A DNA stretch of 64,000 bases from contig JAZORH010000013.1 of NCBI GenBank assembly GCA_045656565.1, forward strand, positions 65,968-129,967, given 5' to 3'. The position numbers and the translations under genes were made by a program. The notes beneath the pieces were generated by a model. It did no database searches. It was given only the letters and a program-made list of their open reading frames with translations, and had not been told where the DNA came from. Numbering within the stretch: the first letter of the stretch is position 1; every line of letters starts with the position of its first letter. Below, piece after piece: positions 1-64,000 of this stretch. The stretch is from Candidatus Onthomorpha sp. (GTDB lineage Bacteria > Bacteroidota > Bacteroidia > Bacteroidales > P3).

Positions 1-894
1 TTCAAGTGCATATGGAATACTTTGAAGAAAATGTGTCTTACCTTGGAAGTATCCTCTATATCCGTAAGACCCCATTGCTTGCATTATTCTTATATATACA
101 TACGCATAGTATTTATTTACAAACTCTTCTTTATCTATGCTTATATACTTTGATAATTCCTCTAAATAAACTTGCAACAATTCTTCACGCAATTCTTCTG
201 ATAGATTCGCCTTTGCATCATATAATAATGATGCTACATCGTATTGCAATGCACCTTGTCTTGCTCCTTGAAAATCTATAAAATAGACATCATTTTTGTG
301 CAACATAATATTGCGAGATTGAAAATCTCTGTAAAGAAAATATTCACATTCACAATTCAAAAGATAATCTTTCAAAACGGCGAAATCTGCTTCCAAGCTT
401 TCCTCATCAAATGGAATCTCTGCTAATTTCAAGAAATAGTACTTAAAATAATTCAAATCCCATTGAATACTCTGAGCATCGAATCTCTGTCTCGGATAGG
501 CATTCGTATAATCAAAACCCTTAGTCGCCTCAACCTGCCAACGTGGTAAAATTTTAACTATTTTGGTATATATTTTCTTTACGTCCTCTTCGCTAGCGGT
601 CTTTATGTAGTCAAACAAAGTCAAATCGCCCAAATCTTCCTGCAAGTATACATTTTGTTTTTCATCTACTGCAATAATTTTAGGCACATTCAATCCTCTA
701 TCACTTAACTGATTTGCATAACTAACGAATGCCAAATTTTCTTTCTCGTCACTATTATATGCACCAATGACTGTAAGGGTAGCGCTTCTCAAACGAAAAT
801 ACTTCCTTGCCGAGCCATGAGCAGACAACGATTCAAACTCATTTGGCATCACTCCATAGGTGCGATAAAATAAATCCTTAATTGCTTTTTCCAT
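1..894 (-). CDS. APH/AmgK-like phosphotransferase (kinase) family protein; its 3' end lies beyond the left window edge
   Basis: Missing from the ORF track because it has no stop codon in the window. My translation of the minus strand from the ATG at 894-892 gives [37 protein letters not shown]...EYFLYRDFQSRNIMLHKNDVYFIDFQGARQGALQYDVASLLYDAKANL. The RDFQSRN catalytic loop and IDFQ metal-binding motif fit the aminoglycoside-phosphotransferase fold. The + ORFs 6..281 and 244..426 are antisense shadows. Confidence 0.7.
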   Translation of the reverse strand, partial: MEKAIKDLFYRTYGVMPNEFESLSAHGSARKYFRLRSATLTVIGAYNSDEKENLAFVSYANQLSDRGLNVPKIIAVDEKQNVYLQEDLGDLTLFDYIKTASEEDVKKIYTKIVKILPRWQVEATKGFDYTNAYPRQRFDAQSIQWDLNYFKYYFLKLAEIPFDEESLEADFAVLKDYLLNCECEYFLYRDFQSRNIMLHKNDVYFIDFQGARQGALQYDVASLLYDAKANLSEELREELLQVYLEELSKYISIDKEEFVNKYYAYVYIRIMQAMGSYGYRGYFQGKTHFLQSIPYALE

Positions 895-1588
895 CTATCA
901 GTTTTTCTGCAATTATAAAATCAATCGATTGTGTCAATTTAATATTTTCTCTACTACCATCAACAATAGAAAGAGACTCACCTTCTTTCAAAACGGACTC
1001 TACAAGACTTGCGTCATCTGTGAATCGCTTTTCATACTCTTTGCCATAAGCTTTCTTCAATAGTAACAAGTCAAAACACTGAGGGGTTTGAACTAATTTC
1101 ACTTTTTCTCTTTCTAATGCCTTGTTATCATATCTCAAAGAATCTGTACAATCTACACAAGCAATCGCTGCTCCTGTTTTTTCAGCAGCATTGAAACAGT
1201 CTTCAAAAATCTTCTTAGTTGCAAATGGACGAACGCCATCATGCACTGCAACAAGCGCTCTATCCGCTTTAGTTTCTATAGAATCCACTGCAGCTTTCAC
1301 AGAATAGAATCTCTCACTGCCACCCTTAACAAGAGTATGTTCTATCTTGCATTCATATTTCTGACACAAAGATTGCCAAAATTCAAATCTCTCTTCAGGC
1401 AATACGATTATAATATTAGCCTCAGGCACCGAAGAATGAACCATTTTTAGGCACTCTATAAGAACTACACTCTTGCCCAAAGGTAAGAATTGTTTCTCAA
1501 GAGCAGCCCCCATCCTTCTTCCGCTACCCCCTGCTACAATTATAACAAATTTCTTAATCGTATTACAAGATGAGCATTGCATCTCCAT
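878..1588 (-). CDS. ispD: 2-C-methyl-D-erythritol 4-phosphate cytidylyltransferase
   Basis: ORF 878..1621. It has the N-terminal [12 protein letters not shown] nucleotide-binding motif and an IspD-like body (VHDGVRPF). I prefer the internal Met at 1588 (or 1582) because the longest form overlaps queA by 59 nt. Confidence 0.85.
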
Positions 1589-2618
1589 AAGTGAAGAACT
1601 TATATTTCTTTTCAACTGCATACTTATAAGCCTTCATCACTAAATCATAACCACCAAAAGCAGCAACCTGCATAAGCATAGAGCTCAATGGCGGGTGGAA
1701 ATTAGTAATCATAGCATCTGCTATAGCAAAATCATATGGAGGAAACAAGAACTTATTAGTCCAACCATTAAATACCTTCACTCTGTTATCAATAATTGCA
1801 GCAGTCTCAACAGCCTTCATAGAAGATGTTCCAATTGTACAAACCTTCTTACGAGCAGCCTTTGCATTGTTTATCAAACGTGCATTTTCTTCATTAATAA
1901 TCATCTGCTCTGAATCCATCTTATGCTTAGTCAAATCCTCAACCTCTATAGCACGAAAATTACCCAAGCCACTATGCAATGTAATAAAGGCAGTATCAAT
2001 ACCCTTTATTTCCATCTTCTTTATCACCTCACGTGAGAAATGGAAACCAGCTGTTGGAGCAACTACCGCTCCTTCATTCTTAGCGTAAATAGTTTGGTAA
2101 CGATATTCATCTTCTGGCACCAAATCCCTCATTCTAAGCAAGTCATCAGGAAGAGGAGTGTGTCCCATCTTCTTCAACAGAGCATGAAATTCATCATTAG
2201 TACCATCAAACAAAAATCTAAGTGTTCTACCTCTTGATGTAGTATTGTCTATAATTTCAGCAACTAACTCATCATTTTCTCCAAAATACAACTTGTTACC
2301 TATACGAATCTTTCTCGCAGGATCTACCAAAACGTCCCATAGTCTTGTATTTTCGTTAATTTCTCTCAACAAAAACACTTCTATTTTGGCATTTGTCTTT
2401 TCCTTTGTTCCATACAATCGAGCAGGAAACACCTTTGTGTCATTAAAAACAAACAAATCCCCCTCATCGAAATAGTCCAAAACATCTTTGAAAATTCTCT
2501 CTTCCAACTCTCCACTATCTCTATGAACAACCAACAAACGAGATTCATCTCTTTGTTTAGCTGGATGTTGTGCGATAAGTTCAGTTGGTAAATTGTACTT
2601 GAATTGTGAAAGTTTCAT
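1563..2618 (-). CDS. queA: S-adenosylmethionine:tRNA ribosyltransferase-isomerase
   Basis: ORF 1563..2663. [20 protein letters not shown]...RDESRLLV is the canonical QueA N-terminus. The start is taken at 2618 because a -7 promoter box lies inside the longer ORF. Confidence 0.9.
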
Positions 2619-2652
2619 ATCTATAGATTTTACTTTATATACGTCAAACGTG

Positions 2653-2660
2653 CAAAGGTA
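2653..2660 (-). promoter_or_regulatory. Bacteroidota -7 promoter element (TACCTTTG) for queA-ispD
   Basis: The reverse complement of caaaggta matches the TAnnTTTG consensus and lies 35 nt upstream of the queA ATG. Confidence 0.55.
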
Positions 2661-2757
2661 CAAAAAAACTCAGCATTTTGCAAATCGTAAGTCATTTTTT
2701 CAAATTTCCCTCAGCAACAAAGCACTTCCAAGACATAGAATACTCTCTCTTAAAAAT

Positions 2758-2852
2758 AAATCTTCGTTTTACTATTAACAAAACGAAGATTCAGAAAATT
2801 AAAACAAAGAAAGAAAAAATTAAAACAAAGTTTCATCTGAGTAAAACAAAGA
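2758..2852 (+). repeat. Intergenic cluster of 21-nt tandem units (family TTTYAGAAAATTAAAACRAAG); the first unit pairs with an inverted copy to form a hairpin
   Basis: The hairpin is aaatcttcgtttt-actattaac-aaaacgaagatt. It is followed by units whose ...AAAACAAAG ends fall at 2788, 2809, 2830 and 2851, an exact 21-nt phase. Confidence 0.8.
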
Positions 2853-2891
2853 GTTCTTATGCCGAAAATCTATTCTTAAAAAGATAATAAA

Positions 2892-2924
2892 GAAAAAGCC
2901 CAAACGCACAAGGCATTCGGGCTT
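2892..2924 (-). terminator. Rho-independent terminator after the C1 peptidase gene
   Basis: The minus strand reads agcccgaa-tgccttgtgcg-tttgggct followed by TTTTT. It lies 25 nt downstream of the stop at 2950. Confidence 0.7.
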
Positions 2925-2949
2925 TTGTCTTTTCAAACCTTAGGGTTTA

Positions 2950-4158
2950 TTACTTGATGTTCAATTTTTGTTTCATTTCAGCAGACAAAGCGTTCTTGTT
3001 GATTTGGATATCGATTGTTTTGTAACGAACAAATGCTTCTGAAGCATAGAAATATCCATTGTATTTTCCGCTATCTGCACCCCATGAATTTTTAACTTTG
3101 TAGAATTTGTTTCCGTTTGCGTCTTTAAACAATCCTACTATGTGCATTCCGTGGTCATCAGTTGTAGAGAAGTTATCGAATCCTTCTTGTCTCATTTCTT
3201 GTGTGATAACTTTTTCTTTTGCTGTTCCATCGAAAGCATAAGCAGCTGCGGCTTTTTCTGCTGCAGTTAGTTTTTCCCATTTTTCTTTTTCAGTTCCGCT
3301 TAAGTCTTTCTTATCAGCATCAGGCACGATTGCAACTCCGTTTTTCCAAGAGAATCCTTTTTCGCTTACGTCAGAACCCCATCCGATTGTATAACCATCT
3401 TCCAAAGCTTTATCCATGATAGCTATCATTTCGTCAAGTGTTACATTGTATATGTGTGCGTGTAACCAGTTGTCTGGAACTTCCAACATAAAGGTTTCAT
3501 AGAATGGGTGGTGTGTGAAAGAACCTATTTCTATGTAATCATTATAATCCAATCCTAAGCTAGCTGCATAAGACATTGGAGTATATTCAACACCTTTGTA
3601 AGTGAATTTCTCAGGCATTGGTCCAAAGTATGAATCCAACAAAGCATTCAAAGCATCTTTCCAATTTGGAGTTAATACTTTTCCATTAGCAAGTGCCTTT
3701 ACGAAACCTTCCAATGCTGGAGTCAAACCTGTGAAGTCAGGAAGTTCTGTTCCATAGTTCAATCCTCTATATACTTCTTCTGGTACGATACCATATTTCT
3801 TTATAATGTAAGGAATGTCTTGGAAAGCACCACCTTCAGCGAATGTAGCAGCGCCGTGGAATCTTATGTAACGTTCTGCTTTTTCCATATAAGCGTTACG
3901 TACTATCCACATTTCCGATAAGTCCACTTCTCCTTTACCTGCTTTGATTACTTCTGATTCTATGAAACTCAATGCAGAGTATGACCAACATGTACCTGAA
4001 CGATTTTGATCCTTAACACTTGTTGCAGGGTTGTCTTTAACTGCTGTAAAGACATAACCTTTTGGCTCTTCTTTTGCCTTTTTGTTTTTCTTTTGAGCAA
4101 AAGTTGCTGTTGATGACAACAACAACACTGCTGCTAATACGTAAATTACTCTTTTCAT
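2950..4158 (-). CDS. Papain-fold C1-family cysteine peptidase (aminopeptidase C / bleomycin-hydrolase-like) with signal peptide
   Basis: The active-site context is QNRSGTCWSYSALSF, with distal DHGMHIVG and NSWG motifs. The N-terminus MKRVIYVLAAVLLLSSTATFAQ is a signal peptide. Confidence 0.8.
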   Translation of the reverse strand: MKRVIYVLAAVLLLSSTATFAQKKNKKAKEEPKGYVFTAVKDNPATSVKDQNRSGTCWSYSALSFIESEVIKAGKGEVDLSEMWIVRNAYMEKAERYIRFHGAATFAEGGAFQDIPYIIKKYGIVPEEVYRGLNYGTELPDFTGLTPALEGFVKALANGKVLTPNWKDALNALLDSYFGPMPEKFTYKGVEYTPMSYAASLGLDYNDYIEIGSFTHHPFYETFMLEVPDNWLHAHIYNVTLDEMIAIMDKALEDGYTIGWGSDVSEKGFSWKNGVAIVPDADKKDLSGTEKEKWEKLTAAEKAAAAYAFDGTAKEKVITQEMRQEGFDNFSTTDDHGMHIVGLFKDANGNKFYKVKNSWGADSGKYNGYFYASEAFVRYKTIDIQINKNALSAEMKQKLNIK

Positions 4159-4189
4159 TTGTTTTAACTGTTTTTATTTTTTATTTATT

Positions 4190-5326
4190 TTACTTTACCA
4201 ACATAACTGGCATAACTAACATCAATATATTTTCAATTGGATCTTCTTGTTCCTTGTATGGGAATATTATTCCAGCTCTATCCGGTGTTGACATTTCCAT
4301 CAACAACAATTCTGTGTCGATGTTATTCAACATTTCCATCAAGAAATTAGCGTTGAATCCTATTTCCAAATCATCACCATTGTAGTTACAGTTCAATTTC
4401 TCCTTAGCCAGAGTTGCCATATCGGTATCCTCAGCAGAAATCAACAATTCGTTATCCTTTAATCTGAAAACAACTTGATTATTTACTTGATTAGCAAACA
4501 AAGCAACTCTCTTAACTGATTCAAACAACAATCCTCTGTCGATAATCAACTTATTAGGATTATTTTCTGGTATTGCCATATTGTAATTAGGATACTTGCC
4601 TTCTATCAAACGGCTAACCATTGTGTAGTTTTCAAATTCAAACTTCACATTCTCTTGATTGTTCGCCATTGTTACCATTATCTCTTCCTTGTGAGAAGAA
4701 AGCAATTTGTTCAAAAGGCTCAATGGGGTTTTAGGAAGTATAAAGCTTCTTTGTTCATCGTTCTTACAATCAGTCCTTGTGTATTTTACTAATTTGTGAG
4801 CGTCGGTTGCAACAAATATTGTTTCGTTTTGAGTTTGTTCACACAAAACTCCTGTCATCTGAGGTCTCATTTCACCTGTACCTGTTGCAAACAAAGTCTT
4901 TCCTATTGCTTTAACCAAAACGCTTGAAGGTAATGTTGTCAAAGCTGGATTAGACAATTCTATTGCAGTTGGATAATTCGTCGGATCCTCTCCAACTAAT
5001 TTATACCTACCTGTTCCTGCTGTAATTTCAACAGAGTAATCTTGTTTTACCTCTACTGTTATTTGTTGTCCTGACAAGCTGTTCACAACTTCCAAGAACA
5101 TTTTAGCCGGTATTGCTATCTTATTCACATCATCTTGTTCCAACATACCAGGAATCAATTTCACTGATATAGTTGTTTCCAAATCTGATGCTGTCAATTT
5201 CAATTGGTCATTCTCAACTTCCAACAAAAAATTCAATAATATCGGCATTGTTCTACCCGAAGGCACAACTGATGATATTGAATGCAAACTGCGAGACAAT
5301 GCTCCTCCATGAATTATAAACTTCAT
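4190..5326 (-). CDS. dnaN: DNA polymerase III subunit beta (sliding clamp)
   Basis: 378 aa. MKFIIHGGALSRSLHSISSVVPSGRTMPILLNFLLEV...LKLTASDLETTISV is a typical DnaN N-terminus, and the length fits three clamp domains. Confidence 0.9.
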   Translation of the reverse strand: MKFIIHGGALSRSLHSISSVVPSGRTMPILLNFLLEVENDQLKLTASDLETTISVKLIPGMLEQDDVNKIAIPAKMFLEVVNSLSGQQITVEVKQDYSVEITAGTGRYKLVGEDPTNYPTAIELSNPALTTLPSSVLVKAIGKTLFATGTGEMRPQMTGVLCEQTQNETIFVATDAHKLVKYTRTDCKNDEQRSFILPKTPLSLLNKLLSSHKEEIMVTMANNQENVKFEFENYTMVSRLIEGKYPNYNMAIPENNPNKLIIDRGLLFESVKRVALFANQVNNQVVFRLKDNELLISAEDTDMATLAKEKLNCNYNGDDLEIGFNANFLMEMLNNIDTELLLMEMSTPDRAGIIFPYKEQEDPIENILMLVMPVMLVK

Positions 5327-5373
5327 ATTCTTTTGTATTTTTATTTTCGTTTCTTACTATATGGTAATATTAC

Positions 5374-6429
5374 TTAATTTTTGAAATAATAACTTGCTGG
5401 TTTCAATAAATGGTCCAAAACAAAGAATTGAAAAATTAAAGTATCCTTGTTTCCACTATGCAAGCCATAGCAACGATTCACATCAAAAATATTATAAAAG
5501 TCGCTTTCATTTTCAGCTATGCTCGAAGGATCATACAACTTCGAATATGTTTTCAACTGATTTTGCTCTCCCTTTGTATTTTTCACTGTAAAGACAAATG
5601 CAGGTGCTTGAGAGAACACTGTATCTTTTTCTATTTGAGGAATATTCTTTGCAACGCTTTCGTAATTCAACTCAAACAAACTAGACAACAAAGCAACTAC
5701 TTTAACAGTATCAAATTTTGCCAATTTAGTTTTTGATTCTAGCATATTAAAATCAAATCCGCTTCCATTCTTTACAAGTTCGAAACTTTCAGAAGGCTGA
5801 TTTGGAATCTCAACTTTAAGATATGCAATATCATCTCTATTATATTTGAACACAGCATGCGATCTCCAAATATCTTCTACTGCTGAAAAGCGAGTTGATA
5901 AGTAACCTTTGAAACTTGGAATATAAACAACACAAGGCTCTTCTTCTCCTTTAAGCATCATATATGTACCCATGTTGTCTTGTGTTTCGGATCCAACAAA
6001 ATAAGTCTTATTTACCTTCTCTCTTTCGAATAATTTGATTCCCCAAAAGTCAATTAAATACTTTTTTTGCCAAACTTGAACTTTCTTACCGCTAGCAGCC
6101 AATTGCTTAACGATGTTATTTCTTGCAGCTTTTGCGATAGGCTCACGCACTCTCATATCTTTGAAAGTTGAAAGTAAGCTTTCTATCATTTTAATATTGG
6201 CATCACGTCCATTGACAACCCAACTACTATCTGTTTTCTTTTCCAATGACAAAGTTCGTTCGTCCTTATCATCTATTATAATCTTGGTGATAGAGTTTAT
6301 ATCTTTTATATTGTAATTCTGTTCTATCGTAGTATCATCTTGCATTAACAAAACAACTGCAACAACCACAAGCATCACCACTGCCAAAGCAGATATTACA
6401 TAATTTCTTTGTTTTCTATTCAGTTTCAT
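5374..6429 (-). CDS. DUF4340-like membrane-anchored protein, the usual neighbour of GldG
   Basis: It has a single N-terminal TM segment (VISALAVVMLVVVAVVLLM) and sits directly downstream of gldF-gldG with a 12-nt gap. The family assignment is by recollection and context. Confidence 0.55.
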   Translation of the reverse strand: MKLNRKQRNYVISALAVVMLVVVAVVLLMQDDTTIEQNYNIKDINSITKIIIDDKDERTLSLEKKTDSSWVVNGRDANIKMIESLLSTFKDMRVREPIAKAARNNIVKQLAASGKKVQVWQKKYLIDFWGIKLFEREKVNKTYFVGSETQDNMGTYMMLKGEEEPCVVYIPSFKGYLSTRFSAVEDIWRSHAVFKYNRDDIAYLKVEIPNQPSESFELVKNGSGFDFNMLESKTKLAKFDTVKVVALLSSLFELNYESVAKNIPQIEKDTVFSQAPAFVFTVKNTKGEQNQLKTYSKLYDPSSIAENESDFYNIFDVNRCYGLHSGNKDTLIFQFFVLDHLLKPASYYFKN

Positions 6430-6441
6430 TTCTTATATATA

Positions 6442-8247
6442 TTAGTGTTTTACAGTAGTATTCTTTTTGCAATAGATTCTCTTTCTCATCAAAATCAAAA
6501 TAACTCCCGACAATATCACAATCACAACCGGTAAAGCAACGTTTATGACTTGCCAAAATGTACGTTCACGTTCTATTTTTGCAGTATCCAGTTTTCTCAT
6601 TATTACTTCTCTCGAACGTAATGGGATTAAATCTTCATCACCGCAAAGATAATTAACACAATTTACCAAGAACTCTTTATTACCATACATTTGTCTTGTG
6701 TACTTATCATATCCTAATGGTAGCAATTGTCCATTTATAAAATCATTTCTACAAATATCTCCATCGGCAACAACTATCATTGAAGTAGAATCTGAATAAT
6801 CTTTGTAGGCTATTTGAGTACTTTCCTCCATAGTTGCAGTCAGTCTGTTTTTGAAAGCAGAAACGAATTCACCTTCTAAAAGCATTGCAACAGGTTTTGC
6901 TCCTGAATTAAACAAATTCGCACTTTGTTTTTGCTTCAACATTGTAAGAGATACATTAACCGGAGCATTCATAATTCTTGTTCCAGCAGAAGAAGATAAC
7001 AACACTGTTTTCGTTGCTTGGGAAGCTGTTGTATCAATTGTAGAAACAAATTCCATTTTCACAGGACTAATTTTATCAGATACAACATGATTAGAATTTG
7101 GATGGATTTCTGGAAAGAAATTCCAAGGATAATAAGTCATCTGTGGTACATTATCCTGATATTGTCCTGTTACAATAGGAACTTTGGCGCATTGCAAATC
7201 CATCACCAAATTAGTGTTGACTTTAGCTCCGTAACGGAATAAAATATCATCGACACCCGTAAAATTAGATATTGCTAAAGTTGATGGTTGTGTTTGTAAA
7301 CTATCCATTGACACATTCAATGCGTCCAACAACCACAACACTCTTCCGCCATGCATAATAAATTGGTCAATTATGTATAAGTCTTTATACGAAAAAACAG
7401 ACGTAGGCTTTGCAACAATCATACATTTGTACTTATTAGCAAAACCTACTGCATTCGCGGTTGTAGTATCGTAAACTCTATCTGTCAAAGAGTTCAATTT
7501 CTCATTTATTGTTATTGAATCAACATCATAATACTCACTAAGAGAAGACACAAAGTCGTAAATATTTTCAACAGGTAGCTCTCCATGACCATAAAGGAAA
7601 ACAACCTTATCTTTTTTTGCAGCTACAATTGATCGAATTGAAGAATAAAGATTGTATTCTAAGTTTTCTATAGAACCTGCTATGATTCCATCACCTGCAA
7701 TTCCCTTTTTAGAACTCAACAACGGAACAATCGAAGTTCTTCCCTTGTGTACAATCTCTATATATGGGAAAATATATTGTTGAACTTGAGTATTAGATTT
7801 AGTAGTTCTTGTATTTATTGGGCTGAATCCTTTTTCAAATAATCTACCATAAAATTCATCTCTTTCCTTGTGGTTTTCAAAATTATTCGGATCAATAAAT
7901 TCATACTCTATATTTGAATTATAAGCTCTGAATTGGTCTAACATTTCCTTAGTTTCATTCTTCAAAGTCTTATAACTTGCAGGCATATCTCCATTAAGGT
8001 AACAGCGTATAAAGACCACTTCATCTATCTGTTTCAACATTGACTTTGTTGAATCGGAAAGACTATACCGTTTCTCTTCTGTTAAATCCAAACGTGCAAA
8101 GAAATAATACCCTACAACATTTACAAATATTATAGTTATCAAACCTAAAACCAACTGTAAAATATGAGAACGTTTCACATCAGCTTTCACACTTGTTGGC
8201 TTGAAAACTTTCTTAAAAAAACTGATTATTCGCTTTTTCATTTCCAT
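6442..8247 (-). CDS. gldG: Gliding-associated ABC-transporter auxiliary component GldG-like
   Basis: 601 aa with N- and C-terminal TM anchors flanking a large extracytoplasmic domain. It follows the ABC-2 permease with a 10-nt gap, which is the classic gldF-gldG arrangement. Confidence 0.7.
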   Translation of the reverse strand: MEMKKRIISFFKKVFKPTSVKADVKRSHILQLVLGLITIIFVNVVGYYFFARLDLTEEKRYSLSDSTKSMLKQIDEVVFIRCYLNGDMPASYKTLKNETKEMLDQFRAYNSNIEYEFIDPNNFENHKERDEFYGRLFEKGFSPINTRTTKSNTQVQQYIFPYIEIVHKGRTSIVPLLSSKKGIAGDGIIAGSIENLEYNLYSSIRSIVAAKKDKVVFLYGHGELPVENIYDFVSSLSEYYDVDSITINEKLNSLTDRVYDTTTANAVGFANKYKCMIVAKPTSVFSYKDLYIIDQFIMHGGRVLWLLDALNVSMDSLQTQPSTLAISNFTGVDDILFRYGAKVNTNLVMDLQCAKVPIVTGQYQDNVPQMTYYPWNFFPEIHPNSNHVVSDKISPVKMEFVSTIDTTASQATKTVLLSSSAGTRIMNAPVNVSLTMLKQKQSANLFNSGAKPVAMLLEGEFVSAFKNRLTATMEESTQIAYKDYSDSTSMIVVADGDICRNDFINGQLLPLGYDKYTRQMYGNKEFLVNCVNYLCGDEDLIPLRSREVIMRKLDTAKIERERTFWQVINVALPVVIVILSGVILILMRKRIYCKKNTTVKH

Positions 8248-8257
8248 TTCTTAATTC

Positions 8258-8995
8258 CTATTTCTGCCAGTTCCTACTCTCCAAGCTTAACTTTGTTAGC
8301 AACAAAAAGAAGCCTACCACACTCAGATAATATATCACATCTCTAGTATCAATCACCCCTCTACTGATAGAAGTGTAATGGTGGTTAATACCTAATGACT
8401 TAACAAACAAATCAACCTCCGAAATAAGAGGCAGACGTGCCATATACTCAAAGCCTATATACATAAAGGCCGAAAGAAACACCGCTGCAATAAAAGCAAC
8501 TATCTGATTATTGGTTACAGAGGAAGAAAAAACACCTATAGACACGAATATCGCTCCTAAAAACACCAATCCGATATACGAGCCCATTATTCCACCTAAG
8601 TCCAAATTACCTTTTGGCAGTCCTAATTGATAAACGGCACAAATGTACACAAGAGTCGGCAATACAGATATAACAACCAATGTGATACCTGCAAGAAATT
8701 TTGCCATTATTATTGAAAAATCACTCAAAGGTTTTGTAAGTAGCAAAGCAATTGTTCCATTCTTTTTTTCCTCTGCAAACATCTTCATCGTTATTGCAGG
8801 AATTAGGAAAAGAAATACCCAAGGAGCTAATACAAACAACCCATCTAAACCTGCAACTCCGTAATCCAACACATTACTTTCCCCATTTATCACCCATAAA
8901 AACAAACCATTAACCACTAAAAACACAACAATGGTCAAGTAACCTATTATTGAGGTAAGGAAAGACATCAATTCCTTTCTGTAAAGTACAAACAT
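8258..8995 (-). CDS. gldF: ABC-2 type transporter permease, GldF-like
   Basis: 245 aa, polytopic (about 6 TM). The N-terminus MFVLYRKELMSFLTSIIGY is typical of ABC-2/GldF permeases. Confidence 0.7.
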   Translation of the reverse strand: MFVLYRKELMSFLTSIIGYLTIVVFLVVNGLFLWVINGESNVLDYGVAGLDGLFVLAPWVFLFLIPAITMKMFAEEKKNGTIALLLTKPLSDFSIIMAKFLAGITLVVISVLPTLVYICAVYQLGLPKGNLDLGGIMGSYIGLVFLGAIFVSIGVFSSSVTNNQIVAFIAAVFLSAFMYIGFEYMARLPLISEVDLFVKSLGINHHYTSISRGVIDTRDVIYYLSVVGFFLLLTKLSLESRNWQK

Positions 8996-9130
8996 ATCTT
9001 TTCGAACTTATTTATCAATCTGCGAAATTACGAAAAAAAATCCAACTTAAACAAATTTTCGTTTCCACTTATCAACATATCACACCGTAAACTCTAACAT
9101 TAGCTTATAAAAACCAAGTTTTATACCATA

Positions 9131-9165
9131 AAAAAATAAGGAAAGCCGTATTGACTTCCCTTATT
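9131..9165 (-). terminator. Terminator after PepSY-like paralog 1
   Basis: The minus strand reads aataagggaag-tcaatacgg-ctttccttatt followed by a T-run. Confidence 0.6.
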
Positions 9166-9189
9166 GTATAAATTTATCAAAATATTAAC

Positions 9190-9627
9190 TTAATCGTCAT
9201 AGCGTTTGAAGTTTCCATTTTTATCAAATACAATATCAATACCGTTATTCAACTCAACATTGTATTCTCTTCTATCCTTATCTATATCAACCACAAAAGC
9301 ATTTTGGTGTTTTTCTGCAACGAAAGAGTTTATCGCAGCAGGTATAATAGCCACAGGAACACCATCATTCTTTCTTACCTCAACGCTTGTCCAATCTCCA
9401 TCTTTGTCAAAGTCCACCTTAGCACCGTCAGCAAAACGAACCTCATAGTCTTTGTCAAATATATCACAGTCGCAAAATGCCATTGTTATTTCCTTATCTG
9501 AAAAGTGTGTTCGGATAAAAGATTGTGCTTTCGCAGGAAGTTGATTAAAATCCACCACTTTACTGTTTGATGACTCACAACTGAAAAACATAAATACAGC
9601 CATAAGTATTGTCATTATTCTTTTCAT
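9190..9627 (-). CDS. PepSY-like (putative beta-lactamase-inhibitor-like, DUF2874-type) lipoprotein, paralog 1
   Basis: 145 aa with lipobox FFSC. It carries the repeated motif pattern LPAKAQSFI...EV.F..G.KV.FD..G.W and PAAINSFV...VELNNGI...FDKNG. Confidence 0.6.
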   Translation of the reverse strand: MKRIMTILMAVFMFFSCESSNSKVVDFNQLPAKAQSFIRTHFSDKEITMAFCDCDIFDKDYEVRFADGAKVDFDKDGDWTSVEVRKNDGVPVAIIPAAINSFVAEKHQNAFVVDIDKDRREYNVELNNGIDIVFDKNGNFKRYDD

Positions 9628-9807
9628 TGTTTTTTTTATTTTTTAGTTTAACCATCTGATTGTATTAACGTAAAGAATTACCAATTGTTTTATATACGTT
9701 TGAAAAATATTGCATATTTATAATTTATACACCTATTAAAGTTCTTAAATCAAAACTTCCGGACAATCAGTTTTTGGGAATGTTTTACCAATTTTTGAAT
9801 CCCTTTG

Positions 9808-9883
9808 AGCGAAACGAAGTTTTAGAGGTAACGAAACGGCGTTTTAGAAAATCAGATTCAAGTTTTAGAAAATTAAAACAAAG
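9808..9883 (+). repeat. Intergenic 21/22-nt tandem unit cluster (same family)
   Basis: Units end at 9819, 9841, 9862 and 9883. The last is the exact 21-mer TTTTAGAAAATTAAAACAAAG, which is also present reverse-complemented at 18307-18327. Confidence 0.8.
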
Positions 9884-9901
9884 TTTCATTAAATGGCAAA
9901 C

Positions 9902-9931
9902 AAAAAAAGGAGAAACTCGAAAGTTCCTCCT
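9902..9931 (-). terminator. Terminator after PepSY-like paralog 2
   Basis: The minus strand reads aggaggaac-tttcga-gtttctcct followed by TTTTTTT. Confidence 0.65.
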
Positions 9932-9959
9932 ATCATGTAGATTTATCAAATATATTCAC

Positions 9960-10397
9960 TTAATCATCATATCGTTTGAAGTCTCCGTCTCTTTCGAAGT
10001 AAATTTCAATGCCATTATTCAACTCAACTTTATACTCTAAGAAATCTTTATCAATATCCACCACATAGTTATTTGGGTGTCTTCCTGTAACGAAAGAGTT
10101 TATCGCAGCAGGCATTGCAGATGCAGGAACACGTTGATTCTTTCCCATATCAATATTTATCCACTCTCCACTTCTGTTAAAATCTACTTTCGTACCATCA
10201 GCAAAACTCACTTCATAATCTCTATCTATGAAATCATCATCACTAAACACCAATGTAATTTCTTTATCTGCAAAATGGGTTTTAATAAACGATTGAGCCT
10301 TTGCAGGAAGCTGATGGAAATCTAAAACTCTGCTGTTTGAGGATTCACAACTAAAAAATACAAACGCAGTCATTAGTACTATAAACACTCTTTTCAT
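9960..10397 (-). CDS. PepSY-like (DUF2874-type) lipoprotein, paralog 2
   Basis: 145 aa and colinear with 9190..9627, roughly two-thirds identical by eye. It has the same FFSCESSNS lipobox and the same C-terminal KRYDD. Confidence 0.6.
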   Translation of the reverse strand: MKRVFIVLMTAFVFFSCESSNSRVLDFHQLPAKAQSFIKTHFADKEITLVFSDDDFIDRDYEVSFADGTKVDFNRSGEWINIDMGKNQRVPASAMPAAINSFVTGRHPNNYVVDIDKDFLEYKVELNNGIEIYFERDGDFKRYDD

Positions 10398-10694
10398 AAT
10401 AATTTATTTTAAAAGTTTAACCATTTATTTTACGAGGCAAAAATATGTTGTTTGAATTAAACTACAAGCAAAGTTGGTATTATAATTTCTTATATAGCAC
10501 TATAAAATTTTACATAACCAACTCATTACAACCATATTAAGATAGCACGTCTCAAAACCTCAACTCTACTAATTATTTCGCAATTTAGATGAATTTAATG
10601 CAAATCTTGACACAATCAAACATCGTTTCTGCATATAAAATTCAAAGAAATCCACAATATAAAAAGAAACATAGTCGTTTTGTCCTTGTAATAA

Positions 10695-11798
10695 ATGAAT
10701 ATGAAACGAATTTGCGTAAGCGTAAGTAATGATTTGGTGTTCGACAACAGGGTTTCAAAAACTTGTAAATCCCTTGTCGATTGCGGACTTTCAGTACATT
10801 TGATAGGTAGAGTATTCAATCGCAACTCCAAGTCTTTGAACAGAAATTACGACTGCAAACGTTTATATATTCATTTCAGAAAAAACGCCATCTATTATGC
10901 AGAACTCAACACCAAACTTTTCTTTCACCTTCTCTTTACCAAACAAGACATACTCTGGGCTAACGATTTAGACACTTTGTTGCCGAATTGGTTGGTTGCA
11001 AAATTGAAAAGAAAGCCTCTAATCTTCGATTCCCACGAACATTTTACCCAAGTGCCAGAATTGAAAGAAAATCCATTTGCTAAAAAGGTTTGGAAGTGGG
11101 TAGAAAAAGTTTGTATAAAGGATTGCAAGGCTGTTTTCACGGTATGCAATCCAATCAAGGACTATTTCAAACAAGAATATGGCAAAGATAGTCTTATTGT
11201 CAGAAACATACCATCTAAAAACGCCATCACAGAAGAAAACATCAGTGCAGCGGATAAAGAAAACCTCTTAGTATGGCAAGGTGCTGTCAATGTAGAAAGA
11301 GGCTTGGAAGAGTTATGTGAGGCGATGAAGTATGTAGATGCTCGTTTGGTGATAATGGGTGAGGGTGATATAAAGTCCGATTTAGAGAACAAAATTCAAC
11401 AATGGGGATTAAGCGACAAGGTTTCTTTTCTTGGAAAACTACCTTTTGAACAAATGATGGAGCAAACCAAGAAAGCAAAACTAGCAATCTCCATAGACAA
11501 AGATACAAACGGTAATTACGCAATCAGTTTGCCTAACAAAATTTTTGAATACATAGATGCAGCCGTACCTGTATTGGTTTCACCATTGCAAGAAATTAAA
11601 ACCATTGTAGAGAAATATGAAACCGGGGTATTTATTCGTTCATACGATGCAAAGGAATTAGGGAAGCAGATTTCGAAATTACTTTCTGATAACAACAAAC
11701 TTGATTTGATTGCAGAGAATTGCCGAAAAGCAGCCACAGAACTTTGTTGGGAAAACGAAGAAGAAAAGATTTTTGAAACCATAAAAAGATTAGATTAA
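10695..11798 (+). CDS. Glycosyltransferase, GT-B fold (GT4-like)
   Basis: 367 aa. The C-terminal half carries the GT1/GT4 EX7E-type region (PNKIFEYIDAAVPVLVS), and the N-terminal half resembles a GT4 domain. Confidence 0.7.
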   Translation: MNMKRICVSVSNDLVFDNRVSKTCKSLVDCGLSVHLIGRVFNRNSKSLNRNYDCKRLYIHFRKNAIYYAELNTKLFFHLLFTKQDILWANDLDTLLPNWLVAKLKRKPLIFDSHEHFTQVPELKENPFAKKVWKWVEKVCIKDCKAVFTVCNPIKDYFKQEYGKDSLIVRNIPSKNAITEENISAADKENLLVWQGAVNVERGLEELCEAMKYVDARLVIMGEGDIKSDLENKIQQWGLSDKVSFLGKLPFEQMMEQTKKAKLAISIDKDTNGNYAISLPNKIFEYIDAAVPVLVSPLQEIKTIVEKYETGVFIRSYDAKELGKQISKLLSDNNKLDLIAENCRKAATELCWENEEEKIFETIKRLD

Positions 11799-11802
11799 CT
11801 CC

Positions 11803-12675
11803 ATGCTTTCAATCCTTATACCAATTTATAATGAGAATTGCACCAAGCTTGTTTCCGATTTATTGGAACAAGCAAAGAAGCTTTCATATCCTTATGAAAT
11901 ATTGGTATTTGACGATTGTTCTCCAATAAAGCATAAAGAAAACACAACCATATCTCAATTTGAAGGCGTAGAATTTAGAGAAATACCACAGAATCTTGGT
12001 CGTTCAAAAATAAGAAACCATTTAGCCGATTGTGCAAAAGGAGATATCCTTTTATTTTTAGATGGCGATAGTGGGATTGTTAGAGATGATTTCTTGGAAT
12101 GTTATTTGAGGGAAATCAAATCAAGCGATGTTGTTCGCGGAGGCACGGTTTATTGTTCCAAAGAAAAAGTCGGTAAAGATTATATGCTACATTGGAAATA
12201 TGGAACAAAGGTAGAATCGAACAGAAAGATACAAGGAGAAAATATGTTCACAACCAACAATTTCTGTTTGAGAAAAGAAGTATTTTCTTCTGCAAGATTT
12301 GAAGAAAAAATCAAGGGTTACGGCCACGAAGACACTCTGTTCAAATTTGAAATCGACAAACAAGGATTTTCTTTCAAAAACATAGACAATCCTGTTGAAC
12401 ATTTGGGGCTCAAAGACTTCGATTCCTTCATTCAATCCACAGATAACGCTGTCCAAAATCTGAAAAAACTATACGCAAACGAAGAATTCAAACACCAATT
12501 AGAGAATTTGAAGATGATAAAAGCCGGTAAGATTTTAAGAAAATTTCATTTCATCGGATTATATGCCTTATTCTTCAAAGTAACAAAACCTCTTATGCTT
12601 TGCTTACTTCGTTCCAAAAATCCGAATCTAAGAGTGCTTAATTTGTATAAACTAGGCGTATTCTGCAAGGCTTAA
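11803..12675 (+). CDS. Glycosyltransferase family 2
   Basis: MLSILIPIYNE...VFDDCS...FLDGDS are the GT2 (GT-A) signature motifs, including DxD. It is separated from the upstream GT by 4 nt. Confidence 0.8.
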   Translation: MLSILIPIYNENCTKLVSDLLEQAKKLSYPYEILVFDDCSPIKHKENTTISQFEGVEFREIPQNLGRSKIRNHLADCAKGDILLFLDGDSGIVRDDFLECYLREIKSSDVVRGGTVYCSKEKVGKDYMLHWKYGTKVESNRKIQGENMFTTNNFCLRKEVFSSARFEEKIKGYGHEDTLFKFEIDKQGFSFKNIDNPVEHLGLKDFDSFIQSTDNAVQNLKKLYANEEFKHQLENLKMIKAGKILRKFHFIGLYALFFKVTKPLMLCLLRSKNPNLRVLNLYKLGVFCKA

Positions 12676-12754
12676 TTTAGAGTTATAAAACAAAAATAAA
12701 AGCGACTGAACACATAAGAATCAGCCGCTTTTTGTTAAATAACTAAATCTTTTC

Positions 12755-13789
12755 TTAGTTTTTAATCACTTTTCTTACTATTATATTTTCGCCAAAGTAA
12801 AGATTCAAAAAATATATTCCCTTTGGCAAATCGCCAATGTTGATTGTATTTGTATTTTCAAAAGTTTTAACACTCTTGCCACCTAAATCAACAACATCAA
12901 TTTTTTCAATCAATCTATCGAAATTAAGTCTATCTGTTGTCGGATTAGGATACACAGAAATATTTTCTAATTCCAAAACCTCATCTTCCAAACCTACTCC
13001 ATCACATTTTTCTATTATTTGAACAAAATTATCATTCCAAAGAGAAGAAGCATATGCTGCCAAACTACCACAAGGAACCGTCAAAACAGCATTTTCACTT
13101 ATTCCATCCGAAGGGTCTCCTACTCTGAAAGTATGAGATTCTATTGTCGGAGGTGTTGGATTCAAACAAATAACTTCTTGTAAGCTATCACAAGGAGTAA
13201 ATACCATGCCTCCAATTCTTCGAAGGCTTGTAGGGAATGTAATAGATGTCAAGCTATAACAGCTTTGGAAGGCATAATCTCTTATCTCTGCAATATTAAC
13301 TCCTAAATTTATTTGAGTTAAGTTTTGACAAAACTGAAAGCATTGTTTGCTTATGTAAGTTAATCCACTGCCTATATTAACATCTCTCAAAGAAATACAC
13401 TTAAAAAACGCTCTCTCACCAAGACTAACCACACTATTAGGAATATCAATCGCCTCTAAAGCTTCGCAATAACAGAAGGCTTCATCACCAATCGTAGTAA
13501 CAGTTTCTGGAATACTTACTTTTGCCAAACGAAGCTTAAGATAAAAAGTTGGAATATAACAACCCACTGAATTAACACCACCAGTTATCTTAGTAACTGT
13601 ATAAGTCTTTTCATTAAATATTACTGTTGGCGGAATAACCACATTAGATACTGTATCCACACAATGAACCACTTCTACCTCATTTGAATTTATTACAGAG
13701 TATGTTAATACTCCATCAATAAATTGAACTTGTGCCGTAAGCACATTTGCACACAAAATAGCACAAACAAGTAATGCAATCTTTTTCAT
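12755..13789 (-). CDS. BspA-like leucine-rich-repeat surface protein with T9SS C-terminal sorting domain
   Basis: It has a signal peptide and repeated IP.SV..IG..AF..C..L units. The C-terminal VYPNPTTDRLNF...LPKGIYFLNLYF...VRKVIKN is a type-A Por/T9SS tail. Confidence 0.8.
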   Translation of the reverse strand: MKKIALLVCAILCANVLTAQVQFIDGVLTYSVINSNEVEVVHCVDTVSNVVIPPTVIFNEKTYTVTKITGGVNSVGCYIPTFYLKLRLAKVSIPETVTTIGDEAFCYCEALEAIDIPNSVVSLGERAFFKCISLRDVNIGSGLTYISKQCFQFCQNLTQINLGVNIAEIRDYAFQSCYSLTSITFPTSLRRIGGMVFTPCDSLQEVICLNPTPPTIESHTFRVGDPSDGISENAVLTVPCGSLAAYASSLWNDNFVQIIEKCDGVGLEDEVLELENISVYPNPTTDRLNFDRLIEKIDVVDLGGKSVKTFENTNTINIGDLPKGIYFLNLYFGENIIVRKVIKN

Positions 13790-13875
13790 TGTTCTTAGTT
13801 TTTGTTATTTTTAATTTTCTTTGTGTTAAAGACACTAAAAATATCAAAAACGTTTTCTTTATTTGTGTTTTCTTC

Positions 13876-14592
13876 CTATTCCAAGTCGAAAATTTGGAAA
13901 TTGAGAGTTGTCAAATCAAAACACAATAGTTTATCTTCAAGTTCCGATTTACCATTTACAAGAAAGCGTATTGCCTCATTTGTTGCCAAAGTTGCAGCAA
14001 GAGAAGGCAACGTACCGATTACTGCTTTACTTGAATTTTCTTTTTGTTTCAACTCATCTTCATTTGGAAAGAGCGTTCTGTAATTTGCTTTTCCATTATT
14101 GGGTTCAAAAAACGCAACCTGCCCGCTTGTTTCGCTTATAGCGCAATAAACAAACGGTTTCTTCAATCTTTGACACACATCATTGATTAGGTATCTCGCT
14201 TTGAAATTATCTGTTGCGTCCATCACCAAATCATATTCCGATATTATCTTCTCTGCATTTTCCTCGTTCAAAAAGCAATCGAAAACCTCAAATTCACAAT
14301 CCGAATTTAATTCTTTAAGATTCTCGCACGCCATTTCGGCTTTTGACTTCCCCGATTGCTTTTCTCGGTAAAGTATTTGCCTATGTAGATTGCTTAAACT
14401 CACCTTATCACTATCCATTAAGCCGATTTTGCCAACTCCGGCCGCCGTAAGATAAAGCGAAATCACAGAGCCCAAACCGCCAAGTCCTACCACAAGACAC
14501 TTAGATGCCAAAAGACACTCTTGTCCCTTTTCTCCAAAGTTCTCTAATAAGATTTGGCGGTTGTATCTCTTTTTTTGTTCCTCTGATAACAT
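13876..14592 (-). CDS. thiF: ThiF/MoeB/HesA-family adenylyltransferase (ThiS-activating)
   Basis: RYNRQILL..FG..GQ..L....LVVGLGGLGS is the E1-like Rossmann motif. It is the last gene of the thi operon. Confidence 0.8.
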   Translation of the reverse strand: MLSEEQKKRYNRQILLENFGEKGQECLLASKCLVVGLGGLGSVISLYLTAAGVGKIGLMDSDKVSLSNLHRQILYREKQSGKSKAEMACENLKELNSDCEFEVFDCFLNEENAEKIISEYDLVMDATDNFKARYLINDVCQRLKKPFVYCAISETSGQVAFFEPNNGKANYRTLFPNEDELKQKENSSKAVIGTLPSLAATLATNEAIRFLVNGKSELEDKLLCFDLTTLNFQIFDLE

Positions 14593-15707
14593 TAATTCAG
14601 TATTTTATCCCAATCTTTGAAAATAACATCATAGCCTTGTGAGCGAACCATTCTTTCCATCTGCTCAACGCTTCGGTCATCGTTCACATGGAATTGCTCT
14701 TTCTCTATATCAGGATTTGAATAGCCGCCCGGTTCTGTTCGACTTCCTGCACTCATCGAAGTAATCCCGAGACTAACAAAGCGATTCCTCATCTGCTGAG
14801 TTTCTCTTGTTGACATAGTTATTTCAACGTCGTTGTCAAAAAGGCGAAACGCCCATATAATTTGAGCAAATTCTTTTTCATTTATGCAATACGCCGCTTG
14901 GTATCCTCCTGCTGCAGGACGCATTCTTGGAAAGGAAATAGAATATTTTGTTTTCCAATAATTCTTTGTCATAAATCTGAGGTGCATTGCAAGATATGTC
15001 ATCTCAGTACGCCATTCCTCCAAACCAATTAAAGCACCCATTCCAACACGATGCATACCTGCTTGAGCCAAACGTTCAGGCGTTGCCAACCTATACTCAT
15101 AATTGCTCTTCATTCCTTTAGGGTGATAGTGTTTATAGCGGTTTTCGTGATAGGTTTCTTGATAAACATAAACCGAATTGGCTCCTGCTTTAATCAAACG
15201 CTCATATTCATCTTTCTTCATAGGGAAAACCTCTAAGTTAATCGCCGAAAAATAAGGACGACACAACTCAATAGCATGCTCAATGTAAGAAACACCCGCA
15301 TTCTTATGGTTTTCTCCCGTAAGCAAAAGCACATTATCATAACCCATTGCTTTGATAACCTTTATTTCTTCCAAGATTTGTTCATCATTAAGCGTCACCC
15401 TGCACATTTCATTGTTGTGATTAAATCCACAATATATGCAATGGTTGCTACATTCGTTCGAAAGATACATAGGGATATAGAATTGCATCACCTTACCAAA
15501 ACGTTTCTGAGTTATGTTTCGACTCATCTGTGCCATGTGTTCAAGATATTTTTCACCTTTTGGAGAAATTAGTGCCTTGAAATCCTCTATATCCAAACGT
15601 TTTTTTGACAATGCTCTGACAACATCATTTTCTGTTTTAGCATAAATGCTTTCTGTCACATCATTCCAATCAATTGATTTTATGGTATCATAAAACGTTG
15701 TTTTCAT
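14592..15707 (-). CDS. thiH: 2-iminoacetate synthase (tyrosine lyase), radical SAM
   Basis: It has the radical-SAM cluster motif CSNHCIYCGF, a ThiH-like length (371 aa), and sits between thiC and thiF. Confidence 0.85.
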   Translation of the reverse strand: MKTTFYDTIKSIDWNDVTESIYAKTENDVVRALSKKRLDIEDFKALISPKGEKYLEHMAQMSRNITQKRFGKVMQFYIPMYLSNECSNHCIYCGFNHNNEMCRVTLNDEQILEEIKVIKAMGYDNVLLLTGENHKNAGVSYIEHAIELCRPYFSAINLEVFPMKKDEYERLIKAGANSVYVYQETYHENRYKHYHPKGMKSNYEYRLATPERLAQAGMHRVGMGALIGLEEWRTEMTYLAMHLRFMTKNYWKTKYSISFPRMRPAAGGYQAAYCINEKEFAQIIWAFRLFDNDVEITMSTRETQQMRNRFVSLGITSMSAGSRTEPGGYSNPDIEKEQFHVNDDRSVEQMERMVRSQGYDVIFKDWDKILN

Positions 15708-17468
<1,761 letters not shown>

Positions 17469-17489
17469 TTAATTAAACATATCTTTGAT

Positions 17490-18263
17490 TTAGAAATTCA
17501 AAAATTCAGTTAGAGGCGATGAGGCCTGAGCTGATTGAAACACAGTAGCCAATCCGCTTTCGTAAGCTTGTCTTCCTGCTTCCACTGCCTTAGAAAAGGC
17601 TTCTGCCATTTGAATTGGATTGCCGGCAATTGCGATTGCAGTATTCACAAGCACTGCATCGGCACCCATTTCCATTGCTTCAGCGGCATGACTTGGTGCT
17701 CCAATACCTGCATCTATTACAACAGGCACATTACTTTGGTCTATTATTATTTCCAAAAGCTCTTTTGTAACCAATCCTTTGTTGGTTCCGATTGGTGCAG
17801 CCAAAGGCATGACTGTTGCAACGCCAACTTCTTCCAATTGTTTGCAGAGTATAGGATCTGCTTGCACGTATGGCAAAACGATAAAGCCGTCTTTCACCAA
17901 TATTTCGGCAGCTCGCAATGTCTCTATGGCATCTGGGAAGAGGTGTTTGGGGTCTGGGTGAATTTCAAGCTTCAACCAATTTGTTTGAAGAGCTTCTCGT
18001 GCCATCTGAGCGGCGAAAACAGCTTCTTCTGCAGTTCTTACGCCCGATGTATTAGGCAATAAGATTACTTCATTCCTGTCTATGTGTGCCAACATATCAT
18101 CTTGCTCTGCGTTTTCTATGTTTACACGTTTCATTGCGGTGGTTACCATTTGCGTTTTTGAAGCTTTGATAGCTTTACCCATTATTTCATTTGAAGGAAA
18201 CTTTCCTGTACCCAAGAATAATCTCGATTCAAATGTATGTCCTGCTATTACTAATTTGTCCAT
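17490..18263 (-). CDS. thiG: Thiazole synthase
   Basis: [22 protein letters not shown]...LLPNTSG...VMPL.APIGTN.G...IIDAGIG.PS.AA.AME.G.DAVL.NTAIA is canonical ThiG. Confidence 0.95.
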
Positions 18264-18283
18264 ATTTAATATCGTTTTAATTA

Positions 18284-18360
18284 GTCTTTGTTTTAATTTT
18301 ATATTTCTTTGTTTTAATTTTCTAAAACTTGATTTTATTTTTCCAATTCTTCGTTTTATT
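18284..18360 (-). repeat. thiE-thiG spacer made of four 21-nt units (same family)
   Basis: Units start at 18284, 18305, about 18325 and 18347. The last overlaps the thiE stop codon at 18356-18358. Confidence 0.8.
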
Positions 18361-18988
18361 TTGCCGAATCTTTTATTCGCTGAAACAGCTCTTTGATTGT
18401 GTTTTGAGGATTTGAAGCTTCCAAAATCAGTGATGAAATAGCAATTCCATAAACGCCTGTTTCCATTATCTGATTCACGTCTTCGAGTCTTATTCCTCCT
18501 ATTGCGTAAATCGGCAATTCAATATCCATCTGCCTACATTGTTGCATTATATCTTTGTAACCCTGTATCCCTAATATCGGACTTAGCTTTTCTTTTGTCT
18601 GAGTAAAACGAAAGGGGCCTAAACCTACATAATCGGCAGATAATTCTTTTGCTTGTTGTATTTGTTCAAAATTATTGCAAGTCAATCCGACTATTTGATT
18701 ATCCTTAATCTTTGTTTTGACAGATTTAATGTTCTCGTCGTTTTGTCCGATATGCACTCCGTCAAAACCAAGAGAGCTTGCCAAATCCGCATTGTCGTTC
18801 ATAATTAAACAAGCTTTGTATTTACTGCACTCTTCCAATAATTCGTAGGCTGTTTGTTTGATTTGCTCAATCGGACTATGCTTCATCCTAAGTTGTATCA
18901 GCCTTATACCATTGTCTAATGCCAATTTAGCACTCTCAATGTAGGAATACTTCTCATTTGTGTGCGTTATAAAATATATTCTATCCAT
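18356..18988 (-). CDS. thiE: Thiamine-phosphate synthase
   Basis: MDRIYFITH...IQLRMK...NDN.DLA...DGVHIGQND...GLGPF.FT.TK...AIGGI. The start is taken at 18988, 2 nt after the stop of the upstream paralog. Confidence 0.85.
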
Positions 18989-18990
18989 TT

Positions 18991-19551
18991 CTATCTCTCT
19001 TTTTCTTGCCAAAGACAACCCAACATCGCGGCTGAGGTAAATCCTATTTCTTTTAATTCTGCCAATCGCTCAAAATTCACTCCCGAAAGTGCAAAAACAT
19101 TTCTATCAATCACTCCTTGCTCAACGGCTTTTTTTAATTCAGTTTTTGAAAACCTCGACTCATATCCTTCTTTGCTTATACTATTATATATAGGCGAGAG
19201 AAAGACATAATCACACTTGGTTTTCCATTGCCTAACCTCGGCAAGAGTATGACAACTTCTGCTTATCCTACCTTGAAAGCCTATGGGAATTTCATAATTA
19301 TTGCGTTGGTTAAGATGCACTCCGCCTATCTGCAACTCTTTTGCCAATTCGGTGCAATCATGCACAGACAAACGCTTTCTTATTTCAAGTGGCAAGTCTT
19401 CAAACCAATGCAACATTTGTTTTTTATCAAATTCGGGTTTACGAATATGAAAATACTCAATCGTATTGCTTTGTAGCAGCGAAGTGATTATTTGTTTTTC
19501 CTTTACCGAATCCTCATAATGAGGGAGGGTTATTCCTATCAACCGCCACAT
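18991..19551 (-). CDS. ThiE-family (TenI-like) thiamine-phosphate synthase paralog
   Basis: 186 aa with a TIM-barrel ThiE/TenI-like pattern (FHIRKP...GGVHLNQRN...SCH...DYVFLSPIY.S.SK.GY...ALSGV). Its start overlaps the thiS stop. Confidence 0.65.
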   Translation of the reverse strand: MWRLIGITLPHYEDSVKEKQIITSLLQSNTIEYFHIRKPEFDKKQMLHWFEDLPLEIRKRLSVHDCTELAKELQIGGVHLNQRNNYEIPIGFQGRISRSCHTLAEVRQWKTKCDYVFLSPIYNSISKEGYESRFSKTELKKAVEQGVIDRNVFALSGVNFERLAELKEIGFTSAAMLGCLWQEKER

Positions 19552-19739
19552 GTTGCTTTAATGATAGTTACATTATCCCCTTCGCACAATTGGGTTTCAG
19601 CCCATAGAGCCTTTTTAATAACTTTCATTCCTACCGCAACAGCAAAACCGTCTGTGGAATTCATAGTTTGTCTAAGCATTTGTTCGATTGTGCAATTTTC
19701 TTCTAAGATTGTCTCTTTTTTATTCACAAATACTTTCAT
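19539..19739 (-). CDS. thiS: Sulfur-carrier protein ThiS
   Basis: 66 aa with a ubiquitin-like fold, ending in the obligatory C-terminal GG (..IIKATCGG). Confidence 0.85.
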   Translation of the reverse strand: MKVFVNKKETILEENCTIEQMLRQTMNSTDGFAVAVGMKVIKKALWAETQLCEGDNVTIIKATCGG

Positions 19740-20574
19740 CGATTATAAGTTTTTGAGGATTGTAAAAATGATTCAATGCTCCATGTCCTTGTCCTAGGAA
19801 AACATCTTTTGCATTTTCAACAGCATCATGAACAAAGATTGTAGCTTTTTCAACAGCCTCTTTGATTGAACAGCCTATTGAACAATAAGATGCAATTGCT
19901 GAGGAAAGCGTACAGCCTGTTCCATGTGTATTTTTGCTATCCACTTTTTCGGAAATGATTTCTGAGAAAATCATCTCTCCATTTTGATTTTGCAAAAACA
20001 CATTTTTTAATTTCCTACCTTGCAAATGACCGCCTTTTATCAAAACAGCCTTAGCTCCAAGTCCGACTATGATTTCGGCAACTCGCCTCATATCATCTTC
20101 ATTCTTAATCTGACCTGCTCCGGATAACATTTCTGCTTCATGAAGATTAGGTGTTACTAAACTAGCGATAGGGAACAGATGCTTTATCATCGCATCTTTT
20201 AGGCTGTGAGACGACAAACTATTTCCACTGGTTGCAATCATAACCGGATCAAGTATGATTTCACCTTTGAAATTGTTTGATACAATGGACTCAGCCACCG
20301 CTTCAACAACATCATCGCTGTAAAGCATTCCGATTTTCATTGCTTTAATCGGCAAATCCTTCAACACAGCATCTATTTGTCCCCTTATAATCGATTGGGG
20401 TAAAGGAAGAATATCATAAACCCCCATTGTGTTTTGGCAGGTAATTGCCGTAATACACGTAGTTCCGAATACACCTAAGGCAGACATCGTTTTCAAGTCG
20501 GCTTGTACGCCGGCACCGCCCGAACTGTCGGAACCAGCTACACTGATAGCCATGTGAACGTTCTTCATCATCAA
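19720..20574 (-). CDS. thiD: Hydroxymethylpyrimidine / phosphomethylpyrimidine kinase
   Basis: ISVAGSDSSGGAGVQADLKT....G.......TA.T.QNT, and the C-terminal THGTGCTLSSAIA, are hallmark ThiD motifs. Confidence 0.9.
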   Translation of the reverse strand: MMMKNVHMAISVAGSDSSGGAGVQADLKTMSALGVFGTTCITAITCQNTMGVYDILPLPQSIIRGQIDAVLKDLPIKAMKIGMLYSDDVVEAVAESIVSNNFKGEIILDPVMIATSGNSLSSHSLKDAMIKHLFPIASLVTPNLHEAEMLSGAGQIKNEDDMRRVAEIIVGLGAKAVLIKGGHLQGRKLKNVFLQNQNGEMIFSEIISEKVDSKNTHGTGCTLSSAIASYCSIGCSIKEAVEKATIFVHDAVENAKDVFLGQGHGALNHFYNPQKLIIDESICE

Positions 20575-20640
20575 TAGATTTTTTTTGTTACTAGAAAAAA
20601 AACTCTGATTTCAACACGAACAATTCCAAAATAAAAAATA

Positions 20641-20720
20641 GGTGGAGAGAAATTCCCGCTTCGCATTACCGTAACGGTCAAAGGGTATAATCTCAGCCTA
20701 TATAAATATAAGCACCCCAC
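20641..20720 (-). promoter_or_regulatory. TPP (THI-box) riboswitch in the thi operon leader
   Basis: The minus strand reads GUGGGGUGCUUAUAUUUAUAUAGGCUGAGAUUAUACCCUUUGACCGUUACGGUAAUGCGAAGCGGGAAUUUCUCUCCACC. This contains the conserved GGGGUGC, CUGAGA, ACCCUUUGA(A/C)C, UAAUGC and GGGAA elements. It sits between a -7 box and thiD. Confidence 0.9.
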
Positions 20721-20757
20721 ACAATAAACAACATGGATTGTCGTTTTAATCGTAGGG

Positions 20758-20765
20758 CAAAGGTA
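20758..20765 (-). promoter_or_regulatory. -7 promoter element (TACCTTTG) of the thi operon
   Basis: The TAnnTTTG match lies about 38 nt upstream of the riboswitch 5' end. Confidence 0.55.
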
Positions 20766-20902
20766 TAAAAAAAATACAAATCTAAAAAAGATTTTAGTCG
20801 AAACTTTTTTTTTGTAATTTTTATTCCTCTAAACAATTAAGTGATGTTTTTCATCGTTAATTTCAATAAATTGATTAAATAAACTATAACAAAACAAAGA
20901 AA

Positions 20903-21778
20903 ATGAAAAGATTAGTTTTAACAACTGCAATGTTGGTAATGTTCGCATTAACAGCATGTACAAACAAAAAAATGGAAGATCAACTGATCTCACAAAAAGC
21001 TATGAATGATTCAATCGAAGCTGTATTGGCTAGCAAAAACGCAGAAATGGAAATGCTTTTTCAACAGCTAAACGAGATTGAAGAAAGTCTTACAATGGTT
21101 ACAAGTAAGTATGCAGACGTTTCAAAGTTGAAAGACAAGACCGGAGAAGTTAATGCAGACACTCGTAGCCGCATCACTGCACAAATTCAAGATATCAACG
21201 AAATTCTAAATAACAACAAACAAAAAGTTGATAACCTAAACAGCCAATTGAAGAAAAGCGGTAAGAACAACAAAGAATTGACTGCTTTTATCGAAAAATT
21301 GCAAAGCAGAATCACTGAACAAGAAGAAGAAATCCAACTTTTGACAACAGAATTGCAAAAGAAACAAATCGTCATCGAAAATTTGAACAAGAATTTGGAC
21401 GAAATGACCAAACAAAATCAAAGAAAAGATGAGCAAATAATGAGAATAGAAGAAGAAAAGAACACTGCATACTACATAGTTGACATTCGCAAGAATCTAA
21501 TCGACAAGAAAATCATCAATCGTAAAGGTGGATTTTTAGGAATCGGCAGAAGAAGTGCTGTAAGTAGCGATAGCGACATGCAAGCCTATACAAAAATAGA
21601 TATACGCAAGGTTACAGAAATCAAACTTAAAGGAGAAAAAATCAAAATCCTTACAAGCCACCCAAGCAACTCTTATAAGCTAATTGGTGATCAAAAGAAA
21701 CCGACTGCAATACAAATAAGCAATCCATCAGAGTTCTGGCAAAAGAGCAAATTCCTCGTAATCGAAAGCGAAGACTAA
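20903..21778 (+). CDS. Coiled-coil lipoprotein of unknown function
   Basis: The lipobox is LTAC. Residues about 30-185 are heptad-like and rich in E, K, Q, L and N, followed by a globular C-terminal domain. Confidence 0.5.
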   Translation: MKRLVLTTAMLVMFALTACTNKKMEDQLISQKAMNDSIEAVLASKNAEMEMLFQQLNEIEESLTMVTSKYADVSKLKDKTGEVNADTRSRITAQIQDINEILNNNKQKVDNLNSQLKKSGKNNKELTAFIEKLQSRITEQEEEIQLLTTELQKKQIVIENLNKNLDEMTKQNQRKDEQIMRIEEEKNTAYYIVDIRKNLIDKKIINRKGGFLGIGRRSAVSSDSDMQAYTKIDIRKVTEIKLKGEKIKILTSHPSNSYKLIGDQKKPTAIQISNPSEFWQKSKFLVIESED

Positions 21779-21812
21779 GCAGAAATACAGCATAACATAA
21801 TACTTTAATAGG

Positions 21813-21843
21813 GGGAAAATCAGAATTGGTTTTCCCTTTTTTT
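21813..21843 (+). terminator. Rho-independent terminator
   Basis: GGGAAAA-tcagaattgg-TTTTCCC followed by TTTTTTT. Confidence 0.75.
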
Positions 21844-21958
21844 GTTTTCATTTTACCGAAGTCAGGTTTTAGAATTCCCAATTCAAGAAACAAAAAATTC
21901 TTTCTTTGTTTTAGTAAATTATTCCTTAGGATTATTTTGCTAAATCTTTGAATTGTTA

Positions 21959-21966
21959 TATCTTTG
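21959..21966 (+). promoter_or_regulatory. -7 promoter element (TATCTTTG) of the RNA-ligase gene
   Basis: The TAnnTTTG match is 34 nt upstream of the ATG at 22000. It lies inside the TTG-extended ORF, which argues for the 22000 start. Confidence 0.5.
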
Positions 21967-21999
21967 TCTTACAATAAATATAGATTTAAGTTTAATGTT

Positions 22000-22662
22000 A
22001 TGGCAAATTATCAAAAAATAAATACGTTATTTAAACGTGAGGAAAAGACTAATAATATAATTTTAGGAGATTACACTTTTGATTATTTCAAAACATTAGA
22101 AGATACATTATGGGAATGTACTGAAAAGATAGATGGCACAAATATTCACATAGATATTGATTGGCGAGAAGAAAATGATTGGAGTATATCTTTTCATGGG
22201 AGGACTGAACGAGCAGATATTCCGAAACATTTATTGGATAAGCTACATAATATGTTTGATTCATTCAATCCAAATAACGTATTCACTTTCAAAGAGCCCA
22301 CTCTTATTCAACTATTTGGTGAAGGTTATGGTATAAATATTCAAAAAGGGAAAAACTATATAGCAGATGATGTAGATTTCATTCTATTTGATATCAGAGT
22401 AGGTAAATGGTGGCTACAAAGAAATTCACTTGAAGACTTAGCTCAAAAAATGGGATTAAAAATTGTTCCAATTATTGGTTATATGACTTTAACAGAAGCA
22501 ACAGAGTTTGTAAAAAACGGATACAAATCAACAATCGCTGAAAACAAAAATTATGATGCTGAAGGCTTGGTGTTAAAAACAAAAGATGGGTTACTCGACC
22601 GTAGTGGCAATAGAATTATTACTAAACTTAAAACAAAAGATTTCGCACATTTAACTAAATAA
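22000..22662 (+). CDS. Stand-alone Rnl2-like ATP-dependent RNA ligase nucleotidyltransferase domain
   Basis: All covalent nucleotidyltransferase motifs appear in order: I KIDGTN, III LFGEGYG, IIIa FILFDI, IV EGLVLK, V ITKLKTKDF. At 220 aa there is no appended C-terminal or OB domain. Confidence 0.75.
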   Translation: MANYQKINTLFKREEKTNNIILGDYTFDYFKTLEDTLWECTEKIDGTNIHIDIDWREENDWSISFHGRTERADIPKHLLDKLHNMFDSFNPNNVFTFKEPTLIQLFGEGYGINIQKGKNYIADDVDFILFDIRVGKWWLQRNSLEDLAQKMGLKIVPIIGYMTLTEATEFVKNGYKSTIAENKNYDAEGLVLKTKDGLLDRSGNRIITKLKTKDFAHLTK

Positions 22663-22670
22663 AACAAAGA

Positions 22671-22700
22671 AAAGGCGATTGAATTACTTCAATCGCCTTT
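22671..22700. terminator. Bidirectional terminator between the ligase gene and ppdK
   Basis: aaaggcgattgaa-ttac-ttcaatcgccttt, flanked by A-runs and T-runs on both sides. Confidence 0.7.
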
Positions 22701-22725
22701 CTTCATTTATGTATTACGGTTTTTA

Positions 22726-25437
22726 TTACTTTTCGCTAACTGCTGCTTGTGCTGCTGCAAGTCTTGCAACCGGTACTCTATATGGAGAGCATGATACATA
22801 GTTCATTCCGTTTTTGAAGAAGAATTTAACTGATTCTGGATCTCCTCCGTGTTCTCCACAAACGCCTACTTTTAGGTTTTGTTTTGTAGAGCGTCCTCTT
22901 TGAACTCCCAATGTAACTAATTGTCCTACTCCTTCTTGATCTAATGTTTGGAATGGATCTGCAGGAATTATTTTTTCTGCTTGGTAAGTTTCCAAAATAC
23001 CATTTACGTCATCACGAGAGAATCCAAATGTCATTTGTGTCAAGTCATTTGTTCCGAATGAGAAGAAGTCTGCTACTTCTGCAATCTTGTCTGCTACTAA
23101 TGTCGCTCTTGGTATTTCTATCATTGTTCCGTACAAGAAGTTGATTTTGCTGTTCATTGCTGCTTCTACTTCTGCGTGTACTCTATCGCAAATTGCTTTT
23201 TGGTGTTTCAATTCTGTTACAGATATTGTCAATGGAACCATGATTTCCAAGTGTGGATCAAAGCCTTCTTTTCTTAATTCTGCTTCTGCTTCGAATAATG
23301 CTCTGAATTGTGTTTCTGTGATTTCAGGATATGTAATTCCTAAACGAACTCCTCTTAATCCCATCATTGGGTTTACTTCTTCCAATGCTACGATTCTCTT
23401 GTTCAATTCTTCGCTATCAATGCCTAATTCCTTAGCTAAAGCCTCTACGTTTTCTTGTGTGTGAGGAACGAATTCGTGCAATGGTGGGTCAATCAAACGG
23501 AAGGTTACTGGCTTTCCGTTCATCACTTGCATTGTTCCCTTAACCGCTTTCTTAATGTATGGTAATAGTTCGTTCAACCAATGTTTTCTTTCTTCTGTTG
23601 AACCTGCTAATATCATTTTTCTTAAGATTGCAAGTGGAGTTTCTGAGTTTTCGCCGTAGAACATGTGCTCAATTCTAAACAATCCTATACCTTCTGCTCC
23701 AAATTCTATTGCTTGTGCAGCGTCTTGTGGGTTATCAGCATTTGTTCTTACGCCCATTGTTCTATATTTATCAACCAATTGCATAAATTGTTTAAACAAT
23801 TCGTTTTCTGATGCGTTGATTGTTGCTACAGCTCCTTCGTAAACTGTTCCTTTTGTTCCGTTTAAGCTTAATGTTTCTCCTTCTTTGTAAGTTTTTCCAC
23901 CCATTGAAACAGTTCTTGCGTCCATATCAATTTTCAATGAGCTACAACCTACTATACAACATTTACCCCAACCTCTTGCAACTAAGGCTGCGTGTGAGGT
24001 CATACCGCCTCTTTCTGTTAAGATACCTGTTGCTGCACGCATTCCTTCAACATCTTCTGGGTTTGTTTCTTCTCTAACCAAGATGTTTGCTATTCCTGCT
24101 TTTTCAAGACGCATTGCTTCTTCGCTTGTCATAGCTATCACTCCTACTGCACCGCCTGGACCTGCTGGTAAGCCTTGTGCTATCACTGTGTGTTTAGCTT
24201 CTTCTTTTGCATCAAGGATTGGGTGAAGTAATTCGTCTAATTGTTCAGGTGACACTCTGCAAATAGCTTCTTTCTCATTGATTAAGCCTTCGCCAAGCAT
24301 TTCCATTGCCATTGTAACTGCCGCAACACCTGTTCTTTTTCCTACACGGCATTGTAACATATAAAGTTTATTGTTTTGAATTGTAAACTCTATATCAAGC
24401 ATATCACGGAAATTCTTTTCCAAAATATCTCTTATATCACACAATTCTTTATATGTTTCAGGCATTACTTCTTGCATTGATGGCAAGTGCTTGTTTTGTT
24501 CTGTTTTTGTTTCGCTATTCAATGGATTTGGTGTTCTAATACCTGCTACAACGTCTTCTCCTTGTGCGTTTATCAACCATTCTCCATAGAATTGATTGTC
24601 TCCGTTCGCTGGGTTACGAGTAAATGCCACACCTGTTGCAGAATCATTACCCATATTACCGAATACCATTGCTTGAACGTTTACTGCAGTTCCCCAATCA
24701 TCAGGAATGCCCTCAATTCTTCTGTATGCAACAGCTTTTTTACCATTCCAAGATTTGAAAACAGCTCTAATACCACCTTCTAATTGTTTTTCTGCATCGT
24801 CAGGAAACTCTACTCCTATGTTTTCTTTAACCACTTTTTTGAATTCTTCTGCCAAATACATCAAATCTTCAGTAGTTAAGTCTGTGTCTTGTGAATATCC
24901 TTTTGAATGTTTGTATTCATCAAACATATCATCTAATAAACGACGAATACCAACGCCTTTACATGGTTCTAAGCCTTCTGCTTTTTCCATAACAACGTCA
25001 GCATACATCATAATCAAACGTCTGTATGAGTCATATACGAAACGAGGATTATTTGTTTTCTTGATCAATCCAGGTATTGTAGCAGAACATAATCCAATAT
25101 TCAACACTGTATCCATCATTCCAGGCATTGAGCTTCTAGCTCCTGAACGACAAGATACCAATAAGCAATTGTCCTTATCTCCATAAGTCATTCCCATTAC
25201 TTGTTCTGCATTCTTCAAACCATCTTTAACTTGTTGCATCAAATCAGCAGGCAATTGACATCCATTTGCATAGTAATCAGTACAACATTCTGTTGTAATG
25301 GTTAATCCTGCAGGAACAGGTAATCCTAAGTGACACATTTCTGCTAAATTAGCTCCTTTTCCCCCAAGCAGATTCTTCATATCTGCCTTACCTTCCGCAG
25401 TTTTGCCACCAAAGGTGTAAACATACTTTTTTGTCAT
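22726..25437 (-). CDS. ppdK: Pyruvate, phosphate dikinase
   Basis: 903 aa. It has the N-terminal ATP-grasp (GGKGANLAEM), the phosphohistidine swivel motif (GGMTSHAALVARG) and a PEP-utilising C-terminal TIM barrel (FFSFGTNDLTQ, VCGEHGGDP). Confidence 0.95.
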   Translation of the reverse strand: MTKKYVYTFGGKTAEGKADMKNLLGGKGANLAEMCHLGLPVPAGLTITTECCTDYYANGCQLPADLMQQVKDGLKNAEQVMGMTYGDKDNCLLVSCRSGARSSMPGMMDTVLNIGLCSATIPGLIKKTNNPRFVYDSYRRLIMMYADVVMEKAEGLEPCKGVGIRRLLDDMFDEYKHSKGYSQDTDLTTEDLMYLAEEFKKVVKENIGVEFPDDAEKQLEGGIRAVFKSWNGKKAVAYRRIEGIPDDWGTAVNVQAMVFGNMGNDSATGVAFTRNPANGDNQFYGEWLINAQGEDVVAGIRTPNPLNSETKTEQNKHLPSMQEVMPETYKELCDIRDILEKNFRDMLDIEFTIQNNKLYMLQCRVGKRTGVAAVTMAMEMLGEGLINEKEAICRVSPEQLDELLHPILDAKEEAKHTVIAQGLPAGPGGAVGVIAMTSEEAMRLEKAGIANILVREETNPEDVEGMRAATGILTERGGMTSHAALVARGWGKCCIVGCSSLKIDMDARTVSMGGKTYKEGETLSLNGTKGTVYEGAVATINASENELFKQFMQLVDKYRTMGVRTNADNPQDAAQAIEFGAEGIGLFRIEHMFYGENSETPLAILRKMILAGSTEERKHWLNELLPYIKKAVKGTMQVMNGKPVTFRLIDPPLHEFVPHTQENVEALAKELGIDSEELNKRIVALEEVNPMMGLRGVRLGITYPEITETQFRALFEAEAELRKEGFDPHLEIMVPLTISVTELKHQKAICDRVHAEVEAAMNSKINFLYGTMIEIPRATLVADKIAEVADFFSFGTNDLTQMTFGFSRDDVNGILETYQAEKIIPADPFQTLDQEGVGQLVTLGVQRGRSTKQNLKVGVCGEHGGDPESVKFFFKNGMNYVSCSPYRVPVARLAAAQAAVSEK

Positions 25438-25533
25438 CGTTTCAAATGAAATTAGTGAATAATATATTGTATAACTTAATACTTAAATTTCCCCGTTTTC
25501 TTCTAAAAAACACTTACCCAAAAAACGGAAGTG

Positions 25534-25541
25534 CAAAGATA
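25534..25541 (-). promoter_or_regulatory. -7 promoter element (TATCTTTG) of ppdK
   Basis: The reverse complement of caaagata, about 97 nt upstream of the ATG. Confidence 0.45.
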
Positions 25542-25656
25542 CAAAAAATAATATTGTCAAACTTGTTTAAGTAGCGTTTTTTGCTTTTTTGAAAGTATTT
25601 TCTTCTATTTTAAGTTTCAAGACACGCATTCTCTTAACAATTTTATTTTCTCTTCT

Positions 25657-27201
25657 CTATCGTCTTTGAAAAACTCTCTTAGCACCTCGTTCGCTATCCT
25701 CAACATATTCCAAAGCACCAATAGTTGGAGGATCTGGACGATAAACACCGTTAATATCAAAAGGTACGCCATAACTCCAAGCCCCATTACCCGCACCTAT
25801 CGCAGGAGAAGATACACCTACTCTTAAATCACCTTCCGCCGGGTCTTTGAATAATGGATCTGCAAATATACATGAGACAAAATTAGCATCCAGTGATTTA
25901 TCTTTTGATTTCAACACACAATTTTCAAACCTGTATCTACTTATACCACCCTCTAACAAATCCAATTCAATTTCTTCTTCAGCAAGACTTCCATATACTA
26001 TACAATTATAAAAATCCGCCTTATCCACAGGACGATATTGCACATTATAATTCACATCTACATAGTAATCATTCAACAATAAACACGCCTTTGTTCTTGT
26101 TGCATATCTCCAATAATTAGCAAAGGTACAATGAACGAACTCATAACTTCCCCCCATAGTTAAAGCGAGAGTATAATTACCGCAATTTTGCACTATTACA
26201 TTTTGACCTTCTATCCTCGCACCCCTTGAATAAACACCAATATATGAGCAATTTTCTATTCTTGTATTTTTCATACTTATCGTAGGAGATTGATTAACAC
26301 AAGTATCAACCAAAACACCTATGATGTTATTCTTTATTATAACATTATCCAAGACATTATCCTTACTTCCAGCAATAAATCTCACACACCCCCATTGACC
26401 AGCCGTTGAAGCATAATGTTCATCGTTTCTCATACTTTCAAAACGTATAGGCATAGAGGTTTCTCCTACAGCATTCAACGTTCCATCTTTATAAACCCAA
26501 AACTCAGATTCCTTATCGAAACAAAGCCTTGTTCCTGATGTTAAGTTGAGAGTATATGCCGAATCGACAACACAGGTACCCAAGATAACATGTGGCTTGT
26601 CGTTTTTCCAAGTAATCTCATTTCCATTTACCAGACATCCACTCCTATCTCCCCCTTCTTCTGCCAAGGAATACCATATAGTATCATAGCCACTTGAAGA
26701 AGCCGGATTTTCACTCAAAAGATAATGCTTTGGCTCATGATAATAAGCATCTTGTCCATAAGCATGAAGAAGTACTCTTTGAGTCTTTCCATTGAACCCA
26801 AATATAATTTCGTCTTCAACCAACAAAGGATTCGATTGGTCGTTTGGATTCAATTCCACTCTCACAAATATATATAAACTATCCTTTGCTCCTATTTCAA
26901 CATCTCTTACGACCAAATCAGTCGATGCATCTACATTAAGTCTAAAAAAACTGCTTGCTCCATTTTTCAACTTGACATAATCTATCTTCAAAGGCTTACT
27001 TTCGTTATTGTAAACCATCAATTTCTTGGTAACAGAGCCGAATGTAGTAAATATAGTATCAAATGACAAAGTGTCGTTATCAAAAGACAAAGACACGCCA
27101 TCTCCACTTGCATATTCGCCTTCGTCCACACAAGAAAAAAATACACTCGAAACGAGAGTTAAGAATATAACTCCAAAGATAAATTTACTCAATTTTGACA
27201 C
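25657..27201 (-). CDS. Right-handed parallel beta-helix repeat lipoprotein
   Basis: The lipobox is FFSC, followed by acidic residues. It carries PbH1-like repeats (NVIIKNNIIGVLVD..., IENCSYIGVYS.GARIEGQNVIVQNCGN). Confidence 0.6.
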   Translation of the reverse strand: MSKLSKFIFGVIFLTLVSSVFFSCVDEGEYASGDGVSLSFDNDTLSFDTIFTTFGSVTKKLMVYNNESKPLKIDYVKLKNGASSFFRLNVDASTDLVVRDVEIGAKDSLYIFVRVELNPNDQSNPLLVEDEIIFGFNGKTQRVLLHAYGQDAYYHEPKHYLLSENPASSSGYDTIWYSLAEEGGDRSGCLVNGNEITWKNDKPHVILGTCVVDSAYTLNLTSGTRLCFDKESEFWVYKDGTLNAVGETSMPIRFESMRNDEHYASTAGQWGCVRFIAGSKDNVLDNVIIKNNIIGVLVDTCVNQSPTISMKNTRIENCSYIGVYSRGARIEGQNVIVQNCGNYTLALTMGGSYEFVHCTFANYWRYATRTKACLLLNDYYVDVNYNVQYRPVDKADFYNCIVYGSLAEEEIELDLLEGGISRYRFENCVLKSKDKSLDANFVSCIFADPLFKDPAEGDLRVGVSSPAIGAGNGAWSYGVPFDINGVYRPDPPTIGALEYVEDSERGAKRVFQRR

Positions 27202-27210
27202 TATTCAGTC

Positions 27211-28317
27211 TTATTTAATTTCTATCAAAACATATTTTCTGTTACCCATTCCAAGTTTTTGGGCATAGTCTAATTGAGACAAACCGCTCTTTCCGCTTTC
27301 TTTCAAAAATGGATCTTCACATTTATGTTGTTCCGCCACCAAATCGAATGACGCCTGATCAATTGCCAATATATCCTTTGAAGCAACCATTCCAATATCT
27401 CCGCAGAAAGGCTTTGGTGCTCTTGAGGAACAATCACAAGAAGCGGATATATTTGCAAGTACATTGATAAATACCATCGGTTTTATCTTCCATGCAACAT
27501 AAGCGTATTCAACTAATCTTTCCATAAAAGTGCTACCAGCCAATTCTACTTGCTTTGGAGAAAACAACTTTAACGGGCATTCAGCAATACACTTCGCACA
27601 TCCAATACACCTAGTCGTATCTATAGTAATTCCACCCTCAATACTCAAAGCTGCAGCCGGGCAATTATTAACACAATTAGAGCAACCGACACACTTTTCC
27701 GGCGAATTGATTTGTGGATAATCGCTAGCGTGTTGAGCCATTTTTCCTCCCGGAGAGGCAAATCCCATTGCCAAGTTCTTTATAGCACCACCAAAGCCAG
27801 CCGAACCATGACCTTTGAAGTGGGTATAAATGATATATTTGTCGTAATTCACAAAATTCTTTCCCAACTTGACATTTTTATAATGCTTCAAGCCCATTCC
27901 ATCTGTAGGAATATCGATTTCGCCCTCACTATCCAAAATATCTATCGGAGCAAAGGTAAATCCGTGTTGTGCAGCCAAAGCAAGATGTCTATCGGTATAA
28001 CGTCTTTCTCCTACATAAAGCACATTTGTTTCAACCCATGTAGCTTTTGTCTTTTCCATCAAAGGACGTGTCAATTCCGGATTGAGAAAATTCTTATTTC
28101 CTTTTTCTCCAAAATGTAATTTAACTCCAATTTTACCCGAATTATCTTCGTTTAACGCCTCATATAGTTTCAAAACATTTTCGGGAGTTATCTCTCTAAT
28201 GAAATAAACAACCGAAACATCTTTTTGTCCATGGTAATCCTTTTCGTCTATACGCTGAGCAAACAGACCAAATGTTAGTACCGACAAACCTATAAATGCA
28301 AACAATTTCTTCTTCAT
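27211..28317 (-). CDS. DUF362-family protein with 2x[4Fe-4S] ferredoxin insert and an N-terminal hydrophobic signal or anchor
   Basis: It has two CxxCxxCxxxCP motifs (CVGCSNCVNNCP, CIGCAKCIAECP) plus a C-terminal CDCS. The N-terminus is MKKKLFAFIGLSVLTFGLFAQ. Confidence 0.65.
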   Translation of the reverse strand: MKKKLFAFIGLSVLTFGLFAQRIDEKDYHGQKDVSVVYFIREITPENVLKLYEALNEDNSGKIGVKLHFGEKGNKNFLNPELTRPLMEKTKATWVETNVLYVGERRYTDRHLALAAQHGFTFAPIDILDSEGEIDIPTDGMGLKHYKNVKLGKNFVNYDKYIIYTHFKGHGSAGFGGAIKNLAMGFASPGGKMAQHASDYPQINSPEKCVGCSNCVNNCPAAALSIEGGITIDTTRCIGCAKCIAECPLKLFSPKQVELAGSTFMERLVEYAYVAWKIKPMVFINVLANISASCDCSSRAPKPFCGDIGMVASKDILAIDQASFDLVAEQHKCEDPFLKESGKSGLSQLDYAQKLGMGNRKYVLIEIK

Positions 28318-28400
28318 AAGAATTTTGTATTTAGTTTTTAGAAATTAAAATCGCTCTTTTTCCCTTTATCGAAAACGCAACTTTGCAAAGTTATGATTTT

Positions 28401-28500
28401 TTCTTGATTTGAGTATTTTATTTCTTCGTTTTAATAAATTATTTCTTTGTTTTATTTTTCTAAAACGCCGTTTTGCCACAACCGATTCTTCGTTTTAACA
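28401..28500 (-). repeat. Intergenic cluster of five 21/22-nt units (same family)
   Basis: TTCTT(G/C/T)(A/G)TTT units start at 28401, 28422, 28443, about 28464 and 28486. Confidence 0.8.
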
Positions 28501-28537
28501 AGCTCATCATTTGAAAGGCTTTGCAAATTGCTTCAAC

Positions 28538-28577
28538 AAAAAAAAGCGGATTGCTTTATCCAACAAAAGCAATCCAC
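28538..28577 (-). terminator. Terminator after the nitroreductase gene
   Basis: The minus strand reads gtggattgctt-ttgttggata-aagcaatccgc followed by TTTTTTTT. Confidence 0.75.
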
Positions 28578-28620
28578 TTTTCATTCTAATTTTATTTTGT
28601 TTGGAAATATCCAAAAACCT

Positions 28621-29298
28621 TTATTTGGCTTTTATTTGCAAGCTATTTTTTGGACCTTGTTTCTCTTTATTTTCAACAATCTTGTTATTGCCAAATTTTT
28701 CCCAGTGAACCTTTTTCGGATTCCACTTTTCTTTGATTTTTTGTTCGCCTTCAGGAAATCCTATCGGGATTATATTCAACGGAACTATAAATTCAGGCAA
28801 CGCAAGAAACTCTTGCAACTTCAAAGTTCTATCTTTGTCAGGGTAAATCCCACACCAAACTGCTCCCAATCCTAAAGAATGTGCAGCCAATAATAGATTC
28901 TCTGTTGCGGCACTGCAATCCTGAACCCAAAACTCACGTCCTTCGCCTTCAATTGCGGCTTTCATATTTCCACAAACAATGATTGCAAATGATGCATTCT
29001 CTATGTATGAAGCGTTCTTAAACTCTTTTGCCAACGTCATTTTCATTTCTTTATCTGTAATAACGAGAAACTCCCATGGTTGCTTGTTCATAGCAGATGG
29101 AGCAGACATTGCAGCTTTCAAAAGCTCGTCTACATATCGTTTTGGCTCAGCTACCTTTTTAGAAAACGTCCTTACACTTGTTCTTGTTTTGATAACATTC
29201 AGCAGATCTTTCTTTCTCATTTCCTTATCTTGCGAATAAGCAAAACTGCTACAAGAAATAGCTAAAACTAAAAAAAGAATAATTTTTTTCATAAGCAC
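28621..29298 (-). CDS. Nitroreductase-family flavoprotein with predicted signal peptide
   Basis: The nitroreductase-fold motifs are RTSVRTFS, SAPSAMNKQPWEF and LGLGAVW. The N-terminus is MKKIILFLVLAISCSSFAYSQ. Confidence 0.75.
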   Translation of the reverse strand: MLMKKIILFLVLAISCSSFAYSQDKEMRKKDLLNVIKTRTSVRTFSKKVAEPKRYVDELLKAAMSAPSAMNKQPWEFLVITDKEMKMTLAKEFKNASYIENASFAIIVCGNMKAAIEGEGREFWVQDCSAATENLLLAAHSLGLGAVWCGIYPDKDRTLKLQEFLALPEFIVPLNIIPIGFPEGEQKIKEKWNPKKVHWEKFGNNKIVENKEKQGPKNSLQIKAK

Positions 29299-29402
29299 TT
29301 TTGTTTAATATTTATTTGGATAGATAACGTACCAAACAGCGTTTTATTATAAACTTTTATAAATAAGCGCAAGTAAAACCTCAATAACTCCGAACAAATT
29401 CG

Positions 29403-29410
29403 TATCTTTG
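29403..29410 (+). promoter_or_regulatory. -7 promoter element (TATCTTTG)
   Basis: It lies 28 nt upstream of the ATG at 29438, which supports the shorter start. Confidence 0.5.
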
Positions 29411-29437
29411 TGCCACGAAACAAAAACACATACTATT

Positions 29438-30745
29438 ATGAATAATACATACAAAGCAGTATCGGCTCAAGAAGCCGTTAAGGTTATAAAAAGTGGAGAC
29501 CATATCCACTTAAGCAGTGTTGCTTCTGCTCCTGCATGCCTTATAGAGGCAATGTGCGAAAGAGGAAGAAACAAAGAATTTAAGAATGTTTACATTCACC
29601 ACCTTCACACAGAGGGTCCTGCTCCTTATGCGAACGCTGAATTTGAGGGAATTTTCCAACACGACGCTTTCTTCGTTGGTGGTAACGTTAGAAAAGACGT
29701 TCAAGCTGGTTATGCAGACTATATTCCTATCTTCTTGAGCGAAACACAAAAATTATACAGAGAAGGATACTTGCCATGTGATGTTGCAATGGTTCAAGTT
29801 TGTCCTCCAGATGCTCATGGTTACGTTTCATTAGGAACAAGTGTTGATGCAACCTTGGCAGCTGTTGAAGTTGCTAAAACGGTTATAGCAGTTGTTAATC
29901 CAAATGTTCCTCGTGCTTTGGGCGATGCTTTGATTCCAATGTCAATGATTGATATCTTTGTAGAGGATTCAACACCTCTTATGCCAGCACACTTTTCTGA
30001 GCCAAACGAACAAGAAATTGCAATAGGAAAACACTGTGCTGCTTTGATAGAAGACGGAGCTTGTTTACAAATGGGAATAGGTGCTATACCAAATGCAGTA
30101 TTGGCACAATTAGGAAACCACAAGAACCTTGGTATTCACACAGAAATGTTTGCCGATGGAGTATTGCCTTTGGTTGAAAAGGGAATTATCAATGGTTCAA
30201 ACAAGAAATTGGACAAAGGTAAAATGGTTTCAACATTCTTGATGGGCAGTCAAAAGGTTTATGACTTTATTGACAACAATCCAATGGTTGCAATGATGGA
30301 CGTAGGTTACACAAACGACCCATTCGTTATTGCACAACAACCAAAGATGACTGCAATCAATTCAGCATTACAAATAGATATCACAGGACAAGTTTGTGCT
30401 GACTCTTTAGGAACAAAATTCTTCTCAGGGGTTGGAGGACAAGTAGACTTCATTTATGGAGCTTCTCGTTCAGAAGGAGGAAAAGCAATCATAGCTATGC
30501 CATCTGTAACAAAGAATGGAATATCTAAGATAGCAGATACCCTAACCACTGGAGCAGGTTGCGTAACTACAAGAAACCATATTCATTGGTTCGTAACAGA
30601 ATTTGGAGCTGTTAATCTATATGGAAAGAGCCTTCAAGAGAGAGCAAGATTGCTAACATCAGTTGCTCACCCTGATCACAGAGAAGCTTTGGATAAAGCC
30701 GCATTTGAAAGATACGGCTCACACTTCCACTTTATAAGCAAATAA
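29438..30745 (+). CDS. Acetyl-CoA hydrolase/transferase family enzyme (4-hydroxybutyrate / butyryl-CoA:acetate CoA-transferase-like)
   Basis: 435 aa from MNNTYKAVSAQEA. Family blocks are GIGAIPNAVL, HTEMF, SGVGGQVDF and GGKAIIAMPS. Confidence 0.8.
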   Translation: MNNTYKAVSAQEAVKVIKSGDHIHLSSVASAPACLIEAMCERGRNKEFKNVYIHHLHTEGPAPYANAEFEGIFQHDAFFVGGNVRKDVQAGYADYIPIFLSETQKLYREGYLPCDVAMVQVCPPDAHGYVSLGTSVDATLAAVEVAKTVIAVVNPNVPRALGDALIPMSMIDIFVEDSTPLMPAHFSEPNEQEIAIGKHCAALIEDGACLQMGIGAIPNAVLAQLGNHKNLGIHTEMFADGVLPLVEKGIINGSNKKLDKGKMVSTFLMGSQKVYDFIDNNPMVAMMDVGYTNDPFVIAQQPKMTAINSALQIDITGQVCADSLGTKFFSGVGGQVDFIYGASRSEGGKAIIAMPSVTKNGISKIADTLTTGAGCVTTRNHIHWFVTEFGAVNLYGKSLQERARLLTSVAHPDHREALDKAAFERYGSHFHFISK

Positions 30746-30876
30746 GACTCTATAAACAAAACAAGATAACCAATAAAACGCACAATCGAATTTTATTTTG
30801 ATTGTGCGTTTTATCTTTTTGAACAATTCTTTACTTGATTTGTTAGACTTACAAACAAACCATAAACAAACAAATC

Positions 30877-31410
30877 ATGAAAAGAATATTTTTAATCCTT
30901 ATTCCAATCTATTCTTTTGCAATCGCACTCACTTCTTGTCAAACAAACAAACCTGCAAAAGCAATAGATGTAAGCACAATAGACAATTTAGATGTTGCAA
31001 GGTATATGGGACGATGGTATGAAATTGCGAGATATGACCATCGTTTCGAAAAAGGCATGACTCATATTACAGCCGAATATAGCCTTATGACAAATGGTAA
31101 AATCAAAGTTGTAAACTCCGGAATCAAAAACGGAAAACCTAAAAGCATTACAGGAAAAGCACGTTTTCAAACCAAAGAGTCCAACGGCAAACTAGAAGTA
31201 TCATTCTTTTCATTCTTCTACTCGGACTATTACATCTTAGAACTTGACGAAGACTATCACTATGCCGTCATTGGCAGTCGCTCAGATGAATACCTTTGGA
31301 TTTTGAGCCGCACTCCTAAACCACCTCAACAAATCATCGACTCTTTATTAACAAAAATTCAAGCAAGAGGATACGATACTACTAATCTATACTTTGTACC
31401 ACAGAACTAA
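30877..31410 (+). CDS. blc: Bacterial lipocalin (outer-membrane lipoprotein Blc)
   Basis: The lipobox is LTSC, and the lipocalin signature is YMGRWYEIARYDHRFEKG. It is 177 aa. Confidence 0.85.
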   Translation: MKRIFLILIPIYSFAIALTSCQTNKPAKAIDVSTIDNLDVARYMGRWYEIARYDHRFEKGMTHITAEYSLMTNGKIKVVNSGIKNGKPKSITGKARFQTKESNGKLEVSFFSFFYSDYYILELDEDYHYAVIGSRSDEYLWILSRTPKPPQQIIDSLLTKIQARGYDTTNLYFVPQN

Positions 31411-31485
31411 ATTCTCTTTCAATCCATTATCAAAAGCAAGTTGCAGCTTTCAAAGCATAGCAACTTGTTTTTTTGTTTTTTTTCG

Positions 31486-31493
31486 TATCTTTG
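31486..31493 (+). promoter_or_regulatory. -7 promoter element (TATCTTTG) for ruvX-def-TPR
   Basis: It lies 50 nt upstream of the GTG start at 31544. Confidence 0.5.
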
Positions 31494-31543
31494 CAAGCAT
31501 ATAACGACATAACAAAAACATAGTACCATAAAATCAAAAAACA

Positions 31544-31960
31544 GTGGGCAGATTATTGGCAATAGATTACGGAACAAAAAGAGTCGGTTTAGCCGTAACT
31601 GACTATATGCAAGTAATAGCAACAAAACTCGCAACAGTATCTACAATCGATATATTCCCATACCTAAAAGAATATATGTCTCGCGAAGAGGTTGATGCGA
31701 TTGTGGTAGGCGACCCAAAGCAACTTGACAACACCCCATCGGAATCTGCAAAAGCAGTGAAAGTATTTGTAGATAATCTAGCGAAAGCCTTTCCTGAAAA
31801 AGATATATATATGATTGACGAACGTTTTACTTCAAAAATTGCAAGCCAAACCATAGCTCAATCCGGCTTAAAGAAGAAAAAACGTCAAGACAAAGGCTTA
31901 ATAGACACTGTTGCTGCCGTTTTGATTTTACAGGACTTTATGCAAATGAAAAAACATTAA
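31544..31960 (+). CDS. ruvX: Holliday-junction resolvase-like / pre-16S rRNA nuclease YqgF
   Basis: It has LAIDYGTKRVGLAVTD and DERFTS motifs and is 138 aa. Confidence 0.9.
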   Translation: MGRLLAIDYGTKRVGLAVTDYMQVIATKLATVSTIDIFPYLKEYMSREEVDAIVVGDPKQLDNTPSESAKAVKVFVDNLAKAFPEKDIYMIDERFTSKIASQTIAQSGLKKKKRQDKGLIDTVAAVLILQDFMQMKKH

Positions 31961-31965
31961 GATTT

Positions 31966-32535
31966 ATGATATTACCTATAGTAGGCTATGGCGCCAATGT
32001 CTTGAAACAAAAAGCCGTTGACATAGACAAGAATTATCCAGCCTTGAATGAGTTGATTGAAAACATGTTTGCAACCATGTATGCGGCAAATGGTGTCGGT
32101 TTAGCGGCTCCTCAAATAGACCTTTCGATAAGATTGTTTGTTATAGACGCAGATCCATTCAAAGAAACATATCCCGAAGGAGAGGGATTCAAGAAAGTAT
32201 TTATCAATCCACAGATTCTAGAATACAAAGGTGAGATTTGGAGCGACTTTCAAGAGGGTTGTCTTTCTCTTCCTGACATTCATGAAGATGTAGCAAGACC
32301 CAGCATAATCGTTGTAAAATATCTTGACGAGAATTTCGAAGAACACACCGAAGAATTTGACGGAATAAGAGCAAGAGTTTTCCAACACGAATACGACCAC
32401 TTGGAAGGGAAAGTATTTACAGACCGATTAAGCCCACTAAGACGCACATTGTTGAAACGCAAACTAAGCGATGTTGCAAGCGGCAAGGTGAATCCCGGCT
32501 ATAGAATGAAACGTGTAAGTATTAAAAAGAAATAA
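31966..32535 (+). CDS. def: Peptide deformylase
   Basis: All three Def motifs are present: GVGLAAPQI, EGCLSLP and QHEYDHLEG. Confidence 0.95.
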   Translation: MILPIVGYGANVLKQKAVDIDKNYPALNELIENMFATMYAANGVGLAAPQIDLSIRLFVIDADPFKETYPEGEGFKKVFINPQILEYKGEIWSDFQEGCLSLPDIHEDVARPSIIVVKYLDENFEEHTEEFDGIRARVFQHEYDHLEGKVFTDRLSPLRRTLLKRKLSDVASGKVNPGYRMKRVSIKKK

Positions 32536-32536
32536 C

Positions 32537-33058
32537 ATGAAACGTATTACAGTTTTGATGTTTATGCTTATTGCATTCATTTCTTGCAATAGCAACAACG
32601 AGAAACACGATGATGCAAAAGCAATTGCAGATTTAGAACATAAAGTTCTCACTGACGCAAAAAGCATAGACCCAAGCACAGCTGACAGCCTTGTAAACAT
32701 GTATAAGCAATTTGCAGAGGCTTATCCTCAAGATACATTAAGCCCTGCGTACCTTTATCGTGCGGCTGATATATTGGCAAACCGCAAAGAATGTCTTCCT
32801 GCTGTTGATTTGTTGGACAAAATCGAAGAAAAATACCCTCAAAGCGACTATGCACCACAAGCATCTTTCCTTAAGGGGGTAATATTCCAAGATGTGTGTC
32901 TTAATAAAGAAAAAGCAGCCGAATCATTCAACGCATTCATTGCTAAATATCCGAATTCGCCACTTGTTAACGATGCAAAAGGACTTTTGATTTTGAGTCA
33001 AACAAAAGACGAATTGGAATTGATTCACCAATGGGAAGAAAAAGCAAAAGAGGATTAA
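32537..33058 (+). CDS. TPR-like (YbgF/outer-membrane-lipoprotein-type) repeat lipoprotein
   Basis: The lipobox is FISC. Helical repeats carry the YP.S.....A.Y pattern (YPQDTLSPAYLYRAA, YPQSDYAPQASFLKG, YPNSPLVNDA). Confidence 0.6.
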   Translation: MKRITVLMFMLIAFISCNSNNEKHDDAKAIADLEHKVLTDAKSIDPSTADSLVNMYKQFAEAYPQDTLSPAYLYRAADILANRKECLPAVDLLDKIEEKYPQSDYAPQASFLKGVIFQDVCLNKEKAAESFNAFIAKYPNSPLVNDAKGLLILSQTKDELELIHQWEEKAKED

Positions 33059-33192
33059 GATTCACAATTTTTACTTCAAACATAAAAAATACGAGTTGTT
33101 CAAACAACTGCTCGTATTTTTTTTACTACCAAAGCGAAACAGTTAATTGAAATCCGAAAATTTAATTTCATTGTTAGTAGATAAAATATTAC

Positions 33193-33200
33193 TACCTTTG
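33193..33200 (+). promoter_or_regulatory. -7 promoter element (TACCTTTG) of the fucosidase gene
   Basis: It lies 48 nt upstream of the ATG at 33248. Confidence 0.5.
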
Positions 33201-33247
33201 TAAAGCTATTTCAAAAATACACTTACAGCATATAAAAACAAAACATT

Positions 33248-34696
33248 ATGAAAAAAGTTCTCTTTACGATAAGCCTCGCTATCCTAATGACAGCTTGTGC
33301 TTCTATTTCTAAAAAATCATTTTACGAAAAGCAAGCAACATTTCCTGACAATGCTACTTTAGAACAAAAAATCGAAATCGCCTCACGCTTAGTTCCAACA
33401 AAACAACAATTAGAATGGCAACAAATGGAACTGACTGCCTTTTTGCATTTTGGAATAAATACTTTCACCGGCAACGAATGGGGAGACGGGAAAGATAGTC
33501 CACAACTTTTCAACCCCACTCAATTAGATTGCGAGCAGTGGGTAAAATCTTTGAAAGACGGAGGCTTCAAAATGGTAATCCTAACAGCAAAACACCATGA
33601 CGGATTTTGTTTATGGCCAACCAAAACCACAGAATATTCCGTTAAAAATTCACCTTGGAAAGACGGAAAAGGCGATGTGGTTCGTGAACTAAGAGATGCC
33701 TGCAACAAATACGGCTTAAAATTCGGCGTTTACATATCTCCATGGGACAGAAACGCAGAATCATACGGAGATTCTCCAAAGTACAATCAATTTTTCGCAG
33801 AGCAACTAACCGAACTCCTAACAAACTATGGCGAAATACACGAAATATGGTTTGATGGAGCCAATGGCGAAGGTCCAAACGGCAAAAAACAAATCTACGA
33901 TTGGGATTTATTTCTAAAAACCATAAAAAAGCATCAACCAAATGCCGTTACAGCAATCATGGGCAACGATGTGCGTTGGGTAGGTAACGAAAGCGGTTTG
34001 GGAAGAGAAACAGAATGGAGTGCAACTGTACTAACACCGGGCAGTTATTCCCATTGCGATGAATCAAACAAAGCACTCGGCATCGACAATATGTCAAAAG
34101 ACTTAGGCAGTCGTACACTTCTTCAAAACGCAAAGCAGATATATTGGTATCCTTCCGAAGTTGATGTTTCCATACGTCCGGGTTGGTTTTACCACTCTGA
34201 ACAAGACAAAGACGTTCGTTCGTTAGCCAACCTTGTAAACATATATTATCAATCCGTAGGTTGCAATTCCGTTTTGCTACTCAATATTCCACCTGACAAA
34301 AGAGGCTTAATACACCAAACAGACGCTCAACGCATAAAAGAACTTGCAGATTACATCAACCAAACCTTTGCAAACAATCTTCTTACAAAAGGAAACAAAA
34401 CTTGGAAAGCCGGTAAAGGCGAATCAAAAGAGTATGAAATTAAACCGAACTCAAAGTTTAACACCTTGTTAATTCAAGAAGACATCACAAAAGGACAAAG
34501 AGTAGAAGAATTTTCAGCGGAAATATACACCCAAGGTCAATGGAAACAAATCGCCAAAGGCACAACCATAGGCTACAAACGCCTGCTACGTTTTCCCGAT
34601 TGCCAAGGCGAGAAACTAAGAATTACAATCCTATCCACAAGAGGAAAAGCTAATATTAAAAACATAGGACTCTACTTTGGTGAAACGAAGTTTTAG
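33248..34696 (+). CDS. Alpha-L-fucosidase, GH29, lipoprotein, with C-terminal F5/8-type (discoidin-like) domain
   Basis: The GH29 blocks are FGINTF....W, AKHHDGFCLWPT and IWFDGA. The lipobox is MTAC. Confidence 0.85.
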   Translation: MKKVLFTISLAILMTACASISKKSFYEKQATFPDNATLEQKIEIASRLVPTKQQLEWQQMELTAFLHFGINTFTGNEWGDGKDSPQLFNPTQLDCEQWVKSLKDGGFKMVILTAKHHDGFCLWPTKTTEYSVKNSPWKDGKGDVVRELRDACNKYGLKFGVYISPWDRNAESYGDSPKYNQFFAEQLTELLTNYGEIHEIWFDGANGEGPNGKKQIYDWDLFLKTIKKHQPNAVTAIMGNDVRWVGNESGLGRETEWSATVLTPGSYSHCDESNKALGIDNMSKDLGSRTLLQNAKQIYWYPSEVDVSIRPGWFYHSEQDKDVRSLANLVNIYYQSVGCNSVLLLNIPPDKRGLIHQTDAQRIKELADYINQTFANNLLTKGNKTWKAGKGESKEYEIKPNSKFNTLLIQEDITKGQRVEEFSAEIYTQGQWKQIAKGTTIGYKRLLRFPDCQGEKLRITILSTRGKANIKNIGLYFGETKF

Positions 34697-34724
34697 CATC
34701 AGCGAAACGAAGATTTAGAAAAAC

Positions 34725-34774
34725 AAAACGCTCGTAAGTCAAAATAAAACTAAGACTTACGAGCGTTTTTCTTT
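34725..34774 (+). terminator. Terminator hairpin, copy 1 of a duplicated element
   Basis: A perfect 16-bp stem aaaacgctcgtaagtc / gacttacgagcgtttt with a 13-nt loop, followed by TTTTTCTTT. Confidence 0.8.
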
Positions 34775-34792
34775 GAGTTTTTTCTATATATC

Positions 34793-35137
34793 TTAAATCT
34801 CTGCCAATAAATTCGTAAGTTGATGTTTCAAAACAGGCAAATCCTCTTGCACTGTTTCCCAAACTTTTTTAGGAGATATAGTGTAATATCCATGAACCAA
34901 TACATGACGCATTTTTTCCATTATTTGCCAAGGAATATTACTGTGAGATAGTTTAAATTCTTTTGTAAGCATATATGACGCTTCGCCAATAATCTCTATA
35001 TTTTTAACGACTGCGTAAAATAAAATCTTACTTTCTGCGAACTCTTCTTCGCTTATGTTTGCTGTAAACTCTTCTACATTGTTTATAGCAAACAACATGT
35101 GTTCTATTCGTCCTCTATCTTTAACAGCCTCTCTCAT
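34793..35137 (-). CDS. hepT: HepT-like (DUF86) toxin of a type VII TA system
   Basis: 114 aa with the RX4HXY catalytic motif as RHVLVHGY. It overlaps the upstream MNT gene by 17 nt. Confidence 0.85.
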   Translation of the reverse strand: MREAVKDRGRIEHMLFAINNVEEFTANISEEEFAESKILFYAVVKNIEIIGEASYMLTKEFKLSHSNIPWQIMEKMRHVLVHGYYTISPKKVWETVQEDLPVLKHQLTNLLAEI

Positions 35138-35429
35138 ATATTAAAATTTTATCTTTATTTGCCGATTCTTGTGCAAAGGGTAATAATGCACCTTCTTCAA
35201 CTAAATCAACTTTTTGATTGAGTAATGTTTCTAATTGACAGATTATGTCAGCATATTTGAAAAGAGAAATCTTCGCATCCTTATCAAAAGAAACAATAAT
35301 ATCAATATCGCTTTGCTCATTCTCCTCTCCACGAGAATAAGAGCCAAACAACCACGCTTTATTTATTGGCTGAGTTGAAAAATACTTTTGAATAGAAGGA
35401 ATTATTCTCTCTTGCGTAACACTATTCAT
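35121..35429 (-). CDS. mntA: MntA-like minimal nucleotidyltransferase antitoxin
   Basis: 102 aa with the polymerase-beta NTase motif GSYSRGEENEQSDIDI. Confidence 0.85.
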   Translation of the reverse strand: MNSVTQERIIPSIQKYFSTQPINKAWLFGSYSRGEENEQSDIDIIVSFDKDAKISLFKYADIICQLETLLNQKVDLVEEGALLPFAQESANKDKILIYERGC

Positions 35430-35486
35430 AACAATAGACTTTAAATTACTAACTGCAAAGATAATAATTTTATTGTTATAACAAAC

Positions 35487-35536
35487 AAAACGCTCGTTTG
35501 TCTGAATTAAACAAAGACTTACGAGCGTTTTTCTTT
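35487..35536. terminator. Terminator hairpin, copy 2 of the duplicated element
   Basis: aaaacgctcgtttgtc ... gacttacgagcgtttttcttt. The right arm plus tail is identical over 21 nt to 34754-34774, and the left arm shares aacaaaacgctcgt. It can terminate the WD40 gene on the minus strand. Confidence 0.65.
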
Positions 35537-35554
35537 ATATTATAAAATCAATCC

Positions 35555-36574
35555 CTATTCCTCTCCCCAAATCTTAATGGTTTTATCATCTGAACCGCTG
35601 ATAATTTTTGTGCAATCGGGACTAAATGCTACGGATTTGATACCAATTGAATGTCCCTCCAAGGTTTTAAGGCAAGAGCCTGTGTTTGCATCCCATATCT
35701 TAACGGTTTTATCATCTGAACCGCTGATTATTTTTTTGCCATCAGGACTATATGCTACGGACTTGACATTACTTGAATGTCCCTCCAAGGTTTTAAGGCA
35801 TTGTCCTGTGTTTGCATCCCATATCTTAATGGTATTATCCTTTGAACCGCTGATAATTCTTTTGCCATCGGGACTATATGCTACGGACCAGACAGTACCT
35901 GTATGTCCCTCCAAGGTTTGAAGGCATTCTCCTGTGTTTGCGTCCCATATTTTAATGGTATTATCATTTGAACCGCTGATTATTTTTGTGCCATCGGGAC
36001 TATATGCTACGGACAAGACATCATCTGAATGTCCCTCAAAGGTATTAAGGCATACTCCATAGTTTGCATCCCATATCTTAATGGTATTATCCCATGAACC
36101 GCTGATTATTTTTGTGCCATCGGGACTATATGCTACGGACTTGAGAGTACCTGTATGTCCCTCCAAGGTTTTAAGGCATTGTCCTGTGTTTGCATCCCAT
36201 ATCTTAATGGTTTTATCCCATGAACCGCTGATAATTTTTGTGCCATCGGGACTAAATGCTACGGATTCGACATCATCTGAATGTCCCTCCAAGGTTTGAA
36301 GGCATACTCCATAGTTTGCATCCCATATCTTAATGGTTTCATCCCATGAACCGCTGATAATTTTTGTACCATCGGGACTATATGCTACGGAATAGACAAA
36401 ACTTGAATGTCCCGTCAAGGTTTGAAGGCATTGAAACTTTGTGTAATCAACTACTATTCCACTATTCCCTGCTCCGTTCGGTGTATCGGTTCCATCTTGT
36501 GGCTCTTCGCAACCTATAAACAAAGCAGTAAATACTGCAATCATTGTTAAAAATCTTAATCTCTTCATTTTCAT
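35555..36574 (-). CDS. Seven-bladed WD40 beta-propeller lipoprotein with highly internally conserved repeats
   Basis: The signal plus lipobox is MKMKRLRFLTMIAVFTALFIGC, followed by EEPQD. There are seven 42-aa repeats of the form GH..-V-SVAYSPDGTKIISGS-D-TIKIWDANTG-CL-TLE. Confidence 0.85.
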   Translation of the reverse strand: MKMKRLRFLTMIAVFTALFIGCEEPQDGTDTPNGAGNSGIVVDYTKFQCLQTLTGHSSFVYSVAYSPDGTKIISGSWDETIKIWDANYGVCLQTLEGHSDDVESVAFSPDGTKIISGSWDKTIKIWDANTGQCLKTLEGHTGTLKSVAYSPDGTKIISGSWDNTIKIWDANYGVCLNTFEGHSDDVLSVAYSPDGTKIISGSNDNTIKIWDANTGECLQTLEGHTGTVWSVAYSPDGKRIISGSKDNTIKIWDANTGQCLKTLEGHSSNVKSVAYSPDGKKIISGSDDKTVKIWDANTGSCLKTLEGHSIGIKSVAFSPDCTKIISGSDDKTIKIWGEE

Positions 36575-36604
36575 ATTCTTTTTTTTAAGTTAATAACTAT
36601 TTCG

Positions 36605-36612
36605 CAAAGATA
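36605..36612 (-). promoter_or_regulatory. -7 promoter element (TATCTTTG) of the WD40 gene
   Basis: The reverse complement of caaagata, 31 nt upstream of the ATG at 36574. Confidence 0.5.
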
Positions 36613-36682
36613 TAAAACTTTCATAAACCGACAAAATTTTCTCTCGCAAAGTTTCACGAAGTGAGCAAAGGCTGATTTCAAA

Positions 36683-36762
36683 GGACAACAAGTCAACAAG
36701 ACTACAAGACAACAAGATTTGCGGACTTGTAAACTTGTAGTCTCGTTGTCTCGTTGACTTGC
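36683..36762. repeat. 8-bp phased inverted array: 4x NNNACAAG, a 9-bp spacer, then 5x CTTGTNNN / CTCGTTGN
   Basis: The ACAAG ends fall at 36692, 36700, 36708 and 36716. The inverted units start at 36726, 36734, 36742, 36750 and 36758. The arms can pair (caagtcaac/gttgacttg, agactacaag/cttgtagtct). Confidence 0.8.
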
Positions 36763-36826
36763 AGACTAATCATACTTCCTTAAACCATCTTCAGACTTCT
36801 TTTACAAAATGTTCCACTTACCGATA

Positions 36827-36958
36827 ATGGTATTACCGCTTACTGATAATAGTATTATCACTTACTGATAATGGTACTATCACGCCGTGATAATGGTATT
36901 ATCTCTTTGTGATAATGGTATTATCACGCTGTGATAATCGGATTATCAAGTCGTGGAA
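36827..36958 (+). repeat. Six 22-bp-phased tandem units, each containing the palindrome TGATAAT-N3-ATTATCA (iteron- or operator-like array)
   Basis: The 17-mers start at 36832, 36854, 36876, 36898, 36920 and 36942. They read CGATAATGGTATTACCG, TGATAATAGTATTATCA, TGATAATGGTACTATCA, TGATAATGGTATTATCT, TGATAATGGTATTATCA and TGATAATCGGATTATCA. Confidence 0.9.
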
Positions 36959-37151
36959 AATTTTTGATAGTAAGTTTGCACTTTTTCGGACTTTGATTCG
37001 TTGTTATTTTCAAAGGGTTATAGATACGCAAATCAAAACATAAGGATATGGAAATCAAGAATGTGAATTTTGAAAAGAGACCTTCGGGTTATTTGAATTG
37101 CTTTTGATAAAATCGTGAAAGAGACTTTGTGGTAATTTCCAATAAAATAAG

Positions 37152-37159
37152 TATCTTTG
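37152..37159 (+). promoter_or_regulatory. -7 promoter element (TATCTTTG) of the 37218 gene
   Basis: It lies 59 nt upstream of the ATG. Confidence 0.45.
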
Positions 37160-37217
37160 CATTAAATTCAATGTAGTAATACGTTTAATGTTTATATTAA
37201 CGAAATAAGTTAAAGGT

Positions 37218-38303
37218 ATGAATGAAAATTGGAACGAAATAATAGATACTTTACAAAAACGAATAAACAGCAAATCAACAGAGATTGAATATCAACAAGA
37301 GATTGAAAATTGTTTAAAAATATTAGGTTGGAAAAGTTATAACAAAACCATGCAATCTCAAGTAACAATACATATCGGTAATAATAATTCAATAAAACCC
37401 GATATTGTACTTTATAAAAATGATATTCCGACTTTGCCTATTGAAATTAAACGTCCGAACAATATTTGCAATATTAAACAAGAATCTCAATTGATGTCTT
37501 ACATGCGTCAATTAAAATTAAATATTGGTTTATACATAGGCGAAAATATCCAATTATACTATGACACTCCTAATGATTTAGATAATCCTATCTGTGTTTT
37601 CAAGGTAGAATTTCGTGAAGATGATGTTAATGGAAGTATATTTTGCGAAATGCTTTCATACGATAAATTTGATATAATTTTCTTGGAAGACTTCTGCAAA
37701 GAACGCTATAATCAAATTGTAGCTCGCAATAATTTACAAGAGCGTTTTAGTGAATTCTTTTTTAGTAGCGATGCTAACAAAAACATCATTACCTTAATTA
37801 AAGAAAAATTTCTCAAAGAAGGTTTTGAAGAAAAAGCTTTGGAATACGAGTTAGAAAAACTGACATTTAAAATAGAAAGAAAACAATCATATCGCACTGA
37901 GCAAAAAATAAAGAAGCTGGAAATTGAAACCACTAATAAAGAATATGCAAAAGAGGTTTTTTCATTAGATGGAATTAACTATTATGGAGTTGGACGATTC
38001 GTTTTAGCTGTAGTTAAACAATATATATCAGAGCATCCAAATATAACTTTGGAAGAGTTAGAAGAACGATTTCCATCTTATTTAAGTAGTAATCGCAAAT
38101 GTGGGATTATACGCCCTATAGACTTTGTAAAAGAAAGAAAAGATGAAGGTCGCTTTTTTACAAAAGATTCTATTATCTTAAACAACGGAACAGAAGTTGC
38201 AGTGTATTCTCAATGGGCAAACTCCGGAATACACAAACAATATTTCCAAAGATTTCTTAAACATGTGGGAACTTTCTATCATGTTTATTCAAAAAGTAAG
38301 TAA
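37218..38303 (+). CDS. Orphan PD-(D/E)xK nuclease-fold protein (type I restriction HsdR-N-terminal-like) with an uncharacterised C-terminal domain
   Basis: The N-terminus E..IENCLKILGW...IKPDIVLYKNDIPTLPIEIKRP fits the D...(E)xK restriction-endonuclease core. A coiled linker follows, then a roughly 120-aa C-terminal domain (FSLDGINYYGVGRFVLAVVKQYISEHPNITLEELEERFP...). Confidence 0.6.
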   Translation: MNENWNEIIDTLQKRINSKSTEIEYQQEIENCLKILGWKSYNKTMQSQVTIHIGNNNSIKPDIVLYKNDIPTLPIEIKRPNNICNIKQESQLMSYMRQLKLNIGLYIGENIQLYYDTPNDLDNPICVFKVEFREDDVNGSIFCEMLSYDKFDIIFLEDFCKERYNQIVARNNLQERFSEFFFSSDANKNIITLIKEKFLKEGFEEKALEYELEKLTFKIERKQSYRTEQKIKKLEIETTNKEYAKEVFSLDGINYYGVGRFVLAVVKQYISEHPNITLEELEERFPSYLSSNRKCGIIRPIDFVKERKDEGRFFTKDSIILNNGTEVAVYSQWANSGIHKQYFQRFLKHVGTFYHVYSKSK

Positions 38304-38473
38304 GTAAGTATAATAGCTGACTCTTTTGAGAATGTGAAAACTTTATTTCTAACTTTTCAACTCTTACATCTATGAAATAAAGTTTGACGAAATCAAAGAG
38401 GCTGTTTTGTGGAAATAAAATAGGGAAACCCTTTGAGGATTTCCCTATTTGTTTTTATGAATCTTTGGTTGGA

Positions 38474-41400
38474 TTATTTATTCCAATCCATTGTTGCCAT
38501 TCTCTTGTAAGATTCGTAACGCCATTTAGCATTTTCTTCTGAGGCTGCAAATAATTGTGCTGCTTCTTCTGGGAATGCTTTCTTCAATGAGTTGTAACGT
38601 ACTTCTCCGTCAATGAATGCTTGGAATTTACTCCAATCTGGTTCTTTTGAATCTAATGTAAATGGATTCTTTCCTTCTGCTGCAAGCTCAGGATTGTATC
38701 TCCACAAGTGCCAGTATCCGCATTCAACTGCGCGTTTTCCTTCTTCTTGTGTTTTTCCCATACCTATCTTGATACCATGGTTGATACATGGAGCGTAAGC
38801 TATGATCAATGATGGTCCATTGTAAGCTTCTGCTTCTTTTAATACTTTTAAGTATTGTGCAGGGTCTGCTCCTATTGATACTTGTGCAACATAAACGTAG
38901 CCGTATGTTGTTGCTATCATACCAAGGTCTTTCTTACGGATTCTCTTTCCTGATGCTGCAAATTTAGCTATTGCTCCTACTGGTGTAGCTTTTGATGCTT
39001 GTCCTCCTGTGTTAGAGTAAACTTCTGTATCTACTACTAATATGTTTACATCTTCTCCTGATGCGATAACATGGTCAAGTCCACCGTATCCGATGTCGTA
39101 TCCCCAACCGTCTCCACCGAATATCCATTGTGATTTCTTAACGATGAATTGTTTGTTAGCTTCTAATTCTTTGCATATATCGCAACCGCATTGTCCTAAT
39201 GTTGGAACAAGTGAGTTGTAAACTTTTTGTGTGATTTCTGCGTTTTCTCTATTGTCTATCCAAAGTTGGAATAATGCTTTTTGGTCTGCTGTGCAACAAT
39301 CGCATACTAAGCCTCTTCTCATTAGGTCTTCAACTCTATCTCTCATCTTACGAGTTGCTGTTGCCATACCTAAACCAAATTCTGCGTTATCTTCAAATAA
39401 TGAGTTAGCCCAAGCTGGTCCTCTGCCTTCTGCGTTTGTTGTATATGGCATAGATGGGCAAGAACCTCCGTAGATTGAAGAACAACCTGTTGCGTTTGCT
39501 ACCATCATTCTTTCTCCGAACAATTGTGTGATAAGTTTTATGTAAGGTGTTTCACCACAACCTGCACATGCTCCTGAGAACTCGAATAATGGTTGAGCAA
39601 ATTGAGAATTCTTTATGCTCTTTCCTACTTCTACTAGGTTAGATTTGTATGTTACGTTCTTTGTTACAACGTCCCAAACTTTTGCTTCTTCCATTTGTGT
39701 GTGTAATGGTTCCATTGTAAGAGCTTTTGTCTTAGCTGGACATACATCAACACAGTTTCCACAACCTGTACAATCAAGTGGAGATATTTGTACACGGAAT
39801 TGCATTCCTTCAAATTCTTTTCCTATTGCTTTTATTGTGGTTGGATTTCCTGTTTTTGCAAGTTCGTCTGCTGTGAATACGAATGGACGTACTGCTGCGT
39901 GAGGACATACTAATGAACACTTGTTACATTGGATACAGTTTTCTGCATGCCATGCTGGAACGTGTGCCGCGATTCCTCTCTTTTCGTATTGTGATGTACC
40001 GCAAGGGAATGTACCGTTTTCTCTTCCTACAAATGCACTTACAGGTAATGTATCTCCTTCTTGTGCGTTGATTACATCTACAACATTCTTTATGAATTCT
40101 GGTCTGTCTGCTGCTTCTCCACAGTTGCAACCGCATGTGCAAGCATCAGCCCATTCTTTCTTAACTTCTATCTTTATAACTTCTCCTCCTTTATCAACAG
40201 CAGCGTAGTTCATCTTAACGATGTTTTCGCCTTTCTTGCCGTATGATTTGTCGATTGCTTTCTTCATTGCTGTTACTGCAACTTCGTAAGGAATTACTTC
40301 TGCAATCTTGAAGAATGCTGATTGAAGAATTGTGTTAGTTCTGTTTCCTAATCCTATTTCTTCTGCAATCTTTGTTGCGTTGATTATGTAGAAGTTGATA
40401 TTCTTTTCTGCTAATTCTTTTTTAACCTTAGCGCTTAATCTTTCTACTGTTTCTTCTGCTGAGAACATTGAGTTTAAAAGGAATGTTCCGTTTGGTTTGA
40501 TTCCTTTCAACACTTCATACATATTCATATAGTTGAACACGTGGCAAGCAACGAAGTCCGGTGTTGTAACTAAGTAAGGTGAACGAATTACATTGTCTCC
40601 AAAACGAAGGTGAGAGCAAGTAAATCCTCCTGATTTCTTACTATCGTATGAGAAATATGCTTGACAATATTTGTTTGTGTTGTCTCCGATGATTTTGATA
40701 GAGTTTTTGTTTGCTCCTACTGTACCATCTGCTCCTAATCCGTAGAATTTAGCTTCAAATGTTCCTTCTGTTGCCATTGATATTTCTGGTAACATTGGTA
40801 AAGAACGATTTGTAACGTCATCAACTATACCAACTGTAAATTGGTTCATTGGGTTAGCTGATTTAAGGTTTTCTACTACTGAAAGGATTTGTGCTGGTGT
40901 TGTATCTTTTGAAGACAATCCATATCTACCTCCTATTATCATAGGTTTCTTATCAGTTGGTATGTCTTTGCAAGATGCGAATGCTTCTACTACATCTAAG
41001 TATAATGGATCTCCGTTAGCTCCTGCTTCTTTTGTACGGTCAAGAACACAAATTCTCTTTGTTGTTTCTGGTAATACTGCTCCGAAATATTTCTTTGAGA
41101 ATGGACGGTAAAGATGTACTGTTACCAATCCTAATTTTTCACCTTTCTTAGCAAGATAGTCTATAACTTCTTTTATAGTATCTGAAACGCTACCCATTGC
41201 TACTATCACGTTTTCTGCATCTGCTGCTCCATAGTAGTTGAATGGTTTGTATTCTCTTCCTGTTAATTTAGAGATTTTTTCCATATAATCTGCTACTATT
41301 TCAGGTAATGCTTCGTAGTATGGATTACATGCTTCTCTTGCTTGGAAGAATACGTCTGGGTTTTGAGCTGTACCTCTTGTTACAGGGTGTTCTGGATTCA

Positions 41401-42028
41401 AGGCATTTTCTCTGTAATTTTTCAATGCTTCTTGATCAAGCAATGCAGCCATATCTTCTGTTTCCAATGCTTCTATTTTTTGGATTTCGTGAGATGTACG
41501 GAATCCGTCAAAGTAGTGCATGAATGGAACTCTTCCTTTGATTGCTGAAAGGTGAGCAACTCCTGCTAAATCCATTGCTTCTTGAACTGATGCTGAAGAA
41601 AGCATTGCAAATCCTGTTTGACGACAAGCGTAAACGTCAGAGTGATCTCCGAAAATTGAAAGAGCGTGAGCAGCGATTGTTCTTGCTGTAACGTGAAGTA
41701 CACCAGGAAGTAATTCTCCCGCTATTTTATACATATTTGGTATCATCAACAACAATCCTTGTGAAGCAGTGAATGTTGTTGATAAAGCACCTGCTTGTAA
41801 TGAACCGTGTAATGCACCAGCAGCTCCTGCTTCTGATTGCATTTCAACAAGTTTTACTGTTTCTCCAAAAATGTTTTTGCGACCATTAGCAGACCATTCA
41901 TCTACATATTCTGCCATTGGTGAAGACGGTGTAATAGGATAGATTGCTGCTACTTCGCTAAACATATAAGCAACGTGAGCACAAGCCTGATTACCGTCGC
42001 ATGTCAAAAATTTCTTTTCTTTTGCCAT
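38474..42028 (-). CDS. nifJ: Pyruvate:ferredoxin (flavodoxin) oxidoreductase
   Basis: 1184 aa, single-chain PFOR. It has two ferredoxin motifs (CIQCNKCSLVCP, CTGCGNCVDVCP) and a TPP-binding GDGWGYDIG block. Confidence 0.95.
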   Translation of the reverse strand: MAKEKKFLTCDGNQACAHVAYMFSEVAAIYPITPSSPMAEYVDEWSANGRKNIFGETVKLVEMQSEAGAAGALHGSLQAGALSTTFTASQGLLLMIPNMYKIAGELLPGVLHVTARTIAAHALSIFGDHSDVYACRQTGFAMLSSASVQEAMDLAGVAHLSAIKGRVPFMHYFDGFRTSHEIQKIEALETEDMAALLDQEALKNYRENALNPEHPVTRGTAQNPDVFFQAREACNPYYEALPEIVADYMEKISKLTGREYKPFNYYGAADAENVIVAMGSVSDTIKEVIDYLAKKGEKLGLVTVHLYRPFSKKYFGAVLPETTKRICVLDRTKEAGANGDPLYLDVVEAFASCKDIPTDKKPMIIGGRYGLSSKDTTPAQILSVVENLKSANPMNQFTVGIVDDVTNRSLPMLPEISMATEGTFEAKFYGLGADGTVGANKNSIKIIGDNTNKYCQAYFSYDSKKSGGFTCSHLRFGDNVIRSPYLVTTPDFVACHVFNYMNMYEVLKGIKPNGTFLLNSMFSAEETVERLSAKVKKELAEKNINFYIINATKIAEEIGLGNRTNTILQSAFFKIAEVIPYEVAVTAMKKAIDKSYGKKGENIVKMNYAAVDKGGEVIKIEVKKEWADACTCGCNCGEAADRPEFIKNVVDVINAQEGDTLPVSAFVGRENGTFPCGTSQYEKRGIAAHVPAWHAENCIQCNKCSLVCPHAAVRPFVFTADELAKTGNPTTIKAIGKEFEGMQFRVQISPLDCTGCGNCVDVCPAKTKALTMEPLHTQMEEAKVWDVVTKNVTYKSNLVEVGKSIKNSQFAQPLFEFSGACAGCGETPYIKLITQLFGERMMVANATGCSSIYGGSCPSMPYTTNAEGRGPAWANSLFEDNAEFGLGMATATRKMRDRVEDLMRRGLVCDCCTADQKALFQLWIDNRENAEITQKVYNSLVPTLGQCGCDICKELEANKQFIVKKSQWIFGGDGWGYDIGYGGLDHVIASGEDVNILVVDTEVYSNTGGQASKATPVGAIAKFAASGKRIRKKDLGMIATTYGYVYVAQVSIGADPAQYLKVLKEAEAYNGPSLIIAYAPCINHGIKIGMGKTQEEGKRAVECGYWHLWRYNPELAAEGKNPFTLDSKEPDWSKFQAFIDGEVRYNSLKKAFPEEAAQLFAASEENAKWRYESYKRMATMDWNK

Positions 42029-42111
42029 TGCTGTAAAATATAAAATGTTTCTGTTTTAACTATTAAATTGCCGTTTTATACTTCCAAAAACTACAAAGCG
42101 GCATTAAAATG

Positions 42112-42119
42112 CAAAGGTA
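42112..42119 (-). promoter_or_regulatory. -7 promoter element (TACCTTTG) of nifJ
   Basis: The reverse complement of caaaggta, 84 nt upstream of the ATG. Confidence 0.45.
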
Positions 42120-42297
42120 GTAAAAAAAACAAATACCTCAAAAAAATATTTTTATTAAATATGCATTTTCTACACTACCTTTTGCTCAAGAAAGATACAA
42201 GGGTTTACTATGTTATCTGTCTGATTCCTTAAATTCTTTCTTTTTTTGCGATTCTTAATATTTAGAAAGAGCGTAATTCAAATCAAGAATCAACAAA

Positions 42298-42334
42298 ACG
42301 AAACGCCGTTTCAGTAAATTGAAACGGCGTTTCG
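42298..42334 (-). terminator. Perfect 16-bp hairpin terminator
   Basis: acgaaacgccgtttca-gtaaat-tgaaacggcgtttcgt, followed on the minus strand by T-rich sequence. The stem sequence is related to the 21-nt unit family (GAAACGGCG). Confidence 0.7.
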
Positions 42335-42350
42335 TCATCTTAATTCTTCG

Positions 42351-42713
42351 TTATTTTTGGGGGAATAGTAAAATAAAGTATGTCCCATTATCTTCATACA
42401 CTTCTTTAATGATGAATTCGTCTTTTACTTTGTTAATTAGCTCTGATAACAAATCCATACTGTATGCTCTTTTTACGCAATAGCCTTCAGGAAATTCAAT
42501 TCTTGGTGTTCTCCATTGCACTTTCTTTATTATCATTTGAACTACCTTGCCATCAACTAAGACATCTACCGTTTTATAGTCTTCCGGGTTGGACAATTCT
42601 ACCCCTTGCTCAATATATAACACACCTTCGGGTATTTCTTCTTTTGAATACTCTTGTGCAAAAGCAAATGTTGTCAGAAACAATGCTGATGCGAATAAAA
42701 TTAGTCTTTTCAT
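42351..42713 (-). CDS. Small secreted protein of unknown function
   Basis: The signal peptide MKRLILFASALFLTTFAFAQ begins at an internal Met. The 31-codon upstream extension of the ORF looks non-coding (poly-A/T). Confidence 0.5.
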   Translation of the reverse strand: MKRLILFASALFLTTFAFAQEYSKEEIPEGVLYIEQGVELSNPEDYKTVDVLVDGKVVQMIIKKVQWRTPRIEFPEGYCVKRAYSMDLLSELINKVKDEFIIKEVYEDNGTYFILLFPQK

Positions 42714-42850
42714 ACTTGTTCGTTTTTTTTGTTGTAAACAATAAGACTGCAAATGTAAAAAAAAAGAAAGAAACTCCAATTTTTCAAGAAAAAAAAAAGC
42801 CGACAAGCAAATGGCTTATCGGCTTTCGTATTTATTGTTTTAATTTCTTC

Positions 42851-45001
42851 TTACTTTCTTGCTTCCAAAAGCAATTCCAACATTCTGGTTGCACTTTCAG
42901 AGATGATTGAACCAGGTCCGAAGATTGCAGCAGCTCCTGCTTCGTATAGGTATTCGTAGTCTTGTGGAGGGATAACACCACCTACTACTACCATTATATC
43001 TTCTCTTCCTAATTTCTTCAACTCTTCAATGATTTGAGGAACCAATGTCTTGTGTCCTGCAGCCAAAGAAGATACTCCAACGATGTGAACGTCGTTTTCA
43101 ACAGCTTGCTTAGCACTTTCTGCCGGTGTTTGGAACAATGGTCCCATGTCAACATCGAATCCAAGGTCTGCATATCCTGTTGCAACAACCTTAGCACCTC
43201 TGTCGTGACCATCTTGACCCATCTTGGCAATCATGATACGAGGTCTTCTACCTTCTACTTTCGCAAACTCTTCACACAACTCTTGTGCTTTCTTAAAGCT
43301 TGCATTGTCTTTAGCATCTGCACTGTACACGCCTGAAATCAAATTTATTTTTGCTTTATATCTACCAAAGTGTTTTTCTAATGCATAAGAGATTTCACCC
43401 AATGAAGCTCTCTTTCTAGCACAATCAACAGCGTGTTCCAACAAGTTTCCTTCGCCTGTTGCAGCAACGTTTGAAAGTGATTCCAATGCTGATTGAACGT
43501 CTGCTTCGTTTCTGTTTGCTCTCAACTCAGCCAAACGTTTGATTTGTTGTTCTCTAACAGCAGTGTTGTCGATTTCCAATGTATCGATTGTATCTTCGCT
43601 TTCCAATCTGTATTTGTTAACACCCAAGATTGTGTCTTTGCCAGAGTCGATTCTAGCTTGCTTTCTTGCTGAAGCTTCTTCAATTCTCATCTTAGGAATA
43701 CCGCTTTCGATAGCTGCAGCCATACCACCAAGTTTTTCAACTTCTTGAATGTGACCCCAAGCTCTGTGAGCGATTTCATGAGTAAGGCTTTCAACATAGT
43801 AGCTACCTGCCCATGGGTCAACGCTTCTGCAAATGTCTGTTTCTTCTTGAAGATAGATTTGAGTATTTCTTGCAATACGAGCAGAGAAGTCTGTTGGCAA
43901 TGCGATAGCTTCGTCCAAAGCGTTGGTGTGAAGTGATTGAGTGTGTCCCAATGCAGCTCCCATTGCTTCGATACAAGTTCTTCCCACGTTGTTGAATGGA
44001 TCTTGTTCTGTCAATGACCAACCTGATGTTTGGCTGTGAGTACGCAATGCAAGAGATTTAGGATTTTGAGGGTTGAATTGCTTAATCAACTTAGCCCACA
44101 ACATTCTCGCTGCTCTCATCTTTGCAATCTCCATGAAGTGATTCATACCTATCGCCCAGAAGAAAGACAAACGTGGAGCAAATTGGTCAACGCTCATTCC
44201 GGCATTTATACCTGCTCTAATGTATTCCAAACCGTCTGCCAAAGTATAAGCCATCTCTATATCACAAGTTGCTCCTGCTTCTTGCATGTGGTAACCTGAG
44301 ATAGAGATAGAGTTAAACTTAGGCATATTCTTTGAAGTGAATTCGAATATATCTGCGATTATCTTCATTGAAGGTTTAGGAGGATAGATGTAAGTATTTC
44401 TTACCATGAACTCTTTCAAGATATCGTTTTGAATTGTACCAGAAAGTTTGTCCATGGACACTCCTTGTTCCTCTGCTGCTATGATGTAGAATGCCAAGAT
44501 TGGCAATACCGCTCCGTTCATTGTCATTGAAACAGACATCTTGTCCAATGGGATTTGATCGAACAAGATTTTCATATCTTCTATTGAACAAATACTTACA
44601 CCAGCTTTACCAACGTCTCCAACAACTCTTTCATGGTCTGCATCGTATCCTCTATGTGTAGCAAGGTCAAAAGCACATGACAATCCTTTTTGTCCTGCTG
44701 CTATGTTACGACGATAAAACGCGTTTGACTCTTCAGCAGTTGAGAAACCTGCATATTGACGCACTGTCCAAGGTCTCATAACGTACATTGTAGAGTATGG
44801 TCCACGCAAGTTAGGTGCAATACCTGCTGCATAGTTAAGGTGTTCCATACCCAAAAGGTCTGCTTTGCCATAAACAGGCTTAACAGGTATTTGTTCAGTG
44901 GTAATCCAATTTTTTGCATTACCAACTTCTTTTTCCCACGCTCCAAAGTCTGATGCAGGTGCAAAAGACTTGAAGTCAATGTTTGCAAAATTTGGTCTCA
45001 T
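42851..45001 (-). CDS. mutB: Methylmalonyl-CoA mutase, large (catalytic, B12-binding) subunit
   Basis: 716 aa. It has [22 protein letters not shown], a TIM-barrel substrate domain, and a C-terminal B12 domain with DGHDRGAKV (DxHxxG). Confidence 0.95.
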
Positions 45002-45066
45002 TATCAGAAGTTTTTAATTATTATTCTATTACATTAAGCAGAATGTCTTGCCGACATTTCAGACTG

Positions 45067-45074
45067 CAAAGGTA
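45067..45074 (-). promoter_or_regulatory. -7 promoter element (TACCTTTG) of mutB
   Basis: It lies 66 nt upstream of the ATG at 45001. Confidence 0.5.
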
Positions 45075-45265
45075 CTTCTTTTATTTGAACTTAACAATAA
45101 AAAAGGACGAAATTATGGTTACAAAATGCAGATTTTGTTTTTTGTAGGATAGAAAGATGTTTTTCGAAGAGCTTTTCTTAATCTTTTAACATCAAATTAA
45201 GCTTCAAATTGGTGATTCTTTTTGAGTCGAATCGCCAATAATAAAAAGCGACAAATTTATTCTTG

Positions 45266-45345
45266 AAAAGAAGCTCCTAAAACGAGAAAAGAACAAACTA
45301 AAACGAAGTTTAATTTAGACAAAACAAAGTTTTGATAAAACCGTT
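45266..45345 (+). repeat. Intergenic 21/22-nt tandem unit cluster (same family)
   Basis: The ...AAAACGAG, ...AAAACGAAG and ...AAAACAAAG ends fall at 45286, 45308 and 45329. Confidence 0.75.
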
Positions 45346-45349
45346 TTTT

Positions 45350-46669
45350 TTATTCCATTTCTGTTTCTTCCGCTTTCTCTGCAACTGTATTAGAATTTGT
45401 TGACAGAGAGTCTTCTGTGGCATTTTTTACAACTCGCTTTGACTTAACTTTTGCTTTGAAGAAAAACTGCAAAAAGATACTTATGCGAGGGTATTTCTCA
45501 ACAAGCAGTATGAAAACAGAACATAGCAATATCGAAAAGAATACTACCGAGAATGTAATATACTTTATCGTTTCTCCACCTGGGATTCCCAACTGCTCAG
45601 GCACCGATGCCAATACCGCAGCGGCCAATCCCTTTGGCACCATTACCGAGATAACACTCTTATCAAAAGCATTGGAGTTGTTAGGCGAGAAAAAGATAGT
45701 TGTAATCACCCTTGTAACAACCAAAGCCAAGGTGATGATAGCACCAATCATTATACACTTAAAGTCGGAGAAAGGAATACTCAACCCAATGAAAACAAAG
45801 AAGAACGTTTTCAAGACAAAACCTATCTCGCTGATAAAAGACTTTTCATTCTCATTAAGTTTTAGATTCTTATTTTTTTGATATTTTTCAAGGAACTTAA
45901 AGTTGAAGTATTCCATATTTGCAATCGTTATACCAAAGGCAAGAGATGCGATAGCACCACTATATCCCAACACTTCTGCAACGCCATAAATTATAAACAA
46001 ATAGGCTGGTGTTAAGAACATAGAGTTTCTTAATTGTCTTATCTTTTGCAATAGACTTGCCCAAACGATAGCTCCAATCACTCCTAACAAAGTTGCCAAT
46101 ACGAAAGAAGACAAAACATTGCCCGCAACCTTACCAACATTTAACCCACTGCCCATTAGCTTAGCGTCCATGAAAGCAAAAGCAAACACAATACACAACA
46201 CATCAGTCAGAGCCGATTCAAGAATAAGTGCAGTTTTGGTTTGAGAAGATAGTTTCAAATGTTGAGCCAAAGGAATCACCACTGCAGAAGATGTACCTGC
46301 CAATATAGTTCCAAGAATTATGCTGTTTAGCAAATCGTTTCCAAACCAGTAAGAGATAGCACTTACAACCACAGCTGCCGCAACAAAACTGCTAGCAGTC
46401 AGTTTGACGGTTGAACGCCACGAATCACGCAAATCCCCAATGCTTATACCAGTTCCTCCTTCAAAAAGAATAACCACCAGTGTTATAGAGGTAAACACCC
46501 CTCCCACACTACCGAAATCTTCCGGTGAAACAAAGTTCAAAACAGGTCCAATCAGCACCCCAATAATCAATAGCAATAAAACATCAGGTATCTTTTTCTT
46601 ACTGAAAATCATTGAAAAAAGATGGGCTGAAAAAACTAAGATTCCCAAAAATATAAGTACTGATCCCAT
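45350..46669 (-). CDS. Cation:proton antiporter (CPA1/CPA2 Na+/H+ exchanger family)
   Basis: 439 aa, with about 11-12 TM segments. The pattern is typical of the Na_H_exchanger family (LLIIGVLIGP, ILFEGG). Confidence 0.75.
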   Translation of the reverse strand: MGSVLIFLGILVFSAHLFSMIFSKKKIPDVLLLLIIGVLIGPVLNFVSPEDFGSVGGVFTSITLVVILFEGGTGISIGDLRDSWRSTVKLTASSFVAAAVVVSAISYWFGNDLLNSIILGTILAGTSSAVVIPLAQHLKLSSQTKTALILESALTDVLCIVFAFAFMDAKLMGSGLNVGKVAGNVLSSFVLATLLGVIGAIVWASLLQKIRQLRNSMFLTPAYLFIIYGVAEVLGYSGAIASLAFGITIANMEYFNFKFLEKYQKNKNLKLNENEKSFISEIGFVLKTFFFVFIGLSIPFSDFKCIMIGAIITLALVVTRVITTIFFSPNNSNAFDKSVISVMVPKGLAAAVLASVPEQLGIPGGETIKYITFSVVFFSILLCSVFILLVEKYPRISIFLQFFFKAKVKSKRVVKNATEDSLSTNSNTVAEKAEETEME

Positions 46670-46688
46670 TTCTTTGTTTTTAATTATC

Positions 46689-47201
46689 TTAATACTGAAG
46701 ATCGCAATCGAAAGACTTTATCAAAGTATCGATAGCATTTGTCTTCTTTTTGAAATATGCATACGTATCTTCAGGTGTATAGATTTTAACTGCTTTTTCT
46801 TTTTGTTTGCATCTAACTTTCAAAAAGTAGTTATCCATACCCGTCTTCTCTTTTACAAACGATTTAATCTTTTGTTTATTATTTTCTAATTCAAATTCGG
46901 AGATACTGTTATTGACTTCCAAAACGATGAATTCATCATTCAACTTAATACATTCTGCAGTCTTTATCGAGAAAGAAAGATTCGGATTCTCCGTTTCGCA
47001 TTCCTCGCTTAATTGTTTTAGAGCATCGCAAAACGCTTTGAAATCTTCAACTTTTTTTTCTTCAACAAGTTCGACATGTTTCTTCTCTAAAACCTTAACC
47101 TCTTCAACAGAGTCATTTATGGCAAAAGGAGATACGATTTTAATATTTGTATTGATCTTTCTAGTAGCCGGTGTCGCTACATTCAAATCGTCATTTTTTT
47201 T
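46689..47201 (-). CDS. dnaX: dnaX downstream segment: tau-specific C-terminal region in the -1 frame relative to 47183..48424
   Basis: This frame is open from the AAA codon at 47201-47199, immediately after an in-frame TAA at 47204-47202, down to the stop at 46689. There is no credible independent promoter or start. See the slippery-site feature. Confidence 0.65.
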   Translation of the reverse strand, partial: KKNDDLNVATPATRKINTNIKIVSPFAINDSVEEVKVLEKKHVELVEEKKVEDFKAFCDALKQLSEECETENPNLSFSIKTAECIKLNDEFIVLEVNNSISEFELENNKQKIKSFVKEKTGMDNYFLKVRCKQKEKAVKIYTPEDTYAYFKKKTNAIDTLIKSFDCDLQY

Positions 47202-48424
47202 TTAGTGTCGTCTTCTTTTAGAATCGAGTTTTGAGTAATTGGAGATGTTGCTTGCATTTGTTGAAGCGGACCTTGATTCAACTGGCGTGGTTGTTGCGTT
47301 TGCTGTGGAGGGTGCTGATTTGGTTGGAGTTTATTCATAATATACGCCATCTTCATCAAGCCTAGCTCTATGCACAAACGCTTATTGTAACTCTCTCTAT
47401 ACTCCAACGCACAAGTGTTTGCAAATTCCAAGGCACGCAAGATAAACAATTGAGGAGCGCTCTGAGCTTGCAAGTTATACCTTTGAGCAACCGTCTCACT
47501 AACATCTAACAACGATATAGAGGTAGGGTTTTTGCATACAAGTAAATTACGAAAATGAGAAGCCAATCCACTTATAAAATGACTACCTTCAAAACCTTTC
47601 TTAAGTACTTGGTCGAATAGCAGAAGGGAATTAGGAACATCGCTCGCCAAAAGCAAATCTGTCAATTTGAAATAGTAGTCATAATCCAATATATTCAAAT
47701 TGTCAATTATGTTTTTGTACGAAAGATTAGCATTTGTGAAAGAAACCAATTGGTCAAACATACTTAAAGCATCACGCAATCCCCCATCTGCCTTTTGAGC
47801 TATGATTCTAAGAGCCTCTTTCTCATATGCGACACTCTCAGTCTTTGCAATATACTCCAAATGGTTAGCAATATCTTCGTTATTTATGCGATGGAAGTCA
47901 AAAATCTGACACCTAGACAAGATTGTCGGCATAATCTTATGCTTTTCTGTCGTTGCAAGAATGAATTTTGCGTATGCAGGCGGCTCTTCCAAAGTTTTCA
48001 AAAACGCATTGAAAGCCGCAGTGGAAAGCATATGCACTTCGTCTATGATATAAACCTTATAGCGTCCGTTTTGAGGAGGAATTTTCACTTGCTCTATAAG
48101 AGAGCGTATATCCTCTACTGAATTGTTCGATGCAGCGTCTAGTTCCACTATATTGAAAGACGCATTTGAATCGAAGCTGCGACAACTCTCACATTCGTTA
48201 CAAGCTTCCGTTTGTTCGTTTATGGAAGTGCAGTTGATAGTCTTTGCCAATATTCTCGCACAAGTAGTCTTCCCAACACCTCTTGGACCGCAAAACAAAA
48301 ATGCTTGTGCAAGCTGATTGCTCCTTAAGGCGTTTTGCAAAGTCGAGGTGATGTGTCCTTGCCCTACAACCGAACGAAAATCACTCGGACGATACTTTCT
48401 GGCTGATACAACATAGTTTTCCAT
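47183..48424 (-). CDS. dnaX: DNA polymerase III subunit gamma/tau, zero-frame (gamma-like) product
   Basis: The AAA+ clamp-loader motifs are GPRGVGKTT (Walker A), IIDEVHMLS (Walker B), a zinc module CNECESC, and SRC (ILSRCQ). It is 413 aa and ends 9 nt after the A10 run. Confidence 0.9.
   Translation of the reverse strand: MENYVVSARKYRPSDFRSVVGQGHITSTLQNALRSNQLAQAFLFCGPRGVGKTTCARILAKTINCTSINEQTEACNECESCRSFDSNASFNIVELDAASNNSVEDIRSLIEQVKIPPQNGRYKVYIIDEVHMLSTAAFNAFLKTLEEPPAYAKFILATTEKHKIMPTILSRCQIFDFHRINNEDIANHLEYIAKTESVAYEKEALRIIAQKADGGLRDALSMFDQLVSFTNANLSYKNIIDNLNILDYDYYFKLTDLLLASDVPNSLLLFDQVLKKGFEGSHFISGLASHFRNLLVCKNPTSISLLDVSETVAQRYNLQAQSAPQLFILRALEFANTCALEYRESYNKRLCIELGLMKMAYIMNKLQPNQHPPQQTQQPRQLNQGPLQQMQATSPITQNSILKEDDTKKKMTI
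47194..47203 (-). other. dnaX: A10 homopolymer: candidate transcriptional-slippage / -1 ribosomal frameshift site joining the two dnaX reading frames
   Basis: The plus strand shows T10 at 47194-47203. The minus strand reads ACT AAA AAA AAA ATG ACG ATT TGA. Confidence 0.6.
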
Positions 48425-48490
48425 AACGTTAATCTTTAATTGCTATATCCGTCTTGGGATTATTTGTCTGCAAAGTTAAAAAATAATATT

Positions 48491-48628
48491 CAACCCACAA
48501 AGTTCAGACGAATATTTTATCCATTCTGTTCAACGAAACAAAGATCTAGAAAATTAAAACGAAGATTCATTTTCTTAAAATCAAAAAAGAAAAAATTAAA
48601 ACAAAGTTTCAGTGATAGCGAATTCAAG
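48491..48628 (+). repeat. Intergenic cluster of about six tandem units (same family)
   Basis: Units end at 48502, 48543, 48564, 48589, 48606 and 48628. They include TCTAGAAAATTAAAACGAAG and AAAAAATTAAAACAAAG. Confidence 0.75.
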
Positions 48629-48638
48629 AGAAAACAAA

Positions 48639-48678
48639 AGCGAGGACTTATTTCGAATTACTGAAATGAATCCTCGCT
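48639..48678 (-). terminator. Terminator after the DUF4139-like gene
   Basis: The minus strand reads agcgaggattcatttc...gaaataagtcctcgct followed by TTTTGTTTT. Confidence 0.7.
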
Positions 48679-48740
48679 AATTTATTATTTAATTTCAGAT
48701 ACTTAATTAAGGCTTAATAATTATACCTTTTCTTAAAACC

Positions 48741-50420
48741 TTAATCTAAATTCAAGACATAATCTTTTGGATATAAAACTGAGTATCTTATTTTCAAGTT
48801 TAGACTCTCGCCCGCTTTAAGTCGTTTTTTCCATTGTAGCTTACCACTTACAGAATCGTAATTGGCAGTTTGCAAATCCAAGGCTTTTATCTTTATGTTC
48901 ACATCGTCGCTCACCGGAATTTGATCCTCTATATCCAATTCGACCTCTCTCAAACTATTATTCTTGATTTGCATACTCACCTCTACGATTGTTTCCACCT
49001 CTTTGCCTATCATAGAAGTTTTCTTTGGCGTTGTCTTGTTCACTCTTCTGTTTACAGAGATGCGTTTGTCTGCTCCAAGCGATAGACTCAAAGTGTCGGT
49101 TTGAGTTTCTGAAGGAACAAGAAGAGTTTCTCCCGACATCTTATTATCAAAATAAACATATGCAGATGCATCTGTAAGTCCCAACTTTTGCCAATCTGCA
49201 ACCATCGCCTGCAAATAAGCCTTGGAAGAAAGTTTTGGCTTTATAATATAGCTATAACTCATCTTCGCTACATTGGTTGTCAGAGCTATGGTCTTGTTAC
49301 TGCCATTGCTTTTGATAGTATGTTTATGTCCAAGTGTATATGCTTGTCCCATCAAACCATTTGTAGCACTTGTTTGTGCAGTATAATTAGATATGAGACG
49401 ATCTGCAATAACAAACGACTCTTCTTCCTCTTCCATTTCCTCTGTTATAGAAACAAAACCTATGTTTTTAGATTTTAACACAGTAGAATTAGAACGCAAA
49501 TTATTGTTTGCAAGATTCTTGATATTGTTTGGAGATAACACTCCAACCTGACTTTCATTACCAATCTCCTCTCCTGCAAAGGTTAAATTAACATCAAGCC
49601 AATCTTCTGCAGAATTATTTATCAGCCTAGCTTTTAGCACAAATAGGACATCGTCATTTTCGGAAGAAATTTTCATATCGTAAGATGGTTCCCAGAAAAC
49701 ATTGCCTACCACATAGGAATATTTGATTAGTGCAGATGGAATATCTTTTTCAGCATATATGTTGGCGATTATGCGGCTCTGAGTCTTTCTTAACGACGTT
49801 TGAGTGTCTAAATAAGAATAGCGTTCTTTAAGAACAGCCAACAAATGCTCTTGTTCTTTCAATGATTTGGTGATTTGCTCTATCTTTCTGTTGTTTTTGA
49901 TTTCCTCTTTGGTGATTTCACTCATCTTAGAGCGGAAATAGTCCAATGTAGCTTTGATTTCTGCCAATGAATCTTGACTTTGAGGATTGCTGAACAACTT
50001 CAAAGCCGACAAAGTAGCCGATTCCTTTTTTAGAACACTCTGATAATCCTTTGCAACTTTCAAATCATCTTTCAATCGTGCAATAGTGTCGTTCAATTTC
50101 TTGTATTGAATTCTGTCTTTGGGTGAAAGCGACTCTTCATAGGAGCTTAAGTCGGTATTGAAAGCAGAAACAATATTGAAATCAGTAAGCATAAAATCGT
50201 CATTTGCTTCAAATTGCACGCTTCTTTCCCAAAGCAGAGGACTATTTCCTTCGAGAATCAGAGTGTTGTCGCCTTTCTTCAAATTGACTGTAAGATGCTT
50301 TTCTATCAACCCACCATTAAAATAAACCGTAACATTATCTGTTACGGCTCTTTTGATTTCTTGGGCTTGCAAGTGGCTGCAATAAATCACAGCCACAAGC
50401 ATTAACCATATCTTTTTCAT
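48741..50420 (-). CDS. DUF4140/DUF4139 (MuiA-like) family secreted protein
   Basis: It has a signal peptide. The N-terminal VTVYFNGGLIEKHLTVNLKKGDNTLILEG and the C-terminal L.W...L.AGES..L...Y.V.YP pattern are recalled from this family. The middle is coiled-coil. Confidence 0.6.
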   Translation of the reverse strand: MKKIWLMLVAVIYCSHLQAQEIKRAVTDNVTVYFNGGLIEKHLTVNLKKGDNTLILEGNSPLLWERSVQFEANDDFMLTDFNIVSAFNTDLSSYEESLSPKDRIQYKKLNDTIARLKDDLKVAKDYQSVLKKESATLSALKLFSNPQSQDSLAEIKATLDYFRSKMSEITKEEIKNNRKIEQITKSLKEQEHLLAVLKERYSYLDTQTSLRKTQSRIIANIYAEKDIPSALIKYSYVVGNVFWEPSYDMKISSENDDVLFVLKARLINNSAEDWLDVNLTFAGEEIGNESQVGVLSPNNIKNLANNNLRSNSTVLKSKNIGFVSITEEMEEEEESFVIADRLISNYTAQTSATNGLMGQAYTLGHKHTIKSNGSNKTIALTTNVAKMSYSYIIKPKLSSKAYLQAMVADWQKLGLTDASAYVYFDNKMSGETLLVPSETQTDTLSLSLGADKRISVNRRVNKTTPKKTSMIGKEVETIVEVSMQIKNNSLREVELDIEDQIPVSDDVNIKIKALDLQTANYDSVSGKLQWKKRLKAGESLNLKIRYSVLYPKDYVLNLD

Positions 50421-50428
50421 ATTTGGAA

Positions 50429-51877
50429 TTATCTTGAAAGAGTTTTAGAACTTCTTTTGCTTGAACTGCTTGGAGCTTTTGTTTGTTTTGCAGAGCCGGT
50501 TTTTGTTTTTGAAGAACTATTTTTTGTTTTTGAAGAACTGTTTACTGACTTTGAAGACTTAGAAGACTTGTTATTTTTACTCTTATTGTTATTATACGAT
50601 TTTTCTTTCTTTGTCTCCTTATTTTTACCTACGTTTGTATTTTTTGCAGGCTTGCTTTCAGGTTTTGAAACTTCCTTTTCAGTCTTGCTACCATTATTAA
50701 TAGCTTTTTTGTCATCGTTTATCGCTCCTTTTAACTCCTTGCTATCGTTGTTGTTATTCTTCTTTTCAGGATTTGAGAAATTGCCTTTAGAAGCTTCTTT
50801 TTCAAAATTTGTTACATTTGAATTACTGTTTTTAGCTGGTTTAGGTAATGGTTTGTTTGAATCTTTATTTGAATCCAATTCTTTGTTTATTGTAGTTGTA
50901 GGCTTGGTTTCGCGATTAAATTCTTTGTCTTTTGAATTTTCCTTGTTGTTACCCTTGTTTAGTTCTTTGGCTCCTGAAGTGATTTTTGTAGGTTTCTCAA
51001 TTAAGATACTCTTATTTGTATTCTTAGTTTCCTTTGCAAACTCTTCAGACTTGGCTTTGTTTCTTTCCATTATAGCTTTGTTGGTTGATAAAGCCTTGTC
51101 GTTGAATGTTACATTAGGATTCTCTTTTTTGAAATCTGTTTCCAAGTTTGTTTCGTTTGGAATATCTTTCAACATTGATACTTCCTCGTCTGAGAAGTAC
51201 TCTGCCAAGTTTAAGTTCTTGTAGTTTCCTGATTCAACACTTTTTGATGGCACAAAACCTGGACGAGTTACTGTTCCGCCATTGTTGTTGGTGGTTATAG
51301 TACCTGTGTTTCCGCGTCCGATTACTGCACCTCCCTTTGTATGATGACCATGGTTGTATTCGTGGTAGCGACCGTTTGGTCTGTAGTGAGGATCGTGTCT
51401 ATAATCGTGATGATGTCTGTGACAGTAAGCCGCATAGTAACCATCATAATAGCCATTTCTGTATCCGTGAGCATAAGCGAAAGAAGGATTATATCCATAC
51501 AAATGACTCCAACCGTAATATGTGTAATAGAAAAACTCCCAGTAGTCATCGCAATTGTCTAATACGTATAGAGCATACTCTCTCGCCCTTAGAGAATAGT
51601 TGATTGCACTATTGTAAGCTCGGTTACGATACTTCTTTTGAGCGTATTCATTATAGTAAACAGCTTTTGAAAGATATGTATTAGTCCAATAGTTGTAAAA
51701 ATGAACCACATCATAGGCTTGGTCGATAACATAAGCTGTTTTATTGATGATGTTTCTTGCAGTTGATTTCTTTGAAGAAGGAGATCTGAAGCAATCATGT
51801 GCAAAAGATTCTTCTACTACAGCTAAGCTTGTGAATAAAACGGCTAAGCTTAATAAGATTTTTCTAAAACGTTTCAT
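50429..51877 (-). CDS. Secreted Tyr/His-rich protein with a long Lys/Asn/Ser-rich disordered tail
   Basis: It has a signal peptide. Residues about 40-180 are extremely rich in Y, H and N (YYDGYYAAYCHRHHHDYRHDPHYRPNGRYHEYNHGHH). The C-terminal 280 aa are low-complexity K, N, S and T. It sits 8 nt upstream of the DUF4139-like gene. Confidence 0.55.
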   Translation of the reverse strand: MKRFRKILLSLAVLFTSLAVVEESFAHDCFRSPSSKKSTARNIINKTAYVIDQAYDVVHFYNYWTNTYLSKAVYYNEYAQKKYRNRAYNSAINYSLRAREYALYVLDNCDDYWEFFYYTYYGWSHLYGYNPSFAYAHGYRNGYYDGYYAAYCHRHHHDYRHDPHYRPNGRYHEYNHGHHTKGGAVIGRGNTGTITTNNNGGTVTRPGFVPSKSVESGNYKNLNLAEYFSDEEVSMLKDIPNETNLETDFKKENPNVTFNDKALSTNKAIMERNKAKSEEFAKETKNTNKSILIEKPTKITSGAKELNKGNNKENSKDKEFNRETKPTTTINKELDSNKDSNKPLPKPAKNSNSNVTNFEKEASKGNFSNPEKKNNNNDSKELKGAINDDKKAINNGSKTEKEVSKPESKPAKNTNVGKNKETKKEKSYNNNKSKNNKSSKSSKSVNSSSKTKNSSSKTKTGSAKQTKAPSSSSKRSSKTLSR

Positions 51878-51968
51878 AATATCAAAGTTTTAATAAATTT
51901 TAATATTTGACAGCAAATATAGTTCAAAGTTTAATTACTCTCAAAACAAAGACTAACCAAAAAAATAT

Positions 51969-51976
51969 TACCTTTG
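51969..51976 (+). promoter_or_regulatory. -7 promoter element (TACCTTTG)
   Basis: It lies 29 nt upstream of the ATG at 52005. Confidence 0.5.
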
Positions 51977-52004
51977 CAACTGCAAATATATAAAAAAGAA
52001 AAGA

Positions 52005-52778
52005 ATGCTTAAAAGGTTTTGTTTTATTTTTAGCGGAATAGTCCTTACATTTATTAACTTTGGTGTACTTGCACAACAAGACCCAAAGGCTGTGGATTAC
52101 ATAATGAAGTACAAAAACTTAGCTTTGCAACACGAAAAAGAATATAAGATTCCTGCTTGCATAACTTTGGCACAAGGAATCTTGGAATCTGCAAGCGGAA
52201 CAAGCCTACTGGCAAGAGAGGCGAACAATCACTTTGGAATCAAATGTCATAATTGGGAAGGCGAAAAGTTCTATAAAGACGATGATAAAAAGAATGATTG
52301 TTTTAGAGTCTATCCATCGGTTGAGGAATCCTTCAAAGACCATTCTCTATTTTTGAAAAAGAAACGTTATGCCGACCTGTTCGAATTGGAAATCACCGAC
52401 TACAAGGGTTGGGCAGAAGGATTGAAACAAGCAGGTTATGCAACTAATCCGAAATATCCTCAATTGCTTACCGACTTGATAGAGAGATACAACCTTCAAG
52501 ACTTATCTCATTATGATACACTTGGCAACAACTCAGAACAAATAGCCTTAAACGATGAGCAAACAGAAGAATCGCAAGAACAAAATCAAGATATAGAAGT
52601 CGTTGAACAAGAAGATATTTCCAAACATTCGCATCACAGACATCACCATCACGGCTTTAACCCCCATCGCAGACCTTACGGACGTTATACACTTTCGGAA
52701 TATTGGGCAGAAAGGTGTACTGAGGCATCATTTATCAAGCCTGCAAGATACCGTAAAACCCTTTTTGGAAAACGATAG
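52005..52778 (+). CDS. Glucosaminidase-domain (GH73-type, FlgJ/mannosyl-glycoprotein endo-beta-N-acetylglucosaminidase-like) protein with a His-rich C-terminal tail
   Basis: It has a signal peptide. The blocks LAQGILESASGTSLLAREANNHFGIK and GYATNPKYP are typical of the glucosaminidase domain. The tail is HSHHRHHHHGFNPHRRPYGRY. Confidence 0.75.
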   Translation: MLKRFCFIFSGIVLTFINFGVLAQQDPKAVDYIMKYKNLALQHEKEYKIPACITLAQGILESASGTSLLAREANNHFGIKCHNWEGEKFYKDDDKKNDCFRVYPSVEESFKDHSLFLKKKRYADLFELEITDYKGWAEGLKQAGYATNPKYPQLLTDLIERYNLQDLSHYDTLGNNSEQIALNDEQTEESQEQNQDIEVVEQEDISKHSHHRHHHHGFNPHRRPYGRYTLSEYWAERCTEASFIKPARYRKTLFGKR

Positions 52779-52782
52779 TTGA

Positions 52783-53877
52783 TTATCGTCCTAAGACACA
52801 CCAACGCACTATCGGAATACGCCTTAATATTTCGTTCAAAATCAAAGACAAGACAAACACTGCTATTGTCAGTATTGCATAAATAACAAACACAGGTAGC
52901 GTTGTATGTATTTTCAACATATATCCAAAACTTGCTATCACCACATAGTGAACGATGTATAATCCATAGCTTGATTTAGTCATGTAAGTTGCAAAACAAT
53001 TTGTGTGATTAAAGTAACGCTGAAACACTCCTAAGAGCCCCAACATCATAAACCAAGTATAGGCAATATTCATTGGGCTTTGCAAGTATTTCGGAGAGGT
53101 GTTGTCTTGTCCAAATGTTCTTATCGTAAGAATTGTTCCAGCAATAAGGGCAATGAATATTAAATACAAAGCATATTTCCCTAAAATCTCTTGCACCTTG
53201 TCGTGAGAGAAAACAAAATATCCCATTAAGAAAGGTATTAAATAGTTGAGTGGCTTATATAGATTCAAAAGTCCGTCAAAGGATTCTGCTCTTGGATTTT
53301 GAATAAGCGTAAATGAGCCTGCGTAAAGCAAAAGTCCTAAAAGTATAATAGGAATAAATTTGATTTTTTCGCACATTTGCCATAGTCTATCCTTTTTATC
53401 AATCTTGCGAATCAAGATAAGAATGATAGAAAACAGCCAAAGGTCTTGTATAAACCAAAGAGGGCCAATACCCGAGATAGAGTAAATGAAATATTTTATC
53501 AATACAGGCATTTCTTCCGGGAAAAGCGGACCTCCCATTGCTTGTTCTGCAGCTATAGTATTAAAATACCCCGTAATCCATTGAAGAACTAACAAGCCTA
53601 ATGTTGCAGGTACTAATAGTTTTCTTGTTCTTGAAGCAAGGAATTGTTTTGAAGAAAGTTTCTCTAAGCTATATCGCGAACTTATTCCTGCAATTAGAAA
53701 CATCAACATCATAAACCAAGGATACAAAACATACATTACGATGTCTTGATATTGATTTCCTCCAAATCCTCCAATGCCTCCGAATACTCCTTTATTATTA
53801 TAGAAGTATATAACGTGGTAAAACAAAACCGAAAGCACCACAACCCACCGAAGATTGTCTAACCAATGTTTTCTCAT
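52783..53877 (-). CDS. Acyltransferase family 3 integral membrane protein
   Basis: The N-terminus WLDNLRWVVVLSVLFYH is typical of acyltransferase_3. About 10 TM segments, 364 aa. Confidence 0.75.
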   Translation of the reverse strand: MRKHWLDNLRWVVVLSVLFYHVIYFYNNKGVFGGIGGFGGNQYQDIVMYVLYPWFMMLMFLIAGISSRYSLEKLSSKQFLASRTRKLLVPATLGLLVLQWITGYFNTIAAEQAMGGPLFPEEMPVLIKYFIYSISGIGPLWFIQDLWLFSIILILIRKIDKKDRLWQMCEKIKFIPIILLGLLLYAGSFTLIQNPRAESFDGLLNLYKPLNYLIPFLMGYFVFSHDKVQEILGKYALYLIFIALIAGTILTIRTFGQDNTSPKYLQSPMNIAYTWFMMLGLLGVFQRYFNHTNCFATYMTKSSYGLYIVHYVVIASFGYMLKIHTTLPVFVIYAILTIAVFVLSLILNEILRRIPIVRWCVLGR

Positions 53878-54083
53878 TTTGCCCCTCCTTCCATTATCTC
53901 ATCAATTGCACTTTGGAATATCTCGGTTTTCACCAATGCCATTCCATTTTTGTCTCCAAGAAGTAGGAGTGCATCACCCGGTTTAATGTTATAAACCTTT
54001 CTTGCTTCTTTTGGAATTACTATCTGCCCCTTATCTCCGACCTTTACTACGCCAAAGATATATTTTTCTTCTTTCTGTTGCAT
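53874..54083 (-). CDS. AbrB/MazE/SpoVT-type looped-hinge-helix DNA-binding protein
   Basis: 69 aa. VKVGDKGQIVIPKEARKVYNIKPGD is the SpoVT-AbrB domain signature. Its stop overlaps the acyltransferase start (ATGA). Confidence 0.75.
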   Translation of the reverse strand: MQQKEEKYIFGVVKVGDKGQIVIPKEARKVYNIKPGDALLLLGDKNGMALVKTEIFQSAIDEIMEGGAK

Positions 54084-54161
54084 AAGTTTGAAAAGTTAGA
54101 AATTTCCCACAAAAATACAAAATTTTAACTTTTCAGAAAGAAACAACGAAAAAAAATAAAA

Positions 54162-54251
54162 GAAAAACAACTCTTTGTTTTAATTTTCTGAATTCAAGAA
54201 AGAATATCGCGAAATCAAGAAACAATTTTCTGAAACAAAGAGTTGTTTTTC
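54162..54251. repeat. Long hairpin (19-bp perfect stem, 52-nt loop) built from 21-nt family units; probable terminator of the CAT-like gene
   Basis: gaaaaacaactctttgttt (54162-54180) pairs with aaacaaagagttgtttttc (54233-54251). The loop contains ATTTTCTGAATTCAAG and CAAGAAACAATTTTCTGAA, both also found at 60546-60569. Confidence 0.75.
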
Positions 54252-54300
54252 TAAAACTTGATGTTGTTAATTCAGGATAATGTATTATCGTTTTTTCCCT

Positions 54301-54918
54301 TTATAAAGACTTTATTTCTTTTTGCAATAGCTCAAGAAATTTGGCTCCCTGTCCTCCGTCCATCTGCACATGATGAAATTGAAAGGAGATTGGTAATAAG
54401 GTTTTGAAGAAATGCTTACGATATTTTCCCCACATAAGCATAGGATTTGAGAATTTATCGGTGTATTGATTCACAATGCAGTCAAGCGAAGTTGCTATCA
54501 TTGCAGAGGTTCCAAAAATCATATAATCCTCCAAAAAGAAACTTGTATTGTCTTTTGCAGTTTGAGTTGTCAATCTTGAATATTCTTGTGCGAATTGGCG
54601 AATATCATCATCAAAAGCTATATCGCAAGAACTGATTCCTCCTTTTTGATTGTTTACTATCACATTTATTGCAAGTTTGTCATACTTATAAAATTTTCCA
54701 TTCTCAACAAGGAAATATGACTCTTCAATCTGACTTGCGGCCTTTCCAATACACCAACACAAAAGCATATTCGGCTTGAGCCTTTTTCGCTTTGCAATCC
54801 TACACAATCGGCTTACATCAAAAGTTTTCGTCAAAGTAACCATCGGCATAGGCGATGTAATCCATAGATTGAAAGCTTCAGCACGAGGAGTATTAGCTGG
54901 ATTGATTTCTGTTTTCAT
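54301..54918 (-). CDS. CatA-like (chloramphenicol acetyltransferase family) O-acetyltransferase
   Basis: 205 aa. The catalytic block is FQFHHVQMDGGQGAKF (HHxxxDG). Confidence 0.75.
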   Translation of the reverse strand: MKTEINPANTPRAEAFNLWITSPMPMVTLTKTFDVSRLCRIAKRKRLKPNMLLCWCIGKAASQIEESYFLVENGKFYKYDKLAINVIVNNQKGGISSCDIAFDDDIRQFAQEYSRLTTQTAKDNTSFFLEDYMIFGTSAMIATSLDCIVNQYTDKFSNPMLMWGKYRKHFFKTLLPISFQFHHVQMDGGQGAKFLELLQKEIKSL

Positions 54919-54987
54919 AATTGTTTTGTGATTTAAGGTTTCATTTCTGCAAAATTACAAAAAAGAATACTCATACGAAATTTGCTA

Positions 54988-55043
54988 CTCGCAAAACCAA
55001 GTTTCAGAAAATTGAAACAAAGTTTTAGAATTTTAATCAGCCG
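54988..55043 (+). repeat. Intergenic 21-nt tandem unit cluster (same family)
   Basis: Units end at 55001, 55022 and 55043 (TTTCAGAAAATTGAAACAAAG, TTTTAGAATTTTAATCAGCCG). Confidence 0.8.
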
Positions 55044-55056
55044 TTTTAACAAAAGC

Positions 55057-55097
55057 AAAACTGCATATCTATACACTTATGTACGATATGCAGTTTT
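55057..55097 (-). terminator. Terminator after the thioredoxin-like gene
   Basis: aaaactgcatatc...gatatgcagtttt, with T-runs on both strands. Confidence 0.7.
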
Positions 55098-55114
55098 ACT
55101 TTTACTGATTGAGA

Positions 55115-55552
55115 TTATTCCTCTTTTCCTAACAATATCTCGTCTATGTATTTCTTCAGTTCTTCTTTTGATTTTGCTCCCATCAATATTTGAGGGTCTT
55201 TACCAATTGGAGCAAATATCATCGTAGGTATGCTGCTTATTCCTATCTCTTTTGCTAAGTCTTTATGCTTATCAACGTTTACTTTATAGATATAAATCTT
55301 TCCTTCGTATTCTTTGGCTAATTCTTTCAGCGGTTGCTCAACTAATTTGCATGGTTTGCACCAATCAGCATAGAAATCGATGATTGCAGGTTTGTCTCCT
55401 AAGTATTGCCAAGTTGTAGGGTTTGTTTCGTAATTGGCTACTTTTGTCAAAAATTCTTTTTTCCCTATTTCAATAGGTTTCTTTTGTGCAAACACCGATG
55501 CTGATAAAGATATTAACAAAGCAAGGGCTGCAAAACTTATAATCTTTTTCAT
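55115..55552 (-). CDS. Exported thioredoxin-family protein
   Basis: It has a signal peptide. The active site is WCKPCK and the fold is thioredoxin-like (IIDFYADWCKPCK...IPT). Confidence 0.85.
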   Translation of the reverse strand: MKKIISFAALALLISLSASVFAQKKPIEIGKKEFLTKVANYETNPTTWQYLGDKPAIIDFYADWCKPCKLVEQPLKELAKEYEGKIYIYKVNVDKHKDLAKEIGISSIPTMIFAPIGKDPQILMGAKSKEELKKYIDEILLGKEE

Positions 55553-55593
55553 ATTCGTTATATTTTTTCTTTGTTTCTATATTTATAAAACTC

Positions 55594-56010
55594 TTAGTAA
55601 ATTCTGATTAATCCCAATACCTCATCGTTTAACACCAATGTGTAGTCTCCTTCTGGGATTCCATCAATCTCAACTCTATAGTTCTTTAAGCAAGTGCAAT
55701 CATTGCTTATTTTTTTTGTGGATTCTGTTATTTTAATCTCACCTTCTACTATGTCGGCTTTAACTTCCAAAGCATCTTTATCGCAAGAAAGCAAAACATT
55801 ATTACGTTTCAATTCCATCTTTCCACTACTCACCCAATGAAAACTTGAAGATATTTTATTTTTTGCTGATTCTGCATCTTTTGCTTTATCAACGCACTCT
55901 GACAAATCTGTCACCTTTATAAGCAAATCGTGGTTTTCTGTTTGTGAACAAGAAACTGCCATTATCAAAATCGCAAAGATGCTTACCAAATATTTAATTC
56001 TATCTATCAT
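55594..56010 (-). CDS. Small lipoprotein of unknown function
   Basis: The lipobox is AVSC. 138 aa with no recognisable motif. Confidence 0.45.
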   Translation of the reverse strand: MIDRIKYLVSIFAILIMAVSCSQTENHDLLIKVTDLSECVDKAKDAESAKNKISSSFHWVSSGKMELKRNNVLLSCDKDALEVKADIVEGEIKITESTKKISNDCTCLKNYRVEIDGIPEGDYTLVLNDEVLGLIRIY

Positions 56011-56132
56011 AATTCAAATTTCACGATCCAATTCTTAAAAAAGAACGTTAAAGATTCTTTATTATTTTACTCTTAAACAAGAAAAGCTACCTCTATAACG
56101 AAGTAGCTTTTTCCATCAATTCAAAATTTCAG

Positions 56133-56203
56133 AGGTCTCTTCCAGATTCGAACTGGAGTAAACGGTTTTGCAGACCGGTGCCTAGCCACTCGGCCAAGAG
56201 ACC
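56133..56203 (-). tRNA. tRNA-Cys (GCA)
   Basis: The minus strand reads GGTCTCTTGGCCGAGTGGCTAGGCACCGGTCTGCAAAACCGTTTACTCCAGTTCGAATCTGGAAGAGACCT. It has a 7-bp acceptor stem, anticodon loop CUGCAAA, T-arm TCCAG-TTCGAAT-CTGGA and the U73 discriminator typical of tRNA-Cys. No CCA is encoded. Confidence 0.9.
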
Positions 56204-56220
56204 TTCTCGTTTTGCGTTTG

Positions 56221-56228
56221 CAAAGGTA
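56221..56228 (-). promoter_or_regulatory. -7 promoter element (TACCTTTG) of tRNA-Cys
   Basis: It lies 18 nt upstream of the tRNA 5' end. Confidence 0.55.
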
Positions 56229-56345
56229 CGTTTTTTTTCAGTATCTCACAAATTTATTTTCACTTTTCTTTGTTTTATTTTCTTCTTTCGCAGATTTACA
56301 ACAACTTAAACAAAGAAAAAGATATTTGTTTTCAAGAAATAAAAA

Positions 56346-57005
56346 TCACAAAAGCGAAGTAAATTTTTCAAAAAGCTGTTTTTCAACCAATGAAATATCG
56401 ATATCTTCTCCCAATTCTTGCTTCATAGATGTTACTCCTTTGTCTGTAAATCCGCAAGGGTTGATATAGTTGAAGTAAGTCAAATCTGTATTTACGTTTA
56501 GGGCGAATCCGTGCATTGTAATCCCTCTTGAAGCCTTCACCCCTATAGCACAGATTTTTCTTGCTTTGCTTGAATGAGCATCTATCCAAACTCCGGTCGC
56601 TCCTTTCAAGCGTTCGCAATTGATGGAATAGTCTTTCATCAATCTGATTACGCTTTCCTCTACGGCTTCAATATAGGTTCGCAAACTCAAACCTAAAGAA
56701 TCTATATCCAAACTCGGATAACCGACAATCTGTCCCGGACCATGATAGGTTATATCACCACCTCGATTGATGTGATGAAAGGTAGCATTTATTTTCTTCA
56801 AGAATTCCTCATTCGCCAACAAGTTTGCACTCTTGCCATGTTTGCCAAGAGTGTAAACATGTGGGTGTTGGCAAACTATGAAATCTTGAGTTATGCCACT
56901 TTGGGAAAGCAACTTCTGTTCAACCTTTCGATTGAAAACATCTTCTTGCTTTCTCAAAGCGACATCATAAGGGATCAATCCCCAGTCTTCAAGATTCATT
57001 TGCAT
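56346..57005 (-). CDS. lipB: Lipoyl(octanoyl) transferase
   Basis: The blocks are HPHVYTLG, RGGDITYHGPGQ.VGYP and KICAIGV, with the catalytic Lys/Cys context. It is 219 aa. Confidence 0.9.
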   Translation of the reverse strand: MQMNLEDWGLIPYDVALRKQEDVFNRKVEQKLLSQSGITQDFIVCQHPHVYTLGKHGKSANLLANEEFLKKINATFHHINRGGDITYHGPGQIVGYPSLDIDSLGLSLRTYIEAVEESVIRLMKDYSINCERLKGATGVWIDAHSSKARKICAIGVKASRGITMHGFALNVNTDLTYFNYINPCGFTDKGVTSMKQELGEDIDISLVEKQLFEKFTSLL

Positions 57006-57008
57006 GAA

Positions 57009-60000
57009 CTAAGCTTTCATTATTTTAATTCCAAGTTCTACGCCATCGATTACATCAATCATTTGCGTAGGCTCTTGAACCTTTTCTACAAACTTTAATT
57101 CCTTTGTTAGGGTTTCGCTACATATATAATCCATAAAGCGTTCCACTGCAGGGCAAAGCAAGCTGTGTTGCTCTATTTCTACGATTATATTGTCTGTAAC
57201 ATCGAAATCGCTTTCCTTTCTTATGTTTTGAATTCTGTTTACCAACTCACGAGAAATTCCTTCCATACGAAGGTCATCTGTAATCGTTGTATCCAAAGCC
57301 ACAGTCAAAGCATCTTCGTTTGCAACTACCCAACCAGGAATATCTTGTGTGATTATCTCAACATCACTCAAAGCTATCTCGATTTCACTTCCCTCAATAT
57401 TTAAGACATATTTGCCCTCAGACTCCATTTTCAAAATATCGTCTTGAGTAAATGCTGTTATCGCAGCTGCAATTGCCTTCATCTTTGGTCCGAATTTTGG
57501 TCCCAATGTCTTGAAGTTTGCTTTTATGCTCTTAACTAAAACATTGTTCTCTTTAGTTAGGAATTCTATACCCTTAACATTAACTTCTGACAATATCAAA
57601 TCCTTTACCGCTTCGATATGACTTTGTTGTGTCGCATCTTTTGCAGGAATCATTATCTTTGAAAGAGGTTGGCGAACCTTCAAATTGTTTCTCTTTCTCA
57701 ATGAAAGCACAAGTGAACAAATCTTTTGTGCCATTTGCATTCTGCTTTCCAAGTCTTTATCCACCAATTCCTTATTTGCAACAGGGAAATCGCAAGCATG
57801 AACTGTATCAAACTCGAATCTGCCACTCACATTGTTCAAATCATTAAACAGCCTGTCGCAGAAGAACGGAGCAATCGGAGCAGCCAATCTTGCGAGAGTT
57901 TCTAAGCAAGTGTAAAGTGTTTGATATGCCGAAATCTTATCGTCAGTGTATTCACCCTTCCAAAATCTACGTCTGCACAAACGAACATACCAGTTACTCA
58001 AATAGCCATCAACAAAGTCTGCAATTGCTCTTCCGGCTTTTGTAGGCTCATAATCGCTGTAGCTTTTATCGCAATATTCTATCAAAGTGTTCAATTCTGA
58101 CAATATCCAGCGGTCTATTTCCGGTCTTTTTGAGTATTCTATATCTGCTTCCTTGTATGCGAATCCGTCAATGTTTGCATAAAGAGCGAAGAACGAATAA
58201 GTATTGTACAGAGTTCCGAAGAACTTACGACGAACCTCATCTATACCGGCTTGATCGAACTTAAGATTTTCCCAAGGTTGAGTATTGGTAATCATATACC
58301 AACGAGTAGCGTCCGGACCGTAAGTTTGCAAAACCTCAAACGGGTCAACGGCATTACCCAAACGCTTAGACATCTTATTACCTACTTTATCCAATACCAA
58401 GCCATTTGAAACCACGTTCTTGAATGCAATAGTATCGAAACACAAAGCTGCGATTGCATGCAACGTAAAGAACCATCCGCGTGTTTGATCCACACCTTCG
58501 GCAATGAAATCCGCAGGGAAGCAAGCCTTCAACTGCTCATCATTACATTCAAATGGGTAATGAACTTGTGCATACGGCATAGCACCTGAATCAAACCAAA
58601 CATCTATCAAATCCGATTCACGACGCATTTCCTTACCACTTGCACTTACCAATACTACATTGTCGATATACGGACGGTGAAGGTCGAAACTATTGTAATC
58701 TTTATGGTTTTTGTATGGATTTTCTTTCATAAAGCCTGCCGCAATACTCTTCTCGATTTCGTTAGACAACATTTCGACAGAGCTGATGCACATTTCCTCG
58801 CTTCCATCTTCAGTTCTCCAGATTGGAAGTGGAGTTCCCCAATATCTCGAACGGCTTAAATTCCAATCAACAAGGTTTTCCAACCAATTTCCAAAGCGTC
58901 CGCTTCCTGTTGCTTCAGGCTTCCAATTGATTGTTTTATTAAGTGCTATCAATTTATCTTTGATTGCTGTCGTTCTTATGAACCAACTGTCAAGCGGATA
59001 GTAAAGAATAGGTTTGTCTGTTCTCCAACAGTGAGGATAATTGTGGACATGCTTTTCTATTTTGAAAGCCTTGCCCTCTTGTTTCAACAAAACGCTCAAA
59101 TCAACGTCCAAAGTAGGATCTTTTTCCGTCAATTCGGGATCGTAAGCGTTCTTTACAAATCTGCCAGCAAAAGCTCCGTAAGATTCTACATTAACATAAT
59201 CACTCACAAACTTAGCATCAAGGTCTTCTATTCTGAAAAACTTACCTTGTCTATCGACCATAGGTTGTTTCTTTCCCTCTTTGTCTATCATAAACAAAGG
59301 AACGATACCCGCTTGCTTTGCTACACGGTCGTCATCCGCACCAAAAGTTGGAGCAATGTGCACTATACCTGTACCATCTTCGGTTGTAACATAATCACCG
59401 CCTATAACCTTGAACGCATTTCCCATAGGAGCAACAAAATTCATCAATTGCTCATAGTCAAATCCTATCAAGTCGGCACCTTTGCACTCTGCAAGAACCT
59501 CGAACGGTATTTCCTTATCGCCTTTTTTGTATTCTTCGAAAGTCAATCCTGCATTCTTTTCAGGACAATAAGCATTCAAACGAGCCTTTGCCATAACAAC
59601 AACTTCCAAATCTCCTGAATACGGATTGAAAGTCTTGACAAAAACATAGTCTATATTAGGTCCGACAGCCAAAGCAGTGTTTGACGGTAAGGTCCACGGC
59701 GTTGTAGTCCATGCCAAGAAGCAAACATCTTCTGCAATATTAAGTCTGAACTTCTCTTTTATTTCTTGCTGTTGTTTAACTTTGAATTGGACAACGGCAG
59801 TCGTATCTTTCACATCTCTGTAACAGCCCGGCATATTAAGCTCATGCGAACTTAAGCCCGTACCTGCTGCAGGCGAAAACGGCTGAATGGTATATCCCTT
59901 GTACAAATAGCCTTTTTCGTACATCTTTCCAAGCAAATACCAAAGTGTTTCAATGTATTCGTTCTTGAAAGTTATGTAAGGATTGTCCAAATCTACCCAA

Positions 60001-60425
60001 TAACCCATTTGAGTAGTCAATTTATCCCACATATCCTTATATTTCATAACCTCACTTCGGCATTCGGCATTGTATTGGTCGACAGAAATTTTGCCACCTA
60101 TGTCTTCCTTGGTGATACCTAGCTTTTTCTCAACACCCAATTCAACAGGCAATCCGTGAGTATCCCAACCTGCTTTTCTAGCTACATAAAAACCTTTTTG
60201 GGATTTATATCTGCAAAAAATATCTTTAATTGTTCTTGCCATAACATGGTGAATGCCCGGTTGTCCGTTAGCTGAAGGTGGTCCTTCGAAGAAGATGTAT
60301 GGCTTTGAACCTTCTCTTTGTTTCAACGTTTGTCTGAAAGTGTCTTCTTTTTGCCACTTTTCGAGAACTTCATTGCTTATTTGAGTCAAATTAAGCTGCT
60401 TATACTCTCTGTATTTGCTTTCCAT
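57009..60425 (-). CDS. ileS: Isoleucine--tRNA ligase (long, type-2 form)
   Basis: 1138 aa. It has a class I HIGH-type motif (PSANGQPGIHHV), KMSKRLGN (KMSKS) and a CP1 editing domain. Confidence 0.95.
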   Translation of the reverse strand: MESKYREYKQLNLTQISNEVLEKWQKEDTFRQTLKQREGSKPYIFFEGPPSANGQPGIHHVMARTIKDIFCRYKSQKGFYVARKAGWDTHGLPVELGVEKKLGITKEDIGGKISVDQYNAECRSEVMKYKDMWDKLTTQMGYWVDLDNPYITFKNEYIETLWYLLGKMYEKGYLYKGYTIQPFSPAAGTGLSSHELNMPGCYRDVKDTTAVVQFKVKQQQEIKEKFRLNIAEDVCFLAWTTTPWTLPSNTALAVGPNIDYVFVKTFNPYSGDLEVVVMAKARLNAYCPEKNAGLTFEEYKKGDKEIPFEVLAECKGADLIGFDYEQLMNFVAPMGNAFKVIGGDYVTTEDGTGIVHIAPTFGADDDRVAKQAGIVPLFMIDKEGKKQPMVDRQGKFFRIEDLDAKFVSDYVNVESYGAFAGRFVKNAYDPELTEKDPTLDVDLSVLLKQEGKAFKIEKHVHNYPHCWRTDKPILYYPLDSWFIRTTAIKDKLIALNKTINWKPEATGSGRFGNWLENLVDWNLSRSRYWGTPLPIWRTEDGSEEMCISSVEMLSNEIEKSIAAGFMKENPYKNHKDYNSFDLHRPYIDNVVLVSASGKEMRRESDLIDVWFDSGAMPYAQVHYPFECNDEQLKACFPADFIAEGVDQTRGWFFTLHAIAALCFDTIAFKNVVSNGLVLDKVGNKMSKRLGNAVDPFEVLQTYGPDATRWYMITNTQPWENLKFDQAGIDEVRRKFFGTLYNTYSFFALYANIDGFAYKEADIEYSKRPEIDRWILSELNTLIEYCDKSYSDYEPTKAGRAIADFVDGYLSNWYVRLCRRRFWKGEYTDDKISAYQTLYTCLETLARLAAPIAPFFCDRLFNDLNNVSGRFEFDTVHACDFPVANKELVDKDLESRMQMAQKICSLVLSLRKRNNLKVRQPLSKIMIPAKDATQQSHIEAVKDLILSEVNVKGIEFLTKENNVLVKSIKANFKTLGPKFGPKMKAIAAAITAFTQDDILKMESEGKYVLNIEGSEIEIALSDVEIITQDIPGWVVANEDALTVALDTTITDDLRMEGISRELVNRIQNIRKESDFDVTDNIIVEIEQHSLLCPAVERFMDYICSETLTKELKFVEKVQEPTQMIDVIDGVELGIKIMKA

Positions 60426-60509
60426 ATCGTATTGTTATATTTTTTCGCCACTCTATTTTACCAACTTGCAAAAATAGCAAAAAAAAGTCGTTTTTCTATA
60501 TACAAAAGT

Positions 60510-60612
60510 CAGAAAATTGTTTCTTCGTTTCAGTCGAGCGAAACCAAGAAACAATTTTCTGAATTCAAGTTTCGTCAGCACTAAAACGAAGAAAGAAAAA
60601 ATTAAAACGAAG
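60510..60612. repeat. Hairpin plus tandem units of the 21-nt family
   Basis: The 16-bp stem pairs cagaaaattgtttctt (60510-60525) with aagaaacaattttctg (60547-60562). Units follow, ending at 60569, 60591 and 60612. Confidence 0.8.
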
Positions 60613-60652
60613 ATTTACTTTTCCCAAACAAAACTACAAACAAATTCTTCGC

Positions 60653-63580
60653 TTAAAGCTCTATGGAGAAAAGAAGATTGCAGAACATTTGTCTTTCTTT
60701 GGTAAGGTAGCCTAAGCGAAAGCCAAATTCAATCGGTGCTATTATTCTAAGGAAATGAATATTAAAACTAATATCACTTCCTATGGAATATTTTATCTCT
60801 TTATCGAAGCTACCAACTTCAAAGAATGGTGATGCAGATATTCGTTTGCAATAAATAATCGGACCAAGGTTTACCTCAGGATAGCAAATCGGTGTATGGA
60901 ATACTAATGACATTCCGCTGAATCTTGAAGGGTATATATTATAAACTCCTTTCGTAAATTCGATTCCATTAGAGAAATAATACCTTTCAGGAGAATTCTT
61001 TTGGTATGCAAAACCCAGTTGCAGGGTTTGAGTTTTCACGAAAGCCGGAATATTAAATACAGCTTTGAATGCAAAATACTCTGCAGGGTTTTCTGTAAGC
61101 GTTGTCTTATATTCAAGTTTCAACTCTTGACCTCTTCGAGGAACCAAATCGTTTGTTGCAAGTGGCGACAACATCTGTAAGTTTAAGCCCACCCCAACTG
61201 TGTTAAATACGCCTGTTATTTGCGATGGGTAATATACTTGCTGAGTACGTTCTTCTAATTTCTTTATCGAATAGTCCAAATTCAAAACCAACCGACTTAC
61301 AATGCTTTGTGAACTCCACGAATATGGCAATAACATTTTCATATCACCACTCCACTCATTCCATTGCTTGAAGTAAGTTTCTGAACCTTGTTTCAAAAAG
61401 GCTGAACGCAGCTTATAACTTCCTTCAAGGTCAAAAACAGGATATAAACCGCTGTATGTGTAATTTAATTTCAACTCATGATTCAACTCTTTCAAGTTAT
61501 ATTTATATCCTAATTGAAGAGCAGATGTTGAAAGCAAGTTTTTAGAAGTACAACTCACACCTAAACCTAAATCAGACTTCGAAAGATTCAAATATAATGG
61601 AGCCCAAGAATGAACATTGAAAAGATGTGCTATCTTGGAATAAGGTTTGCTTTCATATAAACCTTTGTTTGAATTTACAGACTCTTCATTTAAGCAAAAT
61701 GATTCTTCTTTTCGTAATTGCGAAACAAAGATTTGGTCTGGATTTTTCTCATTCAAATCAAATGAAAGCCCTAATGATTTTGTACTTACAACCTTATAAC
61801 CATCGGAATTATAAGTTGAAAGCAACATTGCCTCACTTCTATCCAATGATTCTTCATTTAAGAACGAATATGTAGAGATTCCGTATTCGGTATTGGTTTC
61901 CAAGCAAGCCATTCCACTATTCAAATCAATGCTTACAAGCTCATACTTTCCTCTTACGTCTCTTATGAAGTACAACTTGCCATTATGAATTTTCAATCGA
62001 CTAATATCCTCAAACGAAGGAGAGATTATCTCTATCCTTTCATTTGTTTGAATATCGTATTGAGCTATACTTTTTCCTTGAAGAGAGCTTTCGATAACAT
62101 ATAACTCCGTTCCATTTTCACTCCAACAAGGAAACGAAAATGCAACATCATCTTTCGACACAATAGATGTTAGATAGAGTTTCTTATTTCTTTCAAACGA
62201 ACCTTTTGTTGCGAAGAACGAACTATCAGAATGCAAAACCACCAAAGATTGATTGCCGTTTTTATCTACTTTTACAGCCGCCAACAATGATGAATCTTGA
62301 GGATTATAAACAGGATTAAAGAATACAGTCTTTGAAGTCAAAGTTCTGCTTTTCTTTGTTTTAATGTCGTATTCTATTATGTCGGAATAATTCTGTTGTT
62401 CCCAACGATGATTTATCGCATCTTGAGTATAAAGAATCTTTCCGTCTCTATAATCAAAGTAAGCGTGCTTTAAGTATGGCATTCTCTCAAGAGGCTCCAT
62501 TCCTTCTTTTGTTATAAGAACTAATGTTTGCAAATCGTCCATATTTGTTTGCAATGCCAAAACGCTATCCTTGCCTACTTCTATAGGATTCGTATAATTG
62601 CTATATTGTTTTTTTGTAATATTAAAATCTTTCGTCACAGAGATATTGCCTTCTTTCAACCAATCACTACGTTCTTTGCCCCAAACAAATTGAAGTGTAT
62701 CTACCATTTGTTCATACACCTTTTGAAGTTTGTAGGAACGAGATTCTGTTTTATTAAAGAAAGCTCCTATCATCCATTTTTTTGCTGTCGCATCTAGTAT
62801 CTCTGCAAATACATCTCCTCCATACAAATAACGAGAAAATGCAGTAACGTAATACCCAAACACATAGGAGTTTGGTACAAAGTCTTTTCTTGAACCAAGT
62901 TTGGCTTTATCGAAGTCATAAGATCCTTTTTCCAATAGCTGAGCTTTTAACTCCATTTTGAACTCCGGAGTCTGCCCTCTACCGGTCGGAGACATTGCTG
63001 TCTCGATCGCAACCGCATCTCCCTCCATAAACCACAAAGGAAGGACCAACGCAGACGCACCTCCAATAACATGCTCTCCGAATATATCTCCAAAAAACTT
63101 GGTTACGCCTTTGCTCATTCCTTGTCTTTGGCAAGCGTGTCTATATTCGTGTATAGCCAATTGCCAATTCCATGGATAGGCATTATGAGTTGGAGGAGTG
63201 GTTGTCCAAAACTCTATTCTCTTTGGAGCCCACGCTAACATACCATTAGATTTGCTACCGTTGGTATGAAGAAGTATCGGCATATTCGGAACTTCTGTTC
63301 CAAGCGATTTTCCTATATGAAAAGTCAATGTATCTAAGGCTAAAGCCAATCGCTGAGCGCTCGCCTCATAATAGTCAGGGAAGACAATACTAAAACGTTC
63401 TGTTTTTATCTCTCGCCATTTTATATCGCTATCATCATTAGCCGATATTTTATATTGAGCATTAAGATTTACAGAACAAATATTCAGAAAAATAAAAAGC
63501 AACAACAACACCCTTCTAGCAAATTTTGCAGAAGGGCATTGTTGTTTTAATTGTAATATATTCTTATTTCGTTGGAACAT
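60653..63580 (-). CDS. Large secreted protein: N-terminal HExxH-containing region, central TolB/WD40-like beta-propeller-type region, C-terminal beta-rich (possible barrel) region
   Basis: 975 aa with signal peptide VLLLLFIFLNICSVNLNAQ. HEYRH is embedded in WQLAIHEYRHACQ. Repeated short beta-strand patterns are typical of propellers. The C-terminal 300 aa have alternating hydrophobicity. Confidence 0.45.
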   Translation of the reverse strand: MFQRNKNILQLKQQCPSAKFARRVLLLLFIFLNICSVNLNAQYKISANDDSDIKWREIKTERFSIVFPDYYEASAQRLALALDTLTFHIGKSLGTEVPNMPILLHTNGSKSNGMLAWAPKRIEFWTTTPPTHNAYPWNWQLAIHEYRHACQRQGMSKGVTKFFGDIFGEHVIGGASALVLPLWFMEGDAVAIETAMSPTGRGQTPEFKMELKAQLLEKGSYDFDKAKLGSRKDFVPNSYVFGYYVTAFSRYLYGGDVFAEILDATAKKWMIGAFFNKTESRSYKLQKVYEQMVDTLQFVWGKERSDWLKEGNISVTKDFNITKKQYSNYTNPIEVGKDSVLALQTNMDDLQTLVLITKEGMEPLERMPYLKHAYFDYRDGKILYTQDAINHRWEQQNYSDIIEYDIKTKKSRTLTSKTVFFNPVYNPQDSSLLAAVKVDKNGNQSLVVLHSDSSFFATKGSFERNKKLYLTSIVSKDDVAFSFPCWSENGTELYVIESSLQGKSIAQYDIQTNERIEIISPSFEDISRLKIHNGKLYFIRDVRGKYELVSIDLNSGMACLETNTEYGISTYSFLNEESLDRSEAMLLSTYNSDGYKVVSTKSLGLSFDLNEKNPDQIFVSQLRKEESFCLNEESVNSNKGLYESKPYSKIAHLFNVHSWAPLYLNLSKSDLGLGVSCTSKNLLSTSALQLGYKYNLKELNHELKLNYTYSGLYPVFDLEGSYKLRSAFLKQGSETYFKQWNEWSGDMKMLLPYSWSSQSIVSRLVLNLDYSIKKLEERTQQVYYPSQITGVFNTVGVGLNLQMLSPLATNDLVPRRGQELKLEYKTTLTENPAEYFAFKAVFNIPAFVKTQTLQLGFAYQKNSPERYYFSNGIEFTKGVYNIYPSRFSGMSLVFHTPICYPEVNLGPIIYCKRISASPFFEVGSFDKEIKYSIGSDISFNIHFLRIIAPIEFGFRLGYLTKERQMFCNLLFSIEL

Positions 63581-64000
63581 TTTTTAGAGTTTCTGTCAAG
63601 TATTCCCAGAACAATTTAACTGAAGCTATATTCACTCTTTCATCAGGTGAATGTGGATTTTGGATTGTTGGTCCAAATGAAATCATATCCCAATTTTTGT
63701 AAACGCCTCCTAACAATCCGCATTCCAAACCTGCGTGAATAGCCATCACTTTCGGTGTTCTGCCAAACATTTTCTTGTATGTGGAAGTCATAGTTTCCAA
63801 AATTGGTGATTGCATATTTGGTTTCCAACCAGGGTAACCGCCTGCAAATTCAATATTTCCTCCTGCCAACTCGATAACACTTGCCATCATTTCAGCGAAA
63901 TCAGCTTTTGCTGTATCAACTGAACTTCTTAACAATGCACAAGCCAAGATTTGATCTCCGTCTGTCTTAACAATAGCCAAGTTAGATGAAGTTTCAACAA
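63564..64000 (-). CDS. pepD: Aminoacyl-histidine dipeptidase (PepD, M20 family), C-terminal part; the 5' end lies beyond the right window edge
   Basis: IHAGLECGLL...GPTIQNPHSPDERVNIASV..FWEYL is the conserved PepD C-terminus. The reading frame stays open to position 64000. Confidence 0.8.
   Translation of the reverse strand, partial: VETSSNLAIVKTDGDQILACALLRSSVDTAKADFAEMMASVIELAGGNIEFAGGYPGWKPNMQSPILETMTSTYKKMFGRTPKVMAIHAGLECGLLGGVYKNWDMISFGPTIQNPHSPDERVNIASVKLFWEYLTETLKNVPTK

Follow-up and report, generated by a model that had tools for sequence, protein, structure and literature searches.

What are the head-to-tail units of about 21 nt that recur between the genes of the 64,000-nt stretch of Candidatus Onthomorpha DNA analysed here (the window), and at what level do they act? 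The original prediction described them as a dispersed intergenic family, and our counts bear this out: the intergenic DNA of the window (8,293 nt) contains 33 RAAACRAAG cores, versus 1.74±1.34 expected from 500 dinucleotide shuffles of the same segments, and 10 phased core pairs, versus none in 500 of 500 shuffles. Exact matches to AAAACRAAG numbered 36 across the window (4.8±2.0 in shuffles, maximum 9), and the density of RAAACRAAG was 12-fold higher in intergenic than in coding DNA (4.0 versus 0.34 per kb). The phase was equally strict, with same-strand cores up to 130 nt apart spaced by 21 (12 pairs), 22 (1), 42 (6), 43 (2), 63 (4) or 64 nt (3); no distance in this range fell outside the 21/22, 42/43 and 63/64 series in the window. 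Tandem Repeats Finder reported period-21 arrays at 2780, 9841, 15701, 18285, 28396 and 54182, and a de novo repeat search, run without motif input, recovered families D2, D4, D6-D10 and D14 together with inverted pairs I1-I6 between loci (up to 83 nt at 72%, 54 nt at 87%). Of the 35 intergenic segments measuring 60 nt or more, about 13 had copies, which, summed from the array coordinates, cover about 1.1 kb, or about 13% of the intergenic total. These results confirm a real 21-bp repeat family, far above chance, with the excess over composition-matched shuffled intergenic DNA being measured within the window only. Its members are as follows.

2755-2795, no single strand: inverted pair of units, with cores at 2762-2770 (minus) and 2780-2788 (plus).
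2768-2851, plus strand: direct array of four units, every core perfect, between queA (1563-2663) and a peptidase C1 gene.
9799-9883, plus strand: array of four units, two of them degenerate, between two PepSY-like paralogues, with a hairpin terminator on the upstream side and the start of the next gene on the downstream side.
15710-15793, minus strand: array of four units occupying the entire thiC-thiH intergenic space.
18286-18369, minus strand: array of four units in the thiE-thiG spacer.
21867-21924, no single strand: single and mixed-orientation copies, with a core at 21904-21912 on the minus strand.
28403-28508, minus strand: array of four to five units between a DUF362/ferredoxin gene and a nitroreductase gene, also found as repeat family D4.
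34670-34734, plus strand: two to three units overlapping the fucosidase stop codon, the last running into a hairpin at about 34727-34775.
45267-45329, plus strand: array of three units between a methylmalonyl-CoA mutase gene and a Na/H exchanger gene.
48523-48628, plus strand: array of four to five units, with the upstream gene's terminator hairpin on one side and the dnaX promoter on the other.
54160-54255, no single strand: composite of inverted units forming a long hairpin (z = -5.59).
54981-55043, plus strand: array of two to three units between the terminator of a thioredoxin gene and the start of a CAT-like gene.
56262-56340, no single strand: weak mixed-orientation copies, of which the unit at 56268-56288 (minus) is good and the others degenerate.
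60503-60566, no single strand: inverted pair of units whose minus strand folds into a hairpin (stem about 23 bp) with Us after it.
60571-60612, plus strand: two units in direct orientation, both cores perfect, located upstream of ileS (57009-60425).

Each unit combines a conserved core, T-RAAACRAAG-WWW-TA, with a variable linker of about 6 bp; a core of 9-10 bp joined to a lineage-specific spacer of 12 bp describes it better. Many units also have a partial dyad, TAAAAC-N3-GTTTTA, within the conserved stretch. The unit positions of the original prediction, given as series of terminal G residues, are present in the sequence, but the units listed at 9841, 9862, 34734, 45286, 48628, 55043 and 60569 are degenerate (two mismatches or a 22-nt step) and the copies at 56262-56340 are weak. 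The sequence identities it had pointed out between loci also exist: the 21-mer at 9863-9883 is repeated in reverse complement at 18307-18327, within the thiE-thiG array, and 2810-2830 and 48586-48606 carry an identical unit, AAAGAAAAAATTAAAACRAAG. The array at 60571-60612 contains this unit too. The overlap with stop codons is likewise present, the fucosidase ORF ending ...GAAACGAAGTTTTAG at 34696 inside its units, and the TAA of thiE (18356-18358) consisting of a T plus the AA that opens the first core of the array. The stop codon of thiC is built in the same way, and at the other end of the thiC-thiH array a start ATG lies 3 nt beyond the last core.

In loci selected for containing arrays, 130 of 141 arrays (about 92%) were intergenic, and they occupied co-directional, convergent (29) and divergent (17) spacers, that is, all of the gene contexts that had been described; with co-directional flanking genes, orientation was random (13/11 and 15/15), and it showed no bias relative to GC skew (53/50), all of these counts coming from loci chosen for carrying arrays, five of which were afterwards judged false members. 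Direct arrays are unfolded (z from -0.9 to +0.9, including an unstructured thiC-thiH array at +0.89 and the thiE-thiG array at -0.87). Inverted pairs give strong folds (z from -5.6 to -8) with a U-run behind them, in agreement with the terminator-like stems proposed earlier. The pair at 2755-2795, read on the minus (gene) strand, forms a hairpin and then a U-run (dG -14.8 kcal/mol, z = -6.05) and is predicted to be the terminator of the peptidase C1 gene at 2950-4158; the pair at 60503-60566 (dG -29.4 kcal/mol, z = -7.97) is the predicted terminator of the gene at 60653-63580. The intergenic location, random orientation and unfolded direct arrays indicate a family that works as DNA.

A search of 185,579 species genomes for three cores in phase listed at least 117 stretches, 92 of which were assigned to 18 Bacteroidales MAGs; after inspection of the arrays, at least 87 stretches in 15 MAGs were kept among the matches listed. 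The core fills intergenic regions in at least 15 Bacteroidales MAGs besides the genome of the window, with phase conserved, and these hosts come from animal guts, termite guts, anaerobic bioreactors or similar environmental sites. Each lineage has a distinct spacer "dialect" around a core that does not vary among at least 16 genomes from several candidate genera. Matches in other phyla and in viral contigs had neither the T that precedes the core nor the TA that follows it, and were rejected as single perfect tandem repeats, mostly coding-heptad-like. The family is absent from viral contigs, plasmids and Rfam, and 80 Bacteroidota ThiC loci unselected for arrays (about 640 kb) contained none. 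Judged from sequence, it is a trait of a clade of uncultured low-GC Bacteroidales. The original prediction had taken the units for neither a CRISPR array nor a recognised REP/BIME-type family; they are not CRISPR, and no published description was found in the literature searched. This result, the excess over shuffles and the recurrence of core and phase outside the window all went in its favour, each on a sample short of a whole-genome census.

The units are dispersed as multi-unit blocks. In the MAG RGIG4461, a 63-nt block A-B-C occurs in 13 copies at 12 loci with at most 6 mismatches, two copies being perfect, and the units follow an order grammar (A>B 14, B>C 14, C>D 11). In this MAG, adjacent units are no closer to each other than non-adjacent ones. 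Near-identical spacers account for 8-27% of pairs between arrays in RGIG4461, Scybalousia, STF2_138 and Hm464, and the composite of inverted units in the window (54163-54257) is 77% identical to positions 5259-5353 of L066, a non-orthologous site in another genome. The terminal inverted units of RGIG4461 were not evident in the window.

Comparison of related genomes revealed both conservation and decay. At the position orthologous to the 2768-2851 array, a Ca. Onthomorpha MAG (L027) carries an array (5912-5983) in which the seven fixed core positions are unchanged (0/21, counted by hand on the alignment), versus 11 of 24 positions changed in two aligned spacers, a comparison provided by one well-preserved orthologous array. 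Such a pattern is more suggestive of purifying selection or gene conversion acting on the core than of the neutral decay of junk DNA. The other orthologous array is decaying in L027. Upstream of dnaX (47183-48424), which has a conserved Bacteroidetes-type promoter (TTTG-N19-TAACTTTG), intact units lie in the 5' UTR in L065; in the window the 5' UTR units have decayed and a separate array lies upstream of the promoter. Positional conservation across lineages was not significant (16 of 107 ortholog pairs, 15%, versus 11% expected). In two other strains of the window's species, the 9799-9883 array showed only a point difference, and no change in unit number was seen among strains in the arrays compared, so that mobility, if any, is slow.

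Rearrangement differences in two near-identical strain pairs break inside arrays. One array in L067 contains a 1.45-kb single-gene segment flanked by units as direct repeats and is uninterrupted in the 98.5% identical L033, and the sequence of contig L001 (99.6% identical) parts from that of the window precisely at the unit boundary 15751/15752 of the thiC array; both cases come from metagenome assemblies, where chimeric joins can arise at repeats. The loci compared included no clean filled-versus-empty site, and no target-site duplication was demonstrated at the arrays. The 64-kb window contains no transposase, RAYT or recombinase, and no multi-copy protein occurred in the sampled array loci.

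The explanation that we favor, and to which we give an even chance, is a clade-specific interspersed mosaic repeat, copied as blocks of DNA, with the core as a protein recognition site. The 21-bp modules would be maintained and spread at the level of DNA rather than as RNA or as sequence coding for protein; several different modules would be copied or gene-converted together, as blocks, into new intergenic sites, single modules would also be duplicated locally in 21-bp steps, and only copies lying outside genes would last, to decay where they are. What the sequences show directly is the make-up of the units, their statistics and distribution, the dispersal of blocks and the breakpoints; we infer both this copying mechanism and the existence of a core-binding protein. 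The invariant core would most likely be the recognition site of a conserved, putative DNA-binding protein, which could be the propagating enzyme, a host protein, or both, as for REP/BIME. The putative placement of a protein on one face of the helix, suggested by the original prediction, is compatible with the data. New relative to that prediction are the division of the unit into core and lineage-specific spacer, the clade-wide family, the dispersed multi-unit blocks and the coincidence with breakpoints.

A possible but distinctly less probable explanation is that a host DNA-binding protein, such as a global regulator, an insulator or a nucleoid-associated protein, uses the arrays as a phased binding platform. 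The arrays would be maintained for this binding and dispersed only secondarily, and each 21-bp module would place one 9-10-bp site on the same helix face for co-operative protomers. Such a role would be consistent with the strict phase (21 bp, rarely 22), the constancy of the core while spacers drift, the partial dyad, and the lack of any link between orientation and genes, which a feature read as DNA should show; the core and spacer pattern in L027 would fit a host function at least as well. Other operators share the 21-bp period, including ArgR ARG boxes, AraC half-sites and OmpR sites. The 9-bp core and 12-bp spacer also have the exact geometry reported for LytTR-domain regulators (AgrA, ComE, AlgR, SilA), whose operators are imperfect 9-bp direct repeats, 12 bp apart, with a 21-bp period (PMC2766830). 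However, LytTR operators are pairs upstream of a few promoters, whereas the arrays here reach 7-9 units and occupy a third of all intergenic regions; the LytTR consensus agrees only in part (at about 6 of 9 positions with the reverse complement of the core, by our own comparison), no LytTR protein is linked to the arrays, and the 64-kb window has neither a LytTR gene nor another candidate. Furthermore, near-identical spacers recur at distant loci although no protein should need them, fixed-order blocks are dispersed, arrays decay at orthologous sites with no positional conservation across lineages, and convergent spacers and operon interiors hold arrays as readily as promoter-near DNA. The number of sites, extrapolated from the window, also seems too large for an ordinary regulator.

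We consider it unlikely that the units are RNA-level elements, such as terminators, 3'-UTR stabilisers or A-rich translation-initiation leaders, the last resting on the limited use of Shine-Dalgarno pairing by Bacteroidota. The strong hairpins with U-runs downstream of genes would agree with such a role, as would the A-rich, unstructured nature of sense-orientation arrays and the location of several arrays in the stretch from a stop codon to a terminator or immediately ahead of a start (thiH, thiG, dnaX in L065). Orientation relative to co-directional genes is random, however, so that, in half of the copies, transcripts would carry the U-rich complement instead; moreover, direct arrays lack structure, some lie between a terminator and the next promoter in DNA that is probably untranscribed, and there is no Rfam match.

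Very improbable is a role resembling DNA uptake sequences, in which a short core would be over-represented throughout the genome through the preference of a competence receptor, with lineage "dialects". The core density of about 1 per kb, the presence of both orientations, the inverted pairs acting as terminators and the conserved core with lineage-specific flanks recall the DUS of Neisseria and the USS of Pasteurellaceae. To our knowledge, however, uptake sequences neither form strictly phased tandem arrays nor occur in fixed-order multi-unit blocks, and the 12-fold intergenic enrichment also argues against this role. Finally, despite a genome G+C content of 36% and an A/T-rich unit, an origin by chance in AT-rich, low-complexity intergenic sequence, or through an artefact of assembly, is refuted by dinucleotide-preserving shuffles, which give 1.7 cores and no phased pair, and by the identical core and phase in independent assemblies from many studies and hosts.

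Among known systems, the family most resembles REP/BIME, BOX or BrickBuilt repeats. Like REP/BIME, it has short units of 20-40 bp, numerous in each genome, exclusively intergenic, clustered in mosaics of direct and inverted orientation, species- or clade-specific, with inverted copies acting as terminators or stabilisers and with repeats serving as recombination substrates. Unlike REP/BIME, the 21-bp unit is generally non-palindromic, with unfolded direct arrays, no conserved GTAG or CGTC tag and no RAYT gene seen; its strict head-to-tail phase (9-bp core, 12-bp spacer) is not a REP feature, and its core is conserved across several genera. BOX of Streptococcus pneumoniae and MIRU of Mycobacterium tuberculosis are likewise modular interspersed repeats, intergenic, with modules in a defined order and one module (boxB; MIRU) reiterated in tandem. 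Their units measure 40-100 bp, BOX folds into stable RNA structures, and MIRUs follow the direction of transcription and contain small overlapping ORFs, whereas the 21-bp arrays are random in orientation and, when direct, unstructured. Within the Bacteroidales, the BrickBuilt MITE/minisatellite of Porphyromonas gingivalis also has tandem direct repeats, of about 22 nt and without unique spacers, at many loci that are always intergenic, with conserved and non-conserved repeat positions, frequent stop codons and, in one strain, an extra gene beside one element (PMC4596501). BrickBuilt differs in having only 19 copies, with strain-variable repeat numbers, limited to P. gingivalis and P. gulae, versus a suggested hundreds of arrays per genome (extrapolated from the window) and a core common to at least 16 genomes of several candidate genera; the units here are 21 nt, lie in both orientations and have no leader or tail, and BrickBuilt TIRs are not enriched in the window (5 matches versus 5.6 expected).

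As a mosaic repeat copied as DNA, the family would also have side effects on the genomes that carry it, as seen or predicted in these assemblies. Inverted module pairs would make intrinsic-terminator hairpins, and the T-RAA opening of the core would supply stop codons to neighboring genes. The arrays may in addition act as patches of homology, at which strains would come to differ by insertions, deletions or rearrangements.

Phased arrays of the 21-bp unit were recovered from the window independently by Tandem Repeats Finder and by a de novo repeat search, and both the former and the distances between cores give a period of 21. The window is 36% G+C with negative GC skew throughout, and AAAACRAAG is present in 36 copies versus 4.8±2.0 in dinucleotide shuffles of the window. 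When genes were delimited with a basic ORF rule and shuffling was restricted to the 8,293 intergenic nt (500 dinucleotide shuffles), RAAACRAAG was found 33 times versus 1.74±1.34, and 10 cores had a partner 20-22 nt downstream, versus 0 in the 500 shuffles. Core density in the window was 4.0 per kb in intergenic versus 0.34 per kb in coding DNA, and same-strand core-to-core distances of up to 130 nt were 21/22, 42/43 or 63/64 without exception. These statistics exclude a chance origin. Copies occupy about 13 of the window's 35 intergenic segments of at least 60 nt, roughly a third, among ordinary chromosomal genes (dnaN, dnaX, ileS, PFOR, methylmalonyl-CoA mutase, the thiS-E-G-C-H-F operon, a fucosidase and others); in RGIG4461, another array-bearing Bacteroidales MAG, the share of occupied intergenic regions is far above that of the window. 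The unit coordinates of the original prediction were accurate, although some of its units are degenerate, and the identical 21-mers and stop-codon overlaps it described were confirmed on re-checking the sequence.

Alignment of 471 array positions from the window and related genomes revealed that T, RAAACRAAG, WWW and TA are conserved across lineages (T 0.79; A at +14 0.82) and about six positions are free, a pattern that defines the unit as a 9-10-bp core plus a 12-bp spacer. Spacers starting with TTTTA create the dyad TAAAAC-RAA-GTTTTA, which keeps a reverse-complemented array in the same 21-bp register and thereby accounts for the mixed-orientation mosaics. The A-tracts within the unit are 4-6 bp apart rather than about 10.5 bp, and judging by this spacing we would not expect marked intrinsic curvature. 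A second version of the core, RAATCAAG, occurs in phase with the main core at 9854-9862, 18328-18336, 48620-48628, 54208-54216 and 60561-60569 of the window, at about 1020-1080 in the Candidatus Onthomorpha MAG L027, and across several lineages (RGIG4461, RGIG9858, Onthomorpha); rather than decaying randomly, these cores may belong to a separate subtype. For both thiC and thiE, the stop codon consists of T plus the AA that opens the first core of the adjoining array, and that of the fucosidase gene is a TAG within a spacer; as read from the sequence, units carry stop codons in two of three frames on each strand.

Direct (head-to-tail) arrays had no predicted RNA or DNA structure relative to shuffles (z = -0.65, +0.89 and -0.87), and self-complementarity was absent from the consensus units of Hm464, STF2 and Onthomorpha. 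Hairpins arose only from inverted pairs of units:

Predicted hairpins in the window
60503-60566, inverted-pair hairpin, z = -8.0
54160-54255, inverted-pair hairpin, z = -5.6
2755-2795, inverted-pair hairpin, z = -6.1

Because these strong predicted hairpins are followed by U-runs on the gene strand, the inverted pairs look like intrinsic terminators. Known RNA families were rejected for lack of any meaningful match of Rfam covariance models to the arrays: no model overlapped them at gathering score within the window, or with E ≤ 1 in six loci rich in arrays, and the sole overlap at E ≤ 0.5 was a meaningless miRNA match on the hairpin at 60504-60567.

Among 141 arrays from the window and related genomes, 130 were intergenic, with 29 in spacers between convergent genes and 17 between divergent genes. 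Orientation relative to co-directional neighbor genes was random (13/11 and 15/15), which sets the family apart from MIRU-type elements, whose units are oriented with transcription and contain small ORFs overlapping the flanking genes. Nor was orientation biased with respect to GC skew (53/50), ruling out a replichore-polar signal of the Chi or KOPS kind. A DUS/USS-like role is unlikely. The location and orientation data argue for a feature read on double-stranded DNA, or for no feature at all, and against a transcript-level role of the direct arrays; RNA-level roles are likely a by-product only, in the form of terminator hairpins from inverted pairs. Array-flanked genes were shared across lineages in 16 of 107 ortholog pairs (15% versus 11% expected; not significant), and a gene-specific regulon was rejected. 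The Bacteroidetes -33/-7 promoter pattern is TTTG-N19-21-TAnnTTTG; TTTG is present in the reverse unit, but the 21-bp spacing and TA-N4-TTTG both misfit this pattern. Units were rejected as promoters; a genuine conserved promoter adjoins an array at dnaX, outside the array itself.

The ThiC and PepSY-like proteins of the window have identical copies on metagenome contigs and in MAG GCA_017632095.1, from the window's species. Among named genomes, Candidatus Onthomorpha MAGs are closest to the window by BLASTN, with 78-84% nucleotide identity within genes; NCBI lists this genus under Bacteroidales incertae sedis. A scan for three phased cores in one genome per species (185,579 species) returned at least 117 stretches; among the matches listed, 92 were assigned to 18 Bacteroidales MAGs, and after inspection 87 from 15 MAGs were kept. 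Among the matches listed, the MAGs kept were RGIG4461 (JAFUGA01; 30 loci), Ca. Scybalousia scybalohippi, three Onthomorpha species, STF2_138, Hm464_bin38 (JAISIA01), RGIG9858, UBA4893, UBA5371, RGIG7394, RGIG9896, UW_MP_BACTE7_1, SO_2016_CLC_T1 and SO_2017_CLC_2. The matches listed from other phyla were single perfect tandem repeats, mostly coding-heptad-like, without the flanking T and TA. A phage or plasmid iteron origin was rejected since 44 of 44 viral-contig matches were likewise unrelated single perfect tandem repeats, mostly coding-like, without T and TA; a 105-nt RGIG4461 block had no match in PLSDB plasmids or INPHARED phages, with the low-complexity filter as a caveat. The best match in a metagenome scan with ThiC reached 74% amino-acid identity, and the loci so obtained serve as an array-free control: no arrays were present in 80 Bacteroidota ThiC loci not selected for arrays (about 640 kb, ≤74% amino-acid identity). 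The core is identical throughout the array-bearing lineages, and each lineage has its own spacer dialect:

Spacer dialects by lineage
RGIG4461, TTnTAGAAAAnT
Scybalousia, AGTTAG..AA.T
STF2_138, AAAGAATTTgCT
Hm464, AAATAATTTACT
One Onthomorpha species and RGIG9858, AAAAATTCCGAA

A literature search found no description of the 21-bp family, which is real, abundant, clade-wide and apparently undescribed, and whose general type is familiar.

The number of units did not change between strains of the window's species, which rules out hypervariable repeat number (VNTR). Two arrays lie at orthologous positions in the window and L027, with equal unit numbers; at the first, 0 of 21 fixed core positions and 11 of 24 spacer positions differed (hand count on the alignment), and at the second, the L027 cores are decaying towards the AATCAAG variant. 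Upstream of dnaX, the window shares a conserved Bacteroidetes-type promoter, TTTG-N19-TAACTTTG, with L065, a locus from another genome; the 5' UTR contains intact sense units in L065 and decayed remnants only in the window, where another array lies upstream of the promoter in opposite orientation.

Two comparisons place larger changes at arrays. L067 (from RGIG9858) and L033 (from an Onthomorpha MAG) are 98.5% identical, and L067 has an extra 1.45-kb segment (5341-6788) that sits within the array downstream of gyrA and is flanked on each side by family units; its single gene (400 aa, minus strand) precedes a putative terminator made from an inverted pair of family units. The corresponding place in L033 (about 3588) is an uninterrupted five-unit array. 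This was the one indel found; family units flank it, not a short duplication, and no target-site duplication was seen. L001, a contig encoding an identical ThiC protein, shares 99.6% nucleotide identity with the window through thiC and then leaves it (L001 1903-2132; window 15708-15751) exactly after the second unit of the thiC array, at 15751/15752, where a different unit follows; tpiA and prmA lie beyond the breakpoint in place of thiH and thiF. Either the strain is rearranged at this junction or the assembly is chimeric at the repeat. Chimeric joins are possible at both the L067 and L001 junctions because both are metagenome assemblies; the contig name 'k141' implies a final k-mer of 141 nt, far longer than the repeat shared at the junction.

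The arrays of RGIG4461 reach 7-9 units of about five discrete types in a recurrent order (A followed by B 14 times, B by C 14 times, C by D 11 times), and a 63-nt A-B-C block is present in 13 copies in 12 loci with at most 6 mismatches. Inverted E-type units, (C)CCCACGAAACTTTG ... CAAAGTTTCGTGGG(G), delimit many of these arrays; they are themselves family units in opposite orientation, and no such boundaries are evident in the window. Near-identical spacers in different arrays made up 8-27% of pairs (RGIG4461, Scybalousia, STF2_138, Hm464). Adjacent units were no more alike than distant ones in RGIG4461, and were more alike in the Onthomorpha group and RGIG9858. These similarity patterns between and within arrays indicate that block dispersal (or gene conversion) and local 21-bp duplication both occur. 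The composite at 54163-54257 of the window is 77% identical to a non-orthologous site in L066, a locus from another genome.

A REP/BIME unit is an imperfect palindrome forming a stem-loop, whereas the direct arrays described here fold no better than shuffles. REP/BIME families are also associated with a RAYT (Y1 transposase) gene in the genome; Pfam found no RAYT, transposase or recombinase among the window's genes, and three ORFs of the right size for RAYT/IS200 (145 aa) beside arrays proved to be two PepSY-like proteins and a thioredoxin. In REPs, one end of the palindrome carries a conserved tetranucleotide, GTAG or CGTC (PMC3733652); here, GTAG was confined to a single RGIG4461 unit type (TTCTACGAAATT), in its reverse complement. 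Among published elements the closest is BrickBuilt of P. gingivalis, the other tandem-repeat intergenic element of Bacteroidales, in which a 23-nt tandem repeat has a leader and a tail ending in IS5-like TIRs (GAGACCTTTGCA) (PMC4596501). In contrast, the period here is 21, the BrickBuilt TIR at ≤2 mismatches had 5 matches in the window versus 5.6 expected, none adjoining an array, and no conserved non-repetitive flanks like the BrickBuilt leader and tail were seen around arrays. MITEs have terminal inverted repeats, a target-site duplication and a related autonomous insertion sequence (IS); no transposase was found in the sampled loci, including the window's genes searched with Pfam. CRISPR arrays, which occupy one locus or a few, mostly beside cas genes, alternate 24-48-nt repeats with unique spacers about as long; they were rejected on the 9-bp core, the semi-conserved 12-bp spacers common to several loci, and the presence of about 13 loci in 64 kb; Pfam found no cas genes in the window. 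The 21-bp family lacks features that define REP (palindromic unit, GTAG/CGTC tag), BrickBuilt (23-nt unit, leader and tail, IS5-like TIR), CRISPR and MIRU elements, and behaves most like BIME and BOX mosaics. Random orientation, intergenic restriction, dialects, dispersed blocks, decay in place and breakpoints together amount to the behavior of interspersed mosaic repeats like REP/BIME, BOX or BrickBuilt.

Other repeats and elements accompany the family in the window. Seven tandem copies of the palindromic motif TGATAATGGTATTATCA(C), in a 7-3-7 arrangement with 22-bp period, lie at 36801-36954 in the long spacer that separates a WD40 gene from an HSDR_N-like one. The array has no relation to the 21-bp family and looks like an operator or iteron array, and its motif resembles Fur/PerR-type boxes (TGATAAT-N-ATTATCA). 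Just upstream, at 36680-36762, about four copies of the 8-nt repeat GACAACAA and two of its inverted counterpart GTCTCGTT form a long imperfect hairpin. The WD40 gene contains a 126-bp tandem repeat (35555-36574, minus strand; 6.9 copies, 87% matches) encoding beta-propeller blades (Pfam WD40 E = 7.5e-107) that are unusually alike at the DNA level, and has orthologues in Onthomorpha (L051, L075) and RGIG4461 (L106). A HepT/MNT toxin-antitoxin pair (34793-35429) lies between inverted copies of a hairpin of about 50 nt (34720-34769 and 35487-35536; AAAACGCTCGTAAGTC...GACTTACGAGCGTTTT), and other MAGs (L034, L115) carry copies of this hairpin at approximately 85% identity. The module, probably a mobile cassette, has different neighbor genes in the window, in L066 and in L045, and each time a 21-bp array adjoins it. 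Upstream of the thiamine operon at its thiD/thiS end, a TPP riboswitch match (20637-20729, minus strand; E = 0.058) falls below the gathering score, with 30.3 bits versus 54.3, and probably represents a true THI element that has diverged. Two tandem PepSY-like paralogues (9179-9478 and 9949-10248; 145 aa each, 73% DNA identity) have their own terminators and a 21-bp array between them. A separate 21-nt tandem repeat, TTTTTGTTTTTGAAGAACTAT (50500-50557, 2.8 copies), inside a 482-aa ORF (50429-51877, no Pfam domain), is of the coding heptad type and does not belong to the family.

That the core is invariant implies that a conserved DNA-binding protein recognizes it, whether a propagating enzyme or a host factor. 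The main alternative to a mosaic repeat family is that the arrays serve the binding of a putative host protein, and although we regard this as improbable, it would be consistent with the conservation of cores over spacers at one orthologous array and with the strict two-turn phase. The LytTR consensus, as Nikolskaya and Galperin reportedly gave it in 2002, is [TA][AC][CA]GTTN[AG][TG], and the reverse complement of the core, TTYGTTTYA, matches about 6 of 9 positions in our own comparison with this consensus. LytTR-type operators are imperfect 9-bp direct repeats 12 bp apart (PMC2766830), and the 9-bp core (10 with the preceding T) and period of 21 reproduce this 9+12 arrangement, a purely geometric likeness that is likewise consistent with host binding. 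It is conceivable, although unlikely, that the arrays are the cis-element of an undescribed chromosome-level system, in which a conserved protein would recognize T-RAAACRAAG and polymerize along one helix face on the 21-bp lattice in a LytTR-like 9+12 manner, forming hundreds of intergenic nucleoprotein patches. Such patches could insulate or organize transcription units and, being mutually homologous, could allow single genes to be gained or lost between arrays, a possibility suggested by the L067/L033 indel and the L001 breakpoint.

Where REP/BIME, BOX, Correia and MIRU elements are known, they affect how transcription terminates, how stable mRNAs are, how genomes rearrange and how strains are typed, and to our knowledge almost nothing comparable has been described from large uncultured gut Bacteroidales lineages. 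The arrays mark places where assemblies and synteny break and should provide natural terminators, and the signature T-RAAACRAAG on a 21-bp lattice allows simple recognition of the clade. The implied core-binding protein could be found by phyletic profiling and tested in vitro despite the uncultured hosts; should it prove to be a host factor and no transposase, the arrays would represent a phased binding lattice of a new kind on the chromosome.

Follow-up and report, generated by a model that had tools for sequence, protein, structure and literature searches.

A conserved A10 tract at the gamma/tau boundary of a split Bacteroidales dnaX gene as a probable site of transcriptional slippage

In the 64-kb stretch of DNA analysed here (the window), dnaX is divided at a run of ten adenines into an ORF for a gamma-like protein and a tau-specific segment in the -1 frame. 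As judged from the sequence of the locus and of its relatives, this is probably a functional dnaX with a programmed recoding site, at which RNA polymerase would slip on the T10 template. The A10 tract is conserved across Bacteroidota, and the subunit made by default flips between lineages, by as little as one A.

Reading frames of dnaX in the window

The locus comprises the following features:

47183–48424, minus strand: dnaX zero-frame ORF (ORF list, Pfam), gamma-like, 413 aa, ending in KKKMTI and a stop
47194–47203, minus strand: A10 homopolymer (T10 on the plus strand; from the sequence), the proposed recoding site
47183–47185, minus strand: zero-frame TGA, three codons past the run, which would end gamma on unslipped A10, A13 and so on mRNA
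47191–47193, minus strand: TGA of the third (+1) frame, immediately next to the run, which would give a 410-aa gamma variant from A9 or A12 mRNA
47202–47204, minus strand: -1-frame TAA, in which two A's of the run follow the T that precedes it (three-frame translation, ...RRRH-stop-KKNDDL...)
46689–47195, minus strand: -1-frame segment for the tau-specific C terminus, 168 codons (NDDLNVATP...CDLQY) and a TAA stop

Across the junction the minus strand reads GAC GAC ACT AAA AAA AAA ATG ACG ATT TGA. The 413-aa product consists of domains I–III and a Q/P-rich linker, and its homologues at 99% identity are likewise 413 aa long; the Pfam matches, i.e., DNA_pol3_delta2 (2.6e-45), DNAX_ATPase_lid (5.7e-16) and DNA_pol3_gamma3 (residues 246–370), place the A10 run in the linker after domain III. 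The -1 frame is open from the TAA (47204–47202) to the stop at 46691–46689 and encodes KK, NDD and a 165-aa ORF beginning with TTG, which amounts to 168 codons when counted from AAT (47195–47193); joined after KKK, the two frames give a tau of 410 + 168 = 578 aa. Since the TAA closes the tau frame upstream, the frames can be joined only within the run, and with one A fewer the reading becomes ACT AAA AAA AAA TGA. The ORF list, the Pfam domains and the three-frame translation thus agree with the sequence-only reading of this DNA, which had claimed a 413-aa gamma in frame 0 ending at 47183, a tau C terminus of 3 + 165 codons in the -1 frame down to 46689, joining solely inside the 10-nt run, and an immediate TGA upon loss of one A.

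That reading had also pointed to a likeness between the encoded C terminus and full-length Bacteroidota DnaX, which BLASTP substantiates: the segment aligns end to end (168 of 168 residues, E 2e-41) with residues 397–564 of a fused DnaX, the alignment beginning immediately past KKK, and matches an annotated gamma/tau protein (E 4e-13). Invariant columns are present in the alignment of the C-terminal region (A1). The tau C-terminal domain appears to be Pfam DUF8439; the C-terminal piece had no match when searched against a copy of Pfam without PF28557, to which the proteins P0022 and P0054 were likewise unmatched. An AF2 model of the domain has a mean pLDDT of 72.5, with a core at 80–90, and a Foldseek search of this model against the PDB returned no match at E ≤ 1e-3. 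The top matches were DnaA domain I (4tps_D, E 7.6e-3) and DciA, a resemblance at the level of the KH-like class, and 2AYA, a solved tau domain V (the Pol III alpha-binding domain), ranked 24th (E 0.18, TM 0.26–0.33). An exhaustive representative search with the C-terminal piece recovered 18 proteins, mostly short, a number that says little on the ratio of fused to split genes because the domain is too divergent.

Conservation of the run and the proposed mechanism

The survey covered dnaX loci of 80 GTDB species representatives, i.e., the best-scoring 80 of at least 600 matches and not a random sample. A run of A9–A13 lies at the gamma/tau domain boundary in 66 of these 80 Bacteroidota species, and is exactly A10 in 57 of the 66; the runs are located at codons ~350–390, and one at codon 454. 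The 66 run-bearing genes comprise 50 fused ones, whose zero-frame product is tau, and 16 split ones; among the latter, tau lies in the -1 frame in 14 and in the +1 frame in two (L033 and L050), which need the opposite shift. The two-ORF A10 arrangement is common in Bacteroidota. The sequence-only reading had pointed to related genomes for the fate of the A-run and the frame offset, and both are conserved there (in the sister species, and with 16 of the 80 representatives split).

The stops around the run are also recurrent. Zero-frame closure comes 0–5 codons past the run in each of the 18 split genes examined, and in 15 of them the third frame closes within four codons (background 0.29, binomial P ~2e-6, shared ancestry ignored). 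Both non-tau frames close within four codons in 28 of the 50 fused genes, where ~8% would be expected (P ~5e-18, shared ancestry again ignored). Rapid closure of both non-tau frames would be expected from mRNAs that are distributed over all three frames, whereas a pure -1 ribosomal shift does not require it.

The frame logic that links run length to product can be read directly from the window. RNA polymerase would slip on the T10 template tract and yield mRNAs with A-runs of variable length, and the tau frame would be reached by adding one A or dropping two. Messages with A10 (or A13) would direct synthesis of the 413-aa gamma ending in KKKMTI, those with A9 or A12 would terminate at the abutting TGA, with a gamma of ~410–411 aa as product, and those with A11 (or A8, A14) would bring the 168 downstream codons into frame, with a predicted tau of ~578 aa (...DDTKKKNDDLNV...) carrying the C-terminal domain found in fused DnaX proteins. 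In the 64-kb window, standard decoding of dnaX yields gamma only, so the supply of tau would depend on slippage.

The principal alternative is a -1 ribosomal frameshift on A_AAA_AAA, similar to that of E. coli with reversed polarity, as the main route to tau, which we consider improbable. The zero-frame codons AAA AAA AAA place the heptamer in phase and a -1 shift yields the identical ...KKKNDD... product, and therefore ribosomal slippage could contribute with the same KKKN junction; furthermore, dnaX candidates of reversed polarity have been treated as ribosomal (PMC5009743), and the dnaX of Chlorobium phaeobacteroides, which has only A7 together with E. coli-like stimulators, is described as ribosomal in the same review. 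However, A_AAA_AAA is reportedly far less shifty than A_AAA_AAG in E. coli (PMC5009743), and the run is held at 10 in 57 of 66 species where 7 would suffice for a ribosomal heptamer. The opposite shift required by L033 and L050 is likewise at odds with a ribosomal route, and both shift directions among orthologues are a criterion for transcriptional realignment (PMC3711429).

Nor do the flanks of the run lend support to ribosomal stimulation. Folding of 80 nt on each side in three species, i.e., the window, its sister species (L011) and a related species (L095), gave nothing significant or conserved (z +0.3 to -1.5); for the downstream 80 nt the values are -0.86, -1.49 and -1.35, respectively, and the folds differ. 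An E. coli-type stem-loop 5–8 nt past the heptamer was found in none of the three. No SD-like stimulator was found ~10 nt before the site, where the upstream sequence in the window is GAAGACGACACT; GAGG is absent from it and occurs only in the sister species, at the wrong spacing (3 nt from the run). The rapid stops in both non-tau frames, the lack of conserved RNA structure and the two relatives with opposite shift together favor transcriptional slippage over an E. coli-type frameshift.

A10 and A11 forms within and between species

By itself an A10 run is unremarkable, i.e., the window holds two A10/T10 runs where dinucleotide shuffles predict 7.0 ± 3.5, and it is the position and the conservation of the run that exceed chance. 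The second run (42789–42798) is the T-tail of a terminator hairpin, and the run in dnaX is the sole homopolymer of at least 8 nt in the window placed where two open frames on the same strand meet.

Within the species of the window, A10 was recovered in 11 of 11 assemblies from different samples and assemblers, the junction ACT-A10-TGACG being identical in the ten other independent assemblies (megahit, Logan, an NCBI MAG), and the protein database holds no fused DnaX with more than 90% identity to the window's form. The sister species (L011–L013, L096) shares ~80% identity in the N-terminal part and ~69% in the C-terminal domain. Its junction, GCT-A10-TGATTC, lies in different flanking DNA and has the same offset, a zero-frame stop three codons on and a TGA abutting the run. 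The 412-aa split form of the sister species occurs in 57 collection blocks of the index (24 contigs read), against three singleton fused A11 forms; a fused A11 version from this species (L094) is 97.7% identical to the A10 contig L096. A fused A11 version is also present in the related species L095, and one A can separate a split A10 gene from a fused A11 gene.

Tau is essential in every cell, and a minority A11 allele therefore cannot supply it. This weighs against slipped-strand variation at the DNA level, in which a population would carry mixed A10 and A11 alleles and take tau from the A11 variants. Although A10 (L096) and A11 (L094) forms were assembled for one species, each sample of the window's species has A10 as its consensus and many isolate and species-representative genomes are fixed for A10, and we regard such a source of tau as very unlikely. 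A distinct and rather doubtful suggestion, to which we give somewhat more weight than to any of the alternatives discussed here, is that the difference between L096 and L094 is a real polymorphism, one A toggling the default subunit within populations as well as between lineages. Were this true, the ratio of gamma to tau, and so the composition of the replisome, would be determined by tract length together with the slippage rate of RNA polymerase, and in much of the Bacteroidota replication stoichiometry would be coupled to the conditions of transcription.

It is likewise very unlikely that the split is a sequencing or assembly artefact and that the genome has A11, with dnaX as one ordinary ORF. 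Long homopolymers are prone to error, and the fused A11 forms in the sister and related species might be taken to point the same way; however, the same split is present in complete isolate genomes (PMC3711429), the window's species gives A10 throughout, and the sister species has A10 on dozens of contigs and A11 in three singletons. The same assemblers also give an in-frame A10 for 43 fused genes, and a systematic one-base undercall therefore cannot account for both classes. Furthermore, a scan of the whole 64-kb window found no gene other than dnaX broken at a homopolymer.

For the tau domain to act, it must be tethered to the clamp loader in the Pol III holoenzyme. In the sister species, the -1 frame has no ATG, GTG or TTG for 69 codons past the run, and codon comparison shows that it keeps the block NIKIVSPFAIN amid many synonymous changes; on these grounds the frame is coding and, in the sister species, is predicted to be incapable of initiating alone. 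A truly split or decaying gene, i.e., a gamma-like DnaX and a C-terminal protein with its own start (TTG at 47186, three codons into the -1 frame of the window) or a pseudogenised tau, is the least probable of the alternatives: gene callers do report a separate 165-aa protein, annotated as hypothetical in public MAGs, but the start-less sister stretch is conserved as protein, and the conserved A10, offset and flanking stops are unlike decay. A promoter and terminator scan found no internal terminator and, for the downstream ORF, no convincing promoter.

Comparison with known recoding systems and implications

E. coli dnaX makes gamma by a -1 ribosomal frameshift at A_AAA_AAG, aided by an upstream SD-like element and a downstream stem-loop. 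The window shares with it the gene, the boundary, the two products and a slippery sequence of lysine codons, but its run is 10 nt long and ends in A instead of G, and the stimulatory SD and hairpin were not found. In Thermus thermophilus, according to the summary of Larsen et al. 2000 in PMC1088944, dnaX slips at an A9 run with ~50% efficiency; its gamma/tau boundary, like that of the window, has an A-run with nearby stops in the other frames, and RNA polymerase slips there, as is proposed here. As summarised there, the Thermus A9 is in frame, and tau is made without slippage and gamma by slippage, so that polarity in the window is reversed; the fused genes of 50 of the 80 Bacteroidota relatives are Thermus-like.

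The sequence-only reading was right that polarity is inverted relative to E. coli and Thermus, but these two are not the sole precedents. The inverted polarity has been known since 2013, when the two-ORF arrangement of dnaX with A10 was first described, in 17 genes from 12 genera including Bacteroidetes (Antonov et al. 2013, NAR 41:6514, PMC3711429), among them Flavobacterium johnsoniae, F. psychrophilum, Cytophaga hutchinsonii, Capnocytophaga ochracea, Chlorobium spp. and Coraliomargarita, and the observation is repeated in a major review (PMC5009743). The window has the sequence traits of the two-ORF poly-A dnaX genes, i.e., domains I–III followed by a stop, A10, a -1 tau ORF and a conserved offset. 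As in the genes of 2013, the A10 lies at the gamma/tau boundary with a -1 offset in the DNA and a zero-frame stop just past the run, and tau needs recoding, for which transcriptional realignment was proposed there from sequence; Capnocytophaga also shares the T-A(n)-TGA context. The window differs in that its lineage consists of uncultured gut and rumen Bacteroidales, and its linker is longer, with a gamma of 413 aa against ~360–375 aa in most split relatives. The survey adds that the tract rather than the polarity is conserved phylum-wide, a point that the split genes listed in 2013 do not by themselves reveal.

Outside dnaX, both polarities are documented: the long form of Citrobacter rodentium tssM1 (A11) needs ~20% slippage, as shown experimentally, and Yersinia pseudotuberculosis tssM3 (A9) makes a short form by slippage, with the opposite polarity (PMC4256274). 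The longer, required product of Shigella mxiE likewise arises via slippage at a homopolymer before a premature stop (PMC1088944). These proteins are unrelated to DnaX, and their genes are not essential housekeeping genes.

With standard annotation, the tau of the window organism and of about one-fifth of the sampled Bacteroidota species escapes notice. Here an essential replisome subunit would depend on non-templated transcription, and these bacteria would offer a natural setting in which to measure slippage by RNA polymerase in vivo and to ask why the mixture of gamma and tau persists.

A different arrangement is seen in one Bacteroidales clade, where an in-frame TAG takes the place of the A-run at this boundary of dnaX and the sequence 3' of the TAG is conserved. 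Besides a second helix, which is unreliable and falls within the unalignable linker, folding of the alignment of this variant gives a 5-bp hairpin that shows no covariation and is invariant.

The dnaX junction and its downstream frame

On the minus strand of the window the clamp-loader gene dnaX reads GAC GAC ACT AAA AAA AAA ATG ACG ATT TGA where its zero frame, which gives the short product gamma, comes to an end. The sequence-only reading had described this split gene, and re-reading the sequence reproduced all of its coordinates and counts.

Features of the split dnaX gene, from ORF, sequence and frame reading
ATG 48424 to TGA 47185–47183, minus strand: dnaX zero-frame ORF, 413 aa
47204–47202, minus strand: TAA closing the −1 frame, made with the T preceding the A10 run
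47194–47203, minus strand: A10 run, exactly ten A's
47193–47191, minus strand: TGA in the third frame, immediately 3' of the A10 run
46691–46689, minus strand: −1 frame stop; the frame is open from the A10 run to here

Pfam finds three clamp-loader domains in the 413-aa product, i.e., DNA_pol3_delta2 (2.6e-45), DNAX_ATPase_lid (5.7e-16) and DNA_pol3_gamma3 (residues 246–370), and since the last ends at residue 370, the A10 run lies in the Q/P-rich linker, ~40 residues past domain III. The −1 frame from AAT (47195–47193) comprises 168 codons (NDDLNVATP...CDLQY), and the count of 410 + 168 agrees with the 578 aa predicted earlier for the long product, tau.

Sequence comparisons indicate that the downstream frame is the C-terminus of tau and is reached by continued reading. 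An alignment with residues 397–564 of the fused protein P0022 (37% identity, E 2e-41) spans all 168 residues of the peptide and starts directly after KKK. The peptide also matches the last 148 residues of P0089 (E 4e-13), named DNA polymerase III subunit gamma/tau by NCBI; an alignment of 28 sequences has invariant columns within the tau C-terminal domain. In the sister species, a diverged relative with a 412-aa split form, the −1 frame is devoid of ATG, GTG and TTG for 69 codons past the run, and this stretch still holds the conserved block NIKIVSPFAIN. Of the codons in the first 40 aligned columns of window and sister species, 7 are identical, 12 differ synonymously and 9 non-synonymously. 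Protein-coding constraint thus acts on this segment ahead of any potential start, which an independently translated downstream ORF cannot explain.

The C-terminal domain is predicted to have a confident alpha/beta core (pLDDT 80–90); the best-ranked Foldseek matches were DnaA domain I and DciA, with E. coli tau domain V (2AYA) at rank 24, none of them significant. Precomputed hits place PF28557 (DUF8439) on the majority of fused homologues as well as on stand-alone C-terminal ORFs, which suggests that this family is the tau C-terminal domain of Bacteroidota; the copy in the window has diverged too far to match it. In split genes the domain has been deposited as a 'hypothetical protein' (46689–47186 in the window; P0001, P0144 and P0157).

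Conservation of the run and variation in polarity

An A10 run by itself is not unusual in the window (36% G+C), where two are observed and 7.0 ± 3.5 are expected from shuffles. Among window homopolymers of at least 8 nt, only the dnaX run falls where two open frames of one strand meet, so this assembly does not as a rule break genes at homopolymers. Public copies of the 165-aa downstream ORF exist at 98% identity (cluster P0001; 18 contigs read). Ten contigs containing the dnaX junction were fetched from differing samples and assemblers (ENA megahit, Logan and the NCBI MAG GCA_036309295.1, 'Bacteroidales bacterium'), and all ten share the junction ACT-A10-TGACG and the gene order DUF4139, dnaX (413 aa), 165-aa ORF, Na+/H+ exchanger, mutase. 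At more than 90% identity the protein database contains no fused form.

Identity of the sister species to the window dnaX is ~80% over the N-terminal part and ~69% over the C-terminal domain; the linker DNA around its run clearly differs (GCT-A10-TGATTCTTTAG). The two share A10, the −1 offset, the abutting TGA and a zero frame that stops after 3 codons. For the 412-aa form the index lists 57 collection blocks, and 24 contigs were read. Fused proteins of 564–585 aa occur in three singleton contigs of the sister group and one further species, with the junction ...AEAKKKNDSL... exactly as predicted for joined frames. Both fused contigs read at the DNA level (L094 and L095) carry A11. Within one species, L094 (A11 at 2719–2729, fused, 585 aa) and L096 (A10 at 2719–2728, split, 412 aa) are 97.7% identical over 4.2 kb, so that a single A separates the split state from the fused one. 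The A11 of L094 reflects either a genuine but rare allele or an error at the homopolymer of a singleton contig.

Eighty species-representative Bacteroidota genomes, the best 80 of at least 600 matches retrieved with the gamma part, were surveyed. Across these genes the homopolymer is a constant feature and polarity is variable: 66 of the 80 have a run of A9–A13 at the domain III/linker boundary, exactly A10 in 57 of the 66, and 14 have no run of nine or more A's. Fifty are fused (43 A10, five A9, two A11). In another 14 the gene is split and the −1 frame carries the tau C-terminus (12 A10, one A12 in L077, one A13 in L081). Two more split genes, from Paludibacter (L033) and Bacteroidaceae (L050), carry it in the +1 frame; these have A10 at codon 365, and tau would take a run shorter by one A or longer by two. 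The split state turns up in Flavobacteriales, Bacteroidales, Cytophagales and Prolixibacteraceae, a scatter that implies it has flipped repeatedly. In L021 (2501–3652) a 383-aa zero-frame ORF precedes a tau C-terminus that lies in the +1 frame, and the junction is a GC-rich linker without homopolymer; this may reflect misassembly, a pseudogene or recoding at another kind of site.

The sequence-only reading treated the inverted polarity as a departure from the known precedents; it had already been published by Antonov et al., who listed 17 genes from 12 genera, offset by −1 at the DNA level and carrying A10 in nine cases. The 17 include the Bacteroidetes Flavobacterium johnsoniae, F. psychrophilum, Cytophaga hutchinsonii and Capnocytophaga ochracea, and the mechanism proposed for them was transcriptional realignment (PMC3711429). 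The window dnaX shows each in-silico-testable defining feature of this two-ORF type and therefore belongs to it. No experimental test of such genes was found in the literature. Added here are a Bacteroidales example documented across numerous independent assemblies, sister forms that directly show A10 and A11, three-frame stop statistics and a phylum-wide view, with the run in ~80% and the split in ~20% of sampled species (best 80 of at least 600).

Run length, reading frame and the route to tau

The frame outcome for each mRNA run length can be read straight off the sequence: A10 or A13 would give gamma, A9 or A12 a slightly shorter gamma, and A11, A8 or A14 tau. We infer that mRNAs of such variable length come from RNA polymerase slippage at the run, because 57/66 genes keep it at 10 nt, well above the 7 nt needed for a ribosomal heptamer, because orthologues show both shift directions, the criterion of Antonov et al. 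for transcriptional realignment (PMC3711429), and because all three frames are managed. The third frame, into which a −1 ribosomal shift would never lead, closes within four codons in 15 of 18 split genes against a background of 0.29 (P ~2e-6, species taken as independent); among the 50 fused genes, 28 have both non-tau frames closed within four codons, versus ~8% expected (species again as independent). Slippage is further suggested by the lack of significant or shared RNA structure beside the run in three species and of a consistent SD-like element near it in the contigs compared, and by experimental precedents: ~50% slippage at the A9 of Thermus dnaX (PMC1088944), and the tssM orthologues, where A11 in C. 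rodentium tssM1 supplies the required long form at ~20% and an in-frame A9 in Yersinia yields the short form by slippage (PMC4256274). A ribosomal −1 shift may also contribute to tau, as A_AAA_AAA is in phase at the run and a shift there would yield the same junction.

In-frame TAG genes and other window features

In three species representatives that lack an A-run, the gamma/tau boundary holds an in-frame TAG (L030:2788–2790, L044:3599–3601 and L051:3602–3604), past which the zero frame stays open for 189–254 codons and ends in a normal tau C-terminus. Metagenomes scanned with a 20-nt pattern, taken from two of the sites and not matching L051, gave 13 more contigs (L097–L109; ~10 distinct sequence variants), bringing the total to sixteen, in a gut/rumen Bacteroidales clade. 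In all scan contigs TAG is followed by ATT GCA AGG TCG CCN CAG GCG GAG CAC GG; the highly conserved nucleotides are ATTGCAAGGTCGCCNCAGGCGGAGCACGG, with almost invariant third codon positions while the surrounding linkers diverge. In the protein database the C-terminal domain of this clade occurs solely as stand-alone 'hypothetical proteins' of 165–241 aa, with no fused form, and 17 of its 19 clusters carry PF28557/DUF8439. From these sequence features the TAG-type dnaX is a candidate for programmed UAG readthrough yielding tau, and may represent a further, undescribed route to gamma and tau; no paper describing tau made via stop-codon readthrough was found in the literature.

The second A10/T10 run of the window (42789–42798) is the T-tail of a terminator hairpin behind the methylmalonyl-CoA mutase gene. 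It lies in an 820-nt gap between two minus-strand genes (42029–42850), which also contains a small signal-peptide-like ORF of ~120 aa (MKRLILFASALFLTTFAFAQ...) as well as another hairpin terminator around 42300–42340. Rfam at gathering threshold matches nothing in the 64-kb window except a single tRNA gene:
56133–56203, minus strand: tRNA gene
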